From positions 5,146,001 through 5,210,000 of the forward strand of contig NC_087460.1 of NCBI RefSeq assembly GCF_036321535.1: a stretch of DNA of 64,000 nt, in the 5' to 3' direction. Shown in pieces: positions 1 to 64,000 of this stretch. The notes beneath the pieces are model-generated. The model made no database searches. It had not been told where the DNA came from and worked only from the letters and a program-made list of their open reading frames with translations. Source of the stretch: Camelus dromedarius. Taxonomy: Eukaryota. A program made the translations under genes and the position numbers. Each line of letters starts with the position of its first letter. The first letter of the stretch is position 1.

Positions 1-249
1 GCCAGGAACCTTGGAAATCACATGGTAGTTGAATTTTTTAGTTTTAATTTTTGTTTTTACCTCTTCCATCTCCTCCACTCACTCCACTCCCACCTCCATT
101 GGAATCCTGAAGGTGCTTCACTTCCCAAAACATTTCTAACCATTAAGAAAGCTGGAATCAGTGTATGCTCCTCAAGTGTTTCCCTCGCCACTGGTGTAGC
201 ATTTGTGTGGACTGAATGATAAAAAGGTTTCCCTTCATTTCTGCCTATA

Positions 250-585
250 CAGGTCCCTAGTCCTGAAATCCCCAATCTTGACATCTAAAATGCTCTTAAA
301 AATGGAGAGGGTTTTAATAAGTTTGGCATCAAAACTTACTTTGTGGCAAAACCTGACAGTGAGTGATGGGGAGCTATCTAGAGTCTTTATCTATCACACT
401 TATTGTGAATATGCAAATGTTTTTCAGAAGAATTAAATATTCATCTGCATTATTACAGGATGCTGCCTCAGTCCTGCTGGGGACATTACATTATGGGCAA
501 TATATTACATTTCTGAAATCTGTAGAATCTTGAATATTGAAAGGCACTTGGCCTTGAGGGTGTCTGCTAAGGGATTGTGGACCTG
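250..585. mobile_element. Tc1/mariner (Tigger-type) non-autonomous DNA transposon
   Basis: TA|CAGGTCCCTAGTCC at 248-263 and GGGATTGTGGACCTG|TA at 571-587: imperfect terminal inverted repeats flanked by TA target-site duplications. Subfamily not determined. Confidence 0.65.
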
Positions 586-1382
586 TATTTGGACTTAAAA
601 ACTCGTCATTACTTGGGAATGTTTTAACTCTGTCCTGCTCTTCTTGCGTTCAGACCTGTGTGTCACTCGTGTAAAGTTGTTCAGACAAGTCCAGAAGAGT
701 CAGTTGTGCACTAACATCATGATAATATTCTATCACAAATACTTACAGTGTTTATTCCAAGTTCTGGGTTCTTCTCTGACCTTTAAATATACCTTAAAGA
801 CTACAAATTAAAAAAAAAACTGTTAGTTATTCAACTTGGAAACAAAAATTTCATACCACTATTCTTTTAAGAAAAATTTAGAGATTGGACGGTGGGCTGT
901 TAAAAAAGCCATTATATAAATTTTTTTTTAAGGAAGAAAAAAAGCTGTTATATTTGCAACTATGTATGTGGGAAAATCAGGATTTCCTTCATATTGTATA
1001 ATCAAAACAAAATACAGAAATAAATTGTTATCTGTGACTCTGTAAATGTGTGCATAAACTTAATTGTTTTCTTGCCTTCCTGAGCAAATATTTTAAATAT
1101 GCTCTTATTAAATATTTTTATATTTATTGAATACTGCTTTTAACTTATTTCCCCCACTGGACTTTCTTGTAACGTTTTCTTTGAAAAGAGTTCTACTCAA
1201 TTGTCTGATGGTATAAAAATGGAAGAGGGCAGTGACCAGAGATTGCGGAATATACCTTCTGCAATTCTTCCCCACTGGGAGGTAGGTAGAAAGGTGACCT
1301 TTGGGTTGTTTCAGGTGAAGGATGTGGATGGGGTTATACAGAAGAGAACTGATTACACACAGTGTTTTTCTGCGTCAGTGAT

Positions 1383-1388
1383 TTTAAT
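1383..1388 (-). terminator. Candidate C1R polyadenylation signal (ATTAAA); a further AATAAA lies at 1123-1128
   Basis: Hexamers on the minus strand about 90 and 350 nt downstream of the C1R stop codon. Confidence 0.5.
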
Positions 1389-1475
1389 ATGGATTCTTAG
1401 TGGTTATCAATAATTGCTCAGATAATTTTTTTGTAACACACTGCTCTCTGGGTTCTGACCTAGTGACCTCTGGGC

Positions 1476-4400
1476 TCAGCCCTCCTCCTCCTGCATCTCT
1501 TTCTTGATCCAGTCCACGTAGTTGAGGAGTTTGGTGTAGAAGCCGTACCCCTGGCCACACTCGATGCCCCAGGAGACGATGCCCGTGGCCACCCAGCGGT
1601 CATTTTCCTTATCTCTTATGACAAAGACCCCTCCGCTATCCCCCTGGCAGGAATCCTGCTTTCGAGTCGTGTCCCCGGCACAGAACATGTTTTCAGAAAA
1701 CACGTCTTTCCTGTCCTTTCTCCGGAGCCAGCTCTCACACAGCTCTCGCCTAGCTATGGGCAGACGGACGAACCGGAGGTCGTGCGAAATCTTCTGCTCC
1801 TCCGTGATCCCAAAGCCGCTGACGTAGCCCACGAGGCCTGTTTCATAGAAGGTCTCGTTGTCGGGGAGGCAGATGGGGAGGAGGTTGGGGCCCAGGGTGA
1901 CACTGTTTTCCAGCTCCAGGAGGGCGATGTCCCCCTCGAAGTTGTTGGAGTCCTCCTGGCGGTATTCCGGGTGGATGATGACCCTGCGGACCGGGTGGTT
2001 GGCCAGCTTCATGATCTCCTCCACGTTGATGTGGCCCAGGAACACGTCCACGGTGGCGTTGCTGTGCGCGTCGACCTCCTTGGGGAGGAGCGTGTGCGCG
2101 GCCGTGAGGATCCAGCGGTCGCCCAGCAGCGCGCCGCCCCCGCGCCCGTGGACGTTGGTGAAGGCCTGCCAGGGGAAGTTGCCCATCTTGGCCTTCTGGC
2201 CGCCAATGATGCGCTGCTTCTGCTCCACGGGGTTGACGGGTTTCCCGCACACTGGAGAAGAGACGAGAAGGCGAGGAGGGAGACGTCAGCTCGTCAGCTC
2301 GGGCTGCCCTCCTCCCTCCTCCCTCCGCAGTCAGTCTGCTCCCCTCCAACCCCTCTTTGTGGCTCAGGGCCCTTTCCTCTTTCTGCTGCCTCCCCACATC
2401 CCTGTCTTTGTCCTATGGGCAGCCTCTCAGCCTTCTCTCCTCCTTTTGTTTATTCTTCCTGGAGTTTTTCTTGCTCCTTTTATTCCCTGATCTCCCATCT
2501 GCTCAGAGAAAGCTTGGAAACGTCAGGACAGGTCCAGCCCTCTGGGTGTCTCACTCTTTTCCCTGATGCTCCCTCTGGCCTCCATGTCTATCTTCAGCTT
2601 CAAGCCGGAGTTTCTCTCCACTCGCCCTGCCTCCCTTCTCGGTCCCTTGCTTCCTCTGAGGCCCTGCAGGCCTGCCAGAGCCACTGAGGACCGCGGAGGG
2701 TTTCCACTCACCTGGCAAACACCGAGGCAGCTTCTCCCCTTCCAGCTCATTCTTCCAGATGCCCTGCGCTGTGCAGGTGTACAGCCCTGAGGGGAGAGGC
2801 AGGGCGCTCAGGTTGGAAGGCCGTGGGCAGTGGCCAGTGAGCACCGAGGGTGCCCACAGGGAGAAGGCAAGGGTCCAAAGGAAAGGTCCAAATATAAGAG
2901 GATGGGATATCAATAGTGTTAAAAGGCTCCATACGTACATTTTGGTTTTTAATGCTAAGTGGAAAAATCAGAATACTTAACTACTATATTTGACGTGATC
3001 GCTGTGTGTGACAGTAAACACAAAAACTGAGAGGAACCTATCAAACTCTCATCCGTGATAGCATCACAGCACTGGGTTGCAGACGACAGGGGTCGCGGCT
3101 TTTTCTGATTGCCGACTGTGTGCCATGCTGGGTGCTCAGCACTTTATCTGCATTATCTCATTTAAGCATCACAGTGATGATCTCAGGTAGGCATCATTAT
3201 CCCATCTTATAGATGGGGAAACTGAGTTTAAATAACTTGCACAAGATCACATAACTTCTAAAGGCCACAACCAAGATGCACGGTGAGGGATCTCTGACTT
3301 CAAAGCCCAGCTCTGACATAACACCCTATATAGCCTGTAAGTGAGATTTTTTTCCTTTTTTGTATGTGTCAAACCTATGATTTATTTTATTAAAAAAAGT
3401 TTTAAGGAATACCCATAGATGAGTTTGAGAGTAATTTAGTAAACCTAAAAGCTGAAAGCCACAACAGAGCAGCCTGAGAGTGTATGTGGGGAGAATGCTG
3501 AGGAAGTGCTGCTGGTAAAGTTGTGGGGGGTGTGGTGGTGGTCGTGGTGGTGATGGCAGTTTGGTGGCGGTGATACTTACGGTGGTGATTGTGCTGGTGC
3601 TAGTGTTGGTAGCGGTGATGGTAGTGTTGTTATTGGTAGCAGTCCTGGTGGTGGTGATGATGGTGGTGGGGGGGTGGGGATGGTGTTGATGGTGGTGGGN
3701 NNNNNNNNNNNNNNNNNNNNNNNNNNNNNNNNNNNNNNNNNNNNNNNNNNNNNNNNNNNNNNNNNNNNNNNNNNNNNNNNNNNNNNNNNNNNNNNNNNNN
3801 NNNNNNNNNNNNNNNNNNNNNNNNNNNNNNNNNNNNNNNNNNNNNNNGTGGTGATGATGGTTGGGGTGCTGGTGATGGTGGTGGTTGTGTTGAGAGGGAG
3901 CTGTTTCTGAGATTCAAGTCTTTGTATCAGCTCAGGTGTCTTCTTCAACTCTATCAGATGCTTCTTGGCACCCCTGAAGTCAGTGCCCTGATAGATATGT
4001 TAATATACACTCCCCAGGGATTCTATTGGAAGAGGTCACAGAGGAGGAGTCCCAAGAAGAGGGAGAAGACTGGATTTGCATGAGTCCCTACCTCGCTCAG
4101 CCTCACTTCTGCCACCTCTGGTCTGCATCTTGTAATATGGCTCCCGGCAGTAGTACTGGATCCGGGCCTGGTAGGTGTTCACGCCCACTGTGGTGGTATA
4201 ACTGAAGGCCCCATTAGGCAGGCTTCGGGGCTGCCCGCAGTCCTTGACTTGGAGAGAACACAGGGCCGTATGAGAGCTGAGAAGGACTGTACTGGAACGT
4301 CAGTCTGCCCACAGAACAGGGATGGATCCACAGAACAGGCTGAGAACTTTCGGGAAATAATGGTCAGCGGGGAGGCCCTTGTGATGTACAGGAACTGGAG

Positions 4401-7400
4401 GACAGTCGGTTCTGGGTGGAGCCATCAGTCCTACTGAGATAAGGGCTGACTGATTCCTGAGATGGGCCACAGGCGTCAAAGGACGAGTCAGGGGAGGGTC
4501 TTTGGGGGAAAGGCTTAGTCTAGACCCCTCTTCCCTTCTCAGCCTAGATCCCCAAGGCTGGGTGGTGGGGTGGAGGTTCCTGGGGCAGGCACATCCAAGC
4601 TGTAACTTACTCCTGCACCTGGGCATGGCGCGATGCCAGGTGCCGTCATCCTGGCAGACGGCGGTGAAGGAGAGCAGGGCCTCGTTCCCCTGTTGAGCCG
4701 AGGTAGAGATGCCATTAATACCAGGTGGCACTGCAGCTCCCTTCCTGCCCTCACCCACCCAGGGATAGCAGGAGATGCCGAGCCATCTCTCAAGCCCTCG
4801 GACCTCACATAGAGCCTGTGGACCTGGCTCTTTTGTCCTTCTCCCTAGCTGGTTCTTTCAGACCAGATTTACAGGTGGGTGTGCTGACACACACAGCAGG
4901 AAGTCCGGGAGAGGGCTAGCTGTCAGACCCAGCAACCCTCGATTCTTGCCTGTTTCCACTGAGGTCCAGTTGAACCCCACCGTTTTAAATTAAAAAAACA
5001 GGCAGCCCCGTTGTGTGTTTTCTGCACTGAGATAGTCTCTGCCCTGATGTAGAACCCTGATGGTGCCCTGATGACAATTCTCTCCTTTGGGTGTGCCTGC
5101 AGCCCCTCGCCACCCCTAGACTGCCATCTTCTTAAGGGCCTTTCTGAAAATACTAGCGCAGCCCAGCCACTATCAAGGGTGCTTGAGACGCTGAAATGTG
5201 CTACTGCTGCTGCAGGTGAGTGGACGGCAGGGCCAGGGCCAGAGGCGGCGCCCTCTGAAATGAAAAGTAAATGGACAAAATGGATGAGTTTTACTAAGAT
5301 CAACAATCATCTCAGATAGTTAGCCCTGGAAAAGATTGCAAGACAATGTGTATGAGAGCCATACTGAGAGCCAGGATGTCCGAGCAAAATGTCAATAATA
5401 GAAGATAAACTGTGACTTGCTTTAAATTCTGTGATGTGAATAACAAATGCCAAGGCAAGGCCTCGGGTGGCACAGGGCGGGGCAGGTGGGTTGTAACCGG
5501 AGCAGAGAGGAGGGGCACAGGACACCCAGTCCTCATGAGCATCCTAGAGTGGAGAGTAGCCCCTCTGGCTAACACGGCTTGATGCAGCATTCAGCGGTAA
5601 GCTCCATGAAGCTTGTGTGAGTATCTGTGTCTCTTCTGACTGTACCTCCCACATCCAGAACACTGCCCGACACTCAGCAAACACTTAGAATGTTTGTTGG
5701 GTGAGTTAACTACAACTGAAGGACAAACCAAAGTCTCTTCTCTGATTCAGACTGGGTCTTCCAAGTGGATCTGTTGAATAAAGATGGGATGTCCAGTCCC
5801 TTGTCCCAGGCCAGGGGTAATCCAATTGTATGTTTTTTTTTTTTTTTAAATAGCATTTTAGTTCACCAGCTTTTGTGTGATTGGCCAATGGATAAAGCCA
5901 CATTCTTTCCTGAGTCTGCAAAGCTGAGGACAGGGCGGTGGGCCTGGGGTAAGCCCACCAATGTGCGTAAAAGAGCCCTGGAGGAGCCCCTTCTGGTTGT
6001 TAAATGGGCTGCTGCGCGATCCATGAATCACTGAATAAAGCCAAGAAGGTCTTAAAAAAACTCACCTCCTCAAAAAAAAAAAAAACCTCCCAACCCTCCC
6101 CCCACCCCAAACCAGGAGTCCTGGAGCAAGAGGCAGGGGGTTTGGTGCTAACTCCCGCTGTCCGAAATCCCAGCGATGCTGAGTGAGTCACTCCTTGCAC
6201 TTCACCTCTGCCCCTGCCTGTTCGGCTCCTGATTCCACAATGAGCTATGGGCGAGGTCAGTAGTTCTTAAACTTGGTTGGACATTAGAATCACCTGAGTA
6301 GCTTTAAGTGCTCTTGATGCTCAGGCTGCACTCCAGACCCATGGGATAGTCTATCTAGCAAGGGACTCAGACATCAGTATTTTAAAATTCTAGGTGTTTC
6401 CAATGTGCAGGCAAGTTGGACAGCTGGTCAACCAGGTGACCCTTCCAGCTCAAACATCTATGATTCCACTTGGGGCTGAGCCTAAATCCGCTGCGAGCCT
6501 ACCCACCTGAACTACTGCAGAATGCTGGGCCGGCTCTCTCCTTTCAGCCCTGGCTCTTACCTCTATGAGCTGGTAGCCTTGTTTGCAGGTGGCAATGAAG
6601 TAGTCACGGAACTCGTACTGAGGCTGCAGGTCCTGGATGATGGTGAACATGTCTAGGGTCTTGGGCTGGGGACACTTGATAACTGTGGGGGAGACCCGAG
6701 GGCACATGTATTTCTGAGCCACTGGCCTTCCTTCTACCCACCCCAGCCTGCCCCACTGCTGGCCAGCGAGGGGGGCCCCCCAGGCAACCCTACCTTCAGT
6801 GGTGTAGTGCAGTTTCCAGCCCCGGCTGTCCCCTGACTCGTCCGTGAAGAACAGCAGATCCACGGCGTTGCTGCCGGTGTCAATGTGCGAAGGCCTTTGC
6901 CTCCCGCAGAGCTCCCTGATATTCCTCCCGCTGGCATAGATCTGGGGGGGTTGGGGGGTGGGGGCAGGAGGGTCATCTCTCTAATTCAGACATTTCCCCC
7001 CAGAGCCAGGGCAGTGGTGGTGGTGGAGGAGATCCTGCTTTGGGTATGTTTTCAGCTGAAGGGGAAAAGGGGTCGCCGGAACCCACTTGTCAAGTGTGTA
7101 AGAACTTGCCCAAACCATGCACAATGTTGGCCATTTCTGTACCAACTGGCCCAAGGATCCAGCAGGAATTAGGGGTGAGGGGAGCCACGTGGGGGTGGGA
7201 AGGAGAGGACGAGGTCTCTCTGGGCGTGGACGGCTGTACCTGTAGCTGGTCGTAGGGACAGTGTACTTGCTGGTGGTCATCGATTTCGAAAGGCTCGAGG
7301 AACTTGAGCTGGATGGTGAGGCCCCGCTCCACCCGGATGCTGTAGTTGCAGCGCAGGTCGGGGGGGTAGGGCCGGGGGTACTCCAGGCTGGAGATGTAGC

Positions 7401-10400
7401 CCGAGGGCTCTGTGAACAGCTCGCTGCTGCACTCAGCTGTGAGGGAGAGACGGGAGCGGGTCACCGGGAGACTGGCTGGCCCCGCAAGCCCTAGTTCAGC
7501 CCCTGCCTCCTCCCGGACCGCCCCAGCCTCACCCTGGCAGGAGTGCCTGTCCTTCTGAAGCTCATAGCCTGGACGGCAGGAGCAGAAATAGCCACCGATG
7601 TAGTTGTGACACAGGTGCTGGCACGGGCCCTGGGGGCTCTCCTCAGGCGAGTTGTGCAGGGAAGCGCATTCGTCCAGGTCTGGAAGAGAGTCCGGAAGAA
7701 GGAGTAAATTCCTGCCTGGGGACTTCTGTGGTGGCCTTGGTCTCAGCAAGATCACTCACTAGAGGCCTCAAGACAAAGTCAGCTCCTGGCCACTGGGACC
7801 TCCAGGCCTCTGTGGTGCTTTCTGGGAACTGCCCGGTGGGGACAGGACCCAGATGGACAGCCCTTTTCTGGAAAAAGCGCTCTTGCGGAAAGCAAGGAAG
7901 GCCAAGCTTCCTGCTCCTTTGAATTCAAGATTCCCTTTCTCCGGCCCCTCATTCAGTACGACCGAGGACAGAAGAAAAGGGTGCAGGGACCACTCACCCA
8001 CAGCTTGGTAGTAGGCCAGGAAGCCCTTGTAGAACACGATGGTGCCGTTCTCCTCGTTGGAGAAGTCCGTGTGGAAGGTCAGCAGCATCTTGTTCCCTTG
8101 GGACATAAATTCTTTCTTCCCTGGAGGGTTGCCCAGTGGAGAACCCAGCTGCCCACAGAACCTCCCCAAGGTTTTCTTGTCAGCGGAGATCTGGTGGGGG
8201 GAAGACAGAGATAGGAAGACTGCTGTTGAGGGCATGTGTCCCCCGTGGAAGGTCAGTGAACGTCATCTTTCACTTGTCCCAAAGAGTGGATCACGCCCCC
8301 CTGCTGGACAGCCTCCATCTGCTCTCTAGCCGCTGGGCTCTGGCTGTTGCCAGCTCCCCTTTCCTCCGTCCCGAGTCCCCCTTGGCTAACTCTGCACGTT
8401 ATCCTGTGCCTGGAACATCGCCCCTCCGCTTTGATGTCCCCTCAGCATCTTTCAGACCTTCCTTCATCCCCACCTCCTCCTGTGCCCGCCTTCTGCGAGA
8501 ACCCTGTTGTCTCTACCCAGCCCCTACAGTTCCTTCCTTCCTGGAGCCTGGATGGTCTGCTTTGTTTTCTATCTTGTCATTCCCCTCACCTTAGTCAAAC
8601 CACTCACGTCCAGCCAGGCCTCTTGACATACTCAGTTCTGTGTATGTGAGCCTCTGGGGCCCTCCACCCTCAGCCTCTGTAAGCGCCACCCAGCTTCCCT
8701 GATCTCTTTCTTCAATGATCCCTTAACCCTTCCAAAGCAGACATCCCTCCCCTCCACCATCACTAGCTCTCACTCTCCCTGCCACCAAGATCCCTACCCC
8801 AACCCTGCTGACGTCGCAGGTCCTCTGGGCTGGGAGATGGATCATTTTCATGTTCTTCTCTTATAATCTCCAGGGGGTCTCCTGGAAATAGTATTTATGG
8901 GGTGTGTGTAGACTGTGCTCCAATCCTGAATCAAGAATCTCATTTTCATTAGATGTAGAAAGATGGGCCTGGGGCGGTTCCCCGGGGTTGTTGCAGAGAG
9001 GAGGGGACTGAGCCCACCATCCTTGCTGAAGGCTATGCTTGCCCCACTGCCACTCGCATCTCCCTTCCCCACATCCCTGTGCTCCTGTTGGGGCAGGCAG
9101 CCATGGCTGTATTCTCCAAGGAAATGGGGAAGCCGAGGCACAGCAGTTTCCCAAAGACCCCCAGGCAAGTAAGCAGATGGGGAAGGTTTTTCCGACTCCC
9201 GTAGACAGTGCACTTCCTGGGAGTGGCGCCGGTACCTCCCTTCCTCTGTTTCTGCCCCCCCGTGCCCACTGAGGGTCTCTAAAACCACTGGACACCCATT
9301 CATGGCATGACTTGACTTTCAGAACTCCACTTGGCCGTCAGCGTTTACAGGCGTGGGGCTGTGTCCCCAGATGGAGGGTGCTCTCCAGGGTGGTTAGAGC
9401 ATGCGTCCTCAGGCTCCAGAGACACCAGCTCCCCCTCTGCCCTCTCAACCCGACCCCTACCTTGACATAGTCATAGAAACAGCCTTCCGAAGGCTCCAGG
9501 TCAAACTGCCAGAAGACGAGCTTCACCCTGTATCCCACGGGGACCGTGATCACAGTGGTTGTCTCGAAGTTGTTTGGGTAAGGCTTGGGGTACAGGGGAG
9601 AAGTCACCTCCCCAAAAAGCTTCTGACGGGTTGGGATGGAGCCTCCCACCCTGTAGAACAAGACTGGCACCAGGAGGTATAAGAGCCACCTGCCAAAAAG
9701 AAAAAAGGTGTCTGTAGGGCTGGAGGGGAGCAGCACCCTTGCTGTTTGGGTTGCGGACACGGTGGGGGGATGGGATGGTCATACCGCGGGACATTTTCCT
9801 CTCTGGCCATTCTCGACCACACAGAGACGTTTTGGGTGGGGGTGGGTGGAGTGGGGAGGCTGATCTCTGCAGCTGCTGCACTGGGTGTTCCTCCCCAGGG
9901 CAGTGTCCAGTCCAGAGGTCATCCACTCCCTCCACCTCCCTCCTCCTCCTCCTCCCCTGCCCTGTCCCATCACTCCCCCCACTTCCAGGAATAGGGCTGG
10001 CGGGGGACCAGTTAATTGGGGGTGAGGGTTTCCAGTCATGGCTTTCTGAAAGGGCTCCCAAAGGCTCAGCAAAGGCCTCTGGGAGAAACCACCTATAGAA
10101 GATGGAGTTAGGCATGGAGGATACCCCCACCCCGGGCAGAGTGGTTCCCCTCCCCAATCTCGTTGCTCCCTATGAGCTGGAGGAAGGAGGGGCTGAAGCA
10201 TCACCTCCTGAGTCTGAGGTCTCCCTTCATCCTCAGGAGGCGAGTTGGGGGTATGTGTTGGTGTGTGTGTACACACCTGTGCACGTTGCAATGATAAGGT
10301 ATATGGGGAGGTGGGAAGGATGTGCCTGCCTCCCTGAATAAACCTGGGAGCAGCATTGCCTCCTATGCCCAGGATTCTCCGCACCAGCTTCTCCCTCCCT

Positions 10401-10428
10401 CCTTGGTCCCCATCAGCCTTACTCACAT
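1476..10428 (-). CDS. C1R: Complement C1r subcomponent (CUB1-EGF-CUB2-CCP1-CCP2-serine protease), 707 aa, intact
   Basis: join(complement): 10427-10428 (AT of split start codon), 9461-9689, 7998-8190, 7533-7679, 7240-7436, 6794-6941, 6561-6682, 4611-4689, 4092-4247, 2712-2786, 1476-2251 = 2124 nt. All introns are GT-AG and in phase. Protein MWLLYLLVPVLFYRVGGS...; activation site QKQR|IIGG; triad TAAH, DIALL, GDSGG; S1 Asp (DSCQGDSGG). Confidence 0.98.
3120..3310 (-). mobile_element. MIR SINE fragment
   Basis: MIR core ATTATCCCATCTTATAGATGGGGAAACTGAG...ACTTGCACAAGATCACA in C1R intron 9. Confidence 0.7.
3520..3890. repeat. Degenerate (GGT)n/(GGTGAT)n simple repeat spanning an assembly gap (N 3700-3846)
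   Basis: Directly visible GGT/GAT-rich trinucleotide tract on both sides of the gap. Confidence 0.9.
5580..5705 (+). mobile_element. L2 LINE 3' fragment
   Basis: GTAAGCTCCATGAAG...CCAGAACACTGCCCGACAC...ATGTTTGTTG resembles the L2 3' end. Confidence 0.5.
6262..6420. mobile_element. MER5A-like hAT-Charlie MITE
   Basis: AGTAGTTCTTAAACTTGG...CATTAGAATCACCTG...ATCAGTATTTTAAAATTC...GGTG...TCCAATGTGCAG, typical of MER5A. Confidence 0.7.
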
Positions 10429-10860
10429 TTCTCAAGGCCTGTTTTTGGATCCCTGACTCTTCTGACAGCGTCTTCATCCACTCTGTGTCCAGGGAGAGAG
10501 CGCGGTCATCCAGAGGAGGGAAGGGGGAGGGAAAGGCTGTGAGGGGGAAGGGGGGACCATTCCGGGAGGAATGTTGTAAGGAATGAACTATTTGCATAAA
10601 CAAGGCCAAAAAAAAAAAATTTTCCAGTTTAATTTAGTTTTGGTTTTGAAATCCCTGATGGTGGTGCCACCTGCTGGCCTGTGTGGGGAAGGGCTAGAGA
10701 TGGGGCTGCATTTTCAGGGACAGAAAAGTCCTTGGTTGGAGGCCCAGACTGTTTCTCAATCTGATGGGAACTCTCCTGTCCTTCAGGGCCCTGCCTGGGA
10801 ACTGCTGCTGTGTTTACAGGCTTCCTACCCAAATGGCAGTGGGAATTGCATTTGAGGGGG
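10429..10860 (-). promoter_or_regulatory. C1R 5'UTR and proximal promoter
   Basis: Immediately upstream of the exon-1 donor (AAAT|GTGAGT). Composite TATTTGCATAAACA at 10589-10602 (overlapping FOXA, C/EBP and octamer matches). CTCF-consensus CCAGCAGGTGGCAC at 10664-10677 (minus). Motif matches only. Confidence 0.55.
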
Positions 10861-13667
10861 ACTGTCTTTCCTGGGCTGCCCTTCTCCATTCACCCTGTCC
10901 TTCCTGTCCTTAGTCATCCAGCAGCCCTGGTCCAGAAATGGCCAGGGTTTCAACGCCCAGCATGATGTGACAGGAACGGGGGCCAGAGCAGGGCACTGCA
11001 GGAGTACGCAGAGGGGACTGAAGCTTGGTTGCCCGGGGGCCCTGGCCTGCTTCACTCATCAGTGACACTTAAACACAGAACAGGGATTGCTGTGACCCTA
11101 GAGCCGCGCTCAGTGAACTCAGGCCTGCCAGTGACCTTGCCTCTTAGAGAAGCAAGGGCAGCTGAGGAGGGGATAGACACATCCTCTTTTCTTCAGCATC
11201 TAGTGAAGAGTGCGAGCCTCTGAGGGTCATAGCCGCCTCGGTCTGGGCAGATGGCGTGGCTGTGGACCAAGAGTGACTCGGTGTTTTCTGAGAGGAAGCC
11301 AGGCTCCTGTCTCTTCTGTCCACCAGGCCACAGTGAGCTGTTTTAAAAGTTTGCTCTCTTTGGAAGCCTTTCTTCAACTCTACGGCTCAGATTTCCGATA
11401 GCAGTGTGTTCCCCAGGGAGGCTCTTGCTGCAGAACAGGCCTCTGAGTTCTCCGGCCTTTGTAGTTGATCCTGCCTGTTTCCCCTATTAGATGAATCCCT
11501 CTCTCCACCCAGCCACCCACTTGCTTATCCATTTATAGGCTACCTGTTTAATGTGCCAGGCGCTTTCCCAGGCAGGGGACTGCAAGGACTCACAAAGATG
11601 GGGCAGCTCCCCAGTAGGCAGTGACCAAGTCATCACTGAATGTAGTCTGAGCAGGTGCACAGAAGATGTGAGATTAACCAAGGATGGAGAGTTTCTCCAG
11701 CAGGTTTATGTCAGAGCTGAGGAAAGAATCTCCTGGCAGGGCTGATCCAGGCCATGATCCTTGGCCTTGTTAGGTCAGGAGAGACAAAAGATGGGGGAGA
11801 AGGATAAGGACCAGATTAGGAGGCAAGAAAGAAGCAGAATCATGTCTAGCAAATTGCACATTAGCATCCTGACAGCAGTGTGTGTGTCTTGTATGTTTGC
11901 CATGGGGGCAGGATGGCAGGTGGTCCAAGAAGTTAAGGCTTGGCTGAAGCTCTCCCAACCGTCTTAGGGGTTCTGAGTTTTGTCCTGGTACCATGGAACC
12001 TGAAACTGACAAACCTGGACCTCATTAGCTCGGTCCCAGCCTGACCTCCACTCCGCCCCACCACGCGAAATAACCTTGGCTTGCATGCTGGGTTGTACTC
12101 TTGACTTATACCAAGGATGGAAAGAAGAAACAGCCAGATGAAGATTATTACTCAAGCACTTGTTTTAAAAGCAGTGTTGAAGACACTGTCTGTTACATTG
12201 ATCATTTCTTTTAAGATGTGATTCTGGGGAAAACAGCTGCTCTCTTAAAGTAGTTGTAGATTCCCCTCTGTGGATGTATTTCTCTCTATATCTGTATCTA
12301 TCTCTACCTACATCCAGATCTGTCTAGGTATATATTCCTTGTCTTGGCAGGGAGAAACTCATGTCATGTTTTCAATAATAAAAATAAATAAAATAAGATA
12401 AATAAAACTAATACTTGCTCATTAAATAAAATTGAGCAAATAGAGGAGAATAGGGGAAAATAAAACAGCCAAAATTATACTACTTAAAACAAACTCAGAT
12501 TAATATTTTGAGTATTTTTAATAGTTTTTTGTACTATGTATAGGCTTGAAATATAGAAGTAACCACATGTGTGTACAACATTGAATCTTGCTGTTTTTCA
12601 AAGATAAATTTAATCTTTACTCACATAGCTAACTTGACCCTCAAGGCTAGCAAATTTACTCTCTTCTCTGTTTTATGGTATTCATTTTCGATTTCCATTT
12701 AAACAACTGTATTTTATTTGTCTTTTACTATAAATCACCTCCAGTCTGTACTACAAATTAAAGAGTTGGTCTTTTCAGGTGGAACAGCATGCTTGATGAT
12801 GGGGACATGGCCTGGGGTGTCCAGCAGCACTGGGGGTGTCTGCAGGGATGCCCAGCCCAGTGTGGGGCTCACCTAGGTGTCTGCAGGAGGTGGGGGGCAG
12901 CAGGAAGTGTGAGCCAGCTGTTGTCAGTTTCACCGAGGCAGGAATTCCCACTGAGGGAGAATCAGAAAGGACGTGGGGGTTGGGGGCTGGGCGACACAGT
13001 AGGTCTTAAGGACACCTGAGAGGGGTAGAGGTGTACTGGAAAGCACGCAGCCATCCCAGTCCTGTATCAGACGTGGGGTTTGGAAAGGTCCCTTTATCTC
13101 CCTGAGCTTTAGCTTCCTGGTTGGTAAAACGTGGATAATAACTCATCCTTTGCAAATTTGGTTTTAGGAGTCAGTGGAGTAACATACATGAAGTGCCTGG
13201 TACACAGAAGATGTAAAACAAACAAGCAAACAAAGATCTATGACTACAATTGCGGCTAGGAGTTGTGGTAGGTGGTGAAGCCAAAAGTCTGGATATTTGA
13301 AGGTCAACTAAAGGGGCTTTGGAATGTTTCAGAAATGCAGTGAATTGAGACCACTTCCTGACACTGCACTTGAACAGGAGGATGAGAAGGGGACTATCTC
13401 CCAGGAGAGTACTGACGAGGCTGTGTCCTGGGGAGATGGAGTTCAAAGCGGAGATGTACGGGGCTTCTCCAGGTGCAGCGCAAACCCGCAGGAAGGTGCA
13501 GGGCGTGGAGGAGGGGGCTGTGGGAGGCAGAGCATCTCTCTCGCTCAGTGGCTTGCTGCAGCAGCGACTTGATTAGGAACCCCACCTCCCCCAGTCCAGG
13601 GCTCAGTCCTCAACTCCACCCTCTGAGGTCTGGGCTCCACAGTGAGTGTCCCAGCTCAGCACCAGGG

Positions 13668-16600
13668 TCAGTCCTTCCTGCCCATCACGCTCTTGATCCA
13701 GTCCACGTAGTTGAGGACTTTGGTGTAGAAGCCGTACCCCTTGCCACATCCGATGCCCCAGGAGACGATGCCCGTGGCCACCCAGTGATGGGCACGATCG
13801 TCCCACACCACAAAGGCACCGCCACTGTCCCCCTGGCACACACCCTGCTGCAGCATCTCACCCCCCGCGCAGAACATGTTGTCGGAAAACACCTCGTTCC
13901 TCCGCTTGTCGCGGAGCCAGGCCTCGCAGGCCTCCCTCGGGGCCACGGGCAGCCGCGAGTATTTCAGCTCCGTGGTCAACCAGCCCATCTGCACGCCGAA
14001 GCCGCTGACGTAGCCCAGCCGGCCGCTGCGGTACAGCGCCTCGCGGGCGGGCAGGCAGACCGGGAGGAGGCTGGGGCCCAGCGGGACGCTGTGCTGGAGC
14101 TCCAGGAGGGCGATGTCCCCGTGGAAGTTGTGGGACTCGTTCTGACGGTAGTCGGGGTGCACGACCACGCGGCGCACCGGGTGGCCGCCCCTCTGCAGCA
14201 TCTCAGCCGCGCTCGTGTGGCCCAGGAACACACCCGCGCTCCGGCTCTTCCCCAGGAAGAAGCCGTCCTTGGGGTAGATGGTGTGGGCGGCCGTGAGGAT
14301 CCATCTGTCGCCCAGCAGGGCCCCGCCCCCGCGGCCGTAGATGCTGGTGAGGGCCTGCCAGGGGAAGTTGCCCGGCTCAGCTCTGGACGCTCCGCGGGTC
14401 TCCCGCTCCTGGGCGATGGGGTTGACAGGCCGCCCACAGACTGGGGGAGAGGAGGGGTAAGGGCGAAAATCAGCAGCTGCATCAAGATGCCTTTATTAAA
14501 AACCTGCTTCTGGGAAACGCTCTTCCTTCTGCCTCCTCGGCCATTTTAAAGCCACTTCTTTAGATTCTTGGTGGGACCGTCTTTGAGCAAAATCATGCAG
14601 CGAGCAGTTTGTCTTAAGTGCCTCCTGTCTGCTTCTGTGTCATTTCTCCATTTTAACATCTCCCAGTACCCCCCCCCCCCCCAACAAAGCACTGTATGAC
14701 CCTGCGCCGAGAACTTTCTGTGGCTCAGAAGTAACACTTGAGAAATGTACTCAGATTGGGCAAGAAGGGCAATGTTTGACTCAAAAAAAATGGGTTTTAA
14801 AAATGGTGGCNNNNNNNNNNNNNNNNNNNNNNNNNNNNNNNNNNNNNNNNNNNNNNNNNNNNNNNNNNNNNNNNNNNNNNNNNNNNNNNNNNNNNNNNNN
14901 NNNNNNNNNNNNNNNNNNNNNNNNNNNNNNNNNNNNNNNNNNNNNACCTAAGAGAACTGTGTGTTTAGACAGAAACTTGTAGACGAATGCTCACAGCTGC
15001 ATTATCTGTAAAAGGTCCAAAGTGGAAACAACCCAAATGTCCCTCAATTGATGAATGGATGAACAAAATGTGGTCTAACCACACAGTGGCATTCTATTCA
15101 GCCATGAAAAGGGATGGGGTCCTGATATATGCTACAATGTGGATGAACCTTGAAAACATTATGGCAAATGAAAGAATGCAGACACAAAGGTCATTGTATG
15201 AATCCACTGCTCTGAGATGTCCAGAGTAGGCAAAGCCATAGAGACAGAACGTGGTTAATGGTTGCCAGGGATGGGGGAGGAGTGAGTTGGAGTTTCTTTT
15301 GGGGCTGATGGAAATGTTCTAGGATTAATGGACACACTAAAAATTACTGGTTTTTACACTTTAAAACAGTGATTTTTATGTTTTATGAATTTTATCTCAA
15401 CAACAAAAATACTTTAAAAATGCAGGGTTTTCTGGCACTGTGGCATCTAGGCAGGGAGATATTTGTGGGACAGAGGCCTTGTCTGTGCATCCTTACAGCA
15501 GACCATACCAAGAGAGGGCTTCCTCTTATTTAAGCACATCTGTCCCTCCTCCCCTTCATTGTCCCATCTGATTAATTTCCTTCAGACTTTAAGTTTCTCA
15601 GTTGTCTCTTGATCCTCCAAAGAGAAGGGATAAGCTCCTTGCTTCTCCTTTTCCAGGCCTTCTTGGCTCCCTTTTTCTTTCTCACCTTCTGCCTTCATCT
15701 CCCCCTTTCTTCTGAGGATTCCTTTAAACCCTGAGTCTTGCGCCCCTGGCCCTGCGCACAGCTGAGGCTCGTCTGGGAAGTGGCCATGATCGTGGCACTG
15801 CAGGTCCCCACTTACCAGGTACACAGCGCGGAACGTCCTCCCCTTCCTGCGTCTGCTTCCAGGGGACCTGGGCGGTGCAGGTGAGGGTCCCTGAGAAGTG
15901 AATGAGGGGGGTAAGCAGACTCAGAATTGGGAGGTGGGGGCTAAAAGAGGCCGCAGGCCCCTTGGTGGGAGTGAGGCAGGTAGGAGCTGGTTCCTTAGCA
16001 GGTAGGGACTCACCTGCTGCCACGGCCTGATAATAGGGTGCCTGGCAGTGGCTCTGGACTTTGGCAGGTTTGTCTCTATGTGTGTTGACGGCCTCAGGGC
16101 CCCCACTGGCCTGGCTGATGGGCTGACTATGATTCACACCTATAGGAAAACAGTGGTTATTAGGACTGAGAACAGATTTGCAGACTGGCAACCCAGGCAC
16201 TGATTCTGGCCTGTGGCCATATTTAGTTTGACTGCAGTTTTTTTTTTTTTTTTAAACAAACACACAGCATTTGAACTATTTTTCACCAATCAGATTGTTA
16301 ATGCTAAAGCAGTTTAAAAATAACTGTGTAAGTAGGGGATGGGAAAACAGGCACTTTCATATATGGTTAGTGGGAGGGAGTGTAAATTAGCAAAACTTCT
16401 TCTTTGTAAGGAAGTTTAGCCATATTAAGATTAAAATTGCAAACATTTTTTCACTTGGCATTTTCGTTTCTAAGAATTTACTCTCATGTATGTGCGCAAA
16501 GATGTATATACGAGTCTATCCAGAGCAGTACTGTTTGTGGGAGCAAAATATCTATCAGTGGAGGACTGATGAAATACACTATGATGCATCAATCAAAGGA

Positions 16601-19600
16601 ATATTATATGGCCATTAAAAAGAAGTAGGCAATGCTAACCATGTGTATATGGGGTGATTTTTAAGTTATATCATTGAATGAAAAATGGCAAATTAAAAAT
16701 ATTATGTAAACACACACACAACACAGTATTTATATTTGAGTGGCCTAGAATGCCTGTGGCAGAAGACCTGGGAAATGGAGAACAGGGTGGTTTCTGGACA
16801 TGGCAGCCAGGGACTAAGGGCAGAGATCAGAGGAAGATTCTTTCTTTTTTGAAAAATTTACCATGTGCTTGTATCATCTGTCAAAAAACCTGGGGTTGAA
16901 ATTTGAAAGTCTGAATTTTTGGCTTCTCTTGAAAAATGAGATGATCTGCAAGTGCCAGGCTTGTAAATCTGCAGGGAAATAGCGGCTGGAGCTGAGATGC
17001 TGCCCCTGAGGGAGCAGGGCCAGGTTGGGCAGGAAGGGGCTGGGACCAGGTGAGCTGGAGCCTCCAGCCTCATCTTCCACCTGCCACTTCAAGATCCCAG
17101 GGGCCACGGCCATGGGCAGAGTCTGCCCTCCCTTACCCCTGGGGGCACACTCACCCACGGCTTGGTAGAGGGCCAGGAAGCCCTTGTGGAGGCCTGGGGT
17201 CCCGTCCTCAGAGGAGGCGGGTGCACGGAAGGTCAGCCGCAAACTGTTTCCCAGGGACACAAACTCCCTGTCACCAGGGGTGCTGCCCAGCGGGGAGCCT
17301 TGCTGCCCACAGAACCGGCTTGGATCCATCCCACTGGCTGTGATCTGAAAGGGGAGCGGGACAGACAGGTGTGGGGTGAATCTGCACCACAGGGGGTCAG
17401 GGTCATGCCACGGGCATGGACCCCAGGCCTGTCTAGAAGGTCTGCACACCCCTGGGGCTTGGAATTCCTACCACCTCATGGGACCTTCCTCAAGTAGCTT
17501 CCTGTTCCATTATTGGCTCCCAAGTTCCTTCCTTTCATGACCAGACAATTAGCCTACCATGTTATCTCATACAGCCGCTATATTTTAAGAATTGAAATGG
17601 AAACTTACAATAACTGGACTAGAAGTTCTAAGAAGGCAGGAATGGCATCTATTTTGCTCACCACTGAGTCCCTGATGCTCAGTGTAGTACCTACAGCACT
17701 GACGCTTTGAATCAAAGACTATCAGATGCAAGTCCCTCCCATCCGGCTTCCTCCACCCCCCCCATCACCTTTTACATCTGAGTGACTTCCTAGGGCCAAC
17801 GCCTGAGAAGCAAGAAGCCCCTCTGCAAAGACTGAGCTCCTGGGGTCCCTGGCCTTCCCTGTTCTCCATTTGCAGTGTCCCTCCTCTTACCCCACAAACT
17901 GTAAATGAAGCCCCCATAAGGTGTGGAATCTAAGGACACAAAATATACACAGTGTGGGTACACTGGCCAGTGTTGCCTAACTTAAATCAAATCCCTGCTC
18001 AAATCCCTTCTGCGGGTTCCCCAGGGAAGGGCACCCTGGAAGGAGTTCCCCTGGCTCGCCTTTCATAATCTCTCTTCTGGGGACACAGCTCACTGCTCAG
18101 CTCATTTGAGTTGTGACTTTAATGTTGATCAACATATCCTGAGTTCTTGCTCCGTCTTCATTTCTTTGTTCTCCCCACATCTCAAATTCCTTTAAGATTC
18201 CATCCAGCCCATCTCACTGTGATCACCTTAACTGGGTTAAAATTGGCGTGAAGAAAATTTCTCAGTCACCCCAAATGCCTAGCTTCGGCACATCTGTTCT
18301 TTTCCTTAGCATGTCAACAAATCTAAGTCCCCGTATTTAAGAGGCCTACCTCTTGGGGAAGAAGCATTTTGCTCCAGGAAACTGTCTTTTCCTGATAAAC
18401 TTGGTTGTTAAACCCTCCGGTTTTCTTTTTACCCTTTCTCATGAGTTGTTGGTTAAATAAAGTCACTTAGGAGTCTAACTAGCAAAGCAGAGTGACATAG
18501 GGAGTTTCTAAACCTCCCCGGGTCTCAGTTTCCTCTCCTGTAAAATGGTCTGTGAGGCGCCTTCCAGCCAGGACAGCGCCCCGTCCTATGGCAGCTCTCT
18601 GGTTTCTGCAGGAAGAGCAGTGTGGAGGAAGATACCAAGTACCCGCTCATTCAGAATGCGTGGTGTTGTGCATCCCACACACACGGCAAGCTTAGACTTC
18701 ATTCATTCTTTCCTTTATTCCTTCAACAAACAGTAATTGACTAGTTCTACGTGTGAGAGACTGTGCCAGGTGCTGGGGACACGGGTGTGAACAAGACACA
18801 CTTCTGTTACGGAGGAGCCCAGAGCCTGGCTGAGGATACTGACAAGCAAAAGATGGACTAGATTACAGCGTAGATTACAGTGTGCTGGATTCTGCATTCG
18901 AGGGGTGTGTGTGTGTGTGTGTGTGTGAGATTTGCTCTGGAAGCAGAGAGGAGGGAACAATCTTATTTCTGAGCTTGAGCTCTCTCAGTGACAAGGGGAG
19001 GGTCAGACTGGGATGAACATTGTCCATGACTAAGAACAGGGCACAGGGAGGTGCTCAAGGACTCAGGATGAGTTGAATGGAGTCCTGGATTCTGGTTAAG
19101 TCTGAAGAAATAAATACACACATTTATCTCCTTTCCTACCTCAAAACCCACTCACATGACAGTAGAGGGGTAAAAATGGATCTGTGGTCAAGGATCAGAG
19201 GGACAGCAGCTGAGAGATGTCCACAACGCCTGGAAGGTGGAATGGAGGCGGACACATGGTAATGTGTCTTGGTGAGGGGGACAGAAAGCAGGAGGTTCCG
19301 ATCACAGACCCCCACGAAGTGTCAGAACTGGGGTAACCAGGAACCTGTAAGTTTCCTCTAAGGAAACTGGCTCTCGCCAAAGAAAACCCTTCTGCTGCCA
19401 ACATGTGGGAGGCGCCCGCATCACATCTGGATCACCTTGTTGATAACCCGATTTTCAAACCTGTCATTTGACAGATTTCAGCTATCCACACAGAGCATCC
19501 AAGAGCTTCCTGCACGTCACTCTTAAATAGGAATGGACAGCCAATTTTTATCAGGCATTGTAGGAAAGTCTCCAAGATGAGAAGCAGAGGCCAAAACTCA

Positions 19601-22479
19601 TGAACAGTCAAAAGGAACTTGATGAAGCAGAGATAATACGGGGAGCAGAGAATCGTTTTAAAATAATCCCAATAGAGGGAGAAGGGTAGATCGTGCCTCT
19701 ACGAAACAAGAACAGGATTCCATAAAAAGGCACACTTAGAAAATAAGAATGGGCCTTTAGACATGAAAAGTATGTTAGCAGAAAAAAATTAATTGAAAAG
19801 TTGGTATTTAAAATGAGGAAATCTCCCACAAAGTGGAACAAAAAGAAGAAAAACAAAACAGAAAAGATAACAAAATTAGAGAATATGTCTAGAACCTAAC
19901 AACAGCGAAATGAAAGGAGTTCCAGAAAGAGAAAATAAAGTAGATGTCTGGAAATTATTGAAAAATTACTCCAAGAGGCAGGGAGGGTGTAGCTCAGTGG
20001 CAGAGGACATGCTTAGCATGTATGAGGTCCTGGGGTCATTCCCCAATACCTCTGTTAAAAAAATAAACCTAATTACCTCCTGCCACACCAGAAAAAAAAA
20101 AGTAATAAAATTATACAATAATAAATAAATAAAATATTTAAAAAATTAGTACAAGAGTATTCCCAAATTGAAGGTCTCGATTAAAAGAATGTCTGGATTG
20201 AAACTTTGTACAATAAATACAAAATGACCAGACTGGCATAAGTCATATCATGAGAGTTCAGAATACTGGTAACAAAGAAAAAATGCCAGAAGTTCTAGAG
20301 AGAAAACACTAAAGATCAGGGTTCATAACAACACTAGTGCCAGAAGCTTACAATGTCATCAAAATTCTGAAAGAGAATGACTTCCAACCTAGCATGTAAT
20401 CAGATCAACTCTCCGTCAAGTGTGAGGGGAGAACTAAGACACGGAGGGTATGTAAGGTCCTCGAAAATGCACTCCCTCCTTCCCTTCTGGGAGGAGAAGG
20501 TGCTCCTCCAACAAGAGGGAGTAAACCAAGAAAGAGCGGAAGGTGGGACTCAGCTCCGACACAAGGCAGGAAAGGGAACCCCCAGAACCAGGGGGAAGGG
20601 AAGTCCCAGCAGTGGGAAGGCTTTGAAAGCAAAGAACTCAGACTTAAGAAATAGGTCACCAAGAGATCTTCTGGGGGGGGATGTCCCCAATGAAAAGGAG
20701 GACTAAGAGATGGAGATTTGTACTTGAAGATGTCAAGAGAGTCACTCTCTGGGCTAAGAGTTTGGGGAGATTTTTTTACAGAGAGAACTAAGCAAACCCA
20801 AAATCAAAACAAAAACACAAAAAACCCCAAAGAACACTATGTAATTATTGACTCCTGGGAAACCCAGAAGTTGGAGAAGAAAGGAAATTGTACACCATGG
20901 GCTCAGTGTGAACATCTTAAAGTTATCATCCTGTAAATAATGAATATAGATTAACTAAAAATGATAATGTAGGTAAAGTGAGAGGTTGAGGGAGGAGAAC
21001 TGTGTGAAGTGAAGGTCCAAGAGAGAGAAAGCTAGTCCTCATCAGTTACCATTGGAAGTTAATAGATAAGTTATTTATACTTACGAAAATAAATACCAGA
21101 TGAAACAGTGGCATGAACCATGACTGCCCTGGGAGGCAGCAGTGGGGGCTGGAGGCCACTGGCTTTCTTTATAAGCCGTGTAATTCATACTCTGATTGTT
21201 AAAAAAGATTGTGTGCATGCATTACTTCGATACAGATAAAATTTAAATTAAAAGATGCTGTGAAGTGCTTTTTCTAAAGTGTCCTTATTTTGACTAATGC
21301 CCCTGTCATGTGAATTGTGACAGCCCCTCTAAGGGGGACTGGAACAGTCACCTAATCTTTTGTTATTATTTACCTCCAGAATCCTAACCGGACAGAGTTA
21401 ACTCAACAAATGCTCAAAGATGCATTTTTAACAACTGACATGTGAGTACTTGCTGTTTACCCTAGGGGTCGGCACTATTTGTGTGTCCCCTTGAAAGACT
21501 TCAAAAAGCAGGGCCTAACCTGCTGCCCTCTCCCCTGTGGGCAGGGGTGTAAGGCAGGGACGGGGCTGCCGATGGGGGGCTGGGCACCAGGCAGACCTGT
21601 CCTCCCAGGCAGGCTTCGGGATTCCGATTCTGGGCACCGCCACCTCCCACTGCCCCTGGGCGCCAGGCTGGAAGGCTCCCTCCCCGGAGTCCCTCCGGGA
21701 TCCCACCCAGCTCACTGTGACAGAGTCCCCCTCACAGTCTGGGGACAGCTCCAGGTCAAAGTCCTGGAAGATGAGTCTCACGACAAAGCCCTCTGGAGCC
21801 TCGATGTCCGTGGAGCTCTCTTGACCTTTGACATAGGGCTCTGGGTACCCGGGGGACGTCAGCTTCTGGGGCAGTCGCTGGGCCAAGAGCACGGAGCCCT
21901 GTGTGGAGCAAGCCTGGAGGACTCCCCAGAGGAGCAGCCACCACTTGTGAGCGGGTGAGGGCAGAGGGGGCCACACTGCTGAGGCCTGGGGCCTGTGGAG
22001 ACATGAGTGGGGCAGGCAACGCTAAGGGACGAGGGGCCTGGCTTAGGATCTGCAGCTGTGGCCTCAGGCCCTGAGACCTGGGCACTTCTGGCTGCTCCCT
22101 AATTATTGCCCCCGCCCTTCGCCCCAGTTCCTGGTCAGCCTGAGCTCAGACTGTGAGTTTTTCACCATCGCCCATCTCCCTGGAAAGTCTCATCCAAAGC
22201 AGGGGCTGCTTTCTGCTTCACCCAACCCCATCCCCACCTGGGGAGGGACCATTAAATATGAGAGTTTCCTGGCCCTGTGAGTGTGTGTGTGTATGTATGT
22301 GTGCGTGTGTGTGCGTGTGTGTGCGTGTGTGCCCGTGCGCTCCCCTGCATCTGGCCCGGCTGCCCGTCCCCGTCCCCACCCTTCTTTCCAGCCCTTCCAG
22401 GCACACTCACATCTTGCCCGGGGAAGCATGTGGAGGGGGGCTTCCCCAGAGACAGTTCCCCCTCGCTGAGACTGGGCAT
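13668..22479 (-). CDS. C1RL: Complement C1r-like protein (CUB, partial CCP, serine protease domain), about 486 aa
   Basis: join(complement): 22411-22479, 21716-21943, 17155-17344, 16014-16139, 15816-15890, 13668-14440 = 1461 nt in frame. WWLLLWGVLQAC signal region, CUB (FCGQQGSP), VCGRPVNP..GNFPWQ, TAAH, DIALL, CQGDSGG; no R-IIGG activation site. Start codon and exon-2 acceptor are uncertain (see findings). Confidence 0.93.
14946..15420 (+). mobile_element. Old L1 (L1M-type) 3' fragment
   Basis: AAAGTGGAAACAACCCAAATGTCC..TCAATTGATGAATGGAT..AACAAAATGTGGT...TGGATGAACCTTGAAAACATTATG, characteristic of an L1 3' end. Confidence 0.8.
16260..16760 (+). mobile_element. Old L1 (L1ME-like) 3' fragment
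   Basis: GGGAAAACAGGCACTTTCATAT...GGGAGTGTAAATTAG...GTTTCTAAGAATTTAC...AAAGGAATATTATATGGCCATTAAAAAGAA. Confidence 0.65.
18700..18960 (-). mobile_element. L2 LINE 3' end containing a (TG)n tract (about 18903-18927)
   Basis: TTCATTCATTC...CAACAAACAGTAATTGA...TGTGCCAGGTGCTGGGGACAC...AACAAGACA. Confidence 0.6.
19500..21200 (+). mobile_element. Decayed L1 ORF1/5' region, interrupted by a SINE at about 19980
   Basis: A-rich sequence with ORF1-like remnants (GGAGTTCCAGAAAGAGAAAAT; AAAATTCTGAAAGAGAATGACTTCCAACCTAG). Confidence 0.55.
19980..20105 (+). mobile_element. tRNA-Ala-derived SINE (Vic-1 type, camelid)
   Basis: GGGAGGGTGTAGCTCAGTGG..ATGCTTAGCATG..GAGGTCCTGGG..CCCCAATACCTC followed by an A-rich tail with AAACCTAATTACCTCC. 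Confidence 0.85.
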
Positions 22480-22720
22480 CTGGAATCAGACATCTGAGCC
22501 CTGAGAGGACTTGGCCCAGGCCAGGGAACAGGAAGTGGGGCTGGAGAAGGCCGTGGGGGAGGAGGGGAAGTTACTGGAAATGTATTGGGTAACTGGCCGC
22601 AGTTCCCTTTTTCTAAATCGTTGGGTTGAGCGCCACCTGCTGTCTGACTCAGGACTAGCTCGCCCACTGCAACTCAGAGGAAAAACCTGGCCAGAACCAT
22701 GCTGGCCCTCAGAAGAGAGC
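22480..22720 (-). promoter_or_regulatory. C1RL 5'UTR and promoter
   Basis: Upstream of exon 1. ETS-like CAGGAAGTG near 22530, STAT-like TTACTGGAA near 22571-22579, CTCF-like ACAGCAGGTGGCGC at 22630-22643 (minus). Motif matches only. Confidence 0.5.
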
Positions 22721-23059
22721 AGGGGTGGGAGGCACTGACTACTGACCTATGCACCATTTAAAACTAACTTTTACCATGCATTTGTCACACACGGTAGCAT
22801 AGCTCCTTGTGAGTGAGGCTGTCTGTCGCCTTTCATTGGCCAGACCTGTCCCTCCCTGACCTCTCCGCTCAGTCCCTGACCGGCCTGCCTCCTGTAGAAA
22901 CTGCAGTTTGCCGCCCTACCTTCCGCCCCCTCACCAAGCAGGGCGGGGGGCACTCACTTGGGTCGTCTCTGAATCCTGCCCACAACTCTGGACGCTGCTT
23001 GTCCAGCAGGGTCAGGCCGGCACAGGGCGGGGATCAGGCCCAGTCTGAAGCTTCTTTAG

Positions 23060-23375
23060 GCAAATACCAGGGCCGAGTCTCTGGGCAGAGGCTGCCCTCC
23101 CTGAACCCCCAGGAGGGACACTTGCCCACAGGTTGGTAAGGGGCCAGGAAGCCCTCGTGGAGGCCGGGGCTCTTGTCCTCAAAAGTCAGCCGCAAATTGC
23201 TCCCCAGGGACACAGATTCCCTCTGACCAGGGATCTGGTGGCGGGGTCAGGGGTGGGGGTTTGGGGTGTGCCCACTGGGGAGCCTTACTGCTTCTCTGTA
23301 CCCCTGGAGGTCACAGGGTCACGTCCTGGGGTGGACTCCAGCTTGGTCTAGAAGGTCTGCACCCCTCTGGGGTTC
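23060..23375 (-). pseudogene. Degenerate duplicate of C1RL exon 3 with flanking intron
   Basis: Aligns by eye with 17095-17460. Reads Q*GSPVG..PGQRESVSLGSNLRLTF-EDKSPGLHEGFLAPYQPVG versus QQGSPLGSTPGDREFVSLGNSLRLTFRAPASSEDGTPGLHKGFLALYQAVG. Stop TAA at 23285-23287, donor GT>GC at 23124-23125, acceptor half deleted. Confidence 0.88.
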
Positions 23376-23544
23376 AGCGTCATAGCTCACGGTGGCTTCG
23401 TCACACCATTGTAATAATTGTATATACCTTTTCCCTCCCCATTCCACTGCCTGCAAAACCTGCCCTGGGCGGAGGAGAGCTCACCTACTCCAGTGCTCCA
23501 TCTCTTTTAAAAAATTTTTGTCTGTCTTCCAAAAAAATTTTTTT

Positions 23545-23697
23545 AAAACACTTTATTTTTTTTTTATTGTATTACTTAATTACTTCACTTTGGCAGTGGG
23601 GGAGGATTAGGTTTATTTATCTTTAGAGGAGACACTGGGAATTGAACCCAGGACTTCATACATGCTAAGCACGCTCTCTACCACTTGAGCTAGATCT
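23545..23697 (-). mobile_element. tRNA-Ala-derived SINE (Vic-1 type)
   Basis: GGGAATTGAACCCAGGACTTCATACATGCTAAGCACGCTCTCTACCACTTGAGCTA with a T-rich tail. Confidence 0.85.
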
Positions 23698-24214
23698 CTC
23701 TGAGAACTTCCTGTCTGATAAGCGTCATATTGCTCCGTCCTCCTGGGGGACTCTGACCTGAGGAGGTAGCTTCCGGTCAGGCTTGGGTATTTTTGTTGTC
23801 TCCTGAGTAACAGGGTCACCATGGAGATGAGGACCCCAAATACGACAGCCAGAGCATTTGTGTCTCTTATGATCACATCCAAGGAAGGGATGCTAAAGGC
23901 CACGAATTCCAAGAACCCTCAAGTTTACTGAACTCAGAGATTTAATGCTTCCTCTTCTTTCTTCTTCCAGCCCTTCTCACAGGGCTGATTCCTAGGTCAC
24001 AGCGCAGGGGTTCCTCCCATCAATTCAGATACTTGCAGGCTCTTAAGTTCTTGAAAACCCTTGAAAAAAACACCAGAGTAATAGGGTTTTACCTTTGTGC
24101 TTAAAGGGAGGAGAAGAAATTCCTAAAGATATACTTCTGGTCTAACAACCAAACTGTAATCTCACAAATACGTATGCTTTTTTGGAAGTTGAAGAGGTTA
24201 ATTAATTAATTAAT

Positions 24215-24357
24215 TTCCGGGGTGGGGGAGGGTCAGTAGGTCTATTTATTTATTTATTATTAGTTTTTTTTTTTTTTTTTTTTGGATGGACGTGCTGGGG
24301 ATTGAACTTGGGACCTCATGCATGCGTGCGCTCTACCGTCTGAGCTATACCCTCCCC
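24215..24357 (-). mobile_element. tRNA-Ala-derived SINE (Vic-1 type)
   Basis: CTGGGGATTGAACTTGGGACCTC...CTCTACCGTCTGAGCTATACCCTCCCC. Confidence 0.85.
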
Positions 24358-24489
24358 GCTGAGCAGGTTAATTTAAATATTGTTTTCAGAGTAGTAAGTT
24401 ACTGATGGCCAACCAGAGCTGCAGGCTTTTAGGGTTTATAGATGACATCGCACTGGCTCTACAGCACTCCTTTCTGAAGTCTGCATGTC

Positions 24490-24640
24490 TTTTTTTTAAT
24501 TTAGTTTAATTTTATTTTTTGAACTTTTTTTTATTGAATTATAGTCAGTTTACAATGTTGTGTCACATTCCAGTGTAGAACACAGTTTTTCGGTTATACA
24601 TGAACATACATACATTCGTTGTCCCATTCTCTTTTGCTGT
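24490..24640 (-). mobile_element. L1 3' terminal fragment
   Basis: TTTTTTATTGAATTATAGTCAGTTTACAATGTTGTG..ATTCCAGTGTAGAACACAG...TTATACAT. Confidence 0.7.
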
Positions 24641-24994
24641 GAGTGAAGTCTGCGTGTCTTAAAAGGATTATTTATTTTCACACCAGGGAGACTGAATGTT
24701 CTCGATTCACCACTTTATCAGAATGGATTCTGCGAAGCAGAATCGTGCCTGATTTTCTGCAGCTCCAGGAGGAGAGGGATTGTACTCTCATCTTCCTGAG
24801 ATTTGTTTCACGAGCATTTGTGGGTCTTTGCTTTTTAAAACCAAGCACCAGCATTTCACTACTGAGTATTCAGAGGGAAAAAAAGGCTGGCCTAAGAAGC
24901 TTAAAATGTATGAAAGAAAAGAGAAAGAAGCAAACAGATGTGGAACACGTTATGATTTTCATCCACACTTGGGAGGCAGGTCCCTTCCCTTCAG

Positions 24995-25160
24995 GTCCAG
25001 TGTGAGGGCTTGGCCCCAGCGAAGCAGCGGGGCTGTGGCTTGGGTCGTCTCCAGGGCAGGAGGGACAGAAAGTTCTTGGAAATAGATTGATTGTCATAAT
25101 AGCCTTTAAAAATTTCTCTGGGGTAGACACCACCTGCTGTCTGGCTCAGAGGTAGCTGAA
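24995..25160 (-). pseudogene. Relic copy of the C1RL promoter
   Basis: Collinear matches to 22495-22660: TGAGGGCTTGGCCC/TGAGAGGACTTGGCCC, AAGTTCTTGGAAATAGATTG/AAGTTACTGGAAATGTATTG, CCACCTGCTGTCTGGCTCAG/CCACCTGCTGTCTGACTCAG. Confidence 0.7.
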
Positions 25161-26269
25161 ATATTGGAGACAGTTTTTACTCCAACTGAGGCTTGGTATC
25201 TCTGAGACCAGGAAAACCTCTCACACACTGGCATTCAGACTTAACTTGAAGGAGGAGCTGAAGGAAATTTCTGTGGGGGCCACGTCAGCTGTCCATTTCT
25301 CTGAATTTCCTGATTTCAAAGACTGTTTCCATTTCTTTATGGTCCTGGTCCTCTGTCAGTTGTCCCCTAGCCTGTGGCTGTCTCTGTCCCTTCCTTTCCA
25401 GGCCGGGTGCTCTGGGGACAGGAGCCATGGCCACCTGGAGGCATTGGGACCTGACTTCATCAAAATGAGATGGTGGAGAGAGAAGACTCTAGCGAAGGCT
25501 GGAGAAGAGCTCGCCTCCATGGTGTCCTCCGCTGTTGTGGGTCTATACTGCTCCCCCCGCCTTGAGCTGGAAAACTGGGGATGCAGCCAGTGTTGAGGTC
25601 CACTCAAAATTAAAAAAAAAATAAAAAAAATTAATTTAAAAAAGAAAGGCACAAAGGTAGAGCCAAAAGGCCAATAGATGAATTACAATGGAGTTCTGAA
25701 CTCTAAACTGGTTTAATTTGGGAGAACTTGCTTCTAGTATGGTGACTTATTAAAACTCGTCCTGGTTTGTCTGGGGCCAAGGGGTTTCCTGGGACACGGG
25801 GTGTTCAGTCCTAAAACTGGTTCAGTCCCAGGCCAGCTGGGACAGTTGGTAATTTCTAGCCCTTCAATCTGTATTATCCCCTTCCCTTAGCCAAATGTGA
25901 GCTGCTAAAGAGCAAAAGCCACACTGCTCTAGGTGTGGGCCCCCAGCACCGGTAAGAGGACTGAATAAAGAAAATAAAGGACGCAAACTACGAAATTGTA
26001 AGTACGCTACATCCACAGAAGTGGAAAACCCAAGAGCAGTCTAGAATAACTGTGTCTTAGAGCATAGGGCTATGGACGGTTTAACAAATGTTTCTCTGTT
26101 TAGTAAAATTCTTGTAATGTCATTAAATCGTTTGAATAATTACAAAGCAAATGTATTTAAAATGATAACTGTGACCAGAGAGCCCTTCCTAAGCCAGACA
26201 AGATGAGAAGGATGAGGTCATGGATACTGAAGATGATGCTGGACCCTGGCTCTGGGTCTTCTTTTTTTT

Positions 26270-26426
26270 TTAAAAAAAATTTTATTTGTTTATTATTGAT
26301 TGTTTTATTTTGATGGGGGTGGAGGAGGTAATTAGGTTTGTTTATTTTTAGAAGAGGTACTGGAGGTTGAACCCAGGACTTGTGCATGCTAAGCATGGCC
26401 TCTTCCACTTGAGCTAACCTCGCCCC
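26270..26426 (-). mobile_element. tRNA-Ala-derived SINE (Vic-1 type)
   Basis: GAGGTACTGGAGGTTGAACCCAGGACTTGTGCATGCTAAGCATG...CCACTTGAGCTA. Confidence 0.85.
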
Positions 26427-26569
26427 TTGGCATCTTCAATCCATGTGATTAATGAAGAACTTTTTGTCCTTGGAGACGAGGTCAGGCCACTCACGGATCC
26501 TTTCACTGGGAGCTTATGTCTAAAGACAAATTGATGCCCCACTGTCTCTTCTCTCCCCTCATCTCCAAT

Positions 26570-26980
26570 TCTCACTTAACACCTTCTGAGCCTGCTTCTA
26601 GGTCCTTTGAATTATGTTTTTCATTAATCAAGGGGGCAAAGGGGCAGAAGCAGGCAGAAGGGGCAGTCTTCAAAGCTGTGATGGGGGATGGAAGCAGAGC
26701 AGAGGGAGAACGCGGGTGTGAGTGCACCCGGTACACAGGCTCATTTTCAGGGTTTGGATTTTTATTTTTCCTTTTATTCTTGACATTCCCCTCGGTGCTG
26801 CCACCTGCTGTCCCGCATGGGGAAGGGCCCAGCGGGGGCGCCTGGGCTTTCCGGATGGGGGAGGCTTTCCTGCAGCCTCGATGGGACCCCGGCATTTAGA
26901 GAAGAGTCTGCTCTCTCTTGGAATCCAAACAGCCATGGGGGCGGGCTCCTGTCCTCACGCAGATTGTCCTTCACGTCGGG
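26570..26980 (-). pseudogene. Relic C1R-like exon 1 and promoter
   Basis: Collinear matches to 10421-10800: CTCAC donor, TTCTGAGCCTGCTTCTAGGTCCTTTGA vs TTCTCAAGGCCTGTTTTTGGATCCCTGA, AAAGCTGTGATGGGGGATGG vs AAAGGCTGTGAGGGGGAAGG, TGCCACCTGCTGTCCCGCATGGGGAAGGGC vs TGCCACCTGCTGGCCTGTGTGGGGAAGGGC. Confidence 0.72.
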
Positions 26981-27084
26981 GTTTCCGCGACCAGTGTCAG
27001 GCAAGGAGAGAGATACAGGAGAGAGGTGGCGATCGGAGGGGCTGAGGAGGCCTAAGTCAGTGGGGCTGGGATTCTGGGCTTCTG

Positions 27085-27230
27085 TCCTTTATTTTATTTA
27101 TTTGGTGATTTTATTTTGGGAGGGGGAGGTAATAAGGTTTATTTATTTTTGGACGGGGTACTGGGGATTGAACCCAGGACCTCCTGCATGCTAAGCATGT
27201 GCCCCACCACTTGAGCTACACCTTCCTCTC
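27085..27230 (-). mobile_element. tRNA-Ala-derived SINE (Vic-1 type)
   Basis: GTACTGGGGATTGAACCCAGGACCTCCTGCATGCTAAGCATG..CCACTTGAGCTACACC. Confidence 0.85.
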
Positions 27231-27753
27231 CCGGGCTGCTGTTCTTGGAGCCCAAGGGAGATGTGGACAGACCGGGGACTTAGGGGTAAGAGTGGCTCTG
27301 CTGGAGATGGGTCTGTCCTGCCTGCTCCCCTACCCCCAAGACAGCTCAGGTTTTGACCTTGGCTTCCATAGGTTAAGGGTACTTAGGGAGGGGCTGGATC
27401 AACCCCAAAGGCCGGTTAGCCACTAGCCTCGCCCCTCTTGTCCACCTTCCCCACTCTGTCAGCTATCTGTCTAAAATGTCAACTGATCCTGCCCCTCCCC
27501 AGCTTAAAGCCTTTCGGTGACTTTGCCCTCTGTCCACATAGTGAAACTCAAGACAATTGATCCTCGGGGCAGGTTCTTCATTCATTACTGGGGCTCTGTT
27601 CACCGTGCTCTGTGCTGTGTCCTCCCCTCATATGTGTTCCAGCTACACCGATGATCTTATAGCTTCCCAAACACACATGTGCTCGTGTGATTCCCTGGCC
27701 AATTCCAGGTTCTTCAGTATCAGAGACCAAAAGGTAGCATATAGCACAGTGGT

Positions 27754-27880
27754 GGAGAGAGGGTATAACTCAAGTGGTAGAGCGCGTGCTTAGCGTGCAC
27801 GAGGTCCTGGGTTCAATCCCCAGTACATTCATTAAAAATAAATAAACCTCATTACCTTCCCCACAAACAAACAAAGAAGG
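27754..27880 (+). mobile_element. tRNA-Ala-derived SINE (Vic-1 type)
   Basis: GAGGGTATAACTCAAGTGGTAGAGCGCGTGCTTAGCGTGCACGAGGTCCTGGGTTCAATCCCCAGTAC. Confidence 0.85.
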
Positions 27881-28129
27881 GTGGGCTCCTAATCCAGATT
27901 CAGCAGGTTCAAATCCAGGCACTGTCAATTTAGAAGCTTTGTGACTGTGGCCAGTTTATATATAATTTCTCTGTGGCTCCAAATAGCTTCATCTGTAGAA
28001 GAAGGGTACCCATCCTCATAAGGTGGAGGGGAGGATGAAATGAATTAATAACTAAAATTCCTTGGCAAAGTGCCTGGCATTTGATAAACAATAAATATCA
28101 CTATTTGCTTAGAGATGCAGGAGAGCAAA

Positions 28130-28340
28130 ATGGTTTCAACCAGGAGCAATTTTGTTCCCCAGGGGATATTTGATAATATCGGAGATTTTCGGTTTTCCCA
28201 GCTGGGGAGATGCTACTGGCACCCAGTGGACAGAGGCCAGGGGTGCTGTTAAGTATTCTGCACCACACAAGGCAGCACTTCCCGCAACAAACAATTATCT
28301 GAGCCCGAAAGTCAATAGCGCTGAGGTCGAGGAAGCCTGG
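28130..28340. mobile_element. MER20 hAT-Charlie MITE
   Basis: TTTCAACCAGGAGCAATTTTGTTCCCCAGGGGATATTTG...GATGCTACTGGCACCCAGTGG..AGAGGCCAGGG.TGCTG...AATTATCTG..CCCGAAAGTCAATAG.GCTGAGG. Confidence 0.8.
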
Positions 28341-28444
28341 GTCAGGTGGTCAGGCTCCTCTAGAGACGGTCTGTTTAGGTTCACATCCTGCCTCTGCCTT
28401 TTGACCTCTGGCAAGTTACTTAAATGCTTTGTTTCTTACTTTCT

Positions 28445-28800
28445 GTGATAGTTAATTTTATGCATCAGCTTGACTAGGCCAAGGGATGCCAGGAGAGCTG
28501 GTTAAACGTCATTTCTTGGTGTGTCTGTGAGAGTGTTTCTGGATGAGATTAGTACTTGAATTGGTGGGCTGAGTATAGCCGATGGCCCTACCGGGTGGGT
28601 GGGCATCACCCAATCCAGGGAGGGCCTGAACAGAACCGAAAGCAGAGGAAGAGAGCATTAGCAAAGAAACCTCGGCTCCAGCATCGCAGTGCTGCCTTGG
28701 AGGGTTGGGGAGGGACCCAGAGATTCCTTACTCTGTGAGGTATAACCAGCCGTCCAGATGTGGCTCTTCCCTGCCTGTATGTCTGGACACCAGCTTCCCC
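28445..28800 (+). mobile_element. MLT2-type ERVL LTR
   Basis: Begins TGTGATAGTTAATTTTATGCATCAGCTTGACTAGGCCAAGGGATGCC...GGTGTGTCTGTGAGAGTGTTTCTGGATGAGATTAG. Confidence 0.75.
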
Positions 28801-29369
28801 TATTGGTTTCAGGATCTGCCGCTCTGTCCTCTGCAGAATCTGCCCATCAGCTTCCCACTAGCAAAGATCTGACTCTATCCACGACATCCTCCCTGTCTCT
28901 GTAAGTGTACTCTCTCTAGTGACCCGAGGTCTTATTAATTTGGATTCTGCTGCACTTGTCCTGCTGAAGACACAGAGTAAGGTCACACACTTGTGAAAGG
29001 GATGGGGTATCACATGAAGATGCTGGAGGTTCCTTTTATCATCACCTGGGGAGGCTGTGGGCTCTCAGACAGTACTCCAGCAGGTGGATCTTAAAGAGGA
29101 AGGAATGGGACACCTGCCTATCTCTGAACTCCACTCTCTTTAGACTTCTGGTCCCTGAGATGTGGGCCTCTGGTGCTGGGTGCTCAGAAGGTGTCCAAGC
29201 TTAGAGCGAGGATGCAAGGGCCTATGACAGTGGGTGCAGACCATACCTTTTTGTGGCCAGACTGGTTTTTATTGCCCTAAGTCCCCTGTCCCCGGTGCTT
29301 TTGCCAGCTACTGAGGCTACGATGCTAGGATGAGGGCCATTTGTGATGGAACTCAGAGTTGAGAACATG

Positions 29370-30000
29370 TGTTAGTTACCTGTTGTTGTGTAATAGGTCG
29401 CTTGCACACTTAGCAGTTTAAAACAGCAAACGTGTATTATTTGACATAGTTTCTGAGGGTCAGGAATCCAGAAGCAGCTTAGCTGGGTGGTTTTGGCTCA
29501 GGATCTCTCACAGTCAAGGTGTTGGCCACGGTCATCTGAAGGTTTGACTGGGGCTGGAGGGTCTGCTTCCAAGGTGGTTCACTCACATAGCTGTGAGCTG
29601 GAGGCCCCAGTTCCCTGCCACATGGCCCTCTTCTTAGGACACTTGAGTGTCCTGGTAACAAGCAAGTGGCTTCCCCCAGAGTGATCTAAGATAGAAAGAG
29701 CAAAGCAGAGGCCAAAATGTCTTTAAATGGTTTGATTTGATTTGATTGTGGTAAAAGCACTTAACATGAGATCTACCCTCAACAAAATTTTAGGTGTGCC
29801 ACACAGTACTGCCAACTCCAGGCACAATGTCTTTTATAATCTGGCCTTGGAAGTAGCACGGCATCTATCACTGCTGCCATGTTCTACTGGGCACCCAGAC
29901 CGCCCCTGATACAGTGTGGGAAGGGACTGCACAAGGAAGGAAGTTCAGGGAAGCAGGGATCCTTGGGGGCCGTCTTGGGGGCTGGCGACCACAGAAGTAG
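29370..30000 (-). mobile_element. MLT1 (MaLR) LTR with a short L1 insertion (about 29730-29830)
   Basis: CTTAGCAGTTTAAAACAGCAAAC...TTTCTGAGGGTCAGGAATCCAG..GCAGCTTAGCTGGGTGGTT...TCATCTGAAGGTTTGACTGGGGCTGGAGG.TCTGCTTCCAAG. Insert: ATTGTGGTAAAAGCACTTAACATGAGATCTACCCTC. Confidence 0.7.
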
Positions 30001-31299
30001 ACATATGATTTTAGTACGATACATGCAGAAGATCGGCTAGCAGGACATTGTCTTTGCAGGGAACAGTTGTATTTCAGACGAATTAACCTGGAGCCAGAGT
30101 GCCTCTGGGGCTCTGACCCTCTCCTCCTCATCCCTGAGATCTGAAGGACTCCTTCACCACCCCATCAAGTCGCAGGACTGCACAGATCAAAGCATGACCT
30201 ACAGGGGACCAAACGTAAGAGGAGGTGGAGCTTTGGGAGGACAGCAAAGGATTAAAAAGGACCCAGAAGCTGTTGAAAAGGAGGAGGGTGGGCAAGAAGA
30301 AGAAGCCCCAGAGAGGATGCCCTTTCCAGCCTTGGGAGGGTAACCATAGTGTGAGTCCTGAGAATCTAGGACGGCGGTCCCACACCAGACCGTTGTCCAA
30401 AGGGACAAGTTCAGAGGCTGGAGATTTCAGTTCCAGAGCTCCCACCCCCCCGCGGCTTTGTGCGGACTCTCAAGCCTGAGATAAAGTCCTTTAGTAAAGG
30501 ACTCTTTAAACATACTGTGTATGTGCCTGGCTTGCTAATAGCGGGCTGTTCTGCTCTGGCCCGCACCATCCCTTCCTCTGACAATAAGGAGTTTATGGGT
30601 GATGCTGCACTTGGACCTCAGATGATTGACTGCTATAATGCTCTCTGTTCTAGTTCCCTTTGTTTCTTCCAAGACTTTAACAAACCCTTATTTAAATGGT
30701 GCCCCCTTTTCCCATAGCACTACTCACAAAGGAAGGAGGGGTGGTGAATGGCAGTGGCCGTTAGTGGGGCTTGGCGACCCAGCTGCCCCTTCCCATGTTG
30801 GGGTTCTCTCTCCACTGGGGACCTCGCAGGATAGGCAATGGTTACACTAAGAATGACAGCAGTTTCCTTACAGCTGGGTCAAGGACAGCGAGCAAGGCTT
30901 CTCTGCAGACAGCTGCCAAGGGCAGGGGGCGGGTGTGCAAGGCAGGATTGTAAGTAGATCAGTCACAGAACGTCAAGGCCAAACAGACCAGTCCTGCAAG
31001 GAGAAAAAGGCACAGAAGTGAAATAATTTGCCCAAGATTGCACAGCGAGGCAGCGACAGTACCTCTGAAAGCAGTGCTCTGAGCTCTGCCTCGCCTGCCC
31101 ACCTAGGACAGTGGGACAAGGAATAAACCACGGCTCCTGTTACAGGCAGAGAGGGAGGAAAGAGAGGTGGTGCCGGGTCTCAGCAGTCTAGAAAGGCCTC
31201 ATGGACAGAATCGTGGGGATCCACAAATGCGTGTGGAAGGAAAACCATGCAGACTCCTGGCTCATCTGTGGAGCAGGTAGGGCTGGGGAGGCCCAAACT

Positions 31300-34230
31300 G
31301 GGGCTCAAATGGCGGGGTCACCGGAGTGTAGAAAGATGGCAGGGGTGTCCGAGGCTGGAGGGTGGTGGCCTCTTGGGCAGGGTGGGGACGCTGGCTGGTG
31401 TTGGCATCCAGGAGGAAGAAGGGCGATGAGGCAGGGGGGCAGGAGAAAGTGGCTGCACCTGCGGCTGGTGGCTGGAGGAGGCCGGGCCCAGACGGAGCCC
31501 CTGCCCGGGAGTCCAGCGTGCTGGGGCTGGGCCCCTGTCCCACCATCAGCTCCCTCCCTCCCGCCTTGAAGCCTCCTCTCAGCTGGTGGGGAGGTGAGTG
31601 TGGTTGTGGCAGGAGCAGAAGTAGCGGCCCAGATACTGGCCTGGGCTGGGACACTTGTCCTTGGCACGGTGGAGGCGGGGGTGCCTGCAGGATACAGTGA
31701 GAGATTCCAGTTCTGGAGCCCGGGTCGGGGCAACACTCCTCTCCATCCATCACCCCCAGACGTTTTACCTGCCTAGACAAGTAAAGATGCCCCTGCCATC
31801 TTGGACAGCCAAGGTGAGGCCGTACTGTCTGGAAATCTCCCGCACCAGTCATACCGTGGTGTAAATACAAGCACCGTGTGACCTCGGGTTGTGGGCGGTG
31901 GGGCCTCGTCCTTAACGGCAGCAGACAAGGCTTTGCATCCAGTTAACAGAATTTCAGTCAAGTGAAGATGCAGGCGATGATGAAAGCAGCGATAGCTAAC
32001 ATTCCTCAGTGCGTCCTCTCTCCCAGGTACTGCGCCGAGGACGTTGACCTAGAAACGTCACAGCATTCCTGGGGGAAGGAAGTGCTCTCGGTATTGCCTT
32101 GTGTGACCGGCACATGTGGCTCGTTTACTGAGGGTTAGCGGATAAGAGGTGGCTGTCTGACACCAGGGCCTGCTAACCTGACCTCTGGGTAACACTCTCC
32201 CCCAATTTTGGGTGCCATTTCGGTTCATCTAGAGCCTCTGAGGCAAGTGGTTAACCATGAACCCAATGGCCTGGCTCTGCTGGTGACCCTCTGCTTGGGC
32301 ATTGCCCATGGGGGACAGAATGGAAGCTCCTAGGGACACCCCTCTCTTAATGGCCAGACAGGGAGTGAGGGCAGGGGGAGGTGAGACTTGGGACTGGGTT
32401 GGCAGAGGGGGAGGCTGGAGCCTCACCCCCAGACAGATGGTGGGCCGGCAAGTCCTTGAGAAGCAGAGGTCCCCTGTTCCTGCTGGAAGGGTGAGTGTGG
32501 TGGCAGATCAGCTCCATCTCAGGCCCCTGGAACCTAAGTGGCCTCTGGTGAGGGTGGGTGTTCAGCATGGAGCACAGGAGCCCACAGAGCTGGCCCAGAG
32601 CCATCCGTTGGCTGAGATCTTGGGGCAAGGAGGAGGAGAGGGAGGGGGAGGAGGGGGAGGGCCTGGGAGGTGCTGGTCAGGCAGGGCTACTGCTTGAGGT
32701 CTTGGCTCCTATCTCTGTTTCCTTCTTTCTGCCCTCCACGCAAACCCAGCTTGGCTACATCAGTCCTTCACAGAGCCCTTTGATTTTCCCATCAAGTCCC
32801 CTCACCCACCACCCTTCCACCTCCTGCTGTACCTGCAGGGTCTCCCCCATCCCGCCTGCTCATAATCGTGGACACAGCTCTGGGGTGGCTCCAGGTCAGT
32901 CCTGGGGACCCTGATAGCAAGGGTGCTGTCATGACTGAGGGGGTTATGGTGGGGGAAGTTGGGGGAGACGTCCCAGAGAGCTGGGTGGTGGTCCTCAGGC
33001 TGGGCAGGAGCAGCACTCTCCAAAGGAGGAGGAAGAGCCCCTGGAAGGCCAGAGGGGAGGGGCAGCCACAGTCAGGGACAGCCTCACAGCCACATCTTCA
33101 TCCTCAGCCACATCAGGGACTGCAGGCCCCTCACTGACCTTTGGGGACTTAAGCCTAGACCAGATGGGGTTCTCACTTCTTAAGGAATAACATTTGGGTG
33201 GGGGAAAGGGGCCAGATCTCTGTTCTCTCTTGGGATCCTAGGATTTGCAGTGGCCTCCGAGGGTCCCTGGCTGTTACAGGATCAGCTCCTGTCTGGGATG
33301 ACTCTGTGCTTTGCAGGTGAGCAATTTCCCACCTCCGCCTTAGCTCCCCTTTCAACATGCAAGTCTGGGCACATGGGGTGGGGGCATGTGGGAGATGGTG
33401 GCGGAGGTGAGGGGGCCATTGGGGACGGATACATGGCCAGACTTGGTTGTTCCTGCCTTCTCTGGGGCTGCTACCAGAACGTGGAGTCCTTGGGCAGCAC
33501 GTGGTCCTCTGCTTCAGAGGACGCAGCCCTGCTCCTGACCTCCTGTCCAGGTTAGCTGGTTTCTTCTGAGCAGAGGGGTCTGGATTGGCCTAAAGACTCA
33601 AGGCTAAAGGGCCATTTGGAGCTCAGGCTGGAAGGTTGCTTGTGACCATTTGGTGCTACCTGGGCTGGCGGACTGCGAGGGGGTGGGGGCCCAGCACAGG
33701 GCTGGCTCAGAAGAGTGCGGTTGCTCCATCTCACGTGGAAATAACATTTTGGATTCGTCATCATCTCTCTGGGGTCTAAGACTCTGGACCACAAGGCCAA
33801 AGTTGGTCCTGGGATCACAGCTGTGTGTGCTTCGGGAAGGGCTGGGGTGGGACACACCCATTGGAGGCATTGCCCCCCCCCCCCCGCCTTTTCTTCCCTC
33901 ACAGGTCAGTGCCCCTGGTGGCCATCTCTTCCATTTGAGGATGAGTGGTGCAGCCTGATTTGAATGAAGGGTAGGGTCCTGTCAGGGTGGGCATGTGGGA
34001 TGGGAAGTGCGTGTGTGTGTGTTTGTGTGTGTGTGCGTGCGTGTGTCTGGGGTGAGGCAGGGACGGCAACTCCAGCAGGGTGCTGGAGGAGGGAGGACTG
34101 AAGTGGTGGGTCTCTGGCTCCCACTGCAGCGAGCAGTGCCCCCTGCAGCCCACAGGGGAACCGGCAGGCCCAGCTTCCCAAGTCTGGGTGGGTCCTGCTC
34201 CTGCCCCTTGGACATGCCCTGAAGCAGCTC
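31300..34230 (-). pseudogene. Decayed C1R/C1RL-family paralog (promoter and exon 1-5 homologs)
   Basis: Promoter 34136-34230 aligns with the C1R promoter. Exon-1 donor CT|GTGAGG at 33902. Exon-2 homolog 32856-33040 (LFLLLWRVL signal; CUB SPNFPHHNP..STLAIRVP..DLEPPQSCVHDYEQ). Exon-3 homolog 32427-32618 (192 nt vs 193; ISA..LGQLCG..QG..M.L...K..A). EGF relic YLGRYFCSC at 31609-31635. CUB2 relic SSLGHP at 31342-31359. Several frameshifts. Confidence 0.85.
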
Positions 34231-35501
34231 TGTCCTCCTCTAGTAATTTGTCTTCCTTTGGGGTCTCCAGGCTTCTTGCTGGATTCTGGCTCCTGGAGGG
34301 GAGCAGTCGAGTGGAGGATGTGGACCTGCAGGAGGGAGGGAGTGGTTGCTCATGTTAATGTCACACAAGTCTTGGGGGATTGAGGCCACTTTCCTTTGGG
34401 TCTGACAGTCACCTTGGAGGCTCATACGCACCCCAGTGAGGGGTGCTGGGCCGACCTGTGGAGCACAGAGGAGAGTCCTGTGGGGAGAGGCCTGGACATG
34501 CACTGCGAACTCAGAGTGGCTGGGAGCTCGTGGCTCGGCAAAGAGTGAACACACGTGGAGCACCTTCCTTTGGCCTTGCTGTACCTGGGAAGGGACAGGT
34601 CGGAGGTGGCAGTCCTCGGAGCTTCGGCTGGGCAGCTTTGCAGAGAGGCTGGGTGAGGAGGAAGAAGGCCTTCAGTTTCTGCTCTGAGCTCTTTTCCTGA
34701 CTCATCCCAGGGCACACGCTGGGATGAGAGCCGCAGTCCTAGTTCTTGGCCGGAGCCCCAGGGACCATGTCAAGTGCTCAGGCGCTGAGCCTCGGCAGGA
34801 GGAGGGGGCGCAGGCCAGGGGCTTTCCAGTCGTGCCCTCCCCTTCCCTGGCCGGTTGGTCCCCGCCCTCCCTTGGCCCTCTTCTCTCTGCTCTTGTCCCA
34901 CAGGACTTTTATTCTGAAAGAAGCAAGGCCCCTGGAGGTAGGGAGGGGACCAGAGGCTGCAGCTGGCCCTGGCCCTGAACAGGCCCTACCCTCATGGGCT
35001 GTTTTCTCGGGTAGCAACTCTGGGACCCCCCTGGGAGGGGCCGTGCTGTCTTCAGATCTCCCCCTTATCTTCTGTCCCCAGCCTTGCTGGACTTTAAGCA
35101 GAGGGTCCTAGAGGCCTGTTGCCTTTACACCTACTGTCACCTTCATACCTCCATGTCCCTCATCCTTTCAGCCCTTGACCTTGTAGCCTCCCTCTGCTTC
35201 CCTTGTCAGTCTGTCCTGGCCTTCTTGCTGCCTGTCCCTCCCAAAGCAGACATGGAGGCCAGGTCACTACCTAGAACTTCCCAGCCTCCCCCAGCCCCGG
35301 ATGAAGGTCTCCCTCTTCCCCAACACGTAGGACGCAAGCACATGACGGCCAGCGTTCGTTAGGTGTTGGTCAACGTGGCCTGCTGAGCTCTGTGCGGCTG
35401 GGACTGCGCTGTGGGTGGTTCTATGAAGCCCAAGGGATTTCTCAAGAAGAAGGACAAGGAAATGGACAAAAAGACTCTCCCAGGAGCTCCCGTTTAAATT
35501 C

Positions 35502-35507
35502 TTTAAT
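35502..35507 (-). terminator. Candidate RBP5 polyadenylation signal (ATTAAA)
   Basis: Minus-strand ATTAAA about 415 nt after the stop codon. Confidence 0.4.
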
Positions 35508-35921
35508 CTAGTCACACTTTTCCAAAAGGTCCCACAGGATAGAGTTTTCACTAATGTTCAAAGCTGAGTTCTTTCTTAGATGGAAAATAAGAGGCCAAAT
35601 GAATTAAAGAGAGTTGGGATCTGTTATTCTCAAGGGCCCTTTCCCTCCTTCCTTGCCTGTTTCTTTCATCCAGGAGGCCAGACCTCGGACTGGATACGAG
35701 GTCACTGCTGGGCAGTGGGGTGTGAGAAAGAAAGGACTTTGACTTGGGGGGATGCAAGTTACAGATTAACAAGGGGAGGGGGAGGAGGGACGCAGAGGGA
35801 GGGTAAGTGACCTGAGAAAGGGACTGCCGACCTGGGACCATCTGGGCTTGAAGGGGACACAGGCAAGGAGGGTCTGGGGACCGGTGTGGCCCTGGGTTCA
35901 GGACCCTTAGCTCCTCTCCGG

Positions 35922-38031
35922 CTATTTGACCTTCCTGAAGACCTGCTCGCACACTGCGTCCCTTGCAGTCATTTCCTGGGGACAGAGTAAAGGAATGATG
36001 AGGACGGAGAAAGAAGGTCCTTGCCAGCCGGAGCCTCTTTCTCAAGGGCCTTGACCTCCACTGAATCCTTCAGGATACACAGCTAGAGAGTTTGACTGTG
36101 GAGAATTGTTTCAAAGCCTCTACTTTCCGCCCGGGAGGAAGGAAGGTAGCTGGGCCAGGGAACTGAAGTGGCTCAGCCTGCACGTCTCCAGTTATGATTT
36201 ATGGACCTTCGTCTGACTTGGACCGGGGCTCACCTTGGCCACCCAACGTCCCCCCTCTCCACTTGTCCCAGGGCTTCCGTTTTCCTTCCTTGGTTGCCTT
36301 CCTTGGAGCCGGGGGGTGGGGGGGGTGGAGAGCAGTAGACTTACTTGCTTTGGGCAAGGGGCTGCATGCTAGCTGGAGGCCCCTCTCCCAGATGCACCCA
36401 TCTGTGCCTCCTCCCCTGCCCTCACCCAGCTCACCAGATACAATGTCTCTCCCTCCAGCCAGTGTCTCCAGCCCCGGTTGGGGACCTCCCCTTTCTGCAC
36501 ACATACCAGCTGCTCCTCCTCCCAGGTGACTATGGTCTGTGGGGAAAGCAGGAATAAAGGAAGACTGGGGGGGGGGGGCAGGACACCCCAAAGGCATCCA
36601 CCTCACTTTGGCTGGGCTGCCCAGCTCTTTGCACAGAGCAGATGCTGTCTTGCTCCAGCCCCTTCCTTCTGAGTGATGCAGCAGGACTCCCCTCCCTCGC
36701 TCCTAACGGCCACTGAGGGGGCCCACAGCTTGCGACAATGACCATTTGGGCAGAGAAGGGATGAATTGGGATAACCTGGGGGTAAAATTAGGGGCTGGGC
36801 CATGAAGAACAGAGAACTTTGTCCTCTGATACTTCTGGTTGAGCTGGAGGAGACTTTGGGAAAGAAGAGAGATTGCTTGCGAGCCAACCAGGGGATCTCT
36901 TTCCTCCTCTTTCTCAGTCTCAAGGGCAGCTAAAGTGTCCCTGAAAATGAAGGGCCTCCTTCCCCCACCATCAGAGCTGGGTGGGCCTGGGCATTCAGAC
37001 AACATCCCTCGCACGGGATAGACCCCACTGAGCAAGGAGCTCAGAATCTCGATCAGGTAGAGGAGCCGTCCATAGGTAGTTATGCACCAGGTAAGACTGC
37101 TGGGGCTGGGAGTGGGGAGGGAAGAGCTGAGTCTTCAAGGAAGCGAGGGGTTGATTAGATTAGAGATAACAGGAACTTTCTAGCAAGCAAAGAAACAGCA
37201 TAGTGGTAAGAAAGAAGGGCAGGCAGCTGTGAGGGCCTCTAACCCAGTGCCTATGTGGGGAGACCCTCAGATGCTGTGTGGAGTGTGAGGGCCTTATCTG
37301 GAATGTAATAGATGGTCACTGAAGGGGTGTGTAAGTCAAGGAATGATGTGGTCGCTTTCATATGTTAGACGGACCCTTGTGGCCACAGCAGGCAGAGTGG
37401 GTTAGAGGAAGGTTGACAACGGGGACCAGTTTTGGGCACCAGATGAGAAATGAGGGCTTGAATTAAAGTGGTGATAGTGAGAAAGTCTAGGAAGGAACAG
37501 GGGAGAGACGTGTAAACAAGCGATGTTCGATAGAAGAATAATGGTTTCTAAAAGCAAGCCACGTATATAACTAAAAAATTCTCTAGTAGCCACAGTACAA
37601 TAGTGAAAAGAAACAAGTGAAATTCATCTTAATAATATACTTTATTCAGCCTAAAATATCCACAATATTACAGTCTCAACAGTAATCAATATAAAAATTT
37701 CTGAGATATTTTATGCTCTTTTTTGGTATTGGCTTTAGAATGCTTAGTGTTAATTTTTTGGGGGGGACAATTAGATTTATTTATATATTTTTAATGGAGG
37801 TACTGGGGATTGGACCCAGGACCTTGTGCACGCTAAGCACACGCTCTACCCCTGAGCTATATTCTCCCCTCTGGTATTGTCTTCAACATCCTGTGTGCAT
37901 TTTACACTGATAGCATGTCTCAATTTGGACCAGTTACACTTCAAATGTTTAATATCTATATATAGCTAGTAGCTATCATATTGGACAGCACAGAAAAGTT
38001 ACAAACGCTTCTTGACCAATTACATGTGGTA

Positions 38032-38078
<47 letters not shown>

Positions 38079-39340
38079 TGCATACAGGTAAAGGAACACA
38101 AGGTATTGACTGTGACTCCCAGGCTTTGGTCTCCTGTTAGTTTTTGCCATTGATGGAGATGGTAAATATAAAAGCAGGAATGGGTTTGTGTAGGAAGATA
38201 ATGACTTTGGGTTTGACCTTGGAGCCTGCAGATGGAAAACATCTTGTAGGCAGCTGAAACTTCAGCCTGGAGCTCAAGAGGTACCTCTGGCTGGAGAATC
38301 CACGTCCAAGGGGCAGTTTATAGATGGTGACTGAACACAGGGGTGTAGATGATTTAGCCCATAGGTAGCATACAGAGAAAGAGAGTCAAGAATGAAATGC
38401 GAGGGAAAACCCGTGTTTAAGGGCTTAACTAAGGTCTACAAAGGAGACCAAAGGGGACAGGCAAGCAGCAGAAGGGACAGTGTGGGAGTGAAGTTACAGA
38501 GGCTGAGGGAAAAGAGACTCTGCGTCGCCCGCAGGGTCACAGGCTAGGGGGTGAGCGCAGGTTGGCTCGCTGGCCTGGGGGTGACCAGCCCTTTCTGCCT
38601 GTTTGGCTGGTGCTAAAAGGGTGCAGGGCAGAAGCAGGAGAGAGTGGGGCTGGGTGGGTTACACCAGGAGCCTGTTATCCTGGGGAACCCCAGCCTGCCC
38701 TGGTCATCACCTCTCTGGCTCTGGCTGGGAGACGTCCCTCTGTTCCGCCCCAAACTGTTAAGAGCCCCCTGCTCCTCCACACCCCATCCCCGCCAACCCG
38801 AGGAAAGGTACCTGGCATTTTCGTCCATCCACGACCTTTAGGTCTTCTTCAAACTCAACTCCCACCTCGAATTCCAGAACATAGTTTTGGAAGGTGCTGA
38901 GGGTCTTCACTGTCATGTGGTTGCCCTGATGCTCAATCTCCTTGTCCGGCTTGAGCAGCAGTGCGATCTTCCGCAGAGCCAGGCCGATGTCTGTGGGGGC
39001 TGTCTCTTAGCGAGGGACCTCTTAGCCAGCCGGCCAGGGGCTCCCCCACCTGCAGCCACACCTTGGGGCTGGGAGTGTCCCCTCAGCTGGGTTTACTTCC
39101 TCCTAGCAATGCCCCTGGCTAGAACAGAGCCCAAGTCAGGTGCTGCCCCCCAACCCCAGCCCTTCTACAGTGTCCAACCCCCACATCCCCCTCCTCAGTG
39201 GGACTGGAGGCAGGAAGGGAGAGGGGAGAAGGGGAGCGAAAGGGCTCGGGGAGGGGGAGAGCATTACTCAGGGCTTGTAGGTAGTCCTCCAAGTTCTTCT
39301 TCGAGACAAAGCGGTAGTAGCCAGTGAGGTTGGGAGGCAT
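35922..39340 (-). CDS. RBP5: Retinol-binding protein 5 (CRBP-III), 135 aa, intact
   Basis: join(complement): 39268-39340, 38812-38990, 36435-36536, 35922-35975 = 408 nt (73/179/102/54, the iLBP exon pattern). [58 protein letters not shown]...[30 protein letters not shown]. Confidence 0.98.
37525..37992. mobile_element. MER3/MER33-like hAT MITE split by a SINE
   Basis: AAATTCTCTAGTAGCCACA...AAAGAAACAAGTGAAATTCATCTTAATAATATACTTTATT..., resuming after the SINE with GTGTGCATTTTACACT..AGCATGTCTCAATTTGGAC...GCTAGTAGCTATCATATTGGACAGCACAG. Confidence 0.75.
37745..37869 (-). mobile_element. tRNA-Ala-derived SINE (Vic-1 type) nested in the MER3-like element
   Basis: ATGGAGGTACTGGGGATTGGACCCAGGACCTTGTGCACGCTAAGCACACGCTCTACCCCTGAGCTAT. 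Confidence 0.85.
38035..38077. repeat. (TG)n microsatellite
   Basis: About 21 uninterrupted TG units in RBP5 intron 2. Confidence 0.95.
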
Positions 39341-39489
39341 TGTCCAGGCTGGCCAGGACGGGGGTCACGACTCCAGGAGAATACAGGAGCTGGGGCGAGG
39401 GCAGAGGGGCGTTGTCTGACAAGCGGGGCTGGGAGACTCAGCCTCTTCACATACAGAGGCAGCTTGTGCAAAGGTCTGTGCTACCAGGG

Positions 39490-39497
39490 TTTTTATA
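39490..39497 (-). promoter_or_regulatory. RBP5 TATA box
   Basis: TATAAAAA on the minus strand about 150 nt upstream of the ATG. Confidence 0.65.
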
Positions 39498-40404
39498 GAC
39501 TGGGGCCCTGTTGCAGTAAGAGCTCCCACCAGACTCCCTCCCTCCCTCCACGATGAGTGTGAGGCTGGTGTCTGGAGCCCGAGAGAGGGGCAGGGACTTG
39601 GCAAGTTTGTGCCTGACCTTGGCTTTTCCTGAGGAAGGAACCTGGAGCAGGATCTGGGGCTGTCAGTCAGGTAAGACTTGAGCCTCTCCGGAGGGCAGTT
39701 TTGGCTTCTAGCCCATTTCTGGCAGACTTGGGAACCGTCCCAGAGCCCGAGGGGCAGGCACAGCAGGAGAGCGGGTCTTGCCGCGAGGCTCGAGGCTCAG
39801 GGTGGTGGTGGGGCTCTCCCAGGCTCGCCCAGGGGTGAGTTCTAACAGTATCCCGAGCTCCTGGGGCTAAGTCAGGGATCCTAAAAGGTACGAGGTGGAA
39901 GAGGTGGGGAAAGAAGGGGACAGCCAGCTGGCCCGGAGTCCCAGTGAGGGAAATTCCATGGCGCTGGCCCCCACAGCTCCCTGAGACAGCTCCTCTGAGC
40001 TGGGGCCCAACAATGGCCGGCGCTCCAGACTCTTTGTCCTACAGAGCGGTTAGGAAGGAAGCAGGGAAACTACAAAGGGGACTGTCAGCAGCCTGATGAT
40101 GAGGTGCTGAGTTCAAGGTCTGGAGCAGAAGGCGAGGGAGGAGTTTGGTTGGCTCTTCTGGAGAATTTTACACTCTCTGGCTCTGGACCCAGGGGCTTCC
40201 CCCTCCCTCTGGAGTCGCTGATGACACCATCCCTCACCCCCCAACCCCAGCCCTTGGATGGCAGGTGTGCCCAGATGTTTCCCCATGGAGGGGGTGTGAG
40301 CCTAAATCCTTGTGCTCCCCCATCTCTGCCCCCACACATTCTTCTCCGTCTCTCAAACCTACCAACTTCCCGGCTTCAGAATCAACCCGGTTGGTTCACC
40401 ATGA

Positions 40405-40539
40405 TTTTTTTCCTTTTTTTGGGGGGGGGGTTAGGTTTATTTATTTTTAATTTTTTTAAATTGGAGGCACTGGGGATTGAACCCAGGACCTGGTGCATGC
40501 TAAGCAAGCACTCTACCACTGAGCTACACCCTCCTCCCA
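40405..40539 (-). mobile_element. tRNA-Ala-derived SINE (Vic-1 type)
   Basis: GGAGGCACTGGGGATTGAACCCAGGACCTGGTGCATGCTAAGCAAGCACTCTACCACTGAGCTACACCCTCC. Confidence 0.85.
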
Positions 40540-40979
40540 CCATAGTTTAAGGTGGGAAATTTGGGGAAAGGGAGGCAGGGAGGGTAGGCAGTGGGAAAAA
40601 TCCCCCCCTGGTGGTGAACTGTCCCGACAGGTGTTTGTGTGTATGGGGTGAACACAAATATCTCCCTCCCTCTCCAGTCCCCTTCCTGCGGCCTTGCTGA
40701 CCACCCCATGGCTTCCTCAGAGACCTGGGTCTGGGAGCTGAAATGCAGCATCTCTCCGGGGGTCGGGCTGCGGGTTTTACTTCTAGCTTCCCTGGAGGCA
40801 CACAGCAGGGACTTGCTGATGGGATGGGCTGTGAAAAAAGGTTAATGCAGAGTTGGTGGCGGGGGTGGTGATGGTGGGGTGACGTGGATACTGTCCCTCC
40901 TCGCCTCTCTCAGGTCTCCACTGACGTCTCCTCTCCCCACCCCCGGGGTTCTAGCTTCTCGAGTCTCCCCGTTTCCCTC

Positions 40980-41580
40980 TGATTTCCCGCCCCCTCTACG
41001 GCTTTCCAGCTTCCTCCCCAACCCCCGCAGTTCCCTTGCTCCCCCAAACTGCGGTCGGGGGGGAAAAGCCCTAACACATCCTCCCGCCCCTGCTGCCCAG
41101 TCCCATTGGTTCCCTCCCCCCCTGCAGCACCTGGCCCCCCCCGTCACCCGATTGGCCAGCGGCCCCATCAATCCTCGCCTGGCTGTGCTGACGTCATCCT
41201 GCAGCAGCGGGGATGGGGTGGGAATGAGAGAGGGAGAGAGGACGCCGGGCTCCCGGGCGAAGGAGAAGAAGCCACTGCAAGGCCCCCACCTCGGCCACCC
41301 AGGCTGGGGTCTGCCCGGGTCTGCTCTATGGACTAGCGTGGGCGGCAGACTCCTTGCGGTCTCCGCCCTGCGCCCGCGCTCTCCCCTCCCCTCCGCGGAG
41401 CGCCCCTGCATCACCCCCCCAAGGTGGACGAAGCCGGCTCGAGGCTCCCGGGGGAGAGCGATCGGGCCCTGCCCCGCCCCGCCGGACCATGACCCGCCTG
41501 CTGTTGCCCCTCTTGCTGGCTTTCCTGCTCCCCTCGAGCTCCTGTAACAAAGGTGAGTGAGGTGGGGGTTGGGGGCGCTG
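40980..41580 (+). promoter_or_regulatory. CLSTN3 CpG-island promoter and 5'UTR
   Basis: High CpG density; inverted CCAAT boxes (ATTGG near 41104 and 41151); perfect CRE TGACGTCA at 41189-41196; GC boxes near 41472-41483. Confidence 0.75.
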
Positions 41581-44500
41581 AAAGCAAGGTATCTGGCAGG
41601 GTGATGTGGGGGTCAGGGTGGGCAGGAGCCGCTGAGGCTCTCTGGCACATGACAGGTGGTTTTTCAGACCATCAGCCTTCCCATCGTTTTCTCAGACCTG
41701 CCGCCTTCTCTTCTCCCTCGCATCCCCTTTGCCACATCCTCCTCTCCGGTCCATCTCTACCCATGTGCTTCTCTTGCTCCGGTTTGGTCCCCAATCTCAT
41801 CCTGGGGTCTCTCTCCCCTCCTCCTCCAATTTCTCCCTGCTGGAGATACCTCAGGTGTCAGAGGGACTTGCCTCTGAGGGGCGAGACGCATCTCTGGGGG
41901 GCTCTCCGTTTTCACTGGGCCATGCCGGCCCTGAGGGTGTGTGGCAGAGCCATCTGGTCCATCTCCGTCCCATCCTGGGGAGAAACTGTTCCCTGCAGCT
42001 CAGCAATTCGGAGCACGTATGTTTTGGCGTGTTCCTCTGCATCTCTACCCTGATGCCTGCACGCAGCTGGGCTGTGGGTTACCAGAGCTGCCCTCTCTGG
42101 CAGACAGCGGATAAATTCAACTGGGTGAGGCCATCAGTAGGACCCAGAGCAGGGCGGGGAAGAGTGCTCAGATAGGTGGAGAGGGGCAGCAGAGGGCAGA
42201 AATGGGTGTGTGGAGGTGCTAAATGAGGGGTGAGAGGAAAGGCAAGAAGGAGAAGGGAGTTGAGGTGTGGGAGGGGGTAAGAGGGGATGGATGCAGATCA
42301 AGGTGGAGGCAAAAAAGGAGAGGGGAATGAAGGGGAAATCAGGAAGAACAGGTAGGGAGGGGAAGTCCAAGGAGCCCACGAGTGAGTGAAAGGAGATGGA
42401 CACTAGGGAAGAGTTGGTGGCCGAGAGGAGGGGGGCAGGGAGACAGGGAGGGGGCAGGGTGGGGGGTGAGCTGTGCACAGCCCCCCATCCTCTCTGACCT
42501 CAGCCACTCTCAGCCTTCCTGTGCTGCCTTCTGAGCACCATCTTGTGGCTCTCTCCTTTGCCACTAGAGAAGGGAGTTACGGGGGTCCTCAGCAAGGAAG
42601 GGGCAGGCATTCAGGTACCAGAAGGCTTTTGGAGGGGTAGTTGGAAGAAAGACTGGAAACCAGGGTTTCTTGCTCATCATGACGTCTGAGGGTTAGTTCC
42701 TTTGGGTGACTCAGTTTCCCTCTGATGGTATGTCTTCCTCCACCCATGTCTCCCTAATGGGCCGTCATGAATGTACTTTGGGAACTTGGGGGTTGGCCTG
42801 ATTTGATGGAGCAGGCAGAGGAGGTTGGGGCTGGGATGATGTAGAGGAGGTTGGGGCTGGGATGATGTAGAAGGGGCGGGAGGCCTCTGCACCTTCCCTG
42901 TAGCCCCTCATCAAGCTAGTGAGAGATTGGTCCTCGGGAGGAGACATGATTGAGTTGAGTCTGGTAGGAGACGAGAGATCCGGAGGCTGAGTCCCACATC
43001 TCTCCTGGATTGGCGGGTGGCTGAAGGGAAGAGGGGAGGCAAGAATGAGGACTCAGCCATCAGTCTGTATAAAAAGTGGGGTTCAGGGAGCATGAGGTTC
43101 GATGGCCCTGTGGGGGACATAGAAACGTGCTGGTTACAAGTGTGTTCCCTTGGGTGTGAGGGTGAGAAGCAGGGAGGGGATCTGTCATGTTTCTAGGCCA
43201 GTTCGATAATCCCTGAGGATGTCAGCTGTGCTGGGTCCAGTCATTTGGCGTTGATTCCTCTGTTCCAGCCCTGCCCATCTCTGTCCCCCTCCCTCTGTCC
43301 TATATATTTCCCTGTCTCTCTTTTCTCTTCTTCTCTCTACTCCGGGAGAATGGCCTTAGGATGGGGCTTGGCTGGGAGAGGACAGGATCAGGACTGAAGT
43401 GAGGTGGTGATGGTGGAGAGGATGAACACTCAGGAGAGTCTAAAGAAACTTCTAGGCTTCTTCTTTTCCTAATCTCAACTCCGCCCTTTATCTGTCCTTT
43501 CCTTTTCCCAGGGCTTTCTGGTGGCCCACCACTGCTCCTTAAATGCCCAGTGTCCACTTGAAGTCCCTAAAGAAAAGTCTCTTCTGATCATATTTCCCAG
43601 GGGAGATGGCAGTCTCCCTCCACCCACCCCCAGGGCAGGCTGTTGCCATGGAAACTCTATCCTGCCCTAGGAGAAGGCTGTGACCTCCCACAGACCTTCT
43701 GACTCCTTTCAGAGCTGATTTCTTGTCCTCAGCCCATCCTCCTGCAGATGCTTCTGCAGGGGATGGGAAGGGTGGTGACACTGGAGTGTGGTTGTCTGGG
43801 TCTACAAGGGTTGTGTGGCGGTGGAGGGCCAGCTCACAGGTGCTCCCTCTTCTCCCTGGGGGGTCAGCCAACAAGCACAAGCCATGGATCGAGGCAGAAT
43901 ACCAGGGCATCGTCATGGAGAACGACAACACGGTCCTGCTGAACCCACCCCTCTTTGCCTTGGACAAGGATGCCCCACTGCGCTATGCAGGTAACTGGGG
44001 TGGGGGCAGGGCAAGGCGGGTGGGATGGAGAGAAGTGGGTTGGGGGCCGGGGCAAGCGAGGAGAGGGGAGGTCCTGGGAAGGAGAGCCATGAGGACGTGG
44101 GGAGGAGGCTTTGGGAAAGTGGAAGAAGTGGGCTCCGTGAGGGAATGGGCAACGGTGAAGAATGGTAGTTAAGGAAAGGGAGCCAGAGAGAAGGATGTGG
44201 GCAGGCAGGGGTTAACGCATCAAAATTTTGCCAGATCTCAGACCTGGTGGCTCTGAGAGGTGGCACCTCAGGGAGACTGGGGTCTGAGCTGTATGTTTGA
44301 AAATGAATGCTTTCCGTGTGTGAGAGAAGGGCCAGGGGTTTGGGAGGAGAGGTGAAGTGGGAGTCCCAGACGGTCCGGTGGTGGTGGTGGTCGGGGGCAG
44401 GGGTCGAGGCTGGGAAGGAGATTCTGGAGGTGATGCAGGGACCTCAGCCTTCCCTCCCGCCCGGCCAGGTGAGATCTGTGGCTTCCGGCTCCATGGGTCG

Positions 44501-47500
44501 GGGGTGCCCTTTGAGGCCGTGATCCTGGACAAGGCGACAGGAGAAGGGCTGATCCGGGCCAAGGAGCCAGTGGACTGCGAGGCCCAGAAGGAGCACACGT
44601 TCACCATCCAGGCCTACGACTGTGGCGAGGGTCCCGATGGGGCCAACACCAAGAAGTCCCACAAGTGAGGAAGCCATGGTCCCCGCCCTCCACTGCAGGC
44701 CTGCTCTCGCGCAGGCCCTCCCCATCCTCTGTGCGCAGTCATTGACTGTCTGCCCCGCCCCCCTCTGCCCATGGGGTTTGGAGACACAGCCTTGTCCCCC
44801 AGGAGCCTTCAGCCAGAGTGACAGAAGCATATGGTAGAACTCAGTTGGATCTAACGTTGGCTTTGCTGCCTATGACTTTGGGCTACTTCTCAGCCTTTCT
44901 GGGTCTGCTTTTCCTTGTCTGTAAAATGGGGATAATAAAGAATTCTGTAGGTTGCTGTGAAGATGAAAGGAGACAGTTTATGTAAAAAGCAGGCACTGCA
45001 GTGCCTGCCTCACGGGAAGGGGCTCTATACCCGGGGGTTAGGATGCTGAGGAGAATGAGGGAGAGGCTGAGCTCATCAGTACACACCCACATTCCTTTCA
45101 ACTGCCCGGTCATCTGCTGGCACTGTGCACCTCACTCACACACAGCACACACACATGCACACGCACTGCTCTAGGGGAGGGTGGGCTGGGCCTGGGACCC
45201 CTACATCTGTTCCCAGCTAGCTTGTCATTTCAGAATGGGGGAAAGATCTGCGGTCAGGATCCCTGGCCACTAGAGGTGCTAGAGATAAATTGCTCCTTGT
45301 GACTCAGTTTCCCATTGGGAGCTAGGACCCTTCCCTCTGGGCCCTGGGCACCCGGATCTGGGCTGGGGACGGGGCTCAGCACGAAGGGCTTAGCTCCAGC
45401 TCTGCTCCCCCTGTGGGGCCCTGAGCGAGGAGGGGCCACAGCTGTCTTGTTCATCGCACACGTCAGACGATTTGTGTCTTATACAAATGCTTCTTCCCTT
45501 AATGTAGTTGGTTTTAATTTGGCTTTTACTCTGCACTTCCTTGATTATCCCATTGGATCTGATCATTGTGAAGGAACAACCTGCTGGACACACACTCCAC
45601 TGTCTTGCCCCTGTCTTGCCATCCCAACCTACAGCATTCTGTACAGAATTCATCCAGATCAGTGTCCCCTGGGGTCGTTCCTTACCTCTCCCTGGTGGTG
45701 CCTGGTGCCCTGGGGTGCAGGGGGCGGTTAGATGAGTGTTCTCACGGCCCCAGGCTCAGGACCCACTGGCTCCCGCCTTCTCTGTCTCCCTGTCTGGATT
45801 CCTACTTGTCGCTGACCCTCCCTTGTCCTACTTCTGCTCTGGTGCCTGCAGGGCCACTGTGCATGTGCGGGTCAACGATGTGAACGAGTTTGCCCCAGTG
45901 TTTGTGGAGCGACTGTACCGCGCGGCCGTGACCGAGGGGAAACTCTACGACCGCATCCTACGGGTGGAGGCCATCGACGGCGACTGCTCCCCTCAGTACA
46001 GCCAGATTTGCTACTATGAAATCCTCACGCCCAACACCCCTTTCCTCATCGACAACGACGGTGAGCCCACCCCAGCTGCTCAGCCCCATGCACCACCATC
46101 CCTCAGGACACCTCAGGTCTGCGCTCTCCACTTCTCCTGCCCTCACATCCCGCTTCCACTCCCTCCTTCTCCCTCCTTCCCAGATACGGAGCCTATCCCC
46201 CAGTTTCCTTCTTTCTAGCTTCTCACTGCCTAATTCACCTGCTGCCCAGCTAGCTCACGAGTCCTTCCCTGGCCTCCCTGAACTGCCTCTAGCACTCCTG
46301 GCCTTCTCTGTCCCCCACCCCAGGGAACATTGAGAACACGGAGAAGCTGCAGTACAGCGGCGAGAGGCTCTACAAGTTCACGGTGACGGCTTATGACTGT
46401 GGGAAGAAGCGGGCAGCAGATGATGCCGAGGTGGAGATCCAGGTGAAGCCCACCTGTAAACCCAGCTGGCAAGGTGAGCAGCTCGGCTCTGGGACCCGTC
46501 TCATGACCCACCATTCACCCTGGTCTCCCTTTTCGTCCCTTCTGACAATCACGGGGGCCAGGCTAGGAGTCGAGGGAGGGATATTTGGGCAGGCCACAAG
46601 CTGTCCACCGTGGCTGGCCATTTTCGGAGGAGCCAGAGACTGTCAGTGGGCGTGGCCAGAGCAGAAGGGATAGGAGGGGCTGCCTCACCCATCTGCTTCT
46701 CCACCACCCTCTTCCTCACACCCCTGCAGGCTGGAACAAAAGGATTGAATATGCACCAGGCGCCGGAAGCTTGGCTTTGTTCCCTGGAATCCGTCTGGAG
46801 ACCTGTGATGAACCTCTCTGGAACATTCAGGCCGCCATAGAGCTGCAGACCAGCCATGTGGCCAAGGGCTGTGACCGTGACAACTACTCAGAGCGGGCAC
46901 TGCGGAAACTCTGCGGTGGGTGTGCCTCCCGGGCTGTCCCTTCCCATTCAGCCTCTGCCTGACCCTCCTCTGCCTCTTTCTTGAGGATCTGTCTTACGTC
47001 TTCCTTTGCCCGTCTGTAGATGCGTGTACACACCCACAGGGGCGTGGCGCGTGGTTATGTCTTGCGGTCCAAAGAGCATGTAAATGTGTGGCTGGCAGAG
47101 ATGTAAGATGGTGGCACAGGAAGGTCGCCAGATACATTGTGGAGCAGTGGCAGGAGAGATGAGGAGCTGGAGGAGGTGAGGTTAAAAGGGAGCTACTCCT
47201 AGAGGAGAGGCTCACTCCTTTGCTGTCGCTGAAAGGCCAGAAGAGGTGGTGAAACGAGCTGGGGGAAATCTTTCCCCATCAGTCACCCTTTCCCTGCCTG
47301 CATCCTGTTCTCCGTCGTCTGTGTCTCGGCTCTGACCCCTGTGCCTCCTGGGGCTCCTGCAGGTGCTGCCCCTGGGGAGGTGGATCTGCTGCCCATGCCC
47401 GGCCCCAATGCCAACTGGACGGCGGGGCTGTCAGTGCACTACAGCCAGGACAGCAGCCTCATCTACTGGTTCAACGGCACCCAGGCTGTGCAGGTGCCAC

Positions 47501-50500
47501 TGGGNNNNNNNNNNNNNNNNNNNNNNNNNNNNNNNNNNNNNNNNNNNNNNNNNNNNNNNNNNNNNNNNNNNNNNNNNNNNNNNNNNNNNNNNNNNNNNNN
47601 NNNNNNNNNNNNNNNNNNNNNNNNNNNNNNNNNNNNCCAGAATGGTGAGCCTTCCTCAGGGCACCGGTCTGAGAGTGGGGAGACCGGCTTCTCGTCCTGC
47701 CTCGGTCCCTGTCTGGTCTGTGACCGAGGATGGGCCACCTCCTCTCTGTTCATCTGTAAGGTAGCGGTGCCAGGTTTCAGATTCCCGCGATTTACTCCAA
47801 TACAGCAAGTTGCATTCCCAGTGCTCTCAGAGGGCCCTGGGACTGCTCACTCCTGTCCTTCTTTGCAGCTGCCCGATTGCCCTGCATCCCACCATGTAGT
47901 AAGGCTGCCCCCCAAATCTGGTCCCATCATGACCCTCCCATCGCAGTGGAAGAGCCTGAGTAACAGTGTGCCCCCTCCTTACTCTTCCACCCCCCCCCGT
48001 AAGGCCCCTCCTCCCTCTACTGCAGTGGCGCGTCCCTGTCGGGCGGGCTCAGCCCTGACCTGCTCTTTCGTTTCTGTCACCTCTCGGGGCCCATTTCCCT
48101 TGACCTGAAAAGGATTGTTAGCCAAGTTTGTATTGTTTGTATTAAGCAAAGGACCAGTGAAGATCCGGGTGGCAGCAGGCTGGCCAGTGTCCCCCCTCAG
48201 CCAATTAGAGTGGCCGAGAAGCCCTAGACTGGACTGTGTGTGTGTGTGAGAGGTGGGGGGCACTGGGAGGGAGCGAGAGTGATGCTAGAGAACGAGGGAG
48301 AGGTAGCACCTGAGAGGATATGAGAAGCCAGCATCCCCTCCCTCATGGTGCTTTGAACCTGCTCTTGCCTCAGGCCCTGTGTTTGACCCCCATCCCCACC
48401 CTCTTCCCTCAGAGGACGGCTTCTCTCACTACTCACTGACTGTCCACGGCTGCAGAATTGCCTTCCTCTACTGGCCCCTGCTCGAGAGCGCCCGCCCGGT
48501 CAAGTTTCTCTGGAAGCTGGAACAGGTGAGGTGGGGCCAGGCTCCTGGGAAGCGGGGCGGATGGATGTAACTTACCTTCGGGGGAGTAGGTCCTAGGGCC
48601 AAGGTGGGCATTTTCTGGGTTGCCCTGTGTCCCCTCTTTCAATCTCTGCTTTCAGTTCCTGGCCATTCTACTGCCTGGTCCTCTTGTTCTGTTTTTCTCC
48701 AAGGCTTGTCTCCTACAGAAAGCGCTCCTGGATTAAAAGGAAGTAGGGAACAAATTACTACTAACACCAAACCCAACCAACCATCTCCCTGCCCTTTGTT
48801 TTATTTCATCTCTTTCTTATCTAGAAACTTAACAGTGCATATCCCTCACTCTCAAGAAGTCAGCACGTTGAAATCGAGGAAATAAGTAGTCTGAGGTTCA
48901 TAGATCGGGTTTGAGTCCTGCCAGGGGAACTTACTAGCAGGGAAATCTCAGTTAATGTGGTGTTTTTTTTTCTAACCTGTGAAATGTGGATAATAAGAAT
49001 TCTATGTCCCAGGGTGGTTGTAGGATTAAATGATGTAATAGACCTTTATAGACTGAAAAGCAGTCTATGTATGTGAGTTCTTACTAGTAGCCATGATTAT
49101 GAGGGCTAAATAAAAACAGGCAAGAAAGAAAGAGAGAGAAAAAAGAAAAATCTCTTGAGCCAACAGCTGCAGCCTCTTCTTTATTCATTCTCCAAGCTGA
49201 CCACAAGGACCTTGGGGACTAGTTTGAGTTTCCATCTCCTTCTGTTTTGCTTGCACCCCCCGCCCCCGCCCCCAGCCCCGGTGGAGTGGCTGAGTAAGCC
49301 GATGGTTGACAAGGGGCAGGAAGTGGAAGAGAGAGAAATGAAAATCCGCAAACTGGATAACTGAGGGCTGTCTGCAGAAGCTTCTGCTTTCTGTGGCCCT
49401 CTGATTTTTAATTTAATTTTTTTGATTGAAGTGTAGTTGATGTGCAATGTTAGTTTCAGGTGTACAGCAAAGCAATTCAGTTATAGATATATACATATAT
49501 ACATACACATGTATCTTCAGGTTCTTTTCCATTATAGCTTGTTACAAGAAATTGAATATAGTTCCCTGTGCTCTACAGTGGTTCCTTGTTGTTGATCTAC
49601 TGTATGTACGGTAGTGTGTATTTGTTAACCTCAAACACCTAATTTGTCCCCCTCCCTGACCTTGTGGTCCTCTTTTAAAGAGATATTCTGCCATCTGCTT
49701 CTTCTTGATCTTTCCCCCACGTTGCTAACATTGGTGACATTACTATTTTGATTTTTCTTTCATTTACCCTTACTTATTCAACCAATATTTGTTCAGTACC
49801 AATGCCCTGCTATTCTGCTAGGTTCTGGGGATACAGTGGTGTCTGAGATGGAACAAAATCTCTACCTCCATTGAGCTTACATTATAGTTGGGGAGATAGA
49901 TTTTTAAAAAGTAAGTAGACATATAAAAATGGTAAATTGGGGGAGGGTATAGCTCAGCAGTAGAGCGCGTGCTTAGCAGGCACGAGGTCCTGCCTTCAGT
50001 CTGCGGTACCTCCATTAAAAAATGATAAATTGTGATAAATTCTTTGAAAGAACAAGTAAAAGACTAAGGGGAAGACTAGAGGAGGCAGGGAGAGGGGAAC
50101 TCGCCTTAGACTGGATGTTTGGGGAGGGCGTGATGGCTGTAAAACATGAGCTTATCCTAAAGGATGAGAAACAGCCGTGAGGAGAGAGAGTTCCAGGCAG
50201 AGGGAAGAGCAGGTGCAGAGGCCCTGAGGCAGGAAAGGGCTTAGCATGTTCCAGGCCTGGAAAGAGGGCCAGGGAGTTCGGGCACAGTGAACAAGGGTGA
50301 AGACCGGATTTGAGGTCGGAGAGATGGGCAGTGATCAGGTGTACGATGGACTTTGTCAGCCGGGGATTGTTTGAATTTTGTACTCTGAGAGATGGGAAGC
50401 CCTTTGAAGTGCTTTCAGAAGGGACGTGACCTGATCAGATTTACATTTTAAGAAGATCCCTTTGGCAAACATGGGAGGAGGCGAGACCTCAGAGTGGAAG

Positions 50501-53500
50501 TGCTCGGACCAGACTGTTGCAACATGTACATGCAGGAAAGATGGAGGACTTGAATGATGCATGGCAACGGAGATGGAGAGAACCTCGCAGAAACCCACAG
50601 CTCTTAGTTCTGTTTGCACCCAGGCTGGATAGCACCTGTTGATGGACAGTGTGACACTCTCCTTAGGGATGTTTATAATTTTAAAGACTTACCTGAAGAT
50701 GGACGCACGAGGGACTCCCAGCCTCCCAGGAAGTGCGGTAGAGCCTTGGGTTAGTTCCTTGGGGATGGAGTGACTGAGGGGTTCCTGCCCTTCCCCACCC
50801 CCAGGTCTGTGATGATGAATGGCACCACTACGCCTTGAACCTCGAGTTCCCCACGGTCACACTCTATGCTGATGGCATCTCCTTTGACCCTGCCCTCATC
50901 CACGACAATGGTCTTATCCACCCGCCCCGAAGGGAGCCCGCGCTCATGATTGGGGCCTGCTGGACTGGTAAGTGCCCTCCAGCTTCTCCGTGGGGACACT
51001 GATGGTTGGCACCTCCAGTGGTTGGTGGAGGAGCAAGGGCAGCTCGACCTCCTGTGTGCAGCTCCCTGCAGCTGGGCAGGGAGACCCCAGCCCCTTGTGT
51101 CTCCCACCTATTGGACTGCTCATCGCCTCTGACGTGGAGGAATTTCCTGCTCAACCATCACCAGAATCTCTCTTTCTGTAACTTCGGCCACTTCCCTCTT
51201 TGTTGCTTCTCAGTGGTGACTTCCACAGCCCATTCCCCTACCGGAGGACAACAACCCTATGAGAGTCCTCATTCTTCACTTTTAAGCAATTTTTTTCATT
51301 TTTTTCCCCTCTGGGAACTTGCGTGTATGTATATGTAGTGTGTGTGTGTAGGGGGGTGTGTATGTATGTGGTGTATGTGTGTATGTGATGTGTATGTGTA
51401 TGTAGTGTGTGTATGTATATGGTGTGTGTGTGGGGTGCGGTGTGTATGTTTGTGGTGTATGTGTACATGTAGTGTGTCTGGTGTGTGTGTGTGTGGGGGG
51501 GGGTCTTACCAGAGCCCTTGTATTTTGTCAGAAACCTATCCAGGGTTTGCCTGTAACAGAGGCCAGAGAGGCTGAGACCTGACAACTCAGCGAAGAGATC
51601 CAAGTCCTACGTGGGCAGGGGCAGGGGCATGGCGGGGGAGACCTCCCCTTCCTCTCTGTCCGTCTGTCCCCACATGCCTGAGCTCACTGGCACTTTTTCC
51701 CCCCCAGAGGAGAAGAACAAAGAGAAGGAAAAGGGAGGAGACAACAGTACGGACGCCACACCAGGTACCCGAGTGTCAGACGTGGAGGCGGGAGAGGTCA
51801 CGTCTCAGCCTTCTGCTCCTCGCTCCCGCTCCCGGGCCGCGCCGTCGGGTCGGGCCTGGCTGTTAGCGCCTGGCCCGCCCACCAGGGGGCAGAGCCTCCC
51901 AGAAGCACCGCCAGGCAGGCTCTCCCCGGGAAACGCGCGGCCGGATGGAGCTGGCGGGGCGCCCGGGGTCCTTTCCCGCCTAAGAGTGAAGTAAAGGGGC
52001 TGTCGGGCCGGCTTTCCGGGTAGCAGAGCGCAGGAGGCGGGCGGCAGGCCCGCGGCAGGGAGATCTGGGCATCCGTGAAGCTCACACGCATTCTTCCCAG
52101 GGCTCCCTGCATGCACCGTGTAGACCCCTCCCCGGTCTCCTCCTTTCCCACCTTGGGTCACCTCTACCTCCTTTGGTCCTGCTGTCCTTCTTCCCTTTTC
52201 CCTCTGCCGAAGCCTTATCGTTCCGTTGTTTCTGTTTTTCACCTCCCCTCCCCTCGGCCGGTTTTATTCTGCCTTCTGTTCTCTCGCTCTGCTTGCTCCC
52301 TCTCCCCTTCGCTTCGCTTCCCTCTCCATCTTTCCTTCTTTGCATTTCCACCTTTCCGCTCCCTTACTCAGGCCTTCAGCTCTCTCCTTCTCTCTCTCTC
52401 AGCCCCCTTTCCTTGTGCCGTCTCTCCTCCCCTCTCGCCTCCTCTCACCACCCGTCCGCCCCTGTGTTCCTGCCCTAGGAGACCCCTTGCCGATCCACCA
52501 CTACTTCCACGGCTACCTGGCTGGTTTCAGCGTGCGCTCAGGCCGCCTGGAGAGCCGTGAGGTCATCGAGTGCCTCTATGCATGTCGGGAGGGGCTGGAC
52601 TATAGGGATTTCGAGAGCCTGGGCAAAGGCATGAAGGTATTGCCCCTTCCTCTAGCCCCCTCCCTCCGGGCATGCCCCCAGCCCCAGCCCTTCCCCCCCT
52701 CCCCCCCAGCCCCACCTCTGCCCCCTTCCCCTCCGCCTCCCGGTCTTGCCTCCCGGTCCNNNNNNNNNNNNNNNNNNNNNNNNNNNNNNNNNNNNNNNNN
52801 NNNNNNNNNNNNNNNNNNNNNNNNNNNNNNNNNNNNNNNNNNNNNNNNNNNNNNNNNNNNNNNNNNNNNNNNNNNNNNNNNNNNNNNNNNNNNNNNNNNN
52901 NNNNNNNNNNNNNNNNNNNNNNNNNNNNNNNNNNNNNNNNNNNNNNNNNNNNNNNGCGGGCGAATCACAGAACAGAGCCAGACAGTGTCAGAACGCCTTG
53001 GCCTTGGGTACCACCTACGGCTGGGCACGCCTCCCCCATTTTAAGGGTGGAAAACTGACCTGCCCAGCTGACACAGCCTTACTGATGGAAGAGCCTGGAC
53101 TACACCCTGATTTTCCCACAACCAACTCATTGCTCTTTCCGCTAAAGCACGCTTCCAATATTTGGGAGTTTTAATCTCCCAGCCTCTATGCTGACATGTA
53201 AAGTGGGACCGAAGAGGGGACTGGACTGGGAGCCAGGAGACCTGACACTAATTCTGACTCAGTACTAATTGCCTGGATGACCTTGGGCAAAGAGCTGTAG
53301 TTGCTTGAGTCGTCAAGCTCTTGCAAGGTCCGACAGGGTGACCTGAGTCTGTGGGTTGGCAGCCTGAGGCCCTCTGCGTCAAATCTGGCCTGCTGCCTGT
53401 TTTTGTAAGTAAAGTTTTATTAGGACACAGCCTGCCTGCTCATTTGCATGTTGTTTATGGAAATGAGCTGCTTTCGCCCAATGATGGCAGGGCTGAGTAG

Positions 53501-54786
53501 CTGGGACAGACGCTGTATGGCCCCCCAAATCAAAAAATATTTACTGTCTGGCTGTTCATTGAAAACATATGCTAACTTTGAATTCTAAGCGAACAATTTT
53601 GAATTCTTTAAAAGAAAAATCGTATATTACTTCAAGGTTTAAGTATATTAGGTGTTTAAAAATACAAATTGATTGAGAGGTAATGAAAGCATCATAGTTA
53701 CTAGCTTTTTAGCGCTGAGAAAATGCTGTAAAGCAGGGATAACAATAGAATCTAACTCATGGAATTGTTGTGAGAATAAATGATGTCATCCAGATCAAAT
53801 GCCCAGTGGAGTGTCCCTTCTGCAAACTTCGGCTCCTATTATGTGAAGGCGTTTTTGACCTCTTATCATGTTTATGGGGCAGTTTTTAGGAGACGCTGCC
53901 ATCTAGTAGGTGGATGACACAGTGTAGAGGTCAGGTTTCCTGAGTCCAGGTTCCCTTCTCCCCTCGCCTGCCTCAGTTTCTCCAAAAGCTGTCTGAGGAG
54001 AGGCTCTCCGACTTTCCCCTGTCCTGGCAGGGGTGGGTTTGGAGCGTAGAGGGCTCTGAGCCCTGGGCAGTGACTGGGCTGGATCATCAGGCCTGGCGAT
54101 TGGAGCTGAGGAGGGCAGGGGCAGGGCCTTTGGGAACTGGGCTGCTGGTCCGTGGCGTGGGCACAGTGTGAAGCTGAAGGCCACGGGCAAATGAGGTCAT
54201 GGGGGTGCAGATCAGCGCTGAGGATGTGCCCCACCATGTTCTAGTCAGAACTCTGGCTATTTTGGGTGGGGGGAGGGTGTAGCACATGCTTAGCATGCAC
54301 AAGGTCCTGGGTTCAATCCCCAGTACCTCCATTAAAAAAAAAAAAACGAATAAACCTAATTACTTCCCCCCAAAAAAGAATTAAAAAAAAAGAACTCTAG
54401 CTTTTAAAGGGCTTTCATCTGGCTCAGGGACCAAGGAATTGCCTCAGCCTTCAGGAGCCATCTCAGAAGCAGGGCTCTGCCTTCTGGCTTAGACTGGGGC
54501 GCTGCAGGCGGCACCCCACAATGGGGGAGGTGACACCCTCTTTGTTGCCTGGCTCATCTGAAGTCCTCCTACCTCTTTCCTGCCCAGGGAGGAGGCTTAT
54601 CCAAGGGCTAGCAGCCTGATGCGGGTCCTTCAGCAGAGGGAAGGGGCCATTTTCTTTTATGAGATTAAGAGAGAGAGAGAGGTCTCCTTCCTGCATTTCA
54701 GGGCTGCCATGTGGTTCGTGTTACGCTAACACTTCTTTGAGGTCACTAACACTTCTTTGAGGTCGCAGGAGAACATATAGCAGGAT

Positions 54787-54872
<86 letters not shown>

Positions 54873-57800
54873 GGGAGAGACAGATACCAGCAGCACCTCC
54901 CTTCCTCTGACGGATTTCCATTTTGTTTTTGTTTTGGTGGGGGAGGGGTAAGGTAGCTAGGCTTATTTACTTCTTATTATTTTTCTGACGGAGGTGCTGG
55001 GGATCGAACCCAGGACCTCATGCAGGCTAAGCAGGCGCTCTACCGCTGAGCTAGACCCTCCTGCCTCTGATGCGTTTCCTCGCCCTGGTCCGTGTGGCTT
55101 CCCCCAGCTTCCACTGTTCTTCCAGCATTCAGTGTTCCAATGTTCAGTTTTTGGACTTCTGTCCATTTAAAGCCAGATTTACACAATTATTCTGTCAATG
55201 CAGGTTTTCCCTAAGTGTTGTTTTGTTTTTTAAACCTCTTTTTTGAACTCTTGGGTTCTTAGAAAGCCCACGTACTCATGCCATCGGCCCCTGGACAGGT
55301 GGCTGCCGCGTCTTTTTCTCTAGCTTTGTTCTCCTTCCCCAGCTCTACCTGCTGAATTTCTACCTGCCTGCTATAACCTCTGTCTAGGAGTTCTGCCAGC
55401 ACCTCAAATAAACAAGCTAAAGCTGAAATAATGAGCGCTGATGCCCAAACTTGCCCTCTCCCTGAGTTCTCTGCTTCTGTAATGGTGACTTTGTCCTTGC
55501 AATCACCCAGACTTACAGCCTCTGAGTCATCTTTGATTCCGCCCTGTCTTTTTTTTTTTTAATATTAAAAAAATTTTTTAAATGGAGGTACTGGGGATTG
55601 AACCCAGGACCTCGTGCATGCTAAGCTCATGCTCTACTGCTGGGCTATACCCTCCCCCTGGATTCCTCCCTGTCTTCACCCTCCACGCCCCATCACTGGC
55701 CAGGTCACCTAGATCCCGCTCTGTGCCCGTGTCTGGAATCTGTCTCCTCTTATGCTATTTCTGCTGTTATGACTCCAGCAGGCCCTTACTGCCTGTCCCC
55801 TGGCCTGGTGCTAGTAGCCTTCTAACTAGCCCACCATCTCTAGTATTTTAACTTCAGCTTGGCCTCCACCCTGAGGCTAGGTTAGTGATCCTAAACCAGA
55901 ATTTTCATCCTCACACTTCCTGCTGAAAAAGACATCAGCGGTTCCTTCTTGCCCACCGCACAGCAGTTGCAATCAAAGCCCTCCATCCTCTGGCCCGGCC
56001 TTTCCTCCTCTCGCCTTAGCAGACTCCTCACCCTCCACTTTAGGCTCAGCCTTCTACCCTCCTTCAATCACCAGCTCACTTGCTACTTTTCTTGATCGAT
56101 CCTAACCTCCCTTGCCAAAAGCCCCACTCCCATCCTGGCCGGAAATAACCTCTCCTTCTCTGGACTCTCATGGGTTTGTTTGTTCCACTCCTGTGATGCT
56201 GACCATATTGGCCCTTGTTTTAACGTTTGTGTTCCAGCTCTGGTCTCTCGACCAGGTCATTAGTGCCCGCCACAGGGGGAAGGTCTGTTGGAGCCTGTGC
56301 TGGGGTTGCATCCCGAGAGGCTTTGATCTGGGCTTTTCTGAACGACCGTGGGTGTGGTACCCTCAGGGGCTCTGAGCTCATGGTACCTGCTGAGTTTACT
56401 CCTTCGCCTTTCGGATCTGGGCCTTCTTGATAAGGTGGGTAAGAGTACTTTCAGCACAGTCATTTCGGTTAACACAGACGTGTGGACCACAGGCCCCGCT
56501 CCCGGATCACCGCCTCCCCTGTGAGGACTGCTTGTTCGAGGCGGCACTTCTTCATAAACAGATTTGACTCGTGCAAACCCAGGCCCCACGTGGTGGCTGT
56601 GCTTTAGTGGGAAAATCGTGGGTTGGAATGGGAAGAATGGGTTTCAACCCAGACCAGGACGCACATTTCTCGTGTGACCAAGATGCTTGACCCAAGAGCT
56701 TTGGTTTCTCATCCGTATCCCAACAGCAGTGAAAGAAAGTTCAATAAAATAATATGGGCAAAATGCTGCATGAACCAGCACGGGCTGTGAGAATGTTCGG
56801 CTGGAGGTGACCCCGGGAGCGTGTTCCTGAGCGGCTGTGCTGATGGTCACGCTGGGCTGGCTGCGTTCTCTGGGGAGGGTGTGTCTGACACCAAGGTCAG
56901 TGAGGCTTCATGGGACAGTGGATGTAGGTCCAAGGGGGTCAGATCAGGTCACCTACCGAAGTGCATTTCCCTGATATTGAAGGGAGCGAGTGGAAGACAC
57001 ATCAAGGAAGAGGACACCCTTTGATAAGCTCCCCCTGAGCCCCACTCTGGTTGAATACTTTTTTGGCGTGTATCTACCAGATGCTGTACTGAACATGCTT
57101 TTTTTTTTTTAAACCTCTTGTGTGAAGAACTGTGTATGTCTCTACATTTCTGTAAGTTCAGTTTGTAAAATAACAGTTTGATGGACATTCCGTAAGCTTA
57201 GGGTGGGGCATTGGTGATGTCATCACCCCTGTGGGTCAGGGCTGCCTGACCTTCTGTCCCCGAGTCCTCCCTGCAGCAGCATCCTCCCGGGAAAGGGTGT
57301 CTCCCCCTCCAGCTTTGCTCTGGGGGGGGGTGTGGTCTTGCAGAGACACTATCCCCCTTTCCTCCCTTCTCTCGCTGATGTGGGGTGCTCTCTGTAGAGG
57401 TGGAAGTCCAGAGTGATGGACAGAATCTAGGTTAAGGGCAAGGTGGTGGAGTCACAGGCTGCCTCTCTCCTCGCTTCTCCTAGGTGCTTCAGTGAAGAAT
57501 CCTGTGTCTCCATCCCCGAAGTGGAGGGCTACGTGGTGGTGCTTCAGCCCGACGCCCCCCAGATCCTGCTGAGTGGCACTGCTCATTTTGCCCGCCCAGC
57601 GGTGGACTTTGAGGGACCTGAAGGCGTCCCTTTGTTCCCTGATCTTCAAATCACTTGCTCCATCTCTCACCAGGTGGAGGCCAAAAAGGATGAGAGTTGG
57701 CAGGGCACAGGTAAGGATGACCCCAGGGAGTGATGTCACTCAGAGGAGAGGTCCACGTCTGGAATCAGAATGGAGAAAATCTGAGACTGGCCGTCATCCT

Positions 57801-59511
57801 GCATTCACTTGACTAGAACCACTGAGCCCTAGGAAGGAGAGCTAGTGGGAGGCCGTGGGTGGAAGGAAGGGGTTGGCTCATGATGTTCTTAGAAATGATG
57901 CTGACAGCTCTCAGGGGATGACCCTGGAAGGGGAGAGAGTGGCCCTTGAGCTCTGACCTAGATCCCAACTCCCTCCCACCCAGTGACGGACACACGCATG
58001 TCGGATGAGATCGTGCACAACCTGGATGGCTGTGAGATTTCTCTGGTGGGTGATGACCTGGACCCCGAGCGGGAGAGCCTGCTCTTGGACACGGCGTCCT
58101 TGCAGCAGCGAGGCCTGGAGCTCACCAACACGTCCGCCTACCTCACCATTGCCGGTCAGTGGGCCCCCAGAGCCTGTCCTCTTTCCTTGTCTGAGCCCCT
58201 CCCTGTGGTCAAGTACCTGGGAAGCCCGAAGGGATGCGTGCAAGCGCCACCTTGCACCCTCCAGCCTGGAAGAGCCTCTGGCTTCCAGATCGCCCTTAGA
58301 GGCGGTGGCTAGGGTTTAGGTTCCCAGTGGTTCTTTCCCCAGCTTCTCTCTCCAGACTGGCTCACCTCCCCTCCAGGCTCCACTCTTGCTTTGCTCAGTC
58401 TCTGACTAGCTTTCCAGTCCTCTAGCCATTTGGGACTCATCACCTTCTCTGTCTTCCATCTCGCTCATCTCATGGACACAGCCTAGCTTTAAGTCAAGTG
58501 CTCATCTCTTAGTGAATGGTTGTAATGACCTGGTAGCTTCTCAAGGAAGCCTGCTCTTCTCCGAAGGACCCTCCACTGGGGAGAATAAGAGAAGGTGGAA
58601 TGACCAGTGCCCTCCTGTTTCCATTTCCTTCCAGACAGACCCTCATCGAGGACTTCTGTGTTTTCCCCTCTCTGTTTCTGCCCTGCTGTCCCCACCTCTG
58701 TCCTGCAGGTTGTCCCTGTCTCCTCTCCATCCCTCCCAAGAAGGCAGAGCTCTGAGGTGGGGTGGGGGCAGAGCTGGAATCAGAGCCTGGGTTGCTTTAT
58801 CTCAGTCAGGCAGAGCTGTGGGGTTGTGGGGGGAACGATAGAGGGAAGCACCTCTCCTTCTGAGAACTCAGGTCACACCCCTGTTGTGTGGTGTCAGCTG
58901 GTGGGAGACTGGGAGACAGGGTCCTGCCCTGGGCCCCTTTGCTGGCTTCTACTCTGAGCTGCCTCCTGGTCCCTAGGGGTGGAGAGCATCACTGTGTATG
59001 AAGAGATCCTAAGGCAGGCTCATTATCGGCTGCGACACGGAGCTGCCCTCTATGCCAGGAAATTCCGGCTCTCCTGCTCAGAAATGAATGGGCGTTACTC
59101 CAGCAATGAATTCATCGTGGAGGTACCCAGAGGGTCTCCTTCCTCCCAGAGCTACCCCTGTGGCGAGGAGCAGGGCTAAGTGGACTGAACCCTCTGTGGG
59201 TGGGGATGGAAGTCATAGTGCCTAGGTGGAGGGGGGAGGTGGGGGGGAGGGGGCTCCTGGCCCAGCCGGTGGGTGGAGAAGGAGGGGAGGCTGTGGGGCA
59301 GGGGTGAAGAGATGGGCCCTGGAAGGGTGGAGTAGGACTGGGGAGAGGCGCCCACTGAGCCTGCCCTCTCCCCAGGTCAGCGTCCTGCACAGCATGAACC
59401 GGGTCGCCCACCCCAGCCACATGCTCAGCTCCCAGCAGTTCCTGCACCGTGGTCACCAGCCCCCGCCTGAGATGGCCGGACATAGCCTGGCCAGCTCCCA
59501 CCGAAACTCCA
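41489..59511 (+). CDS. CLSTN3: Calsyntenin-3 (exons 1-16; 3' partial, last two exons beyond the window)
   Basis: join: 41489-41552, 43868-43990, 44469-44664, 45852-46060, 46324-46473, 46730-46915, 47363-47644 (middle in N gap), 48413-48525, 50805-50967, 51708-51764, 52479-52636, [exon 12 inferred in gap 52760-52955], 57484-57710, 57984-58154, 58977-59122, 59376-59511. All GT-AG, and phases are consistent if exon 12 is 149 nt. Cadherin repeats (DKDAPLRYAG, VNDVNEFAP) and LNS domain recognised. Confidence 0.97.
42810..42870. repeat. Tandem duplication of a 26-bp unit (GAGGAGGTTGGGGCTGGGATGATGTA x2)
   Basis: Directly visible in CLSTN3 intron 1. Confidence 0.85.
44860..44995 (+). mobile_element. 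MIR SINE fragment
   Basis: TGACTTTGGGCTACTTCTCAGCCTTTCTGGGTCTGCTTTTCCTTGTCTGTAAAATGGGGATAATAA. Confidence 0.7.
48880..49100 (+). mobile_element. MIR SINE fragment
   Basis: GGTTTGAGTCCTGCC...ACTTACTAGC...CTGTGAAATGTGGATAATAAG...GGTTGTAGGATTAAATGA. Confidence 0.65.
49405..49660 (-). mobile_element. Younger (artiodactyl-type) L1 3' end
   Basis: TTTTTGATTGAAGTGTAGTTGAT...GTTTCAGGTGTACAGCAAAG.AATTCAGTTATA...TTCAGGTTCTTTTCCATTATAG..TGTTACAAGAAATTGAATATAGTTCCCTGTGCT.TACAGT. Confidence 0.8.
49780..50620 (-). mobile_element. L2 LINE fragment containing a Vic-1-type SINE
   Basis: CAACCAATATTTGTTCAG...CTAGGTTCTGGGGATACAGTGGTG...GTTCCAGGCAGAGGGAAGAGCAGGTGCAGAGGCCCTGAGGCAGGAAAG...TGACCTGATCAGATTTACATTTTAAGAAGATC. 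Confidence 0.7.
49939..50025 (+). mobile_element. tRNA-Ala-derived SINE (Vic-1 type)
   Basis: GGGGGAGGGTATAGCTCAGCAGTAGAGCGCGTGCTTAGCAGGCACGAGGTCCTG...TACCTCCATTAAAAAA. Confidence 0.85.
51320..51500. repeat. Degenerate (TG/TATG)n tract
   Basis: Directly visible. Confidence 0.85.
52760..52955. other. Assembly gap expected to hide CLSTN3 exon 12 (other gaps: 3700-3846, 14811-14945, 47505-47636)
   Basis: Run of N preceded by a polypyrimidine tract ending GGTCC; exon 11 (phase 0) to exon 13 (phase 2) needs an exon of 3n+2 nt. Confidence 0.85.
53335..53585. mobile_element. MER58-like hAT-Charlie MITE
   Basis: GGTTGGCAGCCT..GGCCC...CAAATCTGGCCTGCTGCCTGTTTTTGTAAGTAAAGTTTTATTAGGACACAGCC...TATGGCCC..CAAA..AAAATATTTACTGTCTGG. 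Confidence 0.8.
54269..54390 (+). mobile_element. tRNA-Ala-derived SINE (Vic-1 type)
   Basis: GGGGAGGGTGTAG...ATGCTTAGCATGCACAAGGTCCTGGGTTCAATCCCCAGTACCTCCATTAAAA...AATAAACCTAATTAC. Confidence 0.85.
54789..54867. repeat. Compound (TG)n(AG)n microsatellite
   Basis: Directly visible; preceded by a 20-bp tandem duplication CTAACACTTCTTTGAGGTC near 54725-54765. Confidence 0.95.
54920..55061 (-). mobile_element. tRNA-Ala-derived SINE (Vic-1 type)
   Basis: GGAGGTGCTGGGGATCGAACCCAGGACCTCATGCAGGCTAAGCAGGCGCTCTACCGCTGAGCTAGACCCTCC. Confidence 0.85.
55548..55658 (-). mobile_element. tRNA-Ala-derived SINE (Vic-1 type)
   Basis: ATGGAGGTACTGGGGATTGAACCCAGGACCTCGTGCATGCTAAGC...TGGGCTATACCCTCCCC. Confidence 0.85.
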
Positions 59512-59974
59512 GTACGTAAGGCTGCGAGGGGCCAGCAGGGCGGGCAGGTGGAAGAAGTGGGCTGGCATCCTCCCCACCACCTCTGGGAGGGAGGAGGGGG
59601 TGGAGCGGTGGGTTCTGTTCTTTGTGGAACCTGACTCCGTTGAGGGCTGTGATCCAATCCCTGTATCCCCTGAATCATTGACTTTTCCTGATGGAGAATG
59701 TGAGCCTTGTGTGATCACAGGGGCATTCATGCCGTGGACCATAGTCAGTGTGGGTTTAGCCACCCTCCCCCAACAATATCAAGTTAGCCCAGGACCTAGG
59801 ATCCTCGATGGTAAAGCTATCAAGTATGTATTAAGCACCTACTGTGTGCTAGCACTGTCCTAAAGTACTATTAGGAATACAAAAGAATTGCAGGATAGAG
59901 ACACTGCCTGTCCTCAAGGAGGAAGTTGTTATTATATATGTAATTATGTGCTATCTATAAACTCATAAGACTTT

Positions 59975-60100
59975 CTTTTTTTAAATTTTTTTTTGGGGGA
60001 GTAATTAGGTTATTTATTTACTAAGGGAGGTTCTGGGGACTGAACCCAGGACCTCATGTGTGCTAAGCATGTGCTCTACCACTGAGCTATACCCTCCCCC
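59975..60100 (-). mobile_element. tRNA-Ala-derived SINE (Vic-1 type)
   Basis: GGTTCTGGGGACTGAACCCAGGACCTCATGTGTGCTAAGCATGTGCTCTACCACTGAGCTATACCCTCCCC. Confidence 0.85.
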
Positions 60101-60249
60101 CATAAGACTATTTCTAAAACAAAAGATGCAAAGATGCAAAGTGCTACATCCAGATGGAGTGCTGCCCTTCAAAGCAGTCTCGTTCCCTGGCCATGGTGGT
60201 TTACTGGTGATACAATTTTTAATTCACAATTTCAGAGCTGCTTAATTAT

Positions 60250-60860
60250 AGAAAGACTAGAAGCCATCAGTATAAGGAAGAACAGTCAGCCATAATTCCA
60301 CCACGACTGGCCCCCATTCATATGATATGTTTATTATGTGCTGGGTTTGGTCTATGCCTGTCTTTTTTTTTTTTTTTTTTTTTTCTTTTAACAAAGTTGG
60401 GATCAAACTGTTTTGTCACCTGGTATTTACACCAAATATCATGAAATGAGTCTTCTCTCACATTGTTAACACCGGTGAAATGATTCTGAGGTTGCTGAAA
60501 AGGATTTTTGGAATCTCTTTTTGGAATTGCTTTCGAAGTCAATTTATGAGATGTATTTATTTTTGTGACCTTCGAGACACACCTTGCTTTGGGCCCAGTT
60601 CGGGATTACCCAGCTTCAGCAGCCAGTTTTGTCAGAGTTGGCTCTTGACAGCATTTTGTTTTTAAACATAAAACCCAATGTCAAAGGGCACAGATTTGTC
60701 GCAAAAAAAAGGTCTAAAGGTGTACTGTGGGCTCTGAAGGCAATTCCCTAAGGAGTTCTAAAAGTGTTTTCTTGGAAGTTCATAGTCACTGAACTCTGCC
60801 CTGAAACGACAGCACTCACATCAACCACGTGACAATAAGAATAGTGATTACATCGGTGTG
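60250..60860 (+). mobile_element. Ancient mariner-type transposon remnant (MARNA-like)
   Basis: Degenerate translation near 60620-60780 (QPVLSELALDSILFF...KGHRF...ALKAIP.KEF.KCF) resembles the mariner transposase C-terminus (HPPYSPDLAPSDFFLF...LKG.RF...). Confidence 0.45.
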
Positions 60861-60889
60861 CCAGGAGCCATGTGCGTGGGCCTCACGCC

Positions 60890-61040
60890 AGCTCACCAGT
60901 GACTCATTACAGACAACAAATGAAATAGATACTAGAATTACCCCCTCTAAAGGCAAGGTCATGAAGGCCCAGAGAGGTTAAGGACCTTATCCAAGATCAC
61001 ACAGCTAGAAAGTGGTGGAGCCAGGATTCAGATCCGGGCA
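60890..61040 (-). mobile_element. MIR SINE fragment
   Basis: GAAGGCCCAGAGAGGTTAAGGACCTTATCCAAGATCACACAGCTAGAAAGTGGTGGAGCCAGGATTCAGATCC. Confidence 0.75.
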
Positions 61041-62434
61041 CAGGCTTCCAGAGCCCGCGCGCTGACCCGCACTCTCCGTGCCCTCTCTGTTTGTGTTTGA
61101 TGCTTAAAAAGAAAAAGCTCATTATTTTACAGTTGCACCTAATTTGGGGGAGCTCCTGAGGGCTCCCCAGGACATCTTTGACTGAGGCTAGCTCCCTGGT
61201 GCCCCCAGGATTCAGTTTGGGTTCCTCTCCAAGGGCTGCGGCCAGCACTGCCCTGTCTTTTGTATTTCCTTTTCTCTGGGACTGGCTCCCCTCTCCCTTG
61301 CTCTCTCTGAAAACAACTGCAGAGGCCTTTCTAAGTGTTTTCCTGTGATTCCTGCAGCAAAGCAGGTGGCAGCAGGGGTGAAGAGGGAGCCTAAGGCATT
61401 AACCAAGTTGCAAAGGTTCACGGAAGCTTCACACCATCTTTAGAGATGTGTGAGCAAACGGAACCCGTTTTTGTTAAATAGCCCAGCTTTTCTCCCCCCG
61501 TCGTGGTTCCCTCGCTCCTTCTCCAGTTCCTTCCTTGGGAGTCACCCTACTCAGCCTTGTCTGGGTTGGATGTTGGGTCCTGCCACTCAGTAGGGTCAAG
61601 GTGGGTCCAGGTTGGCCTTGCCGCTGGGCCTGAGGGAACTCTCAGTCCTTATTTTCTCTGGTGTGAGGGCCCAGAGGAGGGAGTCCACATTCTAACTGCC
61701 CCAGAGCTTCCTCTCCTGAGCTCCCAGCTGCCCTGCGCTGGCTGGCCTGGCCGGCCGAGGGTCTCACCCTCATTTCCTGGAGCTGCCTTGGATGCTCCGG
61801 GTTTGTAAGCCCTGCCCTAGGCTTCACCGCTCTCCTGGCCTCTCCATCCACTGTTCTGAGCTGCCATCCAGGCCAACTCAGCTTGCTCTGAGATTCCCAT
61901 GGAGAGCTGCTGCCTGCTTTTGCTTTTCCCCTGATTTTGGCCCAAGTAAAGGAGAGTTCATAGTTCCCCCTGAGGGCCCTGGTGATTGACATCTCCTGAG
62001 CTTACCAGGAGATCACCGCATAAAACCCCTTCCACCTGCCTTTTCAGAGTCTTCAAGTCGCTCCCTCCATTACCCCTCCCAACACCCAAGAGTGGAGTCA
62101 CAGGGCTATGGCTTTGCAGTTTCAAATCACTCTGCCCATGCAGAAGAGTAAGCAGATGGAAGCCCCTCTGATGAGAAGGGGTTTGTTTCTCCGAAGCCCC
62201 TAAGTGCACCAGATAAAGGAGATCAGTGTGAGCTGGGACAGCCAGCCAGGGCTTGACAGTCTCGCAGTGCATTCAGAGTGAAGCTTGGACCTTGAGGGGT
62301 CGAAGGGAGTTTGGATGGACTTGCGAGACAATGACAGTTTGAGAGTTGGAGGTGGCTGGTTGGCGGGGTCGGGGGCTGCGGTTTCTGTTTAGGGAGAATG
62401 AGGCTGTCTGAGAAGGGTGAGATGATGCAGACAA

Positions 62435-62620
62435 TATTTGTCCAGTCATCCCAAACTCGGATGCACATCCGAATTGCCTGGGGAGAAGTAAAAACGCTTG
62501 GTGCCTAGGCTACACCGTACACCAGTTAAATCAGAACGTCTCGGGGTAGGGAGCCAGGCATCAGTGGTTTTTAAAAGTCCTCCGGTGATGTCAATGTGTA
62601 ACAAAGTTTGAAATCATTTC
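62435..62620. mobile_element. MER5A/B-like MITE
   Basis: CCAGTCATCCCAAACTCGGATGCACATCCGAATTGCCTGGGGAG...CCAGTTAAATCAGAAC.TCTCGGGGTAGGG.GCCAGGCATCAGTGGTTTTTAAAAG..CTCCGGTGAT. Confidence 0.75.
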
Positions 62621-63677
62621 CCTACTTTGTCACCTACAAGCATCTGAGAGTTTGTGGTAAGACCTACAGTGCAATAAGGTAAAAACAGAAAGTGAATTAG
62701 GAAGCAGGGAGGAAAGGATGATGATGTAAGAGGAAGACAAAGCGTGGCAACAAGTCAGTTGATAACATAGGTGCTGAGATACTGTGTGTTGTTAGAGTGG
62801 CCAGAATTTGGTCTCTGAGCTTCCTTGTAGCTGAAGCAGAAGGAAACCTGAGACGTTAGGAAGGTCGTATGATGGGACCAACCACTGCTTCAAGGGAAGC
62901 CCTGGGACCCAGAGCAGAAAGAGGCTTCTCCCGAGGCTCTTCAGAAAGGGGACACCACGTGGGGTTGTGGACAAGGCTTCAGCAGTGTTGCACAACCACA
63001 CGAAAGCAGGAGTTTCACACCTGCCATTGGCTAAAATGAAAACACCCCTTCGTGTTGGCCTTGGAGGTCATTCAAAGCTGGTATCAACTGCTTGGATCTA
63101 ATGCAGTAAGAAGGGTTGATTGTACTTCCTAAACTCTTTTTTATTTAAAAAATTTTTTATTGATTAATTGATTGATTGAAGTACAGTCAATTACATTGTG
63201 TCAATTTCTGGTGCACTAAACTCTTGATTTTTGTCTGTAGCTAATTAAGTCCTTCCATTTCCCTGATCTCCTGCTCATTTTAAATTGATGAGCCATATTT
63301 GGTTTGCCTGCAGATAGAGGGTCTGCATTTTGTCTTTCTTGTGGTCACTTCTTATTCCTGGCCATCAACTTGTCATTTGCTTCACCAGGCCAGGGGCTCA
63401 GAGGGACAAAGGCATCTGATTAAGGCACAAAGCAGAAGTTCTGGCTTGTTGTCATGGTGCCCCTAGAACAAGGTCACCTGCTGCGGCCTCCACTGGGGGT
63501 GCGGGCCTCTACTTTTCCTAGAGCCTGGGCTTGGCTTCGGGGGCATTCTGCTGGTGGGGTCACGCCCCAGGATCTCACCCACTGACTTGGAGCCCCGGGA
63601 GGGGCTACTTCCTACAGATGAGCAGAAAGGGCAGCTCTGCCTCCCTCTTTCCTTGTCCCCTGTCCCCAGGGAACTGA

Positions 63678-64000
63678 GAAGTGCTGATCCAGTCAGGCCC
63701 ATTTCTCTCCTTAGTGGGGGCTCACGGAGCCCACCTGCCCTGCTCAGCAGAGTCAGCTCTCGTTGGCCCGTGGCCCCAAGTAGGCTATGGGTCAGGTCAG
63801 GATAGGGACCGACTTGGCAGGCAGCCGTCAGGGTGGCCTCAGGGAGGTGTGAGGCTAGCGTGCCTGCTCAGCAGGGCCTTCTTCCACACCTGGTTGGCCC
63901 TGGAGCGAGAGGCAGTGGGGCGTGTGCTGGCTGTGGGGGAGGAGGGTATGGGGACCTTCTGTGCTGTGTGCTTCTCTGTGCTCTGCTCTCTCTTGACATG
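63678..64000 (+). CDS. Candidate start of the unique first exon of adipocyte CLSTN3-beta (open frame running off the window)
   Basis: Stop-free frame from 63678 to the end of the window: ...GGVRLACLLSRAFFHTWLALEREAVGRVLAVGEEGMGTFCAVCFSVLCSLLT. First ATG at 63948. Located in CLSTN3 intron 16, where the beta exon lies in mouse and human. Identity is inferred from position and hydrophobicity only. Confidence 0.4.

Follow-up and report, generated by a model that had tools for sequence, protein, structure and literature searches.

How many C1R-family units has the locus around C1R and C1RL held, and what has become of those that no longer encode a protease? The question arises from an original prediction for the dromedary DNA analysed here (64,000 nucleotides, hereafter the window), which read five CTCF-like motifs in one orientation as the promoter modules of a tandem array of at least four or five units. 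All five motifs are present where they were reported, and all lie on the minus strand (Table 1). We name them A (CCAGCAGGTGGCAC), B (ACAGCAGGTGGCGC), C (ACAGCAGGTGGTGT), D (ACAGCAGGTGGCAG) and E (GCTGCAGGGGGCAC).

Table 1. Genes, promoter sites and relics discussed in the text, in window coordinates.
Feature	Position	Strand	Remarks
C1R gene	1485-10680	-	CUB1 exons 9458-9688 and 7996-8190; trypsin exon 1485-2276
C1R exon-1 donor	10422-10426	-	AT/GTGAGT, split start codon; 251 nt from motif A start
Site A, CTCF-type core, C1R proximal promoter	10664-10677	-	conserved module ~10604-10718
C1RL gene	13683-22650	-	exons 21698-21943, 17153-17344, 15973-16143, 13683-14459
Assembly gap	14811-14945	.	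last C1RL intron, between exon 4 (15973-16143) and last exon (13683-14459)
C1RL exon-1 donor	22406-22410	-	AT/GTGAGT; offset 233 nt; exon 2 next (21698-21943)
Site B, CTCF-type core, C1RL proximal promoter	22630-22643	-	conserved module ~22567-22686
C1RL exon 3 relic (second half of CUB1) and flanking intron	23005-23403	-	coding-like part 23118-23246; 6-codon deletion
Site C block, decayed C1RL-promoter paralogue	25000-25183	-	core 25127-25140
Site D block, C1R-promoter-module paralogue	26737-26854	-	core 26798-26811
Unit 4 exon 3 relic (second half of CUB1)	32411-32673	-	nhmmer vs C1R and C1RL
Unit 4 exon 2 relic (first half of CUB1)	32844-33021	-	10-codon deletion
Site E block, conserved extended CTCF-type site	34075-34193	-	core 34136-34149
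RBP5, four exons	35925-39340	-	bounds relic interval on the high-coordinate side

The 10-mer CAGCAGGTGG, common to A-D, occurs five times in the window against 0.36 occurrences expected from shuffles, and none of 100 shuffles reached five copies. An IUPAC CTCF core (CCASYAGRKGGCRS, at most one mismatch), searched independently of any matrix, has six matches in the window versus 2.27 expected; these include A with no mismatch and B and D with one each, and C and E need more. We also scored the 126,598 positions of the window with a CTCF count matrix modelled on MA0139.1, by which A is the top match at 21.2 bits, followed by B (17.4 bits, third), D (16.6 bits, fourth) and E (15.5 bits, fifth). 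Site C, in which the key C of GGC has become T, scores 8.7 bits (27th) and does not qualify as a CTCF core. A, B, D and E are strong, co-oriented matches to the matrix, and CTCF binding is predicted at all four. The sole strong CTCF-type site on the plus strand of the window, by the same matrix, is at 51876-51894. A, D and E also share the reported plus-strand segment GGGGAA, whose minus-strand form TTCCCC precedes the core by 6-8 nt.

Sites A and B belong to live genes. The exons of C1RL were placed by tblastn with the elephant and meerkat C1RL proteins, and the gene is supported by Pfam CUB and Trypsin matches as well as by named homologues. An assembly gap touches none of the five sites, and it leaves the C1RL frame unaffected, since it is intronic, its flanks are collinear with elephant (14985/14808 vs 20897/21256), and no elephant exon lies between them. 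The A core scores 20.1 bits in elephant, 23.3 in tenrec, 21.9 in vole and 12.8 in hedgehog, and in these four species the annotated start of the C1R coding sequence follows it at a distance of 165-250 nt (241 nt in elephant). The B core scores 15.5 bits in elephant, 17.1 in hedgehog, 14.5 in tenrec and 17.3 in vole, and five placental orders retain both cores. Next to B stands a conserved, AP-1-like TGAGTCA, and next to A a conserved A-rich block. A and B may work as promoter-proximal CTCF sites, a class that reportedly tethers distal enhancers. Like members of that class they are deeply conserved and lie on the transcribed strand, no more than ~250 nt from the start codon; D and E differ from it in having no live gene. 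A literature search found no paper on a shared, deeply conserved C1R/C1RL promoter element, and we know of no earlier description of one.

The original prediction had noted GTGAG at near-constant distance from four motifs. All four are present, 233-251 nt from the motif 5' end: those of C1R and C1RL (Table 1), one 236 nt from D (26575) and one 247 nt from E (33902), so that the D and E offsets fall inside the range set by the true donors of A and B. The chance of a GTGAG in such a 19-nt window is 0.026 per site. None was found within 450 nt downstream of C. The D and E sites are not conserved across species, as bat and hedgehog show (that at 33902 is lost in bat). Deer has a better donor sequence at the E-linked site, GGGTGAGT.

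Similarity outside the motifs resolves the five sites into two robust pairs plus E and does not demonstrate the single family first proposed. C is a true paralogue of the C1RL promoter B: nhmmer aligns 25000-25159 with 22501-22662 (160 nt, E-value 8e-9), and profiles of the two blocks match reciprocally (E-values 4e-7, 7e-8 and 2.7e-6). D is a true paralogue of the C1R promoter module A. The A profile finds D orthologues in five species over up to ~100 nt (E-values 8e-12 to 2e-6), the D profile finds A at an E-value of 5.6e-12, and a similarity of this length (~100 nt) reaches beyond any CTCF footprint. For A-D and B-C, collinear similarity beyond the 12-14 bp motif is thus present, the very feature whose absence had been named as fatal to the array. 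We rejected a dispersed-repeat origin for the A/D and B/C blocks because their profiles find no further copies in the window and seven loci (~260 kb together). One simple block duplication does not account for the succession D (C1R-like), C (C1RL-like), B, A.

The two relic promoters have fared differently. The D core scores 16.9 bits in deer, 16.9 in bat, 14.1 in hedgehog and -2.4 in porcupine, which makes it intact in three Laurasiatherians including the window genome, weakened in hedgehog and decayed in porcupine; in elephant, tenrec and vole, the 10 kb ahead of C1RL yielded no D. The C core is not conserved and is a poor CTCF match, at -4.3 bits in elephant and -4.0 in hedgehog.

The interval between C1RL and RBP5 also contains coding debris homologous to CUB1 exons 2 and 3. 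Every protein search used single open reading frames, not joined spliced models, and human proteins among the matches were left out of account. The relic at 23.0-23.4 kb matches 17013-17492 by nhmmer (E-value 2.6e-25) and by tblastn at 59% over 49 aa (E-value 5e-12). Its elephant orthologue (L002:6364-6552) is open for 64 codons, and the relic is absent from hedgehog, tenrec and vole. Nearer to RBP5, the exon-2 relic of unit 4 matches the C1R exon-2 ORF at 33% over 51 aa (tblastn, E-value 1.3e-4) and 9456-9652 by nhmmer (E-value 9e-6); the exon-3 relic matches both C1R (7980-8167, E-value 1.3e-10) and C1RL (17149-17347, E-value 1.9e-10). A weak collinear chain, where EGF, CUB2 or CCP exons would follow CUB1 in unit 4, pairs 31606-31659 with C1R 7573-7617 (E-value 0.055) and 31783-31841 with 7776-7834 (E-value 0.61). 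The exon relics are collinear, in gene order and in the orientation of the family, and the exon-3 tree places them within it.

In a tree of exon 3, unit 4 of the window, bat and porcupine forms its own clade with 100/100 support, beside C1R (97/97) and C1RL with its relic (99/97). Monophyly of the two exon-3 relics of the window genome and elephant, a group named after the tree had been seen, is rejected by an AU test (p 0.0004), and we read this rejection as gene conversion with C1RL exon 3. The duplications are ancient and not lineage-specific: orthologues in bat, porcupine, elephant and hedgehog place them before the split of the placental orders, an age that rests on unit 4 in bat and porcupine and on C and the exon-3 relic in elephant.

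None of these relics qualifies as a functional family member, given deletions of 6 and 10 codons, the lack of a trypsin exon and no Pfam match, CUB included, for the three relic ORFs. Across 22.7-35.9 kb there is no trypsin exon similarity at E<0.05 and no significant trypsin, CCP or CUB2 relic. Because no trypsin exon survives outside C1R and C1RL, just two units still encode proteases, as had been predicted. Unit 4 is deleted in deer and partly so in porcupine, and its identity between the window genome and bat is flat, at 71-84%, across relic exons and introns, so nothing points to coding constraint.

Between the window genome and deer, the cores of D and E together with 50-75 nt around them show ~90% identity, in regions that average 65-71%. 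More broadly, the cores of A, B, E and, in Laurasiatheria, D are kept and are conserved above their flanks (D in porcupine excepted); C shows no such excess, and it and the coding relics drift or are deleted.

RBP5, whose exon-2 ORF finds named RBP5 proteins with E-values down to 1e-27, lies at 35.9-39.4 kb, which corrects the earlier map: all five sites are therefore on its C1RL side, and E, 1.8 kb downstream of the RBP5 stop codon, is not at an RBP5/CLSTN3 promoter. The 119-nt E block is recovered in four orders (E-values 1e-28 to 1e-31), and its core, kept in four placental orders, reads GCAGCAGGGGGCGC in deer (17.8 bits), bat (16.4) and porcupine (15.5). Outside the extended CTCF-type motif, Smith-Waterman, nhmmer and profile searches found no significant in-register similarity between E and A-D; the E profile does best on B (E-value 0.047), the A profile reaches E at 0.83, and in-register Smith-Waterman z values are at most 0.8. 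One B-E match (z 16) was rejected as homology, being an out-of-register CA-type microsatellite. E may thus be an unrelated CTCF site, and its link to the other sites rests on position and on a GTGAG at a fitting offset. Of the proposed array of at least four or five units, then, the additional C1R-family relics (23.0-23.4 and 32.4-33.0 kb) and the A/D and B/C paralogy stand, and E lacks significant similarity (best E-values 0.047-0.83).

One alternative is that E is an independent conserved CTCF site at the RBP5 3' end, the array being two genes, the C and D relics and exon debris. Beyond the missing similarity, the shared TTCCCC would be explained by the CTCF upstream motif, and the loss of the E-linked GTGAG in bat also fits. 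The true paralogues A and B are, however, equally unlike outside their motif, so an absence of similarity is expected at such an age. E moreover lies 1.13 kb upstream of the unit 4 exon-2 relic in the fitting orientation (the distance from motif to exon 2 is 0.99 kb for A and 0.70 kb for B), and its donor offset has a chance probability of ~0.026. On balance we hold an independent E to be possible but rather unlikely.

A second alternative concerns the factor that reads the motif. Because an E-box, CAGGTG, lies inside motifs A-D, another factor could read them: under this reading the motif is an E-box (CAGGTG/CACCTG; bHLH or ZEB/SNAI) or another promoter element, its conservation at A and B is a matter of ordinary promoter function, and C and D are neutral relics that keep it by chance. 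The placement of A and B within ~250 nt of a start codon, and the conserved elements beside them, arranged as in composite promoters, would suit it. But what is conserved is the full 14-nt CTCF core, the GGC and the CC/CA positions beside it as well as the hexamer; no E-box is present in E or its orthologues, which have GGGGGC and nevertheless show the deepest conservation; and D is ~90% conserved in deer and bat, where no gene is called. Nor would an E-box account for a putative upstream-motif-like element at canonical CTCF spacing. Extended CTCF sites with an upstream (ZF9-11) motif resembling CAGCTGTTCC are enriched among insulators (PMC12885311, PMC11417384), and in the consensus used here (PMC12885311) this motif is separated from the core that follows by 2-7 bp and a TGG-like triplet. 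At every site the best match lies 8-9 nt ahead of the core, with 7-8 of 10 positions over species at B, 6-8 at E (8 in deer and bat, 6 in the window), 6-7 at A and 5-6 at D; the null averages 4.55, with a P(>=7) of 0.023. The sites discussed here may resemble extended insulator sites in having a core plus a TTCC-ending element at canonical spacing, with B and E at 7-8/10 in most species and A at 6-7/10; they differ in that the matches are partial, D reaching just 5-6/10. We consider the E-box reading improbable.

It is also conceivable that D, E or both are still active promoters, of alternative C1RL first exons or of a non-coding RNA. Their GTGAG sites at promoter-like offsets and the better E-linked donor of deer suit this, 15-21% of the words sampled from 21600-27100 occur in some probable RNA runs, although C1RL exonic sequence makes up, by our own estimate, just about one tenth of that stretch, and a squirrel model (P0107) that fuses an RBP5-like lipocalin domain to the C1RL trypsin domain implies read-through across the C1RL-RBP5 interval; but introns or carried-over DNA may be the source of the extra words, and neither bat nor hedgehog conserves the donors. 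Gene calls are also absent from the 10 kb beyond RBP5 in deer, porcupine and bat, and from the sequence ahead of C1RL in elephant, hedgehog, tenrec and vole. We find this alternative hard to credit.

The explanation we prefer, with a probability of roughly 0.6, is that the stretch of 13 kb from the C1RL promoter to the RBP5 3' end contains the decayed remains of C1R-family 5' ends that were duplicated in tandem long ago, among which D and E are predicted CTCF sites retained for architecture. Live C1R and C1RL would each carry a CTCF-type site (core plus upstream element) on the transcribed strand, 230-250 nt before the donor that splits the ATG, and older cassettes of promoter plus first exons would have decayed. 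D would be the remnant of a C1R-like promoter, and C with the exon-3 relic that of a 5' end like the one of C1RL. A third, older paralogue has left mere traces of CUB1 exons 2 and 3, and E may have served as its promoter. On this reading two of the cassettes are live and three have decayed to differing degrees. After the death of their genes, D and E may have been kept as co-oriented loop anchors or as a boundary on the C1 side of RBP5-CLSTN3. A stacked insulator, as first suggested, is plausible and fits the orientation and conservation of the sites. The C1 complement cluster that such a boundary would enclose is interferon- and liver-regulated. The stronger version, in which D and E have been retained under selection since C1R-type copies died more than ~90 million years ago, and A, B, D and E form a stack of co-oriented anchors separating the C1 cluster from RBP5-CLSTN3, is speculative and, as a whole, unlikely.

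Comparable arrangements are known from other loci. Tandem protocadherin promoters are each said to have a conserved element and a CTCF site, which reportedly loops to a shared enhancer with an opposed site. The likeness lies in duplicated promoter-plus-first-exon cassettes whose CTCF-type site is co-oriented with transcription; A, B, D and E all share one orientation. In contrast to the protocadherins, just two of the units here are still genes, the rest being relics; a shared distal enhancer with an opposed site is not known, and no promoter choice is implied. Within the family itself, mouse reportedly has C1ra/C1rb and C1s1/C1s2. In cattle, LOC112446756 is a truncated CUB-EGF-CUB 'C1RL', and the C1R/C1S cluster also contains a pseudogene (PMC7866702). 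The locus thus appears prone to tandem duplication, truncated 5'-end copies and pseudogenes in these species as in the window. The cattle and mouse copies are, however, recent, lineage-specific and expressed, whereas the relics described here are ancient, common to several placental orders and located in the C1RL-RBP5 interval, and little more than promoter modules and one or two CUB exons is left of them.

For annotation, the C1RL-RBP5 interval contains family relics that are not to be called genes. If the sites bind CTCF, C1R and C1RL gain a common, deeply conserved promoter element, and the interval would become a natural case, with a date attached, in which duplicates have died but some of their regulatory sequence is kept for chromatin architecture. 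Gene death would then, if this is true, feed the formation of boundaries.

All five CTCF-type motifs of the original prediction, A (C1R promoter), B (C1RL promoter), C, D and E, lie on the minus strand exactly where it had placed them, and CAGCAGGTGG, common to A-D, occurs five times in the window against 0.36 expected. A search with an IUPAC CTCF core, tolerating one mismatch, picks up A, B and D. Among 126,598 positions, A ranks 1st, B 3rd, D 4th, E 5th and C 27th by a CTCF count matrix (MA0139.1) whose scores and ranks are to be taken with caution. The donor-like GTGAG is present, as predicted, at A, B, D and E (251, 233, 236 and 247 nt from the motif 5' end, respectively), and C has no GTGAG within 450 nt. 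Those of A and B are genuine donors of first exons, AT|GTGAGT, with the start codon split, and in elephant, hedgehog, tenrec and vole the called coding sequences begin 165-250 nt beyond the orthologous motifs. Beside the cores, an AP-1-like TGAGTCA (22647-22653, minus strand) lies directly upstream of B and is kept in the window and elephant, its hedgehog counterpart being TGAGTCG. An A-rich block, TTCAAAACCAAAACT (10620-10645, minus strand), follows the A core at a distance of ~20 nt; the window, elephant and hedgehog all keep it, and the D copies keep part of it.

Features of the window (bits are from the CTCF count matrix and are to be read with caution)
Feature	Position	Strand	Details
C1R	~10.7 kb down to 1.5 kb	-	CUB1 exons 9458-9688 and 7996-8190; trypsin exon 1485-2276
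C1RL	~22.65 kb down to 13.7 kb	-	exons 21698-21943, 17153-17344, 15973-16143, 13683-14459
RBP5	35925-39340	-	four recognisable exons; start near 39330, stop near 35930
Motif A core	10664	-	bits: 21.2 window, 20.1 elephant, 12.8 hedgehog, 23.3 tenrec, 21.9 vole
Motif B core	22630	-	bits: 17.4 window, 15.5 elephant, 17.1 hedgehog, 14.5 tenrec, 17.3 vole
Motif C core	25127	-	bits: 8.7 window, -4.3 elephant, -4.0 hedgehog
Motif D core	26798	-	bits: 16.6 window, 16.9 deer, 16.9 bat, 14.1 hedgehog, -2.4 porcupine
Motif E core	34136	-	bits: 15.5 window, 17.8 deer, 16.4 bat, 15.5 porcupine
Second-best CTCF-matrix match	51876-51894	+	18.0 bits, CCACCAGGGGGCAG, inside CLSTN3
Copy of C1RL exon 3 and flanking intron	23005-23403		E 2.6e-25; 59% over 49 aa
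Unit 4, exon-2 relic	32844-33021		gene order kept
Unit 4, exon-3 relic	32411-32673		gene order kept
Short interspersed repeat	19980-20145, 23540-23700, 26265-26430, 27088-27230, 27750-27870, 37750-37870, 40405-40545, 49940-50030, 54280-54400, 54970-55065, 55573-55660, 59985-60100		

Low-stringency self-comparison of the window gives two robust pairs, of C with B (160 nt, E 8e-9) and D with A (~85 nt, E 2e-6), but leaves E unpaired. Among profiles made from orthologues of each motif region, that of A matches the D region of five species over up to ~100 nt (E 8e-12 to 2e-6), that of D matches A in reverse, and those of B and C match reciprocally. The A/D likeness extends well beyond any CTCF footprint, through CACCAnCAGGnATTTCAAAA, and we read it as common descent. 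A dispersed-repeat origin of the A/D and B/C blocks is excluded because profile searches found no additional copy across the window and seven further loci. One short interspersed repeat accounts for most of the self-similarity of the window (about a dozen copies, ~80-160 nt, 75-96% alike, both orientations). CA/TG-type microsatellites lie at 22245-22330, 33974-34056, 38033-38080 and 54787-54839; an alignment of B with E is spurious and derives from those near the two motifs.

Of the five-copy tandem promoter array, then, the pairs A/D and B/C and the exon relics stand, but E has no significant similarity to A-D outside the motif (best E 0.047-0.83) and may be an unrelated CTCF site. A and B are also nearly without significant similarity, though they are certainly paralogous promoters, and the B profile reaches A in tenrec only (E 4e-4). 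The GGGGAA segment, on which the prediction also drew, reads on the minus strand as TTCC(CC), the end of an element that lies 8-9 nt ahead of the core. The CTCF upstream motif, a sequence similar to CAGCTGTTCC that zinc fingers 9-11 bind and that insulators are enriched for, has its canonical position there (PMC12885311, PMC11417384). The segment alone is therefore no proof that the promoter module gave rise to E.

The extra C1R-family units predicted to be hidden in the interval survive as decayed exons, at 23005-23403 and in unit 4, which comprises relic CUB1 exons 2 and 3 of a C1R-family copy. The first relic carries a 6-codon deletion and is absent in hedgehog, tenrec and vole. Its elephant orthologue (L002:6364-6552) lies upstream of C1RL in that genome, has an open frame of 64 codons and is far better preserved than the window copy, a state that may reflect gene conversion or alternative-exon use; its protein identity to the elephant's own exon 3 is 81%. 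In the exon-3 tree each relic clusters with the C1RL of its own species, window or elephant (C1RL and its relic, 99/97; C1R, 97/97), and monophyly of the relics is rejected (AU test p 0.0004). Because the relic of each species occupies the same place, with C on one side and B on the other, we read this grouping as gene conversion. Unit 4 of the window, bat and porcupine forms a separate clade (100/100), and is therefore a third, ancient C1R-family paralogue. The idea that the relics are hidden live genes is ruled out by the absence of a surviving trypsin exon among them, no exon-like conservation seen in unit 4, the deletion of unit 4 in deer and, partly, in porcupine, and the lack of called genes in these intervals in seven other genomes; EGF exon traces are weak. 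Deer L001:18056-18415, set against window 31078-33187, is missing ~1.7 kb including the unit-4 CUB relics, and the bat alignment is continuous across that stretch. The squirrel gene model P0107, named C1RL, has a lipocalin (RBP5-type) Pfam domain and a trypsin domain, and so resembles either read-through from RBP5 into C1RL or two models wrongly merged across the relic interval.

All relevant genes (C1R, C1RL and RBP5) are on the minus strand. RBP5, whose exon-2 ORF matches named RBP5 proteins, had been implied at 28-34 kb and is instead at 35.9-39.4 kb; A-E therefore all lie on its C1RL side, with E 1.8 kb past the RBP5 stop codon. CLSTN3 starts beyond ~41 kb, head-to-head with RBP5. An assembly gap (14811-14945) falls within the last intron of C1RL, with flanks collinear with elephant and 0 elephant exons in the matching stretch, and is without effect on the reading frame or on the A-E finding.

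The E core is GCAGCAGGGGGCGC in deer, bat and porcupine, and no D orthologue was found in elephant, tenrec or vole. The 50-75 nt around D and E are ~90% identical to deer, against a regional average of 65-71%. Judged by this identity and by orthologous core scores from the count matrix, A, B, E and, within Laurasiatheria, D behave as constrained elements, and C and the coding relics drift. D or E may also be live alternative promoters. The motif of A-D may be read as an E-box, against which stand upstream-motif matches of 7-8/10 at B, 6-8/10 at E, 6-7/10 at A and 5-6/10 at D (null mean 4.55) that appear to strengthen the CTCF reading.

Overall, the motif observation is confirmed and the tandem-array interpretation is partly supported. 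A literature search returned no paper that deals with CTCF at C1R/C1RL or with the C1RL-RBP5 relics; for additional C1R-family copies, the nearest precedent is a truncated copy and a pseudogene in cattle (PMC7866702). The closest analogue in concept to the C1R/C1RL cassettes is the protocadherin promoter array. On our reading, C1R and C1RL each have a promoter-proximal CTCF-type site that is deeply conserved, and the interval up to RBP5 contains three decayed cassettes, of which those of D and E have retained theirs. A, B, D and E point to lower coordinates, towards C1R, and the window has just one more strong site, at 51876-51894 on the plus strand, which has the opposite orientation and faces away from them. 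Under the convergent-orientation rule, divergent CTCF sites are typical of domain boundaries, and the arrangement of A, B, D and E relative to the site at 51876 would fit such a boundary.
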